From Spironucleus salmonicida (taxonomy: Eukaryota), in NCBI RefSeq assembly GCF_000497125.1, contig NC_090602.1, positions 1,116,001-1,180,000 of the forward strand: a DNA stretch of 64,000 nucleotides. Direction: 5' to 3'. The notes under the pieces are model-generated. The model did no database searches, was not told the DNA's origin, and worked only from the letters and a program-made list of their open reading frames with translations. Below are positions 1 through 64,000 of the stretch, one piece after another (position 1 is the stretch's first letter; each line of letters starts with the position of its first letter). The position numbers were made by a program, and so were the translations under genes.

Positions 1-567
1 GATAATGGATATTATGTTGTTTGTAAAGTAGAGAAGGGTGTTATGAACAAAAAAGAAGTTATGATTCAACCTAGCAGTTTAATAACAACTGTGTAATCTA
101 TGGAAGATGAAGTAGGTGATTAAATCCAAGAAGCTCTTAGCGGTGAAAATTGTAGAATTTAAGTTACAGAAGAAGCATATGAATAAATATATGATGGTAC
201 TGTTATTTGTGATAAATATTATCCTTGTGAAGTCGTAAACAAGTTTGTTGTTAAATTTATGGTATTAGATCACCCTAATGTTTTAACAGCTGGATTTAAT
301 GCTATAGTTCACGTTAATACAAGCATGTAGCCATGTATTGTCTCTAAAATTTTAGCTACTTTAGACCCCAAAACTGGTAAAATAAGTGAAAAAGCACCAA
401 AGTTCCTCAAAAATGGTTAATAAGGTTTGATATTAGTGGAAACAAGAACTCCTATTTGTGTATCTGAGAGTAGTTATGAAGGATTCTTAGGCAGAGTTTT
501 AATGAGATATGAAAGCTCTACCATTGGCATTGGTCAGGTAGCTAAACTCAGATATGATGAAGAGTGA
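1..567 (+). CDS. eRF3: Eukaryotic release factor 3 (eRF3/Sup35-type GTPase), C-terminal domains II-III, 5'-truncated by the window
   Basis: Code-6 frame 1 reads VCKVEKG...SGENCRI...VLTAGFNAIVHVNT...LDPKTGKISEKAPKFLK...FLGRVLMRYESSTIGIGQV and ends GAG-TGA. HBS1 is not fully excluded. Confidence 0.75.
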
Positions 568-770
568 TTGATTTTTTGCTCTATTTTTCATATTTTTAAT
601 AATTCTATTAAACATTTTAGTTACAGACTTACATAAAATTTATCTATTTCTAATTTTGTATTAAATTTAGTATTAGTATAACATATATATTTCCACCTAT
701 GTCTTTATAAATTAAGCTAATCAGAATATATTATAAACATTTTATATAATTATCATCATCACTATTAAAA

Positions 771-2282
771 ATGTTTAAGAATTGCCTCGAAGCATGCCAA
801 GGTGATAATACCTGCTATAAGAAGCTTTGTTTCGGTAATCTATAAATCAAGCTTACTGATATACTAGGGTCTGGTTCCTATGGAAATATATATAACACAA
901 ATAATCCACAATACGTCGTGAAGTAAGTGTAAACTTAATTTCAAGAGACATTTGATTAAACTGTCTAAGAAGTCAAGATTTTACTAGAATTTAAAGGTGT
1001 TGAATCAATTTTACCTTGTTATGGTGTACTGTTTGATGAAGATTTCGTTATAAACCCAGTAGATATACCACACCAAGCGGACAACATTTTCATGTTATTA
1101 CTTAAATGTTGTAGCTAAAAACTAACTTAATTGTCCATTGCTGAGGCTGCAGGTGCAATTTCGAACCTGCACCTCAAAGGATACACACATCGTGATATTA
1201 AGCTGGAAAATCTAGTTTTCCATAATAATAAGTGTATTTTAATCGACTACGGATCAGTTTCAAGCAAAACTATAGATAGTCTGAAGCTAATCACAGATAG
1301 GGCCTATAACGCAAAAATTAACGACGAAATACAAGGCCAGACAACCCCATAATACCGAGCGCCAGAGCTAATCAACCTCTACTCAAAACTACCTATCACG
1401 TAAAAAATTGATGTATTCGCCCTTGGAATCATAGCATACTAGGTCTCCCGCGGCAAGGCCCCGTTTCCTGACGGTGAGATACTAGCCAACTTCAACTGCC
1501 GGGTCGACTACCGCACAGACTCGTTCTTAGAGCGTATCATAGCACGCTGCCTAGTGAAAGATGTCGCCGCTCGGGCGGATATTTTCGAAATTTGTAGACT
1601 CTGTGAAAGTGAGTTTGGTCGTAAATTCGGCGTTCAGCCCGGCGAGACGGTCATCAAAACGAAAGATTTTACTTCTGTCTAAAAATTAGCATTACCAGTT
1701 GTTATGTCCAGTATTGATACCATATTATCGGACTTCGAGAATCCAAATGCATTCGAAGAAATGCTGGTATGGGTCCACGCTTAAAAACCCGCATTACTAA
1801 TCGAATAACTGCTACAAATAGATCAACAGTTTATGTATGCGCGAGTTTCGCTCGCCCTACTGGCGGCACTGCGTCAACGAGAGCCTATTCCTTTAGCACT
1901 TTTTGGAGATTTTTTATAGAATTTGAGGTAAAAATGTGAATCAAGTTCTGAGCTAGTGCCACTTTTCTACCTCGCTAGCTATGCCCGGTAAATCGCTATT
2001 CTGCACAATATAGCCGTTGAGGGCCAGCCGCGCTCTGCTATCTTCGAGCAGGTTAAATTTTCCACCGCGGCAGTGCTTCGTGTTATGGAGATACGTGTTG
2101 ACAACTTAAAAGACAGCCGTGGGCGAGTTGCATCATGTGGGGTTCGTTATTATATCAGTTGCCTCCAGGTGTGCAAATCATAGGAGGGAAGCCAGGAGCT
2201 GTTTTCGCAGATCCAGTCCGCTTTTCCTGCTTATAAAGCGTTTGCTGGTGTGAAGTTTGATCTACTAGAGGAATTTGTGTGA
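771..2282 (+). CDS. Ser/Thr protein kinase, NAK (AAK1/GAK-like) family
   Basis: Code-6 ORF of 503 aa with LGSGSYGNIY, HRDIKLENL, DYGS, QTTPQYRAPEL and KIDVFALG; DxGS plus TTPxYRAPE is typical of NAK kinases. Confidence 0.8.
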
Positions 2283-2494
2283 CGGGAAATTTCATTAACT
2301 TTTATTTGTGGAGAACTTGGTTGTATAGACTTATGTGCAAACGGGTCTGGTATTTCTTTTAGAAATACTCGCATATTTTAGTTTTAGTCATAAATAGACT
2401 TGATTTTAGATAAAAATATATAAATACTGTCTCAATATAAGTAAAATTCTATCTATAAAAATAAATATACTACCCAATGACCAATTTTCTCATA

Positions 2495-4189
2495 TCACTC
2501 ATCAACGAAATGGTTCTATTCATCCTTCTCGTTCGAACTTCCCCTTTTGCTAGCAATATTGCTCTCACCAAGCAGTGCGGAATGGCTCTAGTTCTGCTTC
2601 TGTACTAGTTCTTCATCATCTTCGACCTCCTCCTCTATTTCTTCTTCCTGGTCGCCTTTTTCAACATCTGTTGAAATCTCCTTTTTGTAGCGCATGACGT
2701 AACCAACCCACAACCCGATACTGAAAATTGCTTAGCAGAACCCGCCGAACATGTAGTCTAGCAAGTAATTAACATTGCCCTCAATCCTAAAATACTAAAT
2801 CACAGCGCTCATGATAGTGGAAACAGGCAGAATGAACATCACGAGTACAAATGGCAGAACGCCAGCCCATTTTTCCTGGCATTCCTCCTGATTCGCGATA
2901 CTGACGATAATGTGAAAGAATGAGTTAAAAGCACCATAAAGGGCTCCGTTCTTGGCCAGGTCGAACAAAGTACCTCTTTCGTCGTAAATTTCACTAGCGC
3001 CCATTCCTCCGTTTGGAAGCATCATGTGCACAAAAATCCCAGCTGTGAGGTAAAGCCCCGCACCCCAGACAAACGACATAATGAACGTCCCGATTCCTGC
3101 AAAAAGCAGCATCTGGTAAATTCGGTCTTTCCGCTGGAGCGTCAAATGAGCACGAATGAAGCCCTGCAAGAATGTGCTCATCGCTACGTTCATCTGGTCC
3201 GAGAGGCTCATGTAAAACAGGTAAACTGCGAATCCCGTCCTTGCAAAATCCGAAAAGTTGACGTCGTTATACTGGCGCAATGCGAAAAACAAGTAAATGA
3301 GTATCTAAACGATAACCGGCATGCCGTAATATACTAAATAAATAGGGAAAATCTTCAAAATTGACACTATTAAATTGAGCCTAAAAGGCGACATGTTGCT
3401 CATTTTGAACTTCGCTACCACCGAAACTGCTGGCGGGAGATGCCTTTTCGTGAAAATGCTGAAAATTGCAAGCATTTCCAGGGAGTCTGCAATGACTTTT
3501 CCGGCTGCGTATAGCATATAGTGAAAATCTTTATCTATAGTTTTTTCGATAAAAAACAGAAGGTAATAGATAAGAATATGGAAAGCTACGAAAAAACAGC
3601 GCATCATGGAGAGGATGGCGTCGTCGAAGTTGATTTCCATTATCTGAGTAAGCGCTGAGCCGAATGTCTAGGTAATCGGATTAGCGATAAAAAGTATTTT
3701 AACAGCTAAAGGATCGTAATTTAGTAATCTTGGGGCGAAAAGATTCATGAAATTTTCATAAAAAATGACGAAAATAGCTGCAATAATTAAAGAAAGAAAT
3801 GCTGACCACACAACACAATAAGTTAGATAAATAGATGCCGCACGTCGCTGGTTCTTCATTAATGACTGGTTGATCATAACAGATCCCATAAAATATGACG
3901 CATTAGGGATAACATTCGAACAAAGTTTGAAAATTGGTTATAACACGCAATATAATGTTGTTGCTGGAATTCCTTTAAACCACCATAATAAAGATATCTC
4001 AAAAAACGGTACCATGGATTCCAATATCAAGCCGAGCGATGCAATTGGCACTGCTGCAAAGAATAGTTGATGTATTGGAAGTGATATCATGGTTTACATA
4101 TCATCTTTAGCTAAAGAACGCATTGATGAACCTGCAGAATATGACGATGAACCTCCATGCGCTGATGCCATGTCATCACCAAAGTCCAT
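2495..4189 (-). CDS. Multi-pass membrane transporter, MATE-like
   Basis: Code-6 ORF of 564 aa joining three track fragments in one frame; many hydrophobic helices, acidic C-terminal tail, ends GAG-TGA. The family call rests on overall resemblance. Confidence 0.55.
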
Positions 4190-4308
4190 TTTATTAAACT
4201 GGTAAAATATAGTTTATAATATATTATATATAAAAAGTTATATTATAAATTAAAGAATAAACAAAATAAAAATAGGTAACTTTACATAAATAATACAATA
4301 TTATTGAA

Positions 4309-5625
4309 TCACTTCTTGGCAACTACTTCCTTCTGGACTTCCTGGATGATACCAACGGCGACGGTACGCTTCATGTCACGAACGGCAAAACGACCGAGGG
4401 CGGCATAATCGTTGAAAGACTCGCAGGAAAGAGGCTTGGAAGGAACCATCCTGACGACGATGCATTCACCGCGAGAGGCTTCAGTAGGGTTTTCCATTTC
4501 AGGCTTGAGGGTACGAGCGTTAAGCTTCTGGAGGAAAGCGTCAAACTTGCAGGCGATATGAGCGGTATGGCAATCGATAACTGGGGAATAACCGGGCTGG
4601 ATCTTCTTGGGGTGGTTCATGATGATGACCTGAGCGGTGAAAGACTTGCAACCAACGGGGGGATCGTTCTTGGTGTCACCAACGACGTAACCCTTCTTGA
4701 TATCCTTAGCAGCAATACCACGAACGTTGAAACCAACGTTATCACCGGGACCAGCCTGGGGAAGTTCTTCGTGATGCATTTCAACAGACTTGACTTCAGC
4801 AGTGGTGGTGGAGGGAGCGAAGACAACGGTCATGTTGGGGATGAGCAAACCGGATTCGACACGACCAGCGGGGACGGTACCGACACCATTGATCTTGTAG
4901 ACGTCCTGGATGGGGAGACGGAGAGGCTTATCAGTGGGTCTCTTGGGGGCCTTGAGTCCGTCGATGGCATCAATAAGGCAAGGGCCGGAGTACCATGGCA
5001 TGTTAGGAGACTTCTCCATGATGCTGTCACCAGTCCAGCCAGAGGTGGGGATGAAATCAAATTCGTCCCACTTCTTGTAACCGATCTGCTTAAGATTCTT
5101 CTGCATTTCTTCCTTGATTTCCTTGTAACGGGCTTCAGAATAGTTGACCTGGGGGTCATCCATCTTGTTAACGCAGACGATGAGAGTCTTGATACCAAGA
5201 GTATGAGCAAGAGTAGCGTGCTCACGAGTCTGGCCCTCCTTGGAGATACCAGCTTCGAATTCACCCTGACCGGAAGCAATTACGAGAATGGCGACATCAG
5301 CCTGAGAAGTACCGGTGATCATGTTCTTGATGAAATCACGATGGCCGGGGGCGTCGATGATGGTGACGGTGAATTTCTTGGTCTCGAACTTCCAGAGAGC
5401 GATGTTGATTGTGATACCACGTTCACGCTCATCCTTAAGCTGATCAAGAACCCAAGCATACTTGAAGGATCCCTTACCCATTTCATTGGCACGCTTTTCA
5501 TACTCATCAAGAGTACGTTAATCGATACCACCGCACTTGTAGATTAAGTGACCAGTGAGAGTGGATTTACCATTATCGACATGACCGATAACGACTAAGT
5601 TAATGTGCTTCTTTTCCTTACCCAT
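4309..5625 (-). CDS. EF1A: Elongation factor 1-alpha (copy 1)
   Basis: [22 protein letters not shown]...[15 protein letters not shown]...NKMD...LGRFAVRD; one in-frame TAA read as Gln extends the track ORF to this ATG. Confidence 0.98.
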
Positions 5626-5826
5626 TAAGACAAAGGAATGGTGGGTAAATTATGAATTGAATTTGTTAAAAATAGACCACCCAAATATATATATAAAGTA
5701 TATATTTGGACCCAGAGATGTAATTATATTTAGTTTTCGGTATAATATTTGATATTACCTCCTTATTTATGCCGTTCCTAATAGTTAGTAAAGTTACTAT
5801 TAATTTATCATAGAATTAAGCCGTTA
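5626..5826. promoter_or_regulatory. Divergent promoter region between EF1A and MYG1 (mirrored at 9380..9580)
   Basis: 201-bp AT-rich spacer between head-to-head ATGs; C-rich tract TTTACCCACCATTCCTTT just upstream of the EF1A ATG. Confidence 0.55.
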
Positions 5827-6666
5827 ATGTAAATGAGAATTTGTACACATGATGGCGCCTACCACGCCGACGATGTCATCGCAGCTTGTTTTCTTCAGAA
5901 AATCTATACCAATGTAGAAATTGTTCGCACCCGGGACTAAAGTGTAATTGATCAAGCTGATGTAGTATTCGATGTTGGCGGCGTGTACAACAAAAGCACA
6001 CTGAGGTTTGACCATCATCAGCTTTCCTTCACAGATTGCATCGGGGAGATACCTCTTTCGTCAGCCGGCCTTATCTTCCGCGACTTGGGATTGCAGCTTT
6101 GCGAGAATGGTACCCACCACCAGATCATCTACCAACGTTTTATCAAATTTATAGATATGCATGACAATGGAATTGACGGCGGTAGAGCGGAGTTTTCGTT
6201 ACAGATCGCTAAATTAGGGGCTATTGGCAAGACATTTGAACAGGCCATAGAGTTTGCGATGTAGGTACTCGATTTGGAGATTTAGTTCGCCAAGATGCTG
6301 ATCTCTAGTAAAATTGAAGTCGAGAAGGCTATTTCATAATAATCAGGGATCTTCTTGCACTTAGATAGTACTGTCATGTGGATAGAGGTGTTATATGACA
6401 TCCCTGGTAATGAAAAGTTCATGTTCGTTACTACATAGAAAAATGGCTAATACCGAATCAACACAATCAACATATCTGATTCCAGCTTCAGATCTAGATA
6501 AAAATTGCCCTAGTAATGGGCTGGTTATAGAGATTCTGAATTAGACGATATAACCGGAGTTACTGGTGGAGTTTTTGTTCACAAGGGGGCATTCGTAGGA
6601 ATTTGGAAAACTAAAGAAGCCCTAGACCAGATTAAATATATTCTCGAGAGCAAGTAAAAAGAATGA
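5827..6666 (+). CDS. MYG1: MYG1/UPF0160 family metal-dependent hydrolase/exonuclease (copy 1)
   Basis: Code-6 ORF of 279 aa: ICTHDGAYHADD, VVFDVGGVY, RFDHHQ, LSSAGLIF, IDMHDNG, LPQQWAG, GGVFVHKGAFVG. Confidence 0.9.
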
Positions 6667-6672
6667 AAAATT

Positions 6673-8385
6673 TCATTAGTAATCTTTTAAATCAACAATT
6701 CTATCTGCATATAACTTACATTACTCTCTATGCGCTACCATAATAACTAAAATTTAATGATCAGCACAAAATTCTTTGAGGCCAGTTAGTACAGTTTCTT
6801 CTGTTTCAATATCAAGAGCACTAGTAACTTCATCTAATAATAATATACCACAATCTACAACTCTGAATAAACCTCGTGCTAATGCCAGTCTTTATTTTTA
6901 TCCTCCTGATAGTTTACTAACCTCTTTTCCTTCAAAAGTAACCTTGCAAATAGTTTTAACCCTCTCCAATCTATCTGGATCAGGAAATAATCCATACATA
7001 ATTTATTAATCAATTGATAAATGTTTTGGTAATTAATCTGATTAATGTACTGAAGTTATTTAATATCTTACATCATATGGATCCATATCAGATACAGAAA
7101 CACCATTTATTAGCAAATCGCCATCTTAATAATTATATAGCTTTGTGATTAATTTCAAAAATGTAGATTTACCTTACCCAGTTTCACCTTATATAAGGTT
7201 TAAACCCCTTTTAAATTTTATAGATAGACCATTAAATATTTAAACATTTTAATAAGAAAATGCAACATTTTTTGCCTCTACTACTGGAGTTTTTTAATAT
7301 TTTGTTCTTAATTTTTTTGCTTGTTCTATATTTAAATAATTGAGAGTTTGATTAACAGACTTGAAAACAACTCTTTCACCAGTAAATGAAAGTACGTTAT
7401 TCACAAAATCCAATGAAACTCTATATGATTATAATTTACCCAAAAAATTTACTATATCATCTTTTAATTTATAAATATTATCAATACAATCCTTAAAATC
7501 CTTACATTACTTTAAAGTAAATCTATTAAAAATTAAAAAATATATTTATAACGATCCTACAATTGCTCTTTTATACACTCCAACTAAAGCATCAAGTGTT
7601 TTTCGTTTTCTTCTTGCTACATCTGAATTCATTAACAACTCTTTTTACAACTCTAGTTACTTTTTAAGTTATTAAATTTCAAAATATGCAGAATTAGATG
7701 ATTTGACTAATAACAATCTATCTTATAAATCCTATATAAATTTTGTAGTAAGTGATCGATCTCTTCTTAATGAAACTTATTCCAGCTTTGATGATTTCGC
7801 AAATATTCCACCTAAAAACATTACCAATGGAAGAGGTAAAAGAGGATAAATAAATAACTTTTAGAATTTAATTTACATAAATGATGAAACTACTTTTGTT
7901 ATTGGAACAACAATATCACCAATAAAAGATAAGAAAAATCTAGCAAAATCATTTGCAGATTCAAAATACAAGTTCAGATCTTATTATTCTGTAGATTAGT
8001 ATATGGGTTAGTTAAAATAGGATGCCAGCATCAATGAAAGACAGTCTGATCTTGATCTTGTTAGGAATGTGTAGTGAAATTTTCTAGAGAAATATGACAC
8101 TATAAAATCAAATATTTTTTGTAGTAATTTATTGAATATGACTATTGAAAACTCTTTTATAAGTTAATATAGATAATCATATTTAGTGCAAGTCATAAAA
8201 GATACTGTTGGTAAATAAATAAATTATCGTGCTTTAGACGTAAACCTATCTATATTATAATTAAGTTTTGATCCTATGATATTATCAAATACCACTTCTA
8301 TTAGTTCAAATATTAAGTAGAATAACAATGATGGCAGACTATTAATAATAATTGCAATAAGCATGATTTTTTTCTATGTTTTCAT
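6673..8385 (-). CDS. ABC transporter half-molecule (TMD + NBD), ABCB-like
   Basis: Code-6 ORF of 570 aa; Walker A GETGQGKST, signature LSGGQKQRLALARG, Walker B ILLDEVTSALD, H-loop VAHR; hydrophobic N-terminal half. Absent from the track because of many TAA/TAG codons. Confidence 0.85.
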
Positions 8386-8539
8386 TCAAGGAAAGAAAAT
8401 GTTAGCCTAGAGAAATAAAATTATATATAAAGTTTAATGGGTTGGCTTATAAACTATTAATAATTTTATTTAAACATATAATAACCTTAATAGTAAAATG
8501 TAAATAATATAAAAAACTAAGACTCTTTAAAATAATTTT

Positions 8540-9379
8540 TCATTCTTTTTACTTGCTCTCGAGAATATATTTAATCTGGTCTAGGGCTTCTTTAGTTTTC
8601 CAAATTCCTACGAATGCCCCCTTGTGAACAAAAACTCCACCAGTAACTCCGGTTATATCGTCTAATTCAGAATCTCTATAACCAGCCCATTACTAGGGCA
8701 ATTTTTATCTAGATCTGAAGCTGGAATCAGATATGTTGATTGTGTTGATTCGGTATTAGCCATTTTTCTATGTAGTAACGAACATGAACTTTTCATTACC
8801 AGGGATGTCATATAACACCTCTATCCACATGACAGTACTATCTAAGTGCAAGAAGATCCCTGATTATTATGAAATAGCCTTCTCGACTTCAATTTTACTA
8901 GAGATCAGCATCTTGGCGAACTAAATCTCCAAATCGAGTACCTACATCGCAAACTCTATGGCCTGTTCAAATGTCTTGCCAATAGCCCCTAATTTAGCGA
9001 TCTGTAACGAAAACTCCGCTCTACCGCCGTCAATTCCATTGTCATGCATATCTATAAATTTGATAAAACGTTGGTAGATGATCTGGTGGTGGGTACCATT
9101 CTCGCAAAGCTGCAATCCCAAGTCGCGGAAGATAAGGCCGGCTGACGAAAGAGGTATCTCCCCGATGCAATCTGTGAAGGAAAGCTGATGATGGTCAAAC
9201 CTCAGTGTGCTTTTGTTGTACACGCCGCCAACATCGAATACTACATCAGCTTGATCAATTACACTTTAGTCCCGGGTGCGAACAATTTCTACATTGGTAT
9301 AGATTTTCTGAAGAAAACAAGCTGCGATGACATCGTCGGCGTGGTAGGCGCCATCATGTGTACAAATTCTCATTTACAT
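8540..9379 (-). CDS. MYG1: MYG1/UPF0160 family protein (copy 2)
   Basis: Mirror of 5827..6666. Confidence 0.9.
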
Positions 9380-9580
9380 TAACGGCTTAATTCTATGATA
9401 AATTAATAGTAACTTTACTAACTATTAGGAACGGCATAAATAAGGAGGTAATATCAAATATTATACCGAAAACTAAATATAATTACATCTCTGGGTCCAA
9501 ATATATACTTTATATATATATTTGGGTGGTCTATTTTTAACAAATTCAATTCATAATTTACCCACCATTCCTTTGTCTTA

Positions 9581-10897
9581 ATGGGTAAGGAAAAGAAGCA
9601 CATTAACTTAGTCGTTATCGGTCATGTCGATAATGGTAAATCCACTCTCACTGGTCACTTAATCTACAAGTGCGGTGGTATCGATTAACGTACTCTTGAT
9701 GAGTATGAAAAGCGTGCCAATGAAATGGGTAAGGGATCCTTCAAGTATGCTTGGGTTCTTGATCAGCTTAAGGATGAGCGTGAACGTGGTATCACAATCA
9801 ACATCGCTCTCTGGAAGTTCGAGACCAAGAAATTCACCGTCACCATCATCGACGCCCCCGGCCATCGTGATTTCATCAAGAACATGATCACCGGTACTTC
9901 TCAGGCTGATGTCGCCATTCTCGTAATTGCTTCCGGTCAGGGTGAATTCGAAGCTGGTATCTCCAAGGAGGGCCAGACTCGTGAGCACGCTACTCTTGCT
10001 CATACTCTTGGTATCAAGACTCTCATCGTCTGCGTTAACAAGATGGATGACCCCCAGGTCAACTATTCTGAAGCCCGTTACAAGGAAATCAAGGAAGAAA
10101 TGCAGAAGAATCTTAAGCAGATCGGTTACAAGAAGTGGGACGAATTTGATTTCATCCCCACCTCTGGCTGGACTGGTGACAGCATCATGGAGAAGTCTCC
10201 TAACATGCCATGGTACTCCGGCCCTTGCCTTATTGATGCCATCGACGGACTCAAGGCCCCCAAGAGACCCACTGATAAGCCTCTCCGTCTCCCCATCCAG
10301 GACGTCTACAAGATCAATGGTGTCGGTACCGTCCCCGCTGGTCGTGTCGAATCCGGTTTGCTCATCCCCAACATGACCGTTGTCTTCGCTCCCTCCACCA
10401 CCACTGCTGAAGTCAAGTCTGTTGAAATGCATCACGAAGAACTTCCCCAGGCTGGTCCCGGTGATAACGTTGGTTTCAACGTTCGTGGTATTGCTGCTAA
10501 GGATATCAAGAAGGGTTACGTCGTTGGTGACACCAAGAACGATCCCCCCGTTGGTTGCAAGTCTTTCACCGCTCAGGTCATCATCATGAACCACCCCAAG
10601 AAGATCCAGCCCGGTTATTCCCCAGTTATCGATTGCCATACCGCTCATATCGCCTGCAAGTTTGACGCTTTCCTCCAGAAGCTTAACGCTCGTACCCTCA
10701 AGCCTGAAATGGAAAACCCTACTGAAGCCTCTCGCGGTGAATGCATCGTCGTCAGGATGGTTCCTTCCAAGCCTCTTTCCTGCGAGTCTTTCAACGATTA
10801 TGCCGCCCTCGGTCGTTTTGCCGTTCGTGACATGAAGCGTACCGTCGCCGTTGGTATCATCCAGGAAGTCCAGAAGGAAGTAGTTGCCAAGAAGTGA
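9581..10897 (+). CDS. EF1A: Elongation factor 1-alpha (copy 2)
   Basis: Mirror of 4309..5625; in-frame TAA(Gln) at 9686..9688; ends AAG-TGA. Confidence 0.98.
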
Positions 10898-11044
10898 TTT
10901 ACGGTTTATATTTTCTATATTCTTATTTATAGTTATAGGCATTAATTAAATCGTAGATAAATTTCATCTCAAATTAAACATTATTACCAATATTATATAC
11001 TAAAATTAAAATTTTAAAATTTTAACTTAAGTACACTCCTCTAA

Positions 11045-13183
11045 ATGAATCCTTTCATATCAACTATAACTTAAGTTTTAAATGGCAACACTATTTTGTT
11101 ACAGAATGGTATATAAGTAATATTATCAGGTGTTTAAGCAGATAATTAAATAGCTGCTAAAGAATTCTTAAGGAAGAATACTATTGGTAACTAAGTTTCA
11201 GTAACTCCCATTAAGCAGCTTTCAGAGAAAAAAATTATCGCAACAGTTATTCTTAAAAATTTTGATATCTCAGTATAGCTTGCGAAGAAAGGTTTAGGAT
11301 CTCCCTTTGGTTCAGGCTCATAAGCAGATGCAGTTAAGTAGGCATATATTGAAAAAGAATAGATATTATATAGTGTAGAAGACTATACAAAGAACTAATC
11401 ATCTTCTTTACAATCATTTATTAAGCAAAACTAACAAATCTCAGGATATATAGACTATGTAATATCTCCAGAAAAAGTTATATTTGTAACATTTATTGCA
11501 TCTAAATAAATTAAATTTTTAGCCAAGCCATAGGATATTATTTCACTTAATGAATAATCCATTTCAGATATAAATTTATTTATTTAAAAATAAGCTACAT
11601 TAGTTCCTAACTTCATTGAAAATAATATTGTTACTTCATTAATAACTTATTAAGGTGCAAACAATACATCAATTAATCTTAGTGATGCATTAGTCTCTAA
11701 GAAAAATTATTCCTATGTTTTGAAAAAAGAAAAGGGGGCATTGATTCAAGGCTGCCATGTAATTTCTGTGTTTTCTTCTGATTAGATAACTGTAAAAATA
11801 AATAACTAAGAAGAAAAATTCTATTTTAGTTCAATATATGCCCCAAGAGTCACCAAAGAATCAGTGGAAGACTATGCTATTGAATCTAGAGAATTTGTTA
11901 GAATGTAACTTTTTAATAAAATTGTTGATATCATAATAGATTACGAAAAAAACGATAAAAAGTTTGTTTCTGTATATATTAATAAGAAAAACTTTAATAT
12001 TCAGTATATTCAAACTGGTTTAGTATAATTAATGAAACATTCAAAATCAGATTTAAATAGAGCTAATAATTATGAAGAACTTCTAAAAATTGAGCCAAAT
12101 AAACCTGAAGCTCCTATAAAAATTAAAATTACAGATTTCTAAGATCAAAAAATTGATGAAATCAAAACCAAAGTAGCTAAATTTTCTGGATAAAAAACTA
12201 AATTCCAAGCAACTGTAGAGCAAATAATATCAGGTAGTAAGTACAAATGCTTGCTTTAATTAAACCAAAGCACATTTTACAATATTATTATCAATTTAGC
12301 TCAAGTTTATGTACCATAAGTTAAAAAATTCGAAAAATACAGTGAAGAAGCCCAAGATTTTGCCAGAGACTCATTATTGTACTAGAAAGTAACAATTATA
12401 TTCTCGCCGAATATCGAAAAGCACACAAATTCAGTATTTTCTTTTATTTATCTAGAAAATATTCTTTTTAACGCATAAGTAGTTGCAAAAGGTCTTGGAA
12501 AAGCCCAACATGACTCAATTTAAGAAATTTAATGTGCAGAAAGTGAAGCAAAAAGTAAATTTTTGAAATTATATGAAAAATAAATCGAAAATCAAAGAGT
12601 TTCTAACGGGAAAATAATTTGCAAGATTATTGAATTTAGCGATAATTGTGAGGTTATTATGAAAAAAGTTGATGAGAAATTACCTGAAATTAAAGCGTAT
12701 GAGAGGATTGCACCGAAATTACACGACTTTGTAGCAGTTTTAGAGAATGGAAAATTTTTACGTGCAAACATTCTTAGCGTTTCTCCATTATTGATATTAT
12801 AGATTGATACTGGGAATAAGTCAATAATAGGGTTAGATCAAGTATATAAACTTGAAAAATAATATTTTGATGAATAAAAATAAGTTTTTGGCATTTAATT
12901 AGCCTGTATAATAATACACAATAATGAAATACAAGCTGTAAAGTAACTATTCTAGGAGTAAATTTGTGGTGAAAATCTAGTAGTTTTTGTTACGAATGAA
13001 GGAGCATTCGTAATGGCTCCGGAAGTCTCAAAACTAAATGCCCAAGACTCAATCAGTGGTTTTTTGCTTGAAAAAGGTCTCGCAAAAATAGATGAAAACT
13101 GTTCAGAAAATGATCTTTTGATCGATTTGGGGCGTATTGAAGGCGAAGCAATCCAGGCCAATAGAGGCTTGTGGAAGAAGTGA
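11045..13183 (+). CDS. SND1: Tudor-SN / SND1-like protein with repeated staphylococcal nuclease domains
   Basis: Code-6 ORF of 712 aa with repeated SNase-like segments (VLNGNTI...AAKEFLRKNTIG; SSIYAPR...YAIESREFVR; EEAQDFAR...) and C-terminal LLEKGLA...AIQANRGLW. Confidence 0.75.
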
Positions 13184-13639
13184 TGAAATGAAATTTTAAT
13201 ATCAATCACTATTAATAGAGTATCACTATATGAAATTAAAATTTATACTAGTACTATCCTGGTTTGCTTATATTAATATCCATTTATGGATGATACACTA
13301 ATATTTAAATAAAAATAAAAATATAATAAATTTAGTTAATAATTTTCTGCATGAAATAAGTTTATCACTAAAAAATTTAGATAAATATATTTATGATCTC
13401 ATACATATAATTCATATAAATATACTAGATCTTAGAATCTTATGCACTTAAAGATTTATTAAACTTACTTCTATACTTTCTAAAATATATTGATCAGATT
13501 AATTCGTGCAATTATGATTGCAAATAATAAATCTGTTGTCTAGTCAAGATGACTAATTTTTCATTTAATTTTTAATTCAATTTAAGAAAATTCAAAAATA
13601 TGCGTGAATAAACTATTAGTATAAAATAATACTTTTGTT

Positions 13640-14587
13640 ATTTTAATTAAAGAAAGACAAATTAAAATTTCTTATTATATAAAAAATGGTGAAAATTATT
13701 TTCTATAGGTAAATAAAACTATGTTTAAATTTTGCCTTAATATATAATGTACTGGATACTTAAGATTAAAATAAGGTAATAATATTAATAGAAAAGCCAG
13801 TTTCTAATGAAACTAATAACTAAATTATTTTTAGTATTTGCAATACTGTTTTTTAAAATTACAATGAACGATTTTCATGTAACATTACTTACTTATTAAA
13901 ATACGTTATATACTTATTAGAAATAAAGTTCAATGAAATTTAATTATTGATTAAATTAACACCTTTTGATAAGAATCTGAAAATTTTATTGTAGCATAAT
14001 TTGTAAGTTAAAATCCAAATATCATCTCACTTTTATTAATAGTAATGAAGTATATATTTCTTGACGAACCTACTACTGGATTAGACCCATAAACTAAAAG
14101 AACAGTATGGAAAGCAATAAAATAGGCTTCTATAGGTAATACCGTTATACTTACAACTCACTCTATGGAAGAAGCTGATGCATTATGTGATAGAATAGGA
14201 ATTTTAGTTGCTGGGTAACTTAGGGCAATTGGAACGGCCTAACATTTGAAAATTAGATTTGGATCTGGTTATAAAATAGTCATTTAGGGTACTGAGATGG
14301 GGATTTATAAAGTCATAGATAAATTAAAAGCAATAATTAACTCAATTACCTAACTCGAATTTTAACCAATAATAGGAACTGATAATAAATATAAATCTTA
14401 ATTATTTTTCAAAGAAAAATGTTAATTATCCCATATTTGGATATGCCTATTTGAGAGTAAAACTGAAGACCTCATAACTGAATATTCTATAAACTATACT
14501 GATTTAGAAGACGTATTTTTAAAAATAGTCGATCGTATAGAACCTGCTGAATAATGTTGTTTACAGAGCAACGATGATGTGGAGTGA
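13640..14587 (+). pseudogene. Degenerate ABCA-type transporter; C-terminal NBD part still open (14045..14587)
   Basis: YIFLDEPTTGLDP...VILTTHSMEEADALCDRIGIL...LKIRFGSGY...LEDVFL is ABCA-like. Upstream, Walker A and the signature motif are not recoverable and frames contain TGA. The 5' limit is approximate. Confidence 0.65.
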
Positions 14588-15078
14588 GGCTGCTTTACGC
14601 TTTCAGGTCTGCAGCGGGAGGAAGGAGGCCCATACCACGGCAACGCAGGCGGTCAGACTGGCGCAGTGGAGGGCCTAGTCGATTACAAACACCGAAACTC
14701 TGCAGGCACGGATCTACATTCGTGATGAGTTGCGACTCCTCCAGTGCGACTTGGCCAGATCAATCAGAAAATGTGATCCAAACTCCACAGCAAATGATCC
14801 TGCGATAGCAGCGGTTGCATAACTAGGTCGGTAGCCAAAGTAAAGCGTGAAGGGCGGAACGATGAGTAGTTGAAGATAAGTAACCTAAAGTGAGTGTAAC
14901 CAGATACCCTTCTTGCATGGCGTGGACTTATCGCCGCACTAACATAGAAACTAAAACAAGCCATCGGCAGCGAGGTGCTTTGCCAGCAGTGCTAAGTAGA
15001 GGTACACTAGACTAGGAAGCTCCATTCCGTTTACATACAACCTTATATTGTATAATAATATGCATTACTACAAGGGAC

Positions 15079-16173
15079 TCAGATATGCATACCCTGATCC
15101 GTACACAAAGGCGGTGATGCAGCAGCCAAAAAATCACGTTTCTGAGCGTGGGCCTTCCAAATGCAAATAAAAACCACTGCACCTGCAACCAATAGAAGTA
15201 CCCCACCAACTACGGTACTGACAATCACCCCAGCTTGGTTCTGTATGTCCTACGCGCAGATGTTTCCAGTGAAGTTACCTAGGTGAAGATGAATGATATA
15301 CCCATTTTCACAGTTTTCAGCTAAATTATTCACCGGAAATACTCCGCGCTGACATTCTGAAGTGTCAACACCCTCGATCATGACATCTCCTTTTGTACAA
15401 TCACATAATCCATTAAAAACACTTAAACCATCGGGACACCGTTAATTAAATATGTTAAGATTATCCGCACGGCAGAATGTTATGATAGATCCAGCAACCA
15501 TCATACGGTTCTGGATATGTCCTTTCTCGCAGAAGCTACACTGTAACCCAGATTTGGTATACACGATCTGTGCTCCATTCCTGCAGATGCACTGATCATT
15601 CTACACAGAAACCTCTGTTTGTATCAGACCCATTATGGCAAGGTTCTCGCAGGGCGTGCCGCAGCTGAGTAATGGAGGGGAATAAATCTGATCTGGAGCA
15701 GGGCAGGTGCTGGAACAAAACGTTGTACTACTGTTAGGAATGCGGAAGGCAAGTTACCCCGGTTAGCACCGTGTGCAGTGTCCGTCTAAATTCGAAAAGC
15801 CGAGTGCGCATTCCCCACTCGCGGCACCACTATTATGGAGGCAAGCCCCACCAACATGTGCATCAAATTGCGCGTTACAGAATGTACATTCCGTCCCAGA
15901 TAGCAGAGCAGGAATCTAGGAATTTAAGCATTCTTTTGCTACTATAAGATAATCAGCATTTGTAGTAGTATTTGGTTCTAGTAGTTTACACCGCATGAAA
16001 CTGTGTTCGAAAACCGGCACCAATTGCAAGTCAATGCACTAGCACTATCCTATTTAGGTAAATGTATCAATAATAAGATACATGGTGTTCGTGTCACAGG
16101 GGATGCATGTAGGTGTATGGGTGTAATTGCAGATTTACATTTATAAGTTAATTAATATTTTGATACAAAACAT
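15079..16173 (-). CDS. Cysteine-rich membrane protein (copy 1)
   Basis: Mirror of 19268..20362. Confidence 0.75.
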
Positions 16174-16318
16174 TATATTAGAATTACAATTTTTAAGTTT
16201 ATTAATGAGAAAATGGTTCTATACTGACTAATAAAAAGATTAGAGTTAGAGTAATATTCAAGTAGTTTTCCAGCCGTGTGGGGTAGTATGTTGTAAAAAA
16301 AGCACAATAAACAGTGAG

Positions 16319-16639
16319 TCACTCGCACTTGCATGAAGGACAACCGCAGGAGCAGCCGGCCTTACCGGTGCACTTGTTGCAGCAGCCGCACGCGTTCTCG
16401 CACTTGCATGAAGGACAACCGCAGGAGCAGCCGGCCTTACCGGTGCACTTGTTGCAGCAGCCGCACGCGTTCTCGCACTTGCATGAAGGACAACCGCAGG
16501 AGCAGCCGGCCTTACCGGTGCACTTGTTGCAGCAGCCGCACGCGTTCTCGCACTTGCATGAAGGACAACCGCAGGAGCAGCCGGCCTTACCGGTGCACTT
16601 ATCACAGCAGTTACAGGTAGCAGAACATCCACAGGGCAT
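16319..16639 (-). CDS. Modular metallothionein-like protein (copy 1)
   Basis: 106 aa with 38 Cys and no aromatic residues or His; four 25-aa modules of 9 Cys each. Confidence 0.75.
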   Translation of the reverse strand: MPCGCSATCNCCDKCTGKAGCSCGCPSCKCENACGCCNKCTGKAGCSCGCPSCKCENACGCCNKCTGKAGCSCGCPSCKCENACGCCNKCTGKAGCSCGCPSCKCE

Positions 16640-17194
16640 TTGATAAGGAGTGGGAGTATTATAGGAAGCAGAATATCTGATAATACTCCGATATCAGATC
16701 TACAGCATTCCCCAATCTCGTTTCTGGTTTTGGGTAATGACGAGCAGATATATATAATATACTGGTTGTAACTGAGTTGTGCTTCTTGCAACAAACTACA
16801 AGTATACATTCCAATCGCCTAGAGACCCTTCGTGCTTTAGGCTCAACCACATCCAGAGAGTCAGTGGACCGGTGCAATGACCCTCGAACTCTGCGTGATC
16901 ACTACTGTGACATCTAGCTAGTTGCTGCCTTGCTGGGTTAGTGATACCGGATTGCTCCAACTGCCCTATTGTTCTTTTTATATTAGCAGACGAAATTAGT
17001 GTCTATTATGAAATAAAACATCGCCAACTGATCTTTAATATATTTAAAAAATGTAAATATAAAATTTTATTTATTTATAAAGACATATAGATTGTTAGGG
17101 GTTTTCTTTTCACCAGCTAATTTTTATGATACTTTAACCGATTAGAATATTTTATATATAAAAGATATAATTCCATCCTTTTATAAACTTGATA

Positions 17195-17596
17195 ATGGAA
17201 TATGATTTCGATTTAATTGGAGCAGAGTCATCGCCCAGTACATCTGATGATGAACATATATCAATATCTTTGATATAAATAACAGATCTATCATTTCTAG
17301 AGAGGCGTGGAACTTCTCTACGTGTTATTGAGTATCCTTAAGATCTCATTCGTTAATAAACTATAATCGAACAATCTGCCGTATTCTCCATTATAAATGG
17401 TTTATGCGTCTAATAAAGGATGATGAAATGTTCAATATTTAGGTTTATACGCTATATTACAATTCATGGTGAGCTATATTTCATCCCACAAACATAACAT
17501 CGGTCATCGATATAGCTTGCTATATCTTGTTAACATATTTAATAATAAAGACTGATGATTTAAGCTTTTATAGTAAGGCTTCGATATTCTAAGTGA
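17195..17596 (+). CDS. Hypothetical protein (133 aa)
   Basis: Code-6 ORF MEYDFDLIGAESSPSTSDDE...; pyrimidine-rich tract upstream; ends AAG-TGA. Confidence 0.5.
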
Positions 17597-18313
17597 TCAT
17601 TCATCATCACTGTTTATAAGGACTAATTACATTTAAACTTTAATACGCGCAGCTCTTTATAGCTACCCTTTAAGTTCGTTCTTAGTTTTATCTTTTTCTG
17701 CTATTATACGATCTAGCTCTTGCATATCTTTATTCAATTTTTAAATTTATATATGAATTTTAGATTCATTATTGTTTATAAATTCCCGTCTTTATTAGTC
17801 GTAAACTACTAAATCTTGGTTAAGTCTTTCTTAATAATTAGAAAGCTCATCTCTAAAAAACTAACTCCGTTATTACATTTCTTATTATTTTGCACGTTAT
17901 GTAGCTATCTTTTTAACTAATATTTATCGCTTTGAATCGGATATTTACTTTTATTTTTATAATGATTAAGTATATTCGTCTTATGCTAATTCTTATGCTT
18001 GTGCCAGCTAATTTTTTAAGTTTTCAGTTTATTATTAAGAGGTAGAAAGTTAATTCAACAATTAATTCAATTTTTGTTAAAGCTATAACAAATCCTACTT
18101 ATCAGATGAACTTGTTAGCTACTTTCTTTTAGATAATAATTCAGAATCATAATATTCTTTGATCTTTTACTCTTTTTCATCTTATTCAATTTCAAATTAT
18201 GCCTGTGTTTAACGACGCCACATTTCATATTCCCAAGTTATAGTATTTTATATAGCCTACCGTCTTATATTGAAATTATTTACCTCGGCCTCAGAAAGGT
18301 TAGACGCTTCCAT
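17597..18313 (-). CDS. Coiled-coil protein (238 aa)
   Basis: Code-6 ORF MEASNLSEAEV...ITWEYEMWRRQTQAQFE..., rich in Q/E/K. Confidence 0.55.
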
Positions 18314-18801
18314 ATTTTAAAATTTAGGATATATACTATTTATTAAATATTACAATATTAAACGGGAAAAAGTTAATCCCATGACTAAACTGCGAAAGGA
18401 TATTAGCATAGTTCCAAAAACTAACTTCCACATACGTCTTAGTTTCCTTTAATACCTAATACAAAAGAACAATAGGGCAGTTGGAGCAATCCGGTATCAC
18501 TAACCCAGCAAGGCAGCAACTAGCTAGATGTCACAGTAGTGATCACGCAGAGTTCGAGGGTCATTGCACCGGTCCACTGACTCTCTGGATGTGGTTGAGC
18601 CTAAAGCACGAAGGGTCTCTAGGCGATTGGAATGTATACTTGTAGTTTGTTGCAAGAAGCACAACTCAGTTACAACCAGTATATTATATATATCTGCTCG
18701 TCATTACCCAAAACCAGAAACGAGATTGGGGAATGCTGTAGATCTGATATCGGAGTATTATCAGATATTCTGCTTCCTATAATACTCCCACTCCTTATCA
18801 A

Positions 18802-19122
18802 ATGCCCTGTGGATGTTCTGCTACCTGTAACTGCTGTGATAAGTGCACCGGTAAGGCCGGCTGCTCCTGCGGTTGTCCTTCATGCAAGTGCGAGAACGCG
18901 TGCGGCTGCTGCAACAAGTGCACCGGTAAGGCCGGCTGCTCCTGCGGTTGTCCTTCATGCAAGTGCGAGAACGCGTGCGGCTGCTGCAACAAGTGCACCG
19001 GTAAGGCCGGCTGCTCCTGCGGTTGTCCTTCATGCAAGTGCGAGAACGCGTGCGGCTGCTGCAACAAGTGCACCGGTAAGGCCGGCTGCTCCTGCGGTTG
19101 TCCTTCATGCAAGTGCGAGTGA
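18802..19122 (+). CDS. Modular metallothionein-like protein (copy 2)
   Basis: MPCGCSAT followed by four CxCCxKCTGKAGCSCGCPSCKCE(NA) modules; C-rich motif TACTCCCACTCCTT upstream; ends GAG-TGA. Confidence 0.75.
   Translation: MPCGCSATCNCCDKCTGKAGCSCGCPSCKCENACGCCNKCTGKAGCSCGCPSCKCENACGCCNKCTGKAGCSCGCPSCKCENACGCCNKCTGKAGCSCGCPSCKCE
18841..19118 (+). repeat. 75-bp coding tandem repeat, about 3.7 identical units (mirrored at 16323..16600)
   Basis: Unit AAGTGCACCGGTAAGGCCGGCTGCTCCTGCGGTTGTCCTTCATGCAAGTGCGAGAACGCGTGCGGCTGCTGCAAC. Confidence 0.95.
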
Positions 19123-19267
19123 CTCACTGTTTATTGTGCTTTTTTTACAACATACTACCCCACACGGCTGGAAAACTACTTGAATATTACTCTAACTCTA
19201 ATCTTTTTATTAGTCAGTATAGAACCATTTTCTCATTAATAAACTTAAAAATTGTAATTCTAATATA

Positions 19268-20362
19268 ATGTTTTGTATCAAAATATTAATTAACTTATAA
19301 ATGTAAATCTGCAATTACACCCATACACCTACATGCATCCCCTGTGACACGAACACCATGTATCTTATTATTGATACATTTACCTAAATAGGATAGTGCT
19401 AGTGCATTGACTTGCAATTGGTGCCGGTTTTCGAACACAGTTTCATGCGGTGTAAACTACTAGAACCAAATACTACTACAAATGCTGATTATCTTATAGT
19501 AGCAAAAGAATGCTTAAATTCCTAGATTCCTGCTCTGCTATCTGGGACGGAATGTACATTCTGTAACGCGCAATTTGATGCACATGTTGGTGGGGCTTGC
19601 CTCCATAATAGTGGTGCCGCGAGTGGGGAATGCGCACTCGGCTTTTCGAATTTAGACGGACACTGCACACGGTGCTAACCGGGGTAACTTGCCTTCCGCA
19701 TTCCTAACAGTAGTACAACGTTTTGTTCCAGCACCTGCCCTGCTCCAGATCAGATTTATTCCCCTCCATTACTCAGCTGCGGCACGCCCTGCGAGAACCT
19801 TGCCATAATGGGTCTGATACAAACAGAGGTTTCTGTGTAGAATGATCAGTGCATCTGCAGGAATGGAGCACAGATCGTGTATACCAAATCTGGGTTACAG
19901 TGTAGCTTCTGCGAGAAAGGACATATCCAGAACCGTATGATGGTTGCTGGATCTATCATAACATTCTGCCGTGCGGATAATCTTAACATATTTAATTAAC
20001 GGTGCCCCGATGGTTTAAGTGTTTTTAATGGATTATGTGATTGTACAAAAGGAGATGTCATGATCGAGGGTGTTGACACTTCAGAATGTCAGCGCGGAGT
20101 ATTTCCGGTGAATAATTTAGCTGAAAACTGTGAAAATGGGTATATCATTCATCTTCACCTAGGTAACTTCACTGGAAACATCTGCGCGTAGGACATACAG
20201 AACCAAGCTGGGGTGATTGTCAGTACCGTAGTTGGTGGGGTACTTCTATTGGTTGCAGGTGCAGTGGTTTTTATTTGCATTTGGAAGGCCCACGCTCAGA
20301 AACGTGATTTTTTGGCTGCTGCATCACCGCCTTTGTGTACGGATCAGGGTATGCATATCTGA
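19268..20362 (+). CDS. Cysteine-rich membrane protein (CRMP-type surface protein, copy 2)
   Basis: Code-6 ORF of 364 aa with many CxC/CxxC motifs (CIPC, CQC, CTFC, CTRC, CSFC), a C-terminal TM helix AGVIVSTVVGGVLLLVAGAVVFICIW and a short tail. Confidence 0.75.
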
Positions 20363-21136
20363 GTCCCTTGTAGTAATGCATATTATTATACAATATAAGG
20401 TTGTATGTAAACGGAATGGAGCTTCCTAGTCTAGTGTACCTCTACTTAGCACTGCTGGCAAAGCACCTCGCTGCCGATGGCTTGTTTTAGTTTCTATGTT
20501 AGTGCGGCGATAAGTCCACGCCATGCAAGAAGGGTATCTGGTTACACTCACTTTAGGTTACTTATCTTCAACTACTCATCGTTCCGCCCTTCACGCTTTA
20601 CTTTGGCTACCGACCTAGTTATGCAACCGCTGCTATCGCAGGATCATTTGCTGTGGAGTTTGGATCACATTTTCTGATTGATCTGGCCAAGTCGCACTGG
20701 AGGAGTCGCAACTCATCACGAATGTAGATCCGTGCCTGCAGAGTTTCGGTGTTTGTAATCGACTAGGCCCTCCACTGCGCCAGTCTGACCGCCTGCGTTG
20801 CCGTGGTATGGGCCTCCTTCCTCCCGCTGCAGACCTGAAAGCGTAAAGCAGCTTCACTATGTTCTAACAATTCTTAATTTTCATCTATAGTGAAATAGAA
20901 ATTATGAATTTTATTGCTATCATTATATCACTCTTTCTTCGTCGTTTTTACGGTCAATTACCAATTTTCAAAACTATACCGCCCTCATTCCCTGCGCCCT
21001 CTATTATCCAACTTTACCACAAATACTCGGTTCACGAAAATCACTGACTTTCCATTTTCCACTCCCTTTAAAAATCAATTATCTATTATTATATATTAAT
21101 ATATAGTTTCCTACCACCACATTTCGCCCAAAAATT

Positions 21137-22717
<1,581 letters not shown>

Positions 22718-22779
22718 GACGGGGAAGGAATGAAAAGTAGAAAGAATACATATCGCAATAATATATTATATACTCAAAT

Positions 22780-23493
22780 TCATTTTAAAAATTAAAATAT
22801 CTACAGACACAAATTGAAACTACAAAATAGAATGACTGCGAATTCAATTAATTTTGCTACCTTTCTTCTTCTATCTTGCTTACTAATTATTTCAATAAGA
22901 CTATTTTCTTTTTCAAAATGTTCTCTTTTAATATCTTCTAATTATTATCCAGTAACTTATCTTTTACTAAACTCCTCTACAAATTACTCGGATGCTTTTT
23001 CTATTTCTCTTTATAACCTTTCAATATCTCTTTCGGCCTTTTCAATATCTTTTTTATCATTTTATTCCTAAAATTTCATATTTTTAATGTATGACTCTTG
23101 CTAATTAATCTCTTTTACATTTTGCTTTATAGTAACCTAAATTCGCTCAAGTTGTATATAATTTTCTTCATTTTCAACCTCTAACTCCCGAATAATTTCT
23201 TCTTTCTCAGTAGTAGCTGTTGATAAAATTTCAATCTAAACGTCAAACTATCTTTTTGAAGCGGTATTATTCATTTTCATTTATTCTATTGTTAATTCCT
23301 AATAATTATTATTGGATTTTAATTGCTTTAACTCATCAAAACAAGAGTCTAATTATAATTCTAACTATTTTCGACTTTCTACTTCATTAAGTAATAATTT
23401 CTCTGTATCTGGTATTCTTCTTGAACGAGATAAAGAAGGTGTACGATATGATGTCATTGGAGATGATCTGGAGCGTTTTTAAGGACTAAGCAT
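22780..23493 (-). CDS. Coiled-coil protein with C-terminal hydrophobic anchor (237 aa)
   Basis: Code-6 ORF MLSPQKRSRSSP..., E/K/Q-rich, ending ...RRRKVAKLIEFAVILFCSFNLCLQIFQFLK. Confidence 0.6.
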
Positions 23494-24206
23494 ATTCAGA
23501 ATCTGGAGTGGTAAAATTTATATTTTAATATATAATAATATTATATATTAAAAATGGGGCATATTATATATATTAGTTTAATATTAATTGTTGCACGTTT
23601 AATACTTGTAAGAGATCAATTACCTTCTTAGTTATAATTTAATCATTTATATTTTAATAAAATTTAAGATTAAAGAAATAAAAATCATTAAGCTTACATC
23701 TATTATAATCTAGATGCACAAAATATTTTTCAGTTTATTAGGAATATTTAAATTTGTCTACATATAACTATCCGATACTAGTATATTAGCGTAGTTTTTA
23801 ATTTTATTTACTAGGCAAATTATTATTGATCTAATATTCGTATCTACACCTTAAAAATTAAATATTTATTAAAAAATTAAATATAAAACCACAAGCCACT
23901 AAACTTAAGGCTAAAAAACTGATAGAGAATTTAGCTTAGAATATTATTTTAATTAAAAATAATATTCGAAAAATATTTTAAAGGAGAATCGGAAAATGAC
24001 CTAATTTACAAGTTAAAGTAGTAAAGTAAACAATCATTTATAATTTTGATAAACAGAGATACTTAAATAAATAAGTAATGTCTCTGTTGCCATTTAATAT
24101 CGTTGATCAAATAACATTGCTAACTTATTAATTGATATCTTATTTCTTTAATGAAATATAACATTATATTATTATATAGTATAATTATTAATATTTCCCT
24201 TCTTAA

Positions 24207-27200
24207 ATGGCTGCATTCATTTAATTCTCACATTAAAAGGCATAATAAGATGCAGAATTAATTAAGGAAGCCATATTATTAGCATCTAGCAGTGGATCAC
24301 CAACTACTAAAGCAGTTTTAATTGCGTACGAAAACTTATTAAAAGATAGATATAATTTATAATTTTCTCGTGATTCTCTTATATATCGTACTATTCTTAA
24401 GATGTCTTTAATTAATTCATATCGTCCTCCGTCGGTTTCGAGTTTTTTAGATCAATCATATTCGATAAATTAGATACCTGAAAGTAGTAGCAAAATATCT
24501 TGGCTTTAACGCCTTGAAATGGCTTATTAATGGTTATATTACTCTCATATAATAAATTGTTTTAAAGTAAATATGCTCAATAAACTGGGATATGGAAGCC
24601 TATAAAAAGCATTTGTCAGTACTAAAAAATAATCTTCAGTAAATGACAATATGAGTTTTTCGGGAGATAAATCAAAAGAAGAAGAAAATATAAATAAAAC
24701 TGAAAGTAATGATGATGAAAGTGCAGGTGAGGGAGACAAAAGTGGACCACCTGAAACTAGTGGATTAAAATATGATTTTTCTAAAATTAATGCTTTTAAA
24801 TTGATAAAAGAACTTTCTGAGAATAAAACATAGAGTTCTGCGTTAAGTGGGCACAATATAGAAGCACGGGATAGTTTAAGTAAAATATCAAAACATAATA
24901 CTCTAACTGAATCTGATAGCAGTGTTAAAAAGGATAAATCTCACAATTCATCTTTCTTCCATGTTTTAGGCCCGAAAGACAAAAGTTTAAATGACTAAAA
25001 TAACGATAAGAATAATAAATCTAAAGAAAAATATTAATCAAAGAGAAGCTCCAGTTCTAAGCATAAATATAGCGAATCTTCAGAAACAAGTCTTTACTAC
25101 TCGGAAGAAGATTCGCAACATAGCAGCTTATCAGATTTGGAGCTTAACTTATCAAATCTTTATTCATCGAATATCTAGCTAAAATCGATATAGAAAAGTT
25201 CTGAATCATCATCTCCAGATAAGTAAAAGCTGATGGCACCAAAAACGAAATAACAAATTGAATAGCAACGCTCTACTTTATAGGATTCGTTCGCAGTGTT
25301 CCTGCAAGAAAATCTCTAAAATGACACCCATCTAGACGAGTAACTAAGAGATTTGAATCGAAAATCGAGCCTCATGACTAAACATGAAAAAGCTGACGAA
25401 TCGCAGAACTTATCAAACTAAAGCAACAGTTTGGTCTAATAGCTCCTCAATAACAATACTACTTAATCCCAAGCTGCCAAACCCCCAAATTTCAAATCGA
25501 TCTAGCAATTAAGCCAAAACTCGCACACCACACCCTCCCTGCACGATATTTCTGCAAAGCCGCTCGAAAGCCTCCTACAGGACCAGTACCCCTCGATCGT
25601 TGAGAACATGATTTCGGGCTGCAATTCGGTCGATTCGATCATCACAACGGCCTCCTTCAGACTGCGGATTCAGGAGAAGGCGGACCAGTTCGAGCTCATT
25701 CTGGTGCGGCATTTGTTCAATTTGTGGAAGCGGAAGTCGCTGGATCTGATCAAAGTCCAGAAGAATCTTGCTAACGAAATCGTGAACTTCTACGCCGCAT
25801 TTGCGTTCTACAAAATGAAAAATACCGTGAAAGCGCAGGAAGCGAGGTTTGTGAAGGCGAAGCAGTTCATTTACCACTAGCGGAACAAAGTCATTATTAG
25901 GGCCTTCAAGGGGCTCAGAATCGCAGTTTCGGAGCAAAAATAGTTCGATTTCGGGCTGGATCCGGTCCAGGAGATTACGGCGCTTGTGCGCTTCAAAAAC
26001 GAGTTCTAGGCGCTTTAAGATAAAATAGCGAATGAGCAAAGTTCTGACAAATTTGCATACTTCAAAAACCAGCAGATGGTGCAATTCCAGCAAGAGCAGC
26101 AGGTGATACTGAACCAGAAGAAGCTAGTGCTCACCCCGGACGAGCGATTTTACAAAAAGGTCTACGCGCTCCGCAGCTTCTTCATGCCCTGCTTCCCGTC
26201 CATTGAATCAGTGATTCCGCAGTTCCAGAACCGAAAACTCGCGCAGGCGTACGACCATTTGATCGATTTGGTTGATGCGACGACCGAGCCAGAGATTTTT
26301 AGCCAAATTTTTGCGTTTGTGCGCAAATTGATGCCAAAGGGCTACAGCATCCTCCCCGCAGCCGTACACACGCTGCGAAGGCCGATCGACTACCTGAACT
26401 TCCTGCAGGCGTGCAAGAAGTACCAGATGTACCAGAAGTTTTTCTTCCTAAAGTACCTGAAATTCAACGTCGAGCTCGTGCATGCAAAGGTCGAGATTTT
26501 CATTTAAAAACACAAATTCGACAAGTGGAAGCGCGTTTTCGCGTACAGGCACCGAATGAAAAATATAGACCAGTTTTTGCTCGACTACCACAACGAAAAA
26601 GTGCTCAAAAAGCGTGCGTTCACGCACTTGGTTTAAGAATTTCGGGATTTGCAGCTAATTTAGCCATTTTTGGGCAGACTAAATAATTACACTTTGAAAT
26701 CGATTTTTCACTCCCTCAAATTTGCAGCTAAGGAAAAGCGCTACAATAGCCGCGAATTTGTCAAAAAAGTTGATATTTACTCATTTTTGCGCTCTTTGCA
26801 CACGAATTTTAACGTGATCGTCGACAGGTTCAATTTCCTTGTCACGACTGAGGCGCTGGTCCTCCAAAACGCTCGAAAACGCACGAAAAGTCGAATTTTA
26901 ATTTCGCTGCGCGAGGCCCTCGCGGTGCGCGTTTTCCAGCTCCTGCACCGCTAAAAATTCAACGCGAAAGCCGCCGTTCTGGTCTTCGAGGTTTCGCGCA
27001 ATAAGTGGAACGCGGTGGTCGCTTTCCACGTAATTTAGCAGAAACGGACTGCGAAATACCAATTTAAGGCGCTTTCGACCTTGCTGCAATTTGCGATTCA
27101 CCTGAGAACGAAATTCTCGTAGCTGGCGTTTGCGCGCTAATTCAAGCTCGCGTCTGCTGCGTTTTAGGCGCTGAAAACGAAAAGACTAGCCCTGAGCGAA

Positions 27201-29900
27201 AAAACGCGTATTTTGAGCTAAAATTTCACCTCGTCCAGCTTCGTCAAAATCGCGCAAATTCTGTTCAAAATCGCCCATTTGGTTGCCAAACTGGATGCTT
27301 ATTAGCTCGGAAAGTCATATAAGCTGTTCATCAACATTTATTTGAATTGGAAGGAAAAGTCGATTTCAAATTCAAATTCGCGTTAGCAGAAAATGCTGAA
27401 AATTCTTTTCCAAAATAATGCGATTATTATACGAAAATAATTCACGTTTTGGCTGCGTTTTGCGCGTCTCACTGCGCGGGTGCAAATGCGCAAAAATCAA
27501 GCCCTGTAATCTCTCTTTCAGCACTGGCTCTTCCAGTTGCGGGAAAGCGTCCAGTTCGTCGCTTTCAAGCCTGTCCTGATCCGGTTGCAAGCACTGGCCG
27601 CACAACCTGATTTCGAAGGTCAAAAACCAACAGAAAAATCAAAAATTCTATAAAATTTGAGGCAGAAATTTATGCTTTTCGAGAATGGAACCCGGGCCTC
27701 TTTGAACGTAAACTTGATCGGTTTTTGCTTTTTCGAGCTGCGCGCCAATGCAGTACGGAGCAAGGGATTGAAGTTTTTCAGTTACTGTCTAAAGAACCAA
27801 ATCGACCGCATACGCAAAATTGTAGCATTCAAAATTTTGCAAAGTTAGGCAAAAAAGGAGCGGAAAATTTTCGATGTAATGAATAGAAATATATATAATA
27901 ATGTAAATATTGTTTTTGAGGAATTACTAAAACGGCATAATGACTTTTAACAGAAGAGTCTGGAGTGCTATTATATTGATTTACGGTTCTGTAAGCTCGC
28001 AGCTTTCAGGGCTTTAAAGTAAGCCCATTTTGTGAGGCAAAGTGCCGTTTTCTTCATCGAGAATAAGCAGAAAAATAAAATTTTACAGGCAGCTTTCAGC
28101 ATGCTCCAATAGCGCTACAAACATATTATAGCTAGATTTTGGGAACTATGGCTGAAGCAGTAGCGGATTCTGCTACGCAGTGTATGGCGAGCACTTCAAG
28201 TGAAAAAAGCGCAGATTCAAGCCGTGCAAACTGTAGAATCACAGATTTAGAACAATAATAATTTCTTAGTTCGCCGCACGTTTACGTGCCTCGTCGACCG
28301 CGCTTCGCAACTGGCCGATTTCCGCTTTTCCCGCCTCTGCGGGATCGCTAGAAACGCTCTTAACACCATGTCCCAAAAACGTCAAATTTTTGTTGCTGCG
28401 CACGACGCAATTTTTGCAAATTACATCGAAAAACTTTCCCAAAAAGCTCTAAAAGGACTCAAAACCGAACACGGAATGGCGCTTTTGGCCTCTCTGAAGG
28501 TCTGCAAAAAGCAGCTCAAGCAAGTTAGAACAGTCTTCTTCAAATGGCGAGTCCTCGCGCGCCTGAAGGCGCTGCACTCGATCCTGGAAGCGCTAACGCA
28601 GCGCCACACGAAGCGGAAATATTTAGCGGAGATGCGCGTTTCCGCACGTCTATGCTCTTTGGAGAGCGGAATTGAGGAAATGAGCAGGTAGAGAATCGTC
28701 AAATAGGCCTTTTCTGCAGTTTCCAAGGTCATCGGAACCGCCAAAAACGAGGCTGCGTTGACTGTTGTTTTGGTCGATTTTAGGGCTAAAACGGCGTTTG
28801 TAGCAATAGTTGAGAGATTTAGTATATTGCAGGGCTAACAGCGTTAGCTATAAGAACTTTATGGTAAGAATATCCAAAATACTGCTTTTAAATCGCTAAA
28901 AACGAAAAATTAGCATTTCTTGAGCGTTTTACCGGTAGTTGATAAAAAGCAATTTGAAATCAACTTTTCACTCCTTAAACTAGCTCTCGGCACATGGATT
29001 TTCTACTTTGTCTAGATGAAAAAAGTGTCTCTAGCGCAATCACACGCTGCGAAACTGAGCAAAAAGCTAGCTTTCTCTGCGCTAATACACAAATTCAATT
29101 TCCTTGTGAGAACGCGTAAATTGGCGAAATAGGGCAAATTGGATCACTTGAAATAATAAGCATTTGCCAGGTTTCTTCAAGTTTATCGAAAAACGATTAG
29201 CAGCGAGTAAAAGCTTCTCAAATTTTAGCTGTAGAAAAATGCAAACACGAAAAGTTCAATTTTGAGGCTATTTTCAGAATTATTGCATAAAACATTTGAG
29301 GTCCGCTCTGCAGTTTTCGCACTGTAGCAGAAACTGGGTCAGAAGCAGTTGAAAAGTGCATTCCAGGTCCTAAAACTCAGGAATAACAAGTTGTAACAAA
29401 ATGAAAATTAAATTATTTCGCATGGTAACGGCCAAATTTTGGCGAAAACCTTCAAAAATTTACTCGAAAGATCACGATAATTAATTTCATTATATCAGTT
29501 AATTTAGAATATTTGTGTGAAAAGTTGCAAAAAACTAGTTTTTGGGGTGATAACGGATGTCCAACTGATTAGCAGGCATTTTTCACGGCTGCGGCTGTCC
29601 GTATTGCTCGTTTCCTGGCACCGCGCAGCGCAGCAGACACGCCTGCGCTTGAAGGAGTCCGAACTCCAGCGGCGGGCTGCGGGGTTCATCGACAAGCGGA
29701 GACGCAGTCAACTAAAGTCCGTTTTCACGCAAATTAAACTACAGAATTTGAAGTATCAGCAGATGGAAAAGGTTGCGGATTCTGTGTTTTTCGGCAAATG
29801 CGAAGCCTTCGCAGTCTGGCGGCAGACGACTTACGACCAGCGGAAGGAGAAGCGGAACAAGAGCGCTTTCAGCTTCGGGAGCGGAAAGAGCGATTAGTGA
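24207..29900 (+). CDS. Large basic helical-repeat protein, Sfi1-like (putative centrin binding)
   Basis: Seven track fragments share one frame, giving a code-6 ORF of about 1897 aa: Ser-rich low-complexity N-terminus, then recurring (A/V)FxxW/L motifs (LFNLWK, FDKWK, VFFKWR, AFAVWR). Confidence 0.6.
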
Positions 29901-30352
29901 GCAAATTGATCATTTCGGGGTTTTTTCTTTTGCTCTGTTAACGACTGCAAGGAGAACTATGGATGTCAAAATTGTAATACCGAGCGTAATGTAAACTGCG
30001 TTGCGTGAACTATTGGATTCTAACTTGCAGTTGAAGGTTAATGCGTTTGGAGTGCAGTAAAAATTCATCTCATTATTTGTTTGGATTTTCCGAGAGAATG
30101 AATAGAAAACTCTTAATATTATATAATATTAGAAATGTTATTGCTGACATAAAGAAGCCGATTGAGGTTGGTTTATCGGGGAATACTAGTGTAAAGTCTA
30201 CAAAAATGTATAGGTTGATTAAGAATGTGTCAAATACCTCGCAATAACCAGTATTTAATATTTAAAAAAATGTGTATACAAAATAATTGATCTCCAACCT
30301 AAAATTAACACATTATTATATAATTATCTATTATAATAGTTATTTAACTACA

Positions 30353-31630
30353 ATGTCACTTACACCTTCTACAGATCGCGTCCACATATCTATTCTAGGT
30401 AGAATGAATGCTGGGAAGTCCACATTTATCAACGCATTAACAAATTCTAACATCTCTATTGTAGATTCTACTCCAGGAACTACTGCAGACGCCAAAATAT
30501 CCCTTATGCAATTGCACAAGTTAGGGCCAGCTAAAATATTTGATTGTGCTGGTATGGATGAAGAAAAAGTGTTAGGTGCGAAAAAACTCAAAAAGACAAT
30601 GCGAATTGCCAAGATGAGCGATCTTGTGATCCACGTTATTGAAGAAGATAACTTAAGAAATGGACCATTAAACCGTAATGTAATCTCTTAGTACGAGAGA
30701 AAAATTAAAAATTAACCTCTTGGAATCGAAGTAGAGTAAATTATTAAAAACCTCTAAGGTACAAAATCAGTCATTAATGTAGTAAACTTCAAAAAGGCAG
30801 TAACACCACTCTCAGTATATGAAAAACACTATCTTAATGGTCCAATATTTGCTTAGAATCTTTAAAAAACAACTTCTGCGGATCTCTGCTAATTTTTAGA
30901 GAAGCATGCTGATTTTGATTTTCTAAATACATAAGAACTCATTCCAAAATTCTTAAAACCTAATGACAATGTTCTTATGATAACACCACTTGATAGAGAG
31001 GCTCCAAAATAACGTCTTTTACGCCCATAAGCAATGGCTCTGGAAGCATTTTTAGCCAATAAAATCTCTGTAACAATTCTCAACCTTGACCTTTAAAAAT
31101 ATAGAGCTGGAGATGTAGTTACAGTTAATGCGCTTAAAAATCTTGCCAGTACAGCATAGTTTATACTTACAGATTCACAAGCAGTAGATATTATTGCTCC
31201 GCTCAAAAGACCGTTTTCTACTTTCTCGATCTAATAAATCCGCTATCTTGCTGGAGAATATTTTGATTATCTCATCAATTCTCTTGATAAGTTTAAAAAT
31301 GCAAAGAACAAGAGAGTACTTATTGCAGAAGCGTGTACACATGATAGGTTAACATCGATTTGTGAAGATATTGGTACTAGATAAATTCCAGATTAATTAA
31401 AGAAATTAGGAGCTGAATACGAATTTTCATTTGGAAAAGATGATGAAATTTTAGAAAAATAAAATTTTGATCTAGCGATTCATTGTGGTGGATGCATGAT
31501 TAGTAAATAGCAGGTAAGAAGTAGATTGAAAGCATTAGTCGATAAGGGAATTCCAGTGACAAATTATGGGATGTTTTTAGCGTTTGCAAAATGTGGAAGT
31601 GTAGGTGGTGCTGTAGAGGTATGGAAGTGA
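30353..31630 (+). CDS. hydF: [FeFe]-hydrogenase maturation GTPase HydF
   Basis: GRMNAGKS, STPGTTAD, DCAG, LTDSQA, FSTFSI, and the Fe-S motif CTH-x46-HCGGC followed by IPVTNYG. Confidence 0.93.
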
Positions 31631-31718
31631 TGGCTGTCACATTGTTTGAAAATTTATAGTTTTGAATAGTTTGTATTATCTAAATTCTAATTAATTATAA
31701 CATATATAATTTATATAT

Positions 31719-31791
31719 GCCTTTTTAGCTCAGCAGGTAGAGCGTGCGGCTGTTAACCGCAAGGTCGACGGTTCAATCCCGCCAAAAGGCG
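31719..31791 (+). tRNA. tRNA-Asn(GTT)
   Basis: 73-nt cloverleaf: acceptor GCCTTTT/AAAAGGC, anticodon arm TGCGG-CTGTTAA-CCGCA, T-loop TTCAATC. Confidence 0.95.
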
Positions 31792-32218
31792 AATTTTAAT
31801 AGTTTCAAATATCGTATTAATATTATATATAAATCTATTACATTTATAAAATATACGTTAAATATAGTTTTATAATCTAGGATATGATGATCAATAGTTT
31901 CAGTATTATTATAGATAATTCAATTTAATATATAATAATGATTGCATATAAGTAAACTTAACAATATAAAATTTACTTCTAATAAAATCTAGAAAATTCA
32001 TTTAGTATTAGTTAAGATGTATAGTTAACGTATTAACTCTAATTTTATTAATGAAATTATTTAAATATAGAATTATTTCGTACCCTAGATTCATAGTATG
32101 TTTGATATGAAGATTTCTTCGACCCAAACTTTAGATTTGACGGTCATTATAATTGGGTGTATGTATTTTACATATAAATAAATTGTTGTTGACTAAAATA
32201 GAAAAAAATTAAAATCAT

Positions 32219-33757
32219 TCACTGTAGTTCTTCTGCATTGCTTTGTATTTTAATTATTTTACATTTTGATTTTTTCATATAATTTTAAACAAAATATAAA
32301 CAAATCGACAAGATTATCTAACTAGCTACGATACAACTCACACATAGCATATAATTTGTATACAAATTAAAATTTACTTATAATACTCGTGCCTCGTTGA
32401 TATACTCTCTATTTTATGAGTAGATCATTATCTCAATAAATTAGTGTTTCAATAAAATTTTAATTTATTATTAATGCCTGCTATCGTATTAAATAAATAT
32501 TGATCTAGAAATATTATCCCACTCAACATCTATTTAGCCAATAGTTTACAATCCATAGAAACCTTATTAAAATTTATCAGAGTTGGAAAAAAATCCTAAA
32601 TAAAAACTATAAACTTTTTAATCCGTTAATTAGCATATATTTGTTTACTGATTAGCAAAATTGTATGTTACTTCCAACTTATTTCTGTATATTTAAATAT
32701 TCACATTCTCAAAGCAATTTGAAATATATTTGGTAATTTATTATCCAATAATAATTGCTCCAAAAATAAAAAACACTTTACCTTTTGCCTTAGACATATC
32801 TTGTGTTTATAAAGAATCCAGAATATTTTCACATAGCGTTATGTTATATGAATTAAAACATGGAATGTTTCCATTTTTTTCAAATAGATCTTTTATTAAT
32901 GGCCCAGAAAAGCTTGCAGCATGGTTATCAATAGCAATTTAAAATATATACATAGCATCAGTATAATCAATTATTTTTGTAAATTTATCAAACTCTAGTT
33001 AAAATCTTCCAATTTCTAAATGGATATATTTCTTAAAAACAGCCAATTCCAATCCAGAGATGATATTTGGTTAATTAGAAATAATAAAATCAAATGTTCT
33101 GTAGATTTCTGATACAGTTATACCAGTTTATTATCCAGATATAGTAATTTTGACTAATTAAAGTTACACAATTTTTATATCTTCTTTAGTGCAAAATTTG
33201 GTTTATTATGCTTCATAAATAGGTGTAGGATTTATTAACTCATAAATAGTTTTATTTATATACTAAAATATAATAGTTATTTATTTTTATGAGTATGATT
33301 AGCCTATATTTGCCTGATTAATACTGAAACAGGTATTCATACCATCAAACGTTAATTATATCTTCTAATTGGTTTTGCTAAATCCTTTTCTTATTATTTA
33401 AATGCTACCTGCATTCAATATAGTCGTTAATTAAGGTGAATCAATAATTATTGTAACAGCTGAAATACCAGTGTACTTCTAACAGTTAATGAAATTTAAT
33501 ATTACATGATCTGTTTCATTGTATGAAAAATCATTATATATCTGTGCAATATTTAAAATAATGTCTTCGAATTTTAATACGATCATAACGCCTAAAGGAA
33601 AGTCGCAATAAATATTTTATATTCTTTTAAATTGTATTTCTATATAATCATCATATATATTTAATTGTGTACTTGGTGTATAGCAATCTTATTATGAAAG
33701 TTCGTGATAAAGTTATAAAGTAATGTAGAGAATTTCTGAGAATATTAAGTTTCTCAT
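32219..33757 (-). CDS. Single-pass membrane protein, paralog A (512 aa)
   Basis: Code-6 ORF with LYHELSQQDCY, CDFPLGVMIVL and FSGPL; C-terminal TM segment and basic tail; ends CAG-TGA. Confidence 0.65.
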
Positions 33758-34840
33758 GATATTTTTTAACTATGTAGCCTAGTAATTTTTATTTTAAGAA
33801 ATCAGAGCCATATAAGATTAAAAAACAAATCTATTATATAAATATTTCTATGAGTTTCTATTTATATAATATATTCAAAAAGTAGAAGTCTTATATTTTA
33901 TTATACTACTTATTAATTTGTATATACTATAAATTTATATTTATCATAAAATTATTTAGCAATTGTAAATTAATACTACCTAGAGAATATATCTGGAGAT
34001 AAAACTGAAATATGTTAACCAATATTATTAACAATGTGGTTACGATATATTATTCTATAATTTATAGTATTTTTATACTTCTAAGAATTAATTATATCAT
34101 TAGTTCATAAATGTATAATTCCATATTTAAAATTATTCTATAATATTTGTATTTACCATTTATCATTATATTTCTTGCTATTAATTCACTTTCGCAGTCA
34201 TTTCTTATTCCTTAACATAAAAATAAAATTACTAGCAAATAAGAATACTTACTCATTAAATTTCCTCCTAACTAAGAGATATAAATTTGGTAACTAAAAC
34301 TAGAGATTACTGGATAAGTTTTTATACTTCCAAATTATATTGTTTTAACATGTTTTACGCCTCTTTACATAAAATTCACTTTATATATACCTCTATTCTG
34401 ATATATTCTTAAATTTTGTAATTTCGAATATTAATTCTGGTTGTGTCAACTAAATGCACGAATCACCCTGTTTGCTATAATAATTTGTTGAATCACCTAA
34501 TATTAAAATGATTTAATAATATATACTTATCTATTTTATTGATGTTTAAAATGAAAAATTTATTAATATATTGGGGATTCTTAATAAATATGATTATTAT
34601 AAGTTTATTGAAGTTAAATAAAGGAATATAATAACTTGAGTGATTGAACAGGAAATATATTTTAGCTGTTAATAATAAAGTAATAATTTTGTTTTCCTTA
34701 TATTGCACTAGTATTAAATTTTTACAGGTATGTAAAATTTATTAAGTTAGAATCCCATGATAATATCTTGTAAAATTACTCTAGATATAGTCAACTTACT
34801 CTCAATTTAAGTAATTAACATCTTAAGGAAACAAAAGCTA

Positions 34841-36355
34841 TCATTCAATACCATCTATACTTACTTTTATTTTAGATTTTCTTCTTATAGGTTTTTTGTG
34901 CATATTTTATACTATGAAAAGTAAAGTAGCTAAAATTATTGAGGCCACTAACATACCAAACATAGTTATTAAATAGGAGTCTATAAAATTCAAATTAACT
35001 TGAGATACGAGTGCTTCATTAACGTATTCACCATCTATAGAATGTATTATAATTCCTATAGATTTATAATCTAATAATGTTTTTATCTTTTATATTTATA
35101 AGTCACCATATGGTATAATTATTTTTGAATTACTATTATTCCATATTAACTAATGACTTAAAATTTTTAATAGACCTTATATTCCTTTCTAAAACTCGGT
35201 TATTGTCGTAAAAATTCCTATATCATAATTATACTTGACGTTATTAACTAGTTAACACAAATTATTCGATTATTGGTTTAACTCATATGTCGCTTCCAGT
35301 CTATGTTTATATAATTGAATTTATACATTCGCGAAACAATCTGAATTAAATTATGATATTTATTATCTTATAGTAATGGATCCAATAATAAAGAATATTT
35401 ATCCTTTATTGCTTTACATATCTTATTATTAAATAGTTTTTAATATTATTTCACATAGACTAGTATTGAAAGAATTAACGCAAATAATATTTCCATTTTA
35501 TTCAAATATTTATCTAGATAAAGGACCAGAAAAGCTAGTGATTTTGCCGTCAATAACTACTTATAATATATAAACAGCATTATTAAATTCAGCTGTAGCT
35601 ACAAATTTGGCAAACTCTGGCTCGATTCTTTCGAAATTAATATATGCATATTTTTTATAAGCTGAGAATTTCAACTCATTAAAAATATTTGGCTAATTCT
35701 AAATAGTAAAATTTAATGTAGTATATTGTTATGACACTAAGATACCTTAAAATTTACCTTAGATACTTATACTAACTAAACCTAGTTAAACAATCTACAT
35801 ATCCTCCATTATGCAAAACGAGGTTTATGCCATATCATAAGAAGGTGCCAGATTGGTAATCTTTATTATACTACTATTAATATAAACAAACTAAATTAGG
35901 ATTTTGCTTTCTGTCAATTTTTTACCAACATCTTATTCTTAAATTATAAAGCAAGTTTATACGCCATTATATGTTAAGCTTACTTGTTAACTAACGGACT
36001 AGAGTATTTTTTTGACATTTAAAATAATACCTACACTAACTACTGTTGTTAATTATGGCGAATCAAGTATAATAGTACACGCTTAAATATCAGAATATTT
36101 ATTACAATCTGTACAATTAATTATAACAGAATTAGACTAATGAAAGGAAAAATTAGTAATAAACTAACCTATGTTAAGCGTTTCTTCTTAAAATTACAAA
36201 ACAATCATAACACCTGATGGAAAATCACAATTAGCACCTTCAGCTGTTATTAGTTGAATTTCCAAATGGTTTTCGTTTATATTCAGTTCTGTAAGTGATG
36301 AATAACAATCTTACTAAGAAAAATCATGATAAAGCTAAAAAGTTAAACATAGCAT
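34841..36355 (-). CDS. Single-pass membrane protein, paralog B (504 aa)
   Basis: Code-6 ORF with LYHDFSQQDCY, CDFPSGVMIVL and FSGPL; C-terminal TM segment and basic tail; collinear with paralog A. Confidence 0.65.
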
Positions 36356-36542
36356 TTTACTTAATATGGGTTTAAATTAATCGATATATCTATTATAATT
36401 AATTATACTAGGTGCTCAAGTTTTTTAAGTTTTGTTTGTTTATAATAATCTGTATTTAATTAGAAATACAATAGTATTATATTTTTCAGAAAGTATACAA
36501 TAACATAAAAAAAGGGAAAAATACGTAAAGCAGACAAAAAAT

Positions 36543-37538
36543 TCATTTTTTATCAATCTTCCCATCTAGTTATTGTTTAATGATTTTAACCATCCCTTAA
36601 ATATTTAATTCTCCTTAAATAAGCTACACTTAAATACCCAAATCATCAAGTTTCGTTAGCTTGGTAAAAGTGAACCTGCTTTAGGTATTCCCAAATTATA
36701 AGCATATCTCATCTTCGTTTTAGGTCAAATACACATTTTTAATGAAAGTGAAGTTTATTTGGTCTAAAGTAAATATTCCATCTTTTTAGTATGGCAGGGG
36801 GAGCTTTTTCAGATAAAGGCTATTATCACTCTGATCTATTATTAAGTTTTCAGTTTTCTGCTAGAATATTGCATCTATATTAGCCTTTTAGCAATTAATA
36901 GAGGACAAAAATTGCTCTAGATGAAATGAGATTGCGAGAATAGGCTCAAAACCTTAAAACTGAGCTATGATATTTCCTTAAAAATCAAATACTGAACTGA
37001 TACATCCAAATTTAAGGACTTAAGTTGCAATTATTGAAGCTTTTTGACATACTTATATCTCTGTGTTATTAAGGTTGATTTAAATAGAAAACATATTTTT
37101 GTAATTTTTGTCATACTTTTTAGCTATCAATGCAGGACGTTTCAGGGGTACTAATATCGGTTTTGTTTGTAAACAGGAATATAATTCTTAGGCAGTGCAG
37201 CTTGGCTTAGTAGATTGACACATTTTTTATGAAAAAGTTTCAATTTCGTTTGGATTATCGTAGAATGAATTAGGACTGGTTAAATATTCTTAAAATTCTT
37301 TCTTTTTTGCTGTAATAAATTAAAATATTTTATCACAGTCGTCTTTTTTTAGTTCGAATATAAATCCTAAAATATCCTATAAATTTTTCTCTGATTCCGC
37401 TGTAACCAAATCTTTATAAATGTATTGTATGACTTAAAAATCAATAGTTTTAGGAAATCTAGAACGAGATTTTATTTCATTAAAGACTGAGTTTTTCATC
37501 CATATAAGTAAATCAGACCTTATATTTTTTTCAGCCAT
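36543..37538 (-). CDS. Hypothetical protein (331 aa)
   Basis: Code-6 ORF MAEKNIRSDLLIWMK... open to TGA. Confidence 0.55.
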
Positions 37539-37804
37539 CTTTAAGAAATGAAAAATATTAATAGCGATATACATAAAATTTATTATTAGATAAAATGTAA
37601 GCTGCTTTATAAATGTTATTAAATGGAATTCCAGTTCCTTAAAAGTTATTTCCGGAGTCATAAGTTAATATAAAAGATTCACTCATTTAATTAGATTTAG
37701 ATATTGTTTCTATTCGTTATAAGGGTGTTAAATGTTTTATAATTATAAATATAGGATAGCCAATTCCATCTTTTATAGGAAAAGCGTTTAAGTTAATCAG
37801 AACA

Positions 37805-38062
37805 ATGATATATTTATAACCGGAGCTTTAAAAGTAGGATATGTTGGACTAGTTAAAGCTTGTAGATGTATAAGACGAATTTCAAGATTGGGATTCGATT
37901 ATAAAATACTTTATTGATAGAGATATGCTCAAATATAAATCTATAACGGATACAATACAATATATAAATTCTACTAGTGTAGGTGATAAGTTTTTCAGTG
38001 ACGAGGATGTCGAACTATGGCTAGTAGAACTGTAATTAGAAGATATTAAAGATAGTGGGTGA
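37805..38062 (+). CDS. Small acidic hypothetical protein (85 aa)
   Basis: Code-6 ORF MIYLQPELQKQDMLDQL...LEDIKDSG, ends GGG-TGA. Confidence 0.35.
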
Positions 38063-38108
38063 TTATAGATATAATATATTAGATAGTTATTCTATTTATA
38101 ATAATAAA

Positions 38109-38573
38109 ATGAAAAATGTTACTAACTTGGAAACTGAATAAGTTCTATAGATTATTAAATCATAAGATCATGCTTTAGTATTAGCTAAATAAACCCTAAT
38201 TTATAAGAATTAAAACTTACACTACTTGAATTAAGAAGTATTCTAATAAGGAGTAAGAAACGAATAACTGTTAGATATGAATAGACTTTACATATAGAAA
38301 ATTGATAGCTTCACTTAGATAATAGCAAAATTAACAAAACTATAGTAATAAGCATTATAGGAAATTAAGTAATTGAAATACTAAAATTCTAACCTTTAAA
38401 AAGGGATAAGATTTTACTAAAATCTAAATAAATTACTTCAAAAAAGGAACATACGAATGCAACAATATTTTATTAAAGTTAGAATATATTTATTCCTGTT
38501 GCTAATTACAACTTGTCTTATGATTACTTCATACTAATACTTTTTATTTTACACTATCGAATAGCAGTTTTGA
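38109..38573 (+). CDS. Small coiled-coil protein with C-terminal TM segment (154 aa)
   Basis: Code-6 ORF MKNVTNLETEQ...; hydrophobic IYLFLLLITTCLMITSY near the C-terminus. Confidence 0.4.
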
Positions 38574-38871
38574 ATTAATTACTTTAGAAATAAGCAAAGG
38601 CTTTTTTTTGCAATTCACTCTGAGTGAGTTTAACTTTTGACGCGAGAATCTGGTACATTTTCGTTTAATAATAACTAAAAATTATAATAAATATAAAATG
38701 TATATACTCTCTACTATCGATTCATAAAGGCTACAATAGGCAATAAAATGCTTTCCATTATACTTGTCCTCTAAATTACAATACAAAATTGTAATTCTCA
38801 GAATGAATATTGACAAGCTCCAGCGCCAAAAGTATACAGTCTTGCCTCTTAAAACTCTGTTTCAAAATCCC

Positions 38872-41800
38872 TCACTTATTCTGCTTATAACACTCACTTA
38901 TAACATTGCTAAATTTGAATTCGCTGAACCACCTGACGACGTTTTCAACGTCACCCTTCATTTCAACGCATTCTTAGTATTCCATTCCCCAGCTCTTGCC
39001 CAGAACGTTCCCCATAGCACTCCAAACATCCTTAGAACCAACCTGAATTTCCTCCTAGAAGCACTTCTTTTCCCAGTCATTATCAAGCGAAAACTGACAT
39101 CCGAGAAGGAAAACCGACAGGATAGCAGCCAGGAACGATGCCTTGTCACGCTCGCTCAAATAAGTATTTTAGAATAACTTGGCTGGATCTGAAATGATAA
39201 ACGTTTACGATTTTTCAATCCTTTCGGACTTGACTTTTGGAGTATTTTTAATTAGATTTTGGAGAACCGGCCCGAGACCAATAGACGTATCACGGAGTGC
39301 AAATTCCTCGAAATTCGCAAGACCATAGCGGTTAAGGGTAAGAATTATAAGACCAGAAAATAAAGAATACCATTCGTTATCTAACAACTTTTGAATGAAA
39401 TTTATAGTTGTAGAAGGTAGGAAAAGGCTCAGTTTTGGAAGGTATGTTGTTACATAAATTGTAAATTGCTCAATAATAAGTTTTCTACGACGCTCATTAC
39501 AAACGACGCGGTTTTTGGTAAACATTGGCAGAGGCTCTGTGGCAGAAACAACGAATCCGAAAGGAGCATGATCAAAAGCCGAAATTATTGGAAGCTAAAA
39601 CAAAGCCTCTAAGACACCTTTTTCACCATCAGGATGGTTTATTATGTTAACAAGGAAATGCTGACAACCGTCATGAACTGCACATGTGAAAAGAAGTAGG
39701 AAAAGCTACTCTTTCGAAAATTGTGTAATAAAGAAGTCAAATGGAAGATTTTTCCAGACAACCGGAGCGTTCTTGTTGAGCAAAGTCACGTAATTCTCAC
39801 ACTTTTGAATGTTCGGGTCCTAGTTGAAATTAAGTGACAACTAAGCCTCGAAAAGAGCTATCATGCGATCTCTGAAAAACTGATTCATTTAAACGAATTT
39901 TTCGTCGAAATTTTCACCAAAAATATCAGTTACAATCTTGATCGCGCCCTACTGGCCCAATTTCGATTTGTAGAGACGGAAAACGGCCAAATCGACCGGA
40001 AATCCGACCTTTGCGAAAAAGTTCCACAACTTCTTACGATTCTGATAATCGACGCCGAAAGCGAGCGAGTCTGCAGGGTGCCAGAAACCTTCTTTCTAAC
40101 CTTTTTGGTGCTTGCAAAGCGCTTTTCCGGGCTGCTGAATTTCGACACCAGAAATGCTGCGTAGAACACTATTCTTAATATAATCCAAAAATATGTATTT
40201 GGCAGTTTCTTTCGTCGAGGTCTGCTTCTAAAGCAGTTCGATTTGGGTCAAAACACTGCTTTTTTGGACCTGCAAATTTTACAAAAATTTCTCGTGCTCG
40301 GATGTTGAAACGCTCTCTTCCTTGAAGCTTTGCATCGCCAGCTGAATCTGCGTCAGTTAAAATTTCAATTAAATAATTTTCGACTGCGTTTTTTCTGTCA
40401 GCTGGCTATTGTTATTATTATATTTTTATACGCATATAACTGGTTTTGGCTTAGAAAAAGTTTTCTACAGCAAATCGTATTCGGCATCAAGTTCGTCATT
40501 GTAATTGATTATATGTATATATTTTTACTATTATTAAAATAACATAATGTGGTTCTCATTGACGATGAAAAACTAACCCAAAATGACCGTAAAAACGATG
40601 AATTGATTACAGAACTGCTTGAAAACGTCATTTTCGAGCCCCGGCAGCAGCTTTTCACGCAATTTTTCGTCGTAATCAGCGTTTAACGCCGTTTTCGACA
40701 CCACGTGCTCCTGTTTCGCCAAAACCATGTAGAGACGCCTCAATTCTGGCTAAATGAGCTCCAAACTGAAGTTGCCAGAACTCGTGATTTCCGGCCGCAA
40801 CTCCATTTGGAGCGACTGCGGCAGGTTCGCAACCACTGAATTGCACGTCTTCGCGACGTCCAAATTCGTCAGTTTCGCGATCTGCTCGAAATTCGACCCC
40901 GAAAGCAGAAATTTTCGGTAGATTTCGACGATGATTTTCCTGAAGAAAATGACGTTAAAACTGAACTGAATTTCCTGCACGGAAGTGAGCAAATAGTCGA
41001 TTTGCGTGAGGCTCAATTTCAGGTAATACGCCACCAAATTTCGCAGCTGAAGCGTGAGATTCGGGTCGAATTTTCCCGGCGGGACGAAACTGAGCAGCGA
41101 AATGCAGTAAACGCGCGTTCCTTGCGACAAAAATGTGTCGGAAACGAGCTGTTTCAGGTACGTTTTCAGGTCCGTTTGGACCGCTAATTCGTCGTTCTGC
41201 AGGCTTCCGTCGTTGATGTTTATGCTAATGATGGAATTTGAGTCTTTTCGGCTGAAAGCGAAGACGTTTTGGTAGACAAAACACGTGTTTTGGTCGATAT
41301 TTCGCTGAATTTCGGCCTGCAAATTCTCGAAATCTTTGTGCTGCTTCAGCTGCTTGATCTGCTCGTTGTCTGACTGGAGCAGGTTCTCGATAATTTTTAG
41401 CTCGGCTTTTTGGACGATTTCGAGGTACTAAAGCAGCACCTGATCGAGCTCAAATTGGTGCTCAAATTGCAGCTTGTAGAGCTCGCGGTGGTTGATCGAA
41501 GTCGAACAGAGCACGGGGGACGCAAATGCGTACTTTATCAGGCTGTTCGAGGCCTCCAAAAGCGAATTTGGGAGGCCTTGGAAAACGAAATGCCTGATAG
41601 CTTAAACCTGCCGAACGGTCGTTTCGTTCAAATCGAACTGATATGACGATTTGTTGGAGACGTCAATTAGCGAATTTGTCGTATTTTGGACGAAATGCTT
41701 GAAGATTTTGTACTGCTCTTTTTCGACGTCCAGATTGAACCTGATGACCGGAATCTGCCGCTCGTCGTAGATGTAGAGGATATTCTGCTTCTTCTTATCG

Positions 41801-44800
41801 CTTTGCTTGAAAACGCTCAAATCTGAGTCGATTTCCGTGATTTCCGTCGTCTGCTCGTCCGGCTTTTGCTGGTTTTTGAGCACATCGCCGCCGAAAGTTT
41901 TCGTGAAAAGTTCGGTCCAGTATCTCGTGTTATCGGCGACAATTCCGGTCGGTTTGGCCTGAATTACCTGCTTCTTACGGTCCCTCGCAACCGTGCTCTC
42001 GTTCTCGTCGTCCTGCTCCTTCTGCGTCACTTTGAACTCTGCGACTCTGAAAGCTGCGAAAAAGTCGTTCTTGTCCAGCGCGCCGCCCTCTTTGACTTTC
42101 TGGTTTTGGCCGTCGACGTGAATCGCCTTCGCCTGCTCGTTTGCGAGCTCCACAGGCTCCATATCGAGCAATCTGTTGACCTCTTCGTCGTTATATTCGA
42201 TGACTTTGTCGTCCACGGACTTCATGAAATCCTTGAATTCCTGGCTCTCGAAGTCGATTCCGCCCTAAAACATGTCCGCCATTTTGACCAAATCGGCGTT
42301 CATGTCGCGGAACGATGTCAAGATGTTCTGACAGCCAAACGCCAAAACGTCGTCCAAATTGTCGTTATCGTCCACTTTTCCGATGCCCTACAACGGCTTG
42401 ACCAAGATGTACGAAAGTGACAATTTCTGCTTCGCACGCTCCAAAATGCGCTAATCGATCGTGTCCCGGCAGAATATTTTGTAAACTCGCACGATTTGCG
42501 TCTGACCGATTCTGGCCGCTCTGTGCATCGCCTGGAGGTCGTTTTACGGGTTCCAGGACGCGTCGAAGATGATGACGTCCTGCGCGGCCTGCAAATTGAT
42601 GCCCATTCCGCCCGAATTCGTCGACAAAATGAAAACCGTAATGTTGTTCGCAGGGTCGTTGAAGCGGTCAATCAGCTGCTGGCGGTCCGAGGAGTGCACG
42701 GAGCCGTCCAGCCTGCAAAAGTTGTATTCGCGCTTTTTGAGCAGAATCTCCAAAACGTTCAAAACCATCACAAATTGACTGAAAATGAGCACTTTTCGGC
42801 AGCGTTTGTGGATTCCGATGAGCAGCCGATCGACCATTTTCATCTTCGCGCTCATGTCCAGAAACTCTTCGATTTCCATGTTGCTGACGATTTTTGCGTA
42901 GCGGCGATCGAGCAAAACGGGGTGATTGCAGACGTGCCTGAGCGAAACGGCTGTGTTTCGCAGCATCGACGCGCGCTGCTTGAAAAGCCGTTTTTCGGTC
43001 AGTTTGAAGCGGTCGTCGTAGAGCATTTTGCTGTAAATGAGCTTCTGACGCTTTGTCATATCGACCGGAATCAAAATTTCGGCCTTCGTCACTGGGTCTG
43101 CAAAAACGTCTTTGTGGGACCTGATAAGAACGTGCGGCTTGACCATTTCGTGCAAAAGTGCTAATGATTATTTTCGCTACTCAGGTGGAATGATGAGTGA
43201 GCTAGCGTCTTCGGCGTATTTCGTCAAAAGAACGCACTTTGGCTCTGTAAAAACGTTGGGCTCGATGAATGATAATAAATTTACGAATTCCTCAAAGTTG
43301 TTCTGAACAGGCGTTCCTGTGAGAATTACACGCTATTTGGCCTTAATATGATCGAGAACTGCATAAACTTAATTTTTTAAGCCGCCTTTTAAGCGATGGC
43401 CTTCGTCGCAGATGAGGGTAGAGAATGGGCCTTAAGATTGCAGGAGAGCCTGCCAATGGTTTGGGTAGGTTTAGGTGTAAAATTTACCAGTTTTATCCTT
43501 ATATGTGATAGGATCGATTTTCTTTCTCATCAGGTTTGTGGTGGTTTCGTATGACATAATAATAATGTCAAAGTGCTTGGAGCCGTTGAATTATCTTGCA
43601 TTTTTAGAAGCAAATTGGAAGGAGACAGCTTCTTCAGGAGTATTTTATCTTTTCTCGTTGTTTTCCTTGTTTTATGTGATTTCAACAATATAGTCCATAA
43701 GTCTTTATCTAGATGATCTGCATTCTGCATCAGAATCAGAATTTGTTTAGTTGAAAGTGACACCAACATCTTAAACAGTTACATCTGATTAACTATCATA
43801 ATAGTTTCTCATAGCTCCTTTGATGCCTGTTCTAATGACATATTCAATACCTACGGTATCCGTAACCTCTATCAAGCCAAGTGATAAGAATGGGACCCAT
43901 TTTCGCAATTCTCTTACCCAATTATTAATTGTTGACGTGGGACAGATAATAAGATGTGTACCAAAGCAACCGTATTCTGTTAATGAAGCTAAAAATCCGC
44001 ACACTTGAATAGATTTTCCCAAACCCATTTAATCACAGAAAAGTACACCTCTTTTAATATTATGGGTGAAGAGCAACCAGTTTATACCTAGAAGCTGAAA
44101 ATCGTATAAGTTTTTACCACCTAATGCTAGATAAGGAGGTGTTGCTATAAGCGGTCTATATTCTCCTAATCTTCCTTTTACAATTCTCTCTTCTCTTTAT
44201 TCAACCCAAGTTTTTTATGATAATGATAGCCCAATTAACTAGAATAATGAGTTTCTTTTAACACCTAGTGTATCAATTAGAAATTATAAAATTTAAGTTC
44301 GACCATAGGGAAGGAGGAAATATACGGATTCAAAAGTACTTTCTTCAAAATTACCACCGAGCCATCTGACTAAAAAGGTTGTGTTATTCCTAGCTATAAT
44401 TTAATCAGGAATTAAAAATGATGGCGGAACCCCATTTGTATGCAATACCTTAGCATAATTAACAACTGAATCCTGTACAAATTAAGGAGACATTTCCAAA
44501 TACTATTTTATTAAGTTTTAATATTTAGGAGGTAAAGCCGTCATTACAAAGTCATCAGGATTAACTTGCATATAATTTTCAAATCCTTCTGCAAGTTTGG
44601 AGTTAGATACATACTTATTATCTTCTGGTTCTTAAAATTCAGTTTGACAACCAGACTCTTCACTATCACTATCAAATACTTTAAGTATTTCATTGCTTTA
44701 TTAGATCCCTAGCTTAGTATTAATTTCATTCATCTGAACAACTCTATCAAGCCCAAATTCTCTCTCAATGCCCTTATAAACTGTCAAACAGTTCAGTAAA

Positions 44801-45840
44801 TTTACCGCAGATAGTCTAGCTCTTGCAATATATTAAATTCTGCTATGAGCTATCCATTTAACTCTCCAATAGCTTTAGAAATTTAATTTAACTAAGAAGT
44901 AAATTCTATCAGCTAGGTAAATATTAGTAGGAACTCTCATAGGATACAAATTCATATAAGTGTCATAGTTTTATTTAAAACTTAAAGTCTCATTGTATTA
45001 CTCATATTTCTTTTTCAACTACTCAACCATAACATGTTCAAGCTCTTCTCTACTTAATACTTTGATTGATAATATCTTATCAACAGTGGATATACCTCCA
45101 TCAATTTTGCATAGTTCGCATACGAAGCCTCTTTTATTAATTTCTGTAACTCCAGCGCACTCAGCATGGAAACATACACCACAATTAACACAAGATAAGG
45201 TATCTCCACCACCTCTACATGAATGACATGATTTTTCAAAACAATCGGGACAATAAACTGCCCCATGGATAACAACCTCGTTTGATATTAAATAGTGGCC
45301 ATCTACTTCATAATAGTTTTTAATATCTTCTTATTATATTTCTGATATACTATTAGTCCCATTAATTAAATCTTTTTAAGGAATTGTAAAATGGGGATCT
45401 TGTTAATCGGCATAAAATGATCGTTGATGTTTTGGTAGGCATTCAAAATGGAATAATTTTTAACATTCTGGACACGACCATACTTGCAAATTTTTGTTAA
45501 TTTTTTAACATTTAGTACAGAATTCATGGTTAGAAGAACCTTAAGACTGCTCTATTTGAGTTCTGAAAGAAACGCCATTTGAACTACAAGCCTTTGTAGG
45601 AATTATTTTAGGATAATATATTGGCGGAGTTTATATAGTAGAAACAAATTATGTACATTAATCTTATGAAAATTGTTTACACTAGTTTTCAATGTGTTAA
45701 AATTAAGAGAACCTAGAATTATGTTCTTCTTGCCCTTATTCTTGGATATGTTAAAACCCCTAAATAGGATCTTCTAGCGCTTTGGAGATAGTTACATAGG
45801 GTTCTAAAGAAACTGAATAACTATGCAGATTAGGGTTCAT
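38872..45840 (-). CDS. CHD/Mi-2-type SNF2 chromatin remodeler (PHD fingers, chromodomain-like segment, helicase)
   Basis: Code-6 ORF of about 2322 aa joining in-frame track fragments: PHD-like CxxC...CxxC...HxxC, FLVRW, DQMGLGKS, ICDEGHRLK, LTGTPVQNN, KVLIFSQF, RLDGS, GGMGINL, SWNPQ, RCTERP-region RIGQ. Confidence 0.85.
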
Positions 45841-46031
45841 TTTGTAGAAGTGGTGAAGCGGGGAAAAATGGCAAGAACTGTATTTTAAAAAATATATTAA
45901 TAATAATTTTAGTAATGAGGAAATTATCTCAATTATATATACAATCTGATAATAATTGTTTGAAAGAACCAACTGCAAAGATACATCACATCACCGCCGT
46001 CACAAAACGTACCAGACACCAGATTACCGTC

Positions 46032-47258
46032 TCACGCACCGTTAATCTTCTCCGCAATGCTCATTACTTCGCTGTACTTCCCGGGTATGTAGAACCCGCC
46101 CTCGAGCGTCATTTCGACCATCTAAATACCGATTTTGCTGCATAGCGCAGTCTCGGCCTTCATGAGCTGGATAAGCTCGTCCTGGATGTTCTGTATACTG
46201 ATTTTGAAAATTTTGCGCTACCGCTTCAGCTCATGCTGAATCTCAGCCTCGATCTCCTTCAGAAACACAGCGTCCTTGCTGGAGGCCAGGCGGTCCACTA
46301 TCAGCGAGTTCCGATTCGCGCCCATTTTACTCAGAAGGAGCTAAATGAACTGCTTTATGATAATAAACGAAGGCGAGTTCTGCGGCTTGTGGGCCAGGTA
46401 CGCGCCGAAGAGCGAGAGCACCGAAATCGTGTCTGGCGCCGTCGGGTTGAGCTGCTGGAAGTGTCCCGCGAACTCTGGAGCGCAGGCGTTCAGATTAGCT
46501 AAAACCAGCGTGCTTATGGAGACGACTGCGCGGAAGGAGGCCACGAATTTCGTGAAAAGGTCGATCGAGTAAAACACGAGCACGAGCTCCACCTTGCGGA
46601 TCTGCGCGAACGCGAAAACGGCCTACACGAGGTCTTGCTTGAAGCTGCTCTCGTTGAACTCGTAGAGGATCCGCAAACGTGGGAAAATGACGCCTCTGAC
46701 CTGCTTCACGTTGTTCTGCTGGTAGTCCATTTGCGTGTGCAATTTCCGCAAACCGCTTCTTACGTCCCTGTACTCGAAGGGGGTATTTGGGTAGTAAATT
46801 TGCTCTAGGAGCGTGCTAAAGTCCGTTTCCTGCGTCGTGAGGCGGATGTGCGAAACTATGAAATTTTCGGTGCTGTCAGCGTTCTGGTACTCTTCGTAGC
46901 TATCAAAGTCTAGTTGACATATTGGGTCATAGCTCTGGTCTTTTTGGAGCTCGCAAATGAGCTCCTGGCTTAGTTTACCTATTTAAATTGCGCAAACGAC
47001 TGATTTCTAGTTAAGCGCGTTTCTGATTTTTTGGGCTGTTTCTGCGATCTTGAGGTCGTGCTCGAAGAGCTGGGACGGTGTCGTTCCTATTTCTCGGTTT
47101 TCCAAAAAATCCTGGCATATTTGGGCCCAGGAGCCATAAAAAATGTTACCGGTGGAGCGGGGGGCAGAGGTGCAGATGACGTCAGAGGTCAGATTTTTGA
47201 CGGTGCGTGTGCCGGCCTGGTACGCAGCTAGGAGGTCTGTGAGGTGCACCTCAGCCAT
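46032..47258 (-). CDS. Hypothetical protein (408 aa); first 111 nt lie in the IR3 left arm
   Basis: Code-6 ORF MAEVHLTDLLAAYQAG...AEKINGA with GC-rich codon usage; joins two track fragments in frame. Confidence 0.65.
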
Positions 47259-47285
47259 TCGAAGCGAGATGTAAGTTGAAAAATT

Positions 47286-47358
47286 CGCCTTTTGGCGGGA
47301 TTGAACCGTCGACCTTGCGGTTAACAGCCGCACGCTCTACCTGCTGAGCTAAAAAGGC
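47286..47358 (-). tRNA. tRNA-Asn(GTT)
   Basis: Identical to 31719..31791 in reverse complement. Confidence 0.95.
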
Positions 47359-48539
47359 ATACCTTAGTAACTGTAATAAGATACATAGTATTAGACTATC
47401 AAGATAGGCCGCGAGTGTAGAGCTTTCGTGCTAAAATTCGAAACTATAGCGTGCAAGAGAGGATCTTATAGCGTATTAAATATAACCTGAATGCGTATCT
47501 CCGAACTATAACAATATTAACACTTTAAATCATAGTATCTAATATTACCGAACTTTCGCTTATTGTGACTCCGTTAAACTATTATTACTGTAATATATTA
47601 TACAAACAGATCAGTTTATGACGATACTTCACAATGTGCATTATGTTACCTTCAAACAACTATGCCATGTAACAGCAATACTTTGTAACCATAAGAAGTT
47701 ACGTTTTATGAATAAGTAAGTATATAATAAATATAAAATTTATATTTGCAAATATTTTAAAATACTGTAGTAAATATTTAAATGTTAATTATAGATATAT
47801 ACAAGTTGAAAATTAGATATAATTATCTCTGAATCGGAGTATTCATTAATTAAATCTACAATGAGGAAATAGAAAATCGGCGATAAATTTTAACAGGCTA
47901 AACTTTGCATGAAATTGGTATCAAAACTCTGATTACTTTAAACTAAATATAAACAGAATATGATTGGTCATATTCGCGGGGATAAATCTAACAAAAAGCC
48001 GTCAAAGCTACTATATGGATTAGTTAAATTTGTCCATTTCATTTTGTAGTACATAAATGATATTGAAACAAGTTATCACATATTAGTGTGACAGATTTGC
48101 TGGGAAATCACTTGCTATAGTAAATAGATGACATATATATTTATGGGCTGATTAATTCTATGTCAAAACTGTTGTTTTTAATAATGGTAGATACAATAAG
48201 AAATAAATGTTACTAAGCGAATTCATATGACTATGCAGTCTCCAAAGATAAAATATGTGAAATTTTGAAGTTTAAAATAATTTGGATAAAGTAGATTTTC
48301 ACCAGCACACGATAATTCTTATTTTTTAGTAATAGGAAGACTTTGTCCTCTTAAAATTTTGGATTATATATCTTTTAATTGATGAATACAGTGAATTTTG
48401 ATAGATATACATTATTAAGTCGGAATTTGTACGAAATGATTCTGATTAAGAGATCTTTATAGGTTAAATTATGTATAATCAAGTGTAAAACTTCTACCCA
48501 GCACCAGTAAATTAATTTTATCTGTTTGTGCTATCATTA

Positions 48540-49600
48540 TTTAATCAATGATCAGGAGGATGAGGGCATCCCCTGCACTCCGATCCTGGAGCAGCTTCCT
48601 ACAAAGGATATGGTACGGGCTCAGGTGTATATAAGGTTACTGGACGCGCCGTTGTGACCCTACACCTGTGCAATCTCCATGTTATCTGCACGTTGGTAGG
48701 GCTATCGGTGTAAATATGCAGCCTTGCCATTGAATATATGCATGCATCTGGAGATCGCAAGTGTGCTGGCCGTGGTATACCCAGGTTGGCTGCTTGTGTG
48801 CGTATAACAATCTGAAGTGGTCAGTGGGGAGCGATAAAATTATTCTGATTAACATGATATCCCTCACGACGGCCCGGCTCTTCTCCGTGCAAACGAACAC
48901 CCCAGCGACGCGAGAGAGCCCATACATGCCGTATTCCACCTCTATAGGGCGGCATCCTATGGATGCTGTGCTATGCCTGTTCACCGAGGCGGCAATCGTG
49001 CATAATATATGTTCGACTGCAATCCTCGCTCCACAATAGCTTTGTACTCCACACTGGTACATACCTATATGGATGTCTACTGAGTGGCTATTCATACACA
49101 CCGAGCAGCGGTAGGTCTGGAACTTAGTGTATCACATGTACACGGCGATGATGAAGCAGGCATCGTCCATGATGCAGCCCGCACTAGGCCAAGTATGGAA
49201 CGCGCATACGGTGCCAGGAGTGTTTGTGACAAAATTGTTCACATACTTGATGCACTGTACGGTGTCATCGGATGGCAGCTCGAGCATCAGGAAATAGCGT
49301 GGCACTATTCGTTGGAGGCACTTATATGTGTCTACGGGTATGCATTTAATACGGTTATTTGATCCTCTTGGACAGAACCTAGCTTTCACCCTCTATATGG
49401 GCGTATAATTGGTAGATGCCTTTAGCGTAGATCGCTGCATCGTCGACACATGACACCGGTGTCATTGGCACATTCACAAATTATGGTGCTAGAGTCGTAG
49501 CTAATATCAGAAAAAGGACTTTAGCATTATTTCGGGTCTGTAAGGGAGCACTGATAGCGATTACGCACGCCAGCGCAAGAAATTTGAGGAGTGGTAGAAA
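48540..49600 (-). pseudogene. Fragmented cysteine-rich/secreted protein remnant (left copy)
   Basis: Mirror of 55941..57001; limits approximate. Confidence 0.35.
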
Positions 49601-51502
49601 CTAAAAAGCGTTATTTTCCAATTATTTTTTGAACTTATAAGACTGCTAAGTTGTCCCCAGGTAAGTTATACTCATATGATAATGTTGATATCATATTGAT
49701 TATAGAACATTAGAGCAATTAAATATGTTATTAATAACCACTTTTATAGTATTGAAATGTTATAAATAAGTTATAGCAAAGTGAAGCATAAAATATTGAG
49801 TATCTTCGTAAAACCAAGGTATTATATACATTAATTTACTGAATTTGAATAATGTTAGTGGTCAAATTTTGCTAATATAAATCTATGATACCCATATTAC
49901 AAACTATATGTATTAAATAAAAATAACAGATTGTAGCTAATCTTAAATGTTAAGTTCCCGTGTCTAGTAACCTAGTATCTATCTTGTGTAGGATCGTAAT
50001 GTACCATAAGTAGAATCTAGATATCATCGGTAATTTCATAGAAGGTGAGGATGGTGATGCAGAGACACCGAAGATCAATACAAGACTAGGTAAACTAGGG
50101 GGCGTGAGTACGATGTGATTGCCAGCAGGTCATCTGGGAATAAGTTGGATTTGTAACATTGAAATGGATGGATCATCGTATATTTCGGCGCCGTGGGTTG
50201 ATCAGAAACTATTAATACCTCCATAGTAACGGAATGCTTGTTGCACTACAGTTTACCGTGCAAATGGACTTAGTAGGTGGGAAGGTTCCCTCCGTATACA
50301 TGATTAATATATAATTTTAAAAATCAGCATTCCCAATGCAGAGGTACTTCAATAGACGGCCGAAGAACATATTTAGGCCCTTCGAGACATCTGGTAATGC
50401 GTGCATTAAAGCACAAGAGCTTCGATACTTTCTGTGCGAAACAGAGTGTGCATAATGACCATGAATATCGTAATTATCATCACGCTGCTCGGCAAGAACA
50501 ACGATAGGCTTCTCGATAAGTGGGATTTGAACCTCTGCTTTCCCATAGGAAGGAATTACAATCAGGAGAATTCCTAACCCTGGTTTTCTTTGATGAATAC
50601 ACGGACAACTCTGGAATGGTACATTCTAGTGAGTTCATCAAAAAATGACTAATCTCGATACAAGCTTCCAAAGGAAGAATCTGCCCTTCTCCTCATGTAG
50701 TTTATATACTACTAAGATCAGCATATCAGCTGTTTATGTTTTGTGAGCCTTGTTACCGAATTCATTAAAGAGTGAGTGATAAATCCAAAATGCAATTTAC
50801 GCAGGCTCTTTAGGCGAAATTCTGACATAAGAGGATCCCGATGGCTGTCCTTACCGCTTAAAAGACCTAGGTTCTTAGGTTCTAGCATATTTCCCTCTCA
50901 GAGTAATAATTACTATCCCTAATGCTCTGCTTTCGGATCGTAGTTGCTGGTCTTAGCTAAATCCTGCCGTGGTATGGCCATAACTAGGCCCTATTGAATG
51001 CCGGATCTCATTGCTAGCAGTCATTTAGCTTTAGTTTAAGGTACCAACTACACTGAGTTACCATCGTCTTCATCTATTTAAATATCTCATCCCATATATC
51101 CTGGTTCTAGTGCCCGAGGTAGAGCAGCACGTGGTCATAGTCTTGTCCAGGAATGACCCACCGCATATCCACCAGAAGGGGGCCAATTGTCAGCTATGAG
51201 TCTCATTTATCCCACCTAGAAGCCAACCCATAATGCACATGCTGACTGCTGTGCCAGCGAGATAAGTGGTGGGAGGTCTTGATGATGGCTGCCGAACGCG
51301 GAATATTTTAGAATATGATGGATTAAAATGTTATCCACGTGGTGTCCGGTACAGTGCATAGAAAGACTAGGTCACGCCAACGTAACACTTGGTGTAGTGC
51401 GATCTTTCTCATCTGACACTACTGTAAAATCAAATGCTGCGAAAAGGTTGGTCACCAGCCTACCATACTAGGATCGATGTATGGACTCCAGGACGGAGCT
51501 CA

Positions 51503-51526
51503 CTACTACTACTACTACTACTACTA
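51503..51526 (+). repeat. (CTA)8 microsatellite; (TAG)6 at 54021..54038 in the other arm
   Basis: Read directly from the sequence. Confidence 0.9.
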
Positions 51527-51701
51527 GCATATGAATTATTTACCTCATTCTGCGGGAATTATCATTCAAATCTTAAATTTACACTCAGATATATTTACTT
51601 AAATCCATATATAAACATATAATCAGTTATTTCAAATTAAAGTTGCTAAATTGAGATAGATATGCATTTATTTATCATTGAAAAACGTATAAAAAATAAT
51701 T

Positions 51702-51774
51702 CGCCTTTTGGCGGGATTGAACCGTCGACCTTGCGGTTAACAGCCGCACGCTCTACCTGCTGAGCTAAAAAGGC
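51702..51774 (-). tRNA. tRNA-Asn(GTT)
   Basis: Identical 73-nt copy. Confidence 0.95.
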
Positions 51775-51965
51775 ATATATGGAGATAAATAAATCTAATT
51801 TTAATTATCCTAACTAATCAAATTATCTAAATATAAGTCTTATTTATCAATAGTACCTTAACAGTAAGTAATAATATGAGTTCAGAAGCATCATATACTT
51901 AGTACAACTAAAATATTCTAACTTTTTGCTAATATCCGTTAAAATATAATAGCCACGAAATAAGA

Positions 51966-53420
51966 TCACTCAACATAATCTAATATATCTATTAACTCAT
52001 CCTTTCTAAGCTCAACCTCCTGCACTCCTTGCCTCATCCTGTCAAGTCTCTGGAGATCCTTTCCACTAAGCCAAGAATTTGCTCTGTCTTCTTCAGTACC
52101 AGACATGCCACCGCCAAGAATTCTAATAGCAGAGTTTCTACTATTTTATGCTGTAAATGAATTAAAATACCTCAAGAATTAAAGAGATAATATATCTTTT
52201 TCTAATGCATATAGTTCTAATGACACATTTGACGATAATTAGTCTTTAACTTATCTAATAAGATTCTTATATGAATCCAATGCTCCATTGAAATTAAATA
52301 ATGAAGAATTCTCTATCTAAACAGTTAAATAATGGAATACAATGAATTTACATAAATTGGGTGTGAATTTATCTGTTGTGCAACTGATTGTAGCCTTGAT
52401 CAAATTTTCTGGTGTTTTTCTACAATTAATATCTCCATATAATTAAATCAAGTTGAAAATGATATTATCTTCATATTTCATACCGACAATCATTATTCTT
52501 AATCTATCAAACTCTTTCCAAGCTTCTGATATAGAATCAAATTTCCACAAACAGCTACTGAATATTTCTAAATAATTTCTATAAAAACCAAACATTGCAG
52601 TAAGATCACCGCTTAAAACTCTAAGGATTCTTTCCGAATCGCAGATTTATACTTCATTCAATGAATCAAAAACAGATTTCCAATTTGAAACTTTACCCGC
52701 ACACACTACTAAAGCTAATCTATTTTGTTTATGATTTTCTAAAATTTTGGCAGCTTCTGAAAACTTACCTATGGCTAATAATAAAAGGACCTTTTATGTC
52801 AAATCTGTACATCTACTAATAGACTACAATAAATATTCTTCAAAAAATTTTTTCAATGTAAAATATCTCGAATCTTTCTCTACCTATTCATTTTCTTCTT
52901 CAAATGTTAGTTAATACATAGGTATTTATGAATGAAACTAGGTTCCGAATAAAATAGCTAAAAGCTGCATAACTGCTCTAGTTATTTAAAATTCATTATT
53001 CACATCTGAAATAGTCATATTACCATTCAAATCAAATGAAAGTCCTGTTTCAGTTTTAAGTGGGTTTAAACTTAAAACAGAAAAAGCTTATGTTTAAAGC
53101 TAAATTGAAGGGTGTGTTTCAGCTAAATTTAAAAATAACTAAGTAGTCTCAGGAGATTTTTAGTATGGTTTTAGTATTTCTGGTGATTAAAATTATGTTA
53201 AAACTTAATCTGTATTAGAAATTTGAACTTTGTTATTCTAGAAATAAATAGCTTTCTATCTTGTAGACGTCGCAATACAATAATTTTATTACTTCAAAAA
53301 TTTCTTTGGTGGTGGCAATGGTAAAGCTGAATTCAAGTCATATTAATTATTTGTCTAAACTCCGGATATTTCCATTTTAGATAATGCTAGATCAGCATCC
53401 ATATTATGAGTTTCGAACAT
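51966..53420 (-). CDS. Alpha-helical hypothetical protein (484 aa), possibly Nup96-like; last 96 nt lie in the IR3 left arm
   Basis: Code-6 ORF MFETHNMDADL...LLAIGKFSEAAKILENHKQNRLALVCAG...ERILRVLSGD...ILDYVE, ends GAG-TGA. Confidence 0.6.
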
Positions 53421-53772
53421 TTAAAAAGATAAAATTAATTAGTATGTATAACATATAATTTATATTATGATTTTAATTATTCTGTAAGGATCTCCAGAGA
53501 CTTGACAGGATGAGGCAAGGAGTGCAGGAGGTTGAGCTTAGAAAGGATGAGTTAATAGATATATTAGATTATGTTGAGTGATCTTATTTCGTGGCTATTA
53601 TATTTTAACGGATATTAGCAAAAAGTTAGAATATTTTAGTTGTACTAAGTATATGATGCTTCTGAACTCATATTATTACTTACTGTTAAGGTACTATTGA
53701 TAAATAAGACTTATATTTAGATAATTTGATTAGTTAGGATAATTAAAATTAGATTTATTTATCTCCATATAT

Positions 53773-53845
53773 GCCTTTTTAGCTCAGCAGGTAGAGCGTG
53801 CGGCTGTTAACCGCAAGGTCGACGGTTCAATCCCGCCAAAAGGCG
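53773..53845 (+). tRNA. tRNA-Asn(GTT)
   Basis: Identical 73-nt copy. Confidence 0.95.
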
Positions 53846-55940
53846 AATTATTTTTTATACGTTTTTCAATGATAAATAAATGCATATCTATCTCAATTTA
53901 GCAACTTTAATTTGAAATAACTGATTATATGTTTATATATGGATTTAAGTAAATATATCTGAGTGTAAATTTAAGATTTGAATGATAATTCCCGCAGAAT
54001 GAGGTAAATAATTCATATGCTAGTAGTAGTAGTAGTAGTGAGCTCCGTCCTGGAGTCCATACATCGATCCTAGTATGGTAGGCTGGTGACCAACCTTTTC
54101 GCAGCATTTGATTTTACAGTAGTGTCAGATGAGAAAGATCGCACTACACCAAGTGTTACGTTGGCGTGACCTAGTCTTTCTATGCACTGTACCGGACACC
54201 ACGTGGATAACATTTTAATCCATCATATTCTAAAATATTCCGCGTTCGGCAGCCATCATCAAGACCTCCCACCACTTATCTCGCTGGCACAGCAGTCAGC
54301 ATGTGCATTATGGGTTGGCTTCTAGGTGGGATAAATGAGACTCATAGCTGACAATTGGCCCCCTTCTGGTGGATATGCGGTGGGTCATTCCTGGACAAGA
54401 CTATGACCACGTGCTGCTCTACCTCGGGCACTAGAACCAGGATATATGGGATGAGATATTTAAATAGATGAAGACGATGGTAACTCAGTGTAGTTGGTAC
54501 CTTAAACTAAAGCTAAATGACTGCTAGCAATGAGATCCGGCATTCAATAGGGCCTAGTTATGGCCATACCACGGCAGGATTTAGCTAAGACCAGCAACTA
54601 CGATCCGAAAGCAGAGCATTAGGGATAGTAATTATTACTCTGAGAGGGAAATATGCTAGAACCTAAGAACCTAGGTCTTTTAAGCGGTAAGGACAGCCAT
54701 CGGGATCCTCTTATGTCAGAATTTCGCCTAAAGAGCCTGCGTAAATTGCATTTTGGATTTATCACTCACTCTTTAATGAATTCGGTAACAAGGCTCACAA
54801 AACATAAACAGCTGATATGCTGATCTTAGTAGTATATAAACTACATGAGGAGAAGGGCAGATTCTTCCTTTGGAAGCTTGTATCGAGATTAGTCATTTTT
54901 TGATGAACTCACTAGAATGTACCATTCCAGAGTTGTCCGTGTATTCATCAAAGAAAACCAGGGTTAGGAATTCTCCTGATTGTAATTCCTTCCTATGGGA
55001 AAGCAGAGGTTCAAATCCCACTTATCGAGAAGCCTATCGTTGTTCTTGCCGAGCAGCGTGATGATAATTACGATATTCATGGTCATTATGCACACTCTGT
55101 TTCGCACAGAAAGTATCGAAGCTCTTGTGCTTTAATGCACGCATTACCAGATGTCTCGAAGGGCCTAAATATGTTCTTCGGCCGTCTATTGAAGTACCTC
55201 TGCATTGGGAATGCTGATTTTTAAAATTATATATTAATCATGTATACGGAGGGAACCTTCCCACCTACTAAGTCCATTTGCACGGTAAACTGTAGTGCAA
55301 CAAGCATTCCGTTACTATGGAGGTATTAATAGTTTCTGATCAACCCACGGCGCCGAAATATACGATGATCCATCCATTTCAATGTTACAAATCCAACTTA
55401 TTCCCAGATGACCTGCTGGCAATCACATCGTACTCACGCCCCCTAGTTTACCTAGTCTTGTATTGATCTTCGGTGTCTCTGCATCACCATCCTCACCTTC
55501 TATGAAATTACCGATGATATCTAGATTCTACTTATGGTACATTACGATCCTACACAAGATAGATACTAGGTTACTAGACACGGGAACTTAACATTTAAGA
55601 TTAGCTACAATCTGTTATTTTTATTTAATACATATAGTTTGTAATATGGGTATCATAGATTTATATTAGCAAAATTTGACCACTAACATTATTCAAATTC
55701 AGTAAATTAATGTATATAATACCTTGGTTTTACGAAGATACTCAATATTTTATGCTTCACTTTGCTATAACTTATTTATAACATTTCAATACTATAAAAG
55801 TGGTTATTAATAACATATTTAATTGCTCTAATGTTCTATAATCAATATGATATCAACATTATCATATGAGTATAACTTACCTGGGGACAACTTAGCAGTC
55901 TTATAAGTTCAAAAAATAATTGGAAAATAACGCTTTTTAG

Positions 55941-57001
55941 TTTCTACCACTCCTCAAATTTCTTGCGCTGGCGTGCGTAATCGCTATCAGTGCTCCCTTA
56001 CAGACCCGAAATAATGCTAAAGTCCTTTTTCTGATATTAGCTACGACTCTAGCACCATAATTTGTGAATGTGCCAATGACACCGGTGTCATGTGTCGACG
56101 ATGCAGCGATCTACGCTAAAGGCATCTACCAATTATACGCCCATATAGAGGGTGAAAGCTAGGTTCTGTCCAAGAGGATCAAATAACCGTATTAAATGCA
56201 TACCCGTAGACACATATAAGTGCCTCCAACGAATAGTGCCACGCTATTTCCTGATGCTCGAGCTGCCATCCGATGACACCGTACAGTGCATCAAGTATGT
56301 GAACAATTTTGTCACAAACACTCCTGGCACCGTATGCGCGTTCCATACTTGGCCTAGTGCGGGCTGCATCATGGACGATGCCTGCTTCATCATCGCCGTG
56401 TACATGTGATACACTAAGTTCCAGACCTACCGCTGCTCGGTGTGTATGAATAGCCACTCAGTAGACATCCATATAGGTATGTACCAGTGTGGAGTACAAA
56501 GCTATTGTGGAGCGAGGATTGCAGTCGAACATATATTATGCACGATTGCCGCCTCGGTGAACAGGCATAGCACAGCATCCATAGGATGCCGCCCTATAGA
56601 GGTGGAATACGGCATGTATGGGCTCTCTAGCGTCGCTGGGGTGTTCGTTTGCACGGAGAAGAGCCGGGCCGTCGTGAGGGATATCATGTTAATCAGAATA
56701 ATTTTATCGCTCCCCACTGACCACTTCAGATTGTTATACGCACACAAGCAGCCAACCTGGGTATACCACGGCCAGCACACTTGCGATCTCCAGATGCATG
56801 CATATATTCAATGGCAAGGCTGCATATTTACACCGATAGCCCTACCAACGTGCAGATAACATGGAGATTGCACAGGTGTAGGGTCACAACGGCGCGTCCA
56901 GTAACCTTATATACACCTGAGCCCGTACCATATCCTTTGTAGGAAGCTGCTCCAGGATCGGAGTGCAGGGGATGCCCTCATCCTCCTGATCATTGATTAA
57001 A
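55941..57001 (+). pseudogene. Fragmented cysteine-rich/secreted protein remnant (right copy)
   Basis: C-rich motif TTCTACCACTCCTC followed by signal-peptide-like FLALACVIAISA with no ATG; Cys-rich stretches (CECAND, CRRC, CSVC) are spread over different frames with TGA stops. Confidence 0.35.
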
Positions 57002-58182
57002 TAATGATAGCACAAACAGATAAAATTAATTTACTGGTGCTGGGTAGAAGTTTTACACTTGATTATACATAATTTAACCTATAAAGATCTCTTAATCAGA
57101 ATCATTTCGTACAAATTCCGACTTAATAATGTATATCTATCAAAATTCACTGTATTCATCAATTAAAAGATATATAATCCAAAATTTTAAGAGGACAAAG
57201 TCTTCCTATTACTAAAAAATAAGAATTATCGTGTGCTGGTGAAAATCTACTTTATCCAAATTATTTTAAACTTCAAAATTTCACATATTTTATCTTTGGA
57301 GACTGCATAGTCATATGAATTCGCTTAGTAACATTTATTTCTTATTGTATCTACCATTATTAAAAACAACAGTTTTGACATAGAATTAATCAGCCCATAA
57401 ATATATATGTCATCTATTTACTATAGCAAGTGATTTCCCAGCAAATCTGTCACACTAATATGTGATAACTTGTTTCAATATCATTTATGTACTACAAAAT
57501 GAAATGGACAAATTTAACTAATCCATATAGTAGCTTTGACGGCTTTTTGTTAGATTTATCCCCGCGAATATGACCAATCATATTCTGTTTATATTTAGTT
57601 TAAAGTAATCAGAGTTTTGATACCAATTTCATGCAAAGTTTAGCCTGTTAAAATTTATCGCCGATTTTCTATTTCCTCATTGTAGATTTAATTAATGAAT
57701 ACTCCGATTCAGAGATAATTATATCTAATTTTCAACTTGTATATATCTATAATTAACATTTAAATATTTACTACAGTATTTTAAAATATTTGCAAATATA
57801 AATTTTATATTTATTATATACTTACTTATTCATAAAACGTAACTTCTTATGGTTACAAAGTATTGCTGTTACATGGCATAGTTGTTTGAAGGTAACATAA
57901 TGCACATTGTGAAGTATCGTCATAAACTGATCTGTTTGTATAATATATTACAGTAATAATAGTTTAACGGAGTCACAATAAGCGAAAGTTCGGTAATATT
58001 AGATACTATGATTTAAAGTGTTAATATTGTTATAGTTCGGAGATACGCATTCAGGTTATATTTAATACGCTATAAGATCCTCTCTTGCACGCTATAGTTT
58101 CGAATTTTAGCACGAAAGCTCTACACTCGCGGCCTATCTTGATAGTCTAATACTATGTATCTTATTACAGTTACTAAGGTAT

Positions 58183-58255
58183 GCCTTTTTAGCTCAGCAG
58201 GTAGAGCGTGCGGCTGTTAACCGCAAGGTCGACGGTTCAATCCCGCCAAAAGGCG
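58183..58255 (+). tRNA. tRNA-Asn(GTT)
   Basis: Identical 73-nt copy. Confidence 0.95.
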
Positions 58256-58282
58256 AATTTTTCAACTTACATCTCGCTTCGA

Positions 58283-58393
58283 ATGGCTGAGGTGCACCTC
58301 ACAGACCTCCTAGCTGCGTACCAGGCCGGCACACGCACCGTCAAAAATCTGACCTCTGACGTCATCTGCACCTCTGCCCCCCGCTCCACCGGT
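58283..58393 (+). pseudogene. Orphan 5' fragment (37 codons) of the 46032..47258 gene
   Basis: MAEVHLTDLL...APRSTG is identical, then identity stops at the arm boundary. Confidence 0.7.
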
Positions 58394-58477
58394 CACAGTC
58401 TTATCCGAATGCTCGTATTATAATTATATATGCACTAAAGAAGTTAGTGTTTTATGATCTTAAAAATAAATAAATAT

Positions 58478-58550
58478 GCTCCAATAGCTCAATGGATAGA
58501 GCGCTCGCCTCCTAAGCGAGAGGTTGTGGGTTCAAGTCCCATTTGGAGTA
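58478..58550 (+). tRNA. tRNA-Arg(CCT)
   Basis: Cloverleaf: acceptor GCTCCAA/TTGGAGT, anticodon arm CTCGC-CTCCTAA-GCGAG, T arm GTGGG-TTCAAGT-CCCAT. Confidence 0.95.
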
Positions 58551-58620
58551 AATTTATTAACTAATAAAACTATCACATTATCTTAGTAAAAAAATATTCT
58601 AAATTCAATCCAATTAGTTA

Positions 58621-59868
58621 TCACCCAGAGTAATCATAAACAACCTGTCGCATTTGCTAAACACACTATTACAACACTTCCTTTCCAACCCCAAATTTCT
58701 CATACAAATGCATATATGCACCAACTGATAATTTGCGCACCACATCATCACAGATCTCAGTAATTTAATCGTTGAAAATTCCACAATTAAGCAGAGCGCT
58801 ACCCATTGGCCCACCTAACCAGGAGTACTAAAACCCCTTCATTTATCCTTAGCAAGTTGATCTAAGCATCTTATATGATTCTGAGTAACTACTTACTTCA
58901 TTTTTTAAAATAGCCCCAAAATCACCATTGATATATTCATAACATCCTTTTCCACGCATTACTACTAAGCTTCCATAATTCTTAATTTCATTTTACACTT
59001 TCCACTCCATTTAACTGTCACAGCTTGCACCACTAATGCACATTTGCCTAATGTATTTTGCTATATTAAAAATTTTTCTTTCTGTCGCCTGAATAGGAAC
59101 TGTAGGTGTTGTTTTTGCACATAAAATATTCATAAAAGGAGATTTTGAACAACTAAAAATTTCTTTTTCAACACCTGCCAAAATACCCCCAATATTATGT
59201 GAGATTACTTCGTTTAAAACATCAAAATTTGGCCGAGTTTTCACACCTTTTTCTTTCCTGATTGCCTCTGCCGCTTCATCATTTCCTAGTAATAAAACAC
59301 TGTGTGAAACTTCTTAAATAGTGCTCAAGCTCAATAATGCATTAAAATTTTGAGTATTGACTTCTCCAACTCGAAATGGTAGAATAGCATGTGAAAAAAT
59401 ATCGTTTTTTGGGTGTTCTTATGCAATTTGGTTAAGAAGAAATGAGCCGAGGCCTGATCCAGTGCCTCCAGCCAGAGAAGATGCTGAAAAGAATGTAACA
59501 GATGTATCTGCATGCTCCAACTCCTTTCTGAGTTTTTCAGTGAAAATTGTAGCTATTTTTGGTCCGTGAAATGCGAAGCCATGTGCCCAATTATTTCCCG
59601 ACCCGGATTAATTGAAAATAGCTTATTAAGGTAGATAAGTGAAAGGAAGTTTTTAGTTATTAAGACATGCTGAATGTATAACTTTGGGCTCCATATCTAT
59701 TAAAAGTGAACGTGGAACTAGAGTTTATGCTTTTGGAGATTCGCGGAAAAGAGTACTAAAATTTGTTTCAGAATGAAGATTAAAGTTATGGCATCTTTTA
59801 AGAATCTCTGGCATAATTTGATTACCATATTAACCGAATTAGAGTGTAATCATTATTTGAAAAGACAT
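58621..59868 (-). CDS. TUBD1: Delta-tubulin
   Basis: Code-6 ORF of 415 aa: ITLQFGQYGNQI, RSLLIDMEPKVI, QSGSGNNWAHG, SLAGGTGSGLG, GAYMHLYEKFG. Confidence 0.85.
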
Positions 59869-60045
59869 TAATATATAATATTATATGTAATCAGTTTTAA
59901 TAATTATCAAAAAAATTGCCCTCATTTCAAACTGGTTTAATATAATATTCAAATATTCTAGTGACAACTTTATATATGTTATCACTAAAAAATATAATAT
60001 AGTATATTATTATATTATAAATTACATATCTTAATCACATTGAAA

Positions 60046-60654
60046 ATGCCATACCGTTTTACTTCCCCTTCCACTTAGATTGAAATATACATAGGCTTCG
60101 ACAAATTTGAAAATGAGAACCTAATAAAATATGCATTTCCAGGAGATATTTGGTTTCATGTCGATAAATTTTCTTCAGCTCATGTATACTGTAGAACTTT
60201 AGGAGAGTTCACATTCGACACACTACCCGAAAGCCTTATTGAAGAAGCTGCTGAATTAACAAAATCGAATTCAATAGAAGGATGTAAATAAAGTCGAGTT
60301 TGTATTATCTATACCCCTGCTGATAATTTGCTTAAAAGTGGTGATATGGATGTGGGAACAGTTGGATACAAGAATGATTAACTAGTAAAAAGAACATATG
60401 TTGATAGTAAAAATCGAGAAATGTTGAAAGATTTTAAAAGATAGATAATAGAGGATCGAGACTATGATTTTTATTCAGAGAAGATAAATTACGAAGCAGG
60501 AATTAAGAATGCTGAAAAAGCTGTCAAAAGGGCAGAGCGGAATAAATAAAAAGCTGAAATGGCAGAAAAATTAAAACAAAAAAAGGAGATGGATTATAGT
60601 CATTTGTATTAAAATGTTTAGGAACAGCAAGGTGATGTAGAAGATTTCTTCTGA
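60046..60654 (+). CDS. CCDC25: CCDC25/Jlp2 NFACT-R domain protein
   Basis: Code-6 ORF of 202 aa: IYIGFDKFENENLIKY...DIWFHVDKFSSAHVY...LTKSNSIEG...IYTP...NLLKSGDMDVGTVG. Confidence 0.9.
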
Positions 60655-62090
60655 CTATTATACGTTTTAATATATCAAACTATATATTGCTAATTTTAAC
60701 TTAATTAGTTAACTAAGCTTTCAATTGCAGTGTTTAATGATTTTGATAAATCTGCAAAGAATAAAAATTTATAAAATTTATCAAAAGAATAAGGATAATC
60801 ATAGTAGAATATAATTTATACATATGTTTGGCATAAAGTTATTAGTAAAAGATATGTTTTATAATTATGTAATATTTTTAAACTTTCAAATTGAAATTGT
60901 TTATGCAGGTCAAATCTATTTTTGATAGATCTCTTCCTTAAATTTATAATTGGATGCTAAAATGGTATTAAATTGCGAATTTTTGATTTTTAAAGATATC
61001 CAAAATCATATTTGTACTGAATTAAAGACTGATATTTTCTATTGTAGCAATAAATAATGTAAACGAAATAAACTACTAAAAATTAGATCCAACAATTTCA
61101 TTGACTGATCCCTCATAATACTCTGGATATGAGATATGATGATCATAGTACTATTTAATATTGAAAAATTTATCAACAAATAATATGACTTAATATTTTT
61201 TGGTAAAGTAATTTTCAAATTGTATAAAAACTGAATGTAATAGTTTTTAATTTAAGCATTGGGTATAGATTTTATAAATTGATTGTGTAGCAAGATAAAT
61301 TAGGATAGTGTATACATAATGGAATATCTGATATGAATATCTTTGATAAATTTTATAGAATACGATTACTTTTGCATCTAGTTTTATTAAACGAGTACAC
61401 TTTTTAAAATATGTTTATAAAATATCATTATCTTCAATATAATAGTAGTATACATTCCGAATAGTAAATTCAGTTATTATATTTCCTTAAAGTTACACAT
61501 TGATACCATCAAAAGAATCTTATGTTTGAGTTAAAAATATGAAAAGTTTTCAGTTATTTTGAAAAAAATTATTCAGGGATATTAGTAATTTACACATATA
61601 TAAAAGAAATAATCTCTAAGTTTAAATCTTATTACGTTAAGATTTATATTTAATTTAATGGAGATCCTATTCTAAATTATTTAAGATTAATACCTTGCGA
61701 TAAATCAAACATTTATATGTTTATTGAAGATAATTAAACCATTCAGTTACATAGGAACACGTAAATATACTACTATAAAAATTTATATCTGTTATTTTTA
61801 TATATTTATTAGTCAAATATATGTTATCTATAAGTTTTTTAATATATCCGTATAATCTCTTGAACTAATAACTATAATATCTGCCTTATATTTATTACAA
61901 TAGGTTATCCTAAAGATTTTCTAAAGTGATTCTGACATCTCCAACAGAAATCTAGCTATCAAATCCGACATAAATATTCAGTATAATTGAAATAACTTTT
62001 TATGATATTATATATTATCATTTATTTTTACTTATTCTAAAGTATAATTATATATAATTATTTAGTTCTATCTATTTCCACTTCTTTAAT

Positions 62091-64000
62091 ATGTCTATAG
62101 TGGAGATAGGTGCTTCTGCATTAACTCCAGAAAAAATTTATGAACTTCTTCACAGTAAGGGAATAGCAATATTAGATTCATCTGTATCTGCTCGTTTTAC
62201 TACTAAAACATCTATAGAATATATAGTTTCAGATTGCAAAACAGAAAGGGATTCAAATCTTTTAGCATTCATATTATAGCTTTTAAATACTGATAATTCT
62301 GTTCCTATTGAATAACTTTAACAATTAATTGCTGGTTTTCATGATAATAAAAGCCTTATTTCTACTCCTATCCATTATACTAATTTCTCAGCTTCTTCAG
62401 TTTCGTATTTAGTTTCTATCTCTACATCAGTTTTAACATTTGCATATTCTGTATTTTCAGAGCTAGTATGTATTAAATCTGGAGCTTTTATGCAAGAAAA
62501 AGCATTTACTGTAAGAAATTTCAATCAGGTAGCGAAGAATCTTAGTGAAGAAGTTAGAATTTATGCCAATGGATCAAAGAAACATGATTTGAAAAAAGGA
62601 GACTAGAATAATCAGTTTTTAAACATAGTTAAATTAAAAGAAAATGACATAATCTTGAGATAAAAGGCAAGAGAGGAACTGAAATGTGGTGTTTATCAAG
62701 ATGGTATGGAGAACTAGATATAGTATTAATTTTTTGAATCCTTATATTCATCATTGTTAAACGCTTATTAAGATTCAGTATATAGAGAATTCAATTTGAA
62801 ACAATTCAGTCACATAGATGGAAATTGGAAACCAACCTAACTCATGACTCCAGTTTAAACTTCACCATTACTTGAAGACCTTCCAACACTGCTTTATTCA
62901 TAACTTTAATCTGAATTATAAACTTCAATTCATCTCCTTTTAAGTGCACAAAGTGCTCTTAAGAAGGGTAAATTACAAATTGGAGAGGGAGTAATGCTAT
63001 TTTTGAATCAACTTTCTACTTCTTCTCCCACAAACAACTTTCCACGTCTTTCAGTTATTTCCCTCATTCTTAAAAATACAATTTTACCATCAAATCAGTC
63101 ACATAGAGTACCAATCCCACCTCCTGGCACTCGTGATCTTTTGCCTAACTAAATGCACTCTAGAAAGCTTGCATTAAACCTTATTACTGAAATTTTCGAG
63201 AAACACGGAGCACTTTAAATCGAGACTCCGACGTTTGAAACAAGAGCAGTATTGATGGGAAAATACGGTGAGGACCAGAAACTGATTTTTAACTTGGAGA
63301 ATTTTGGAGAAGAAATCTGCGCTTTACGCTACGACTTGACAGTGCCATTTTCGCGGTTTTGTGCCACGAACGGAATTAGCTAAATAAAACGTTATCAAAT
63401 AGGTAGAGTCTTCAGACGTGATAAGCCCGTTATGGAAAAAGGCCGTTTCCGCGAATTCTATCAATGTGATTTTGATATTGCTGGAAATTATGCTAGTAAT
63501 GTTCCTGATGCCGAAATATTGTGTGTTATCAGTGAAATTCTTAGTGGACTGAAATTAGGAGATTTCACAGTTATAGTTAGTGATAGAAGAATCTTAGATG
63601 CCGTTATGGGCCTCTGTGGGGTATAAAATGACAAACTAAGAGCTGTATGCGGTTGCGTAGATCAATTAGACAAAATAAGTCAGGAAGAAGTTATCGAGAA
63701 GATTGTCGGTAAAGGTGTAGACCGCGAAATTGGTGTGAATGTGATGAAAATGCTCGGTTTTAAGTCCTCTGGATAAGAGTTTTAAGATAAAGTCAAAGAA
63801 CTAGAATAAAACCAGGAGCTATTTACGGTTATTAAACCTTATTTGGAGGATTTAGCTGAGGTACTAAATTATCTCAAGTTATTTAACGCATAAGCATTGA
63901 AATCGATAGTTATTGATTTTTCACTTGCTAGAGGTTTGGATTATTACACTGGTATGATATTCGAGGCAAAAATGACCAAGACAAACTCTTCAATTGCAGG
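62091..64000 (+). CDS. HARS: Histidyl-tRNA synthetase with long N-terminal extension, 3'-truncated by the window
   Basis: [32 protein letters not shown]-like [35 protein letters not shown] in one code-6 frame from the ATG at 62091. Confidence 0.95.

Follow-up and report, generated by a model that had tools for sequence, protein, structure and literature searches.

Three spaced palindromes in Spironucleus salmonicida are independent, interstitial inverted duplications without mobile-element features

The window, the 64,000-nt stretch of Spironucleus salmonicida DNA analysed here, contains three inverted pairs (IR1, IR2 and IR3), each with two long arms around a spacer (Table 1). The pairs were recovered alike by repeat search, base-by-base comparison and self-BLASTN, which confirmed the coordinates, spacer sizes and arm share of about 30% given in the initial annotation; the summed arms amount to 19,334 bp, or 30.2% of the window. 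Its reading of 0 to 2 differing sites per pair also held. IR1 has none, IR2 has one mismatch (15436) that leaves the encoded protein unchanged, and IR3 has one mismatch (48912) and a 6-bp (TAC)n indel near 51508-51531, giving an identity of 99.98% over about 4.9 kb. Pooled over the three pairs, 2 of 9,664 compared bases (0.02%) are substituted. Chance cannot account for perfect inverted matches that are 2.4-4.9 kb long. Self-BLASTN of the window revealed no sequence common to any two of the pairs, as had been claimed; the longest k-mers common to the spacers were AT-rich and of 11-13 nt, and the arm boundaries shared no end motif beyond AT-rich 9-11-mers.

Table 1. Arms, spacers and genes of the three inverted pairs (positions in the window)
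Feature	Position	Strand	Size and properties	Basis or remark
IR1 left arm	4307-6672		2366 bp	0 mismatches to reverse complement of 8534-10899
EF-1alpha, left copy	4309-5625	-	438 aa plus stop	Pfam GTP_EFTU 2.6e-58 and C-terminal domains
MYG1/UPF0160, left copy	5827-6666	+	279 aa	Pfam MYG1_exonuc 1.2e-63; exact match in public collection
IR1 spacer	6673-8533		1861 bp, GC 0.25	base-by-base comparison
ABC-type ATPase/transporter, IR1 spacer	6673-8385	-	570 aa	Pfam ABC_tran 2.3e-19; exact public match
IR1 right arm	8534-10899		MYG1 8540-9379 (-), EF-1alpha 9581-10897 (+)	mirror of left arm
IR2 left arm	14589-16978		2390 bp	one mismatch vs right arm
DUF3307 membrane protein	14603-15025	-	140 aa	Pfam DUF3307 5.5e-10; exact public match
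Cys-rich single-pass membrane protein	15079-16140	-	353 aa	exact public match
Metallothionein-like Cys-rich ORF	16319-16639	-		75-nt tandem repeats (direct-repeat family, 75-nt spacing)
IR2 spacer	16979-18462		1484 bp, GC 0.27	two abutting convergent gene models
IR2 spacer gene	17195-17596	+	133 aa	exact public match
IR2 spacer gene, Q-rich coiled coil	17597-18313	-	238 aa	exact public match
IR2 right arm	18463-20852		metallothionein-like ORF 18802-19122, Cys-rich protein 19301-20362, DUF3307 20416-20838 (all +)	
Left-flank gene of IR3	46032-47258	-	408 aa	exact match in public collection
IR3 left arm	47148-52061		4914 bp	ancestral copy (polarity argument)
tRNA-Asn(GTT)	47285-47359	-		ARAGORN; Rfam 65.1 bits; 137 nt inside outer end of left arm
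ORF without family	50164-50775	+	203 aa	sole IR3-arm ORF with exact public match
Second tRNA-Asn(GTT)	51701-51775	-		ARAGORN, Rfam; 286 nt inside inner end of left arm
IR3 spacer gene, no family	51966-53420	-	484 aa	exact public match
IR3 spacer	52062-53485		1424 bp, GC 0.27	base-by-base comparison
IR3 right arm	53486-58393		4908 bp; tRNA-Asn 53772-53846 and 58182-58256 (+)	derived copy
Truncated duplicate, first 37 codons of left-flank gene	58283-58393	+		diverges at arm boundary

The window reads with TAA and TAG as Gln and encodes HydF and a diplomonad-type EF-1alpha, whose nearest named relatives are those of Giardia (85% identity) and Trepomonas PC1 (83%). Genetic code, HydF and EF-1alpha relatives thus agree with the earlier remark on two nuclei, which fits a diplomonad. 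The left arm of IR1 ends 2 nt beyond the stop codon of EF-1alpha on its outer side and 6 nt beyond that of MYG1 on its inner side, where the stop codon of the spacer ABC gene (GC3 0.156) abuts the arm. By tblastn, the right-arm copies were 100% identical over 279 aa (MYG1) and 438 aa (EF-1alpha). The stretch between the two genes has a GC content of 0.259, inside the range of unique non-coding DNA (0.11-0.31). In IR2, 14 nt separate the DUF3307 stop codon from the outer end of the arm in which it lies. The neighboring 353-aa protein has no Pfam family, and its Cys-rich character and C-terminal hydrophobic stretch were read from the translation. The ORF at 16319-16639 has no Pfam match and is absent from the public collection with this start; the label metallothionein-like denotes its composition alone. 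For every spacer, one or more of the gene models had an exact counterpart in the public protein collection, in line with the claim that every spacer carries intact genes.

Of the three pairs, IR3 alone could be given a polarity. Its left arm takes in the first 111 nt (37 codons) of the left-flank gene and the final 96 nt (31 codons plus stop) of the spacer gene. Both intact genes therefore straddle boundaries of the left arm, and the right arm holds truncated ends only. Both ends of the right arm thus interrupt genes that the left side has intact, which makes the right arm the derived copy and the left arm the ancestral one. None of the 10 ORFs in the IR3 arm had a Pfam match at E<=1, and no Rfam families besides the tRNAs were found there. 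Since the 99.98% identity extends over ORFs without a Pfam match, purifying selection is not the explanation. IR3 looks young, since it retains dead fragments of genes and some 4 kb in which no gene was recognised. IR1 looks like an older pair trimmed to its selected genes, as suggested by boundaries lying 2 and 6 nt past stop codons.

The arrangement was compared with contigs from four public runs, all from one sample, possibly the source of the assembly, with no library type on record. Every arm, spacer and flank was rebuilt as a separate piece, and every junction was present. In all four runs the contig ends coincided with the arm boundaries, with overlaps of 30 nt, as in the IR1 spacer contig (6643-8563), which overlaps both arms by 30 nt, and the IR2 spacer contig (16949-18492) was likewise obtained in 4/4. 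The per-contig depth of the arms, which by the contig tool's own caveat is not a copy number, was 1.8-2.7 times that of five unique contigs of the same run (4/4 runs). In run X1, where unique contigs stood at 157.8-180.4, the IR1 arm (a single 2366-nt contig) had a depth of 425.8 against 157.8-176.1 for the adjacent unique contigs, and the IR2 arm contigs at 14589-16351 and 16571-16978 had depths of 432.2 and 463.8 against 159-180; in run X3, arm contigs stood at 24.6-28 and unique contigs at 11.5-13. The arm depth indicates two copies. The flank contigs (37,665 nt and 10,920 nt) extend into unique DNA, and the duplications are therefore interstitial. None of the arm contigs came with "other letters", which makes it unlikely that assembly polishing masked arm differences. 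These contigs were built from short words, and since the junction words would be identical with a flipped spacer, they fit either orientation, with or without the flipping that the initial annotation predicted.

Long-read libraries made with hairpin adapters are known to yield palindromic chimeras, and chimeric fold-back reads or a mis-join might have made inverted copies that are absent from the chromosome. That the supporting runs share one sample, possibly that of the assembly, would be compatible with this. The initial annotation had taken arms at about half the unique depth as the sign of such an artefact; the arms instead lie at about twice the unique depth, and all junction types occur in the read-derived contigs. 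Both ends of each spacer contig join an arm, the outer arm end joins two different unique flanks, and if the arm is to be used twice, the pieces can be joined along one path only, flank-arm-spacer-arm-flank. Fold-back chimeras also lack what the spacers consist of, namely unique, gene-bearing DNA. With every junction present and the arm contigs at raised depth in all four runs, an artefact was rejected as scarcely credible. Only marginally less improbable is that the loci are transposon-like or invertible cassettes, whose arms would serve a mobile element as terminal inverted repeats or a site-specific invertase as substrates. Inverted arms around a unique core do superficially resemble composite transposons and invertible segments, but the three pairs have no common sequence, their boundary motif is limited to AT-rich 9-11-mers and the arm ends lack target-site duplications. 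Moreover, the cargo comprises ordinary cellular genes (EF-1alpha, MYG1, tRNA-Asn), and no transposase, integrase or recombinase family was detected in 35 ORFs of the window (13 with Pfam matches above the curated cut-off) or in 11 further ORFs, which bears out the earlier statement that none is visible. It is concluded that IR1, IR2 and IR3 are real, independent, interstitial inverted segmental duplications without mobile-element features.

As to their origin, a segment of 2.4-4.9 kb would in each case have been re-copied in reverse, 1.4-1.9 kb from the original. The simplest route would be an error of replication or repair in which the nascent strand stalls or breaks and then either folds back or continues on the complementary template, a kilobase or so behind. 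The segment would be copied backwards before a switch back to the original template, and the looped-out stretch would become the unique spacer. The initial annotation had proposed a recurrent mechanism of this kind followed by arm-to-arm conversion, and this was upheld in part: a replicative inverted-duplication origin fits IR3, where the derived arm cuts genes, target-site duplications are missing and exact microhomology at the junctions does not exceed 2 nt. Imperfect fringes border the outer ends of IR2 and IR3, but they are weak. The IR2 match can be stretched to 14583/20858 in the repeat search at the cost of an extra mismatch at 14588 (5/6), and 6/9 positions match in the 9-nt fringe of IR3 (47139-47147). 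Given this microhomology and these fringes, the junctions fall short of proof that a template switch took place. Our preferred reading, at a probability of roughly 0.6, is that the pairs are independent interstitial inverted duplications that arose by template switching or by fold-back around a loop of kb size, and that their arms are kept identical by conversion or are very young.

Of these two routes to arm identity, conversion, which would keep erasing differences between the arms, is favored as plausible. At any one locus, however, the identity would follow just as readily from a very recent origin. The corresponding rival, that the palindromes are real but very young and reflect a high birth and death of inverted duplications without arm-to-arm conversion, is considered less likely, though it keeps an appreciable share of the probability. 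It would account for the substitution counts of just 0, 1 and 1, for the intact-looking dead fragments of two genes and the gene-poor 4 kb in IR3, and for the lack of an older cohort of diverged inverted pairs; in addition, duplications at >=95% identity take up 19.2% of the S. salmonicida genome (PMC9509377). Against it, all three independent pairs fall below the reported allelic heterozygosity of 0.09% (PMC9509377), at which about 8.7 arm differences would be expected by our own arithmetic against the 2 seen, and the boundaries of IR1 resemble those of a trimmed older unit. In Giardia intestinalis, no identical vsp genes were found outside inverted pairs (PMC2996952), which suggests that the arrangement itself maintains identity. 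Among the duplicates of the window, one direct pair alone has diverged (64% DNA and 44% protein identity), and self-BLASTN found no diverged inverted pair there; this is consistent with homogenisation. The same holds for the GC content of the arms (0.446, 0.459 and 0.381 for IR1, IR2 and IR3) against 0.25-0.27 for the spacers, which agrees with the 44.7% reported for duplicated regions and 30.7% elsewhere (PMC9509377). GC3 was 0.42-0.73 for arm genes and 0.16-0.23 for spacer genes (Mann-Whitney p=0.005; arm genes against other unique genes in the window, p=0.015). The GC signal is confounded, because several unique genes are equally GC-rich (GC3 of 0.515 for CTP synthase, 0.468 for the SNF2 gene and 0.699 for gene 46032-47258), and the EF-1alpha/MYG1 intergenic stretch of the IR1 arm, at 0.259, is not raised above unique non-coding DNA. 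Under the preferred reading, recombination between inverted arms would flip the spacer rather than delete a copy, and inverted duplicates may persist for this reason.

The closest known case is the identical inverted VSP pairs of Giardia, likewise a diplomonad. For G. intestinalis, Adam et al. 2010 (PMC2996952) describe 14 such vsp pairs, head-to-head or tail-to-tail, in which identity stops abruptly and the ORFs lie 2190-3847 bp apart. When the divergence distance was doubled and taken off the distance between the ORFs in Table 5 of that report, the unique spacers of 13 pairs came to 1365-2986 bp, with a median of about 1.7 kb; this range of about 1.4-3.0 kb compares with 1424-1861 bp here. 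In G. muris, identical VSP pairs lie 1656-10,612 bp apart with genes or pseudogenes between them (PMC7641422). The Giardia cargo is a variant surface protein family, whereas the arms of the window are multi-gene and carry EF-1alpha, MYG1, a DUF3307 protein, a Cys-rich membrane protein, a metallothionein-like ORF and tRNA-Asn. For Spironucleus, "inverted" and "palindrom" have 0 occurrences in the main text of the 2014 genome paper, and the arrangement goes unmentioned in the 2022 paper (PMC9509377). EF-1alpha is duplicated in Giardia intestinalis as well (GL50803_112304 and GL50803_112312), according to PMC10711314 and bioRxiv 10.1101/2022.07.13.499947. Those two genes share a strand, are separated by about 37 kb and do not form a local palindrome; their coding regions differ by 2 nt and the up- and downstream regions differ, much as identity in IR1 stops 2 nt past the EF-1alpha stop codon. 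Near-identity in diplomonads therefore needs no inverted arrangement.

Outside the diplomonads, PMC1803023 describes conserved long inverted-repeat gene pairs of Caenorhabditis (such as hsp-16 and F44E5.4/5), which cross-species comparison showed to be old and to have stayed identical; gene conversion was given as the cause. Their multi-gene arms of about 2 kb are 99.7-100% identical including intergenic DNA, but their spacers measure 126-414 bp against 1.4-1.9 kb here, and such repeats are described as rare in C. elegans, whereas 30% of the present window consists of them. The fold-back inverted duplications of humans (PMC3907307) share an inverted copy separated from the original by a kb-sized, normal-copy spacer (766-70,466 bp, median 3,428 bp) that is explained as the fold-back loop. 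Those events are Mb-sized, lie beside terminal deletions or translocations and have inverted microhomology of 2-8 bp, whereas the duplications of the window are short and interstitial with intact unique flanks. The ODIRA template-switch model (PMC10766183) leads to inverted triplications, in contrast to the two copies indicated here. The window lies on an ordinary chromosome of a binucleate protist, and primate palindromes lie on sex chromosomes of a sexual organism. Primate Y and X palindromes have arms of tens of kb to Mb and longer spacers than those found here. They share gene-bearing inverted arms, a unique spacer and an arm identity above 99.9%, and gene conversion and rare spacer inversions are documented for them (PMC3723533, PMC8600007, PMC8981503); conversion and GC bias are demonstrated there by population and cross-species data, and for S. 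salmonicida we infer conversion. The arrangement is thus one known from the surface-antigen genes of Giardia and from the human Y chromosome, with the difference that here the cargo consists of housekeeping genes such as EF-1alpha.

The initial annotation had described three near-perfect inverted duplications round unique spacers, and their coordinates were reproduced by three methods, namely, an inverted-repeat search, a base-by-base comparison, and self-BLASTN of the window. These spaced palindromes, designated IR1, IR2, and IR3, each consist of a left arm, a unique spacer, and a right arm. The substitutions per arm pair numbered 0/2366, 1/2390, and 1/4908, respectively, giving an identity of >99.9% in all three. 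The summed arms amount to 19,334 bp, and the proportion of the window first estimated at about 30% was measured as 30.2%. With both arms and the spacer, the units extend over about 6.6 kb (IR1), 6.3 kb (IR2), and 11.3 kb (IR3). At every boundary, the match dropped from 100% to background over a few bases in the base-by-base comparison, the exceptions being weak outer fringes at IR2 (5/6 bases) and IR3 (6/9 bases). As originally proposed, no sequence common to the three pairs was found in the window by either self-BLASTN or shared-word comparison. Inverted arms round a unique spacer on one chromosome are the arrangement of the Y- and X-type palindromes, and the topology of the read contigs agrees with it. 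Short tandem repeats and tRNA copies aside, the window has one further duplication, a diverged direct pair, and self-BLASTN of the window returned no diverged inverted pair. The two genes carrying the direct pair are paralogous, tandem-like, without a Pfam family, and very AT-rich (GC3 of 0.18 to 0.21), and this diverged direct copy contrasts with the identical inverted ones.

Inverted-repeat pairs and associated features of the window
Feature	Position	Second copy or copies	Strand	Arm length	Arm differences	Spacer	Remark
IR1	left 4307-6672	right 8534-10899		2366 bp	0	1861 bp
IR2	left 14589-16978	right 18463-20852		2390 bp	1 substitution (15436, A/G)	1484 bp
IR3	left 47148-52061	right 53486-58393		4914 / 4908 bp	1 substitution (48912, G/T) and one 6-bp (TAC)n microsatellite indel, by base-by-base comparison	1424 bp
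EF-1alpha	4309-5625		minus				IR1 left arm
MYG1/UPF0160	5827-6666		plus				IR1 left arm
ABC-type gene	6673-8385		minus				IR1 spacer
ABC ATPase fragment	14045-14587		plus				180-aa gene model
Metallothionein-like ORF	16319-16639 (minus)	18802-19122 (plus, mirror)					75-nt tandem repeats
183-codon ORF	16258-16809						overlaps metallothionein-like ORF in another frame
Diverged direct pair	32664-33721	35286-36343					64% DNA, 44% protein identity
Direct-pair genes	32219-33811	34841-36355	both minus
IR3 flank gene	46032-47258
IR3 spacer gene	51966-53420
tRNA-Asn(GTT)	31718-31792	47285-47359, 51701-51775, 53772-53846, 58182-58256
tRNA-Arg(CCT)	58477-58551						just outside IR3 right arm

The reality of the palindromes was examined with contigs built from short words in four public sequencing runs of one sample, which is possibly the source of the assembly and for which the library type is unrecorded. 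The contigs were aligned to positions 4000-21200, covering IR1 and IR2, and the same pattern was obtained in 4/4 runs. The IR1 arm was one contig of exactly 2366 nt in all four runs, and the IR2 arm came in two pieces, interrupted solely by the 75-nt tandem repeats. Each spacer was a single contig sharing 30 nt with an arm on either side, and the flanks (the unique DNA outside the arms) were separate contigs with a 30-nt arm overlap, two of which extend 37,665 and 10,920 nt. From these overlaps it was deduced that flank-arm-spacer-arm-flank is the only path in which the arm is traversed twice and each remaining piece a single time. Contig depth is not strictly copy number, and within the same run it was 1.8 to 2.7 times as high in the arms as in unique contigs (425.8, 432.2, and 463.8 versus 157.8 to 180.4 in run X1; 24.6 to 28 versus 11.5 to 13 in run X3). 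This is the opposite of the arm depth of about half that of unique DNA which the initial annotation had named as the sign of an artefact. A fold-back chimera or assembly artefact was rejected because both the doubled depth and the junctions were present in read-derived contigs, and it was concluded that the three inverted duplications are real.

None of the arm contigs from the four runs contained variant letters, which makes arm differences hidden by polishing unlikely. No contig joining a spacer to a flank, as expected of a palindrome-less allele, was present in the four runs over 4000-21200; since contigs drop rare variants, this argues only against a common allele of that kind. The orientation of the spacers is unreadable from contigs because a flip between identical inverted arms gives the same junction words. 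Loose contig ends were observed at about 4235, at 8075-8318, and at 21083/21084; at the latter two, the contigs match the window only from these points on and carry other sequence before them. They most likely reflect short sequences common to other loci, as 4216-4263, for example, resembles 22758-22805. The point at 21083/21084 lies downstream of CTP synthase, 53 nt from its stop codon (21137-21139), and further genomic copies may exist of the 3' region of this gene and of part of the IR1 spacer.

With the standard code, almost no long ORFs were obtained in the window, while reading TAA and TAG as Gln gave many, two of them 1940 and 2322 codons long. Pfam matches above the curated cut-offs were found for 13 of the 35 window ORFs, and the families in the window include HydF hydrogenase maturase, EF-1alpha, CTP synthase, SNF2 helicase, tubulin, and histidyl-tRNA synthetase. 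The EF-1alpha was 85% identical to that of Giardia and 83% identical to that of Trepomonas sp. PC1, its closest named relatives. Judged from the translations, the code and the HydF and EF-1alpha relatives fit Spironucleus salmonicida, a binucleate diplomonad. The genome of this species is reported as 12.9 to 14.7 Mb with 33.5% GC on nine chromosomes, and the reads used for the published assembly had an N50 of 14.6 kb (PMC9509377).

The IR1 arm comprises exactly two divergently transcribed genes, EF-1alpha and MYG1, and its limits lie just past the two stop codons, by 2 nt for EF-1alpha and by 6 nt for MYG1. The ABC-type gene, whose stop codon adjoins the left arm, and 148 nt upstream of it make up the IR1 spacer. 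The best matches of MYG1 other than its own protein were 33 to 35% identical among the matches listed; the named ones were few and largely bacterial or metagenomic, with no diplomonad among those listed. This lack of close listed relatives could reflect either lateral transfer or a poorly sampled family. A scan of metagenome contigs with the MYG1 protein gave seven loci at 33 to 40% identity, with no close relative and none usable for synteny.

Each IR2 arm contains a DUF3307 gene, a gene for a cysteine-rich membrane protein without a VSP family match in Pfam, and a metallothionein-like ORF made of the 75-nt repeats. The IR2 spacer holds two small convergent gene models that abut. Neither the metallothionein-like translation nor that of the 183-codon ORF was present with these starts in the public protein collection, and on this ground the metallothionein-like gene may be unannotated. 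The 180-aa gene model outside IR2 covers the Walker B and H-loop region of an ABC ATPase domain, its C-terminal half, and ends with a stop codon 1 nt before the left arm. Neither a Walker A nor an LSGG motif was found in the plus-strand frames of the 860 nt upstream, and from its sequence the model appears to be a truncated gene. Of the six distinct arm boundaries, three (4307, 6672, and 14589, with their mirrors) lie at most 14 nt from a stop codon, which could mean either that selection trimmed the arms or that the breakpoints fell at the 3' ends of transcripts.

The left-flank gene and the spacer gene of IR3 match public gene models letter for letter, and the first 111 nt of the former and the last 96 nt of the latter lie inside the left arm. 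The right arm contains only the truncated ends of both genes. Since both are intact on the left and truncated in the right arm, the polarity is fixed, with the left arm ancestral, and the right arm is a reversed copy of 47148-52061 put between the spacer and the tRNA-Arg flank. Each IR3 arm also contains a tRNA-Asn(GTT) gene close to each of its two ends and one 203-aa gene model without a family. In the remaining ~4 kb of the arm, none of 10 ORFs had a Pfam family at E<=1 (two of these read through in-frame TGA as X). Rfam at E<=1 on the IR3 arms gave the two tRNA-Asn and a snoR104 match below threshold (24.6 bits against a 40-bit cut-off), and a tblastn search of the window with 24 of its proteins revealed no hidden paralogues in the arms. 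The five tRNA-Asn(GTT) genes of the 64 kb form 83-nt units that are 98 to 100% identical, four of them near the four IR3 arm ends. The tRNA genes near both arm ends might be markers of fork pausing.

The simplest origin of such a unit would be an error of replication or repair in which the template is switched twice. A nascent strand that had copied the arm and the spacer would jump, at the arm's inner end, to the complementary strand, copy the arm backwards, and return to the original template at the right flank. The unique spacer would correspond to the fold-back loop of this family of models. In the pertinent section of PMC3907307, human fold-back duplications have a normal-copy spacer, read as the loop, with a median of 3.4 kb; a kilobase-scale normal-copy spacer is present here according to both the coordinates and the read contigs. 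An inverted-duplication origin is well supported for IR3, and a fold-back or template-switch event fits the polarity of IR3, boundaries that fall within genes, and the missing mobile-element features. The junction microhomology is at most 2 exact nt, which does not decide for or against a template switch. A transposon or site-specific invertible element could also give inverted arms, and this was rejected on the lack of a recombinase gene, target-site duplication, and terminal motif. No transposase, integrase, or recombinase family was found by Pfam among the 46 ORFs scanned in the window, as the initial annotation had stated; no target-site duplication was found at the boundaries; and the ends of the three pairs have no motif in common beyond AT-rich 9- to 11-mers. 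The outcome of a breakage-fusion-bridge cycle was rejected as no adjacent terminal deletion, telomere healing, or translocation was seen, the unique flanks run on at both sides, and the window continues into genes in either direction. An ODIRA-type inverted triplication is inconsistent with the presence of two arms only, at a depth below the threefold level.

The identity of the arms could result from youth, from purifying selection, or from arm-to-arm gene conversion. Purifying selection was rejected as the cause for IR3, whose arms are mostly without recognisable genes. Ongoing conversion was favoured over mere youth, no single observation being decisive. The arm divergence of 2/9,664 bases (0.02%) is below the allelic heterozygosity of 0.09% in this species (PMC9509377), and diverged inverted pairs are lacking while the direct pair has drifted far apart. 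The arms, like their genes, are also GC-rich (0.38 to 0.46) and the spacers AT-rich (0.25 to 0.27), a signal that favours conversion and is confounded, as several unique genes of the window are equally GC-rich and the intergenic DNA of the IR1 arm is not enriched. The interpretation initially put forward is reasonable and partly supported: the inverted-duplication part is well supported for IR3, conversion keeping the arms identical is plausible, and recombination between the arms may flip the spacers. IR1 looks like an older unit trimmed to selected genes, since its boundaries hug stop codons at both ends, and IR3 looks young, since it carries dead gene fragments. GC3 of the window genes is bimodal, at about 0.16 to 0.27 or about 0.39 to 0.73. 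Together with the published GC-rich duplicated regions, this raises the question of whether the GC-rich "unique" genes are duplicated elsewhere.

The closest comparator, in the sister lineage, is the set of vsp genes, coding for variant-specific surface proteins, of Giardia intestinalis, for which the relevant sections of PMC2996952 give 14 identical inverted pairs with abrupt divergence points and confine identical vsp genes to such pairs. Unique spacers were derived from Table 5 of that paper as the ORF-to-ORF distance minus twice the divergence distance, and were ~1365 to 2986 bp for 13 pairs, with a median of ~1.7 kb. On these data, both systems have identical inverted ORFs a few kilobases apart that diverge abruptly, with spacers of 1424 to 1861 bp here, but the cargo here is EF-1alpha, MYG1, DUF3307, tRNA-Asn, and others rather than VSP genes. 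Excerpts of PMC7641422 describe identical VSP pairs in G. muris that are 1.7 to 10.6 kb apart with genes between them. The palindromes of the primate Y and X, as treated in portions of PMC3723533, PMC8600007, and PMC8981503, are a further comparator with gene-bearing inverted arms, and the Caenorhabditis hsp palindromes have arms that, in the pertinent part of PMC1803023, are old yet kept identical by conversion. The two EF-1alpha genes of Giardia differ at 2 nt and are located ~37 kb from each other on the same strand (sections of PMC10711314; bioRxiv 10.1101/2022.07.13.499947). Strictly, near-identity in diplomonads is therefore possible without an inverted arrangement.

For S. salmonicida, duplications of at least 2 kb with >=95% identity are reported to take up 19.2% of the genome, and this fraction is GC-rich (PMC9509377, the 2022 assembly paper); the orientation of the duplicated regions is not mentioned in that paper, whose supplementary tables may list it. 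The genome paper of 2014 uses neither "inverted" nor "palindrom" in its main text, and full-text searches found no published description of palindromes in Spironucleus, although supplementary tables may list them. In diplomonads, gene palindromes kept identical appear to have been described previously only for Giardia surface-antigen genes. Such palindromes are best known from sex chromosomes, and here three lie in an ordinary 64-kb stretch. Their density, housekeeping cargo, and Giardia-like spacer size class suggest that the making and keeping of duplicates is lineage wide, and they offer a concrete explanation for the published, unexplained GC-rich duplicated fraction. A more far-reaching reading, at a probability of roughly 0.25, is a recurrent process in diplomonads (Giardia and Spironucleus) that forms interstitial palindromes with a characteristic loop of ~1.4 to 3 kb, whose arms would stay identical through frequent arm-to-arm conversion. 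In S. salmonicida, these would account for much of the duplicated 19%, carry housekeeping and surface-protein genes, and have spacers that flip freely between the two nuclei's four chromosome copies. They would in that case be the chief site of recombination and copy correction in organisms without observed sex and a possible cause of the GC-rich compartment via biased conversion. Reads shorter than an arm can neither place variants in the arms nor show spacer orientation. The arms differ at two single bases and one microsatellite, which are natural markers for mitotic conversion and inversion and make such conversion directly measurable in a binucleate, tetraploid, apparently asexual parasite.
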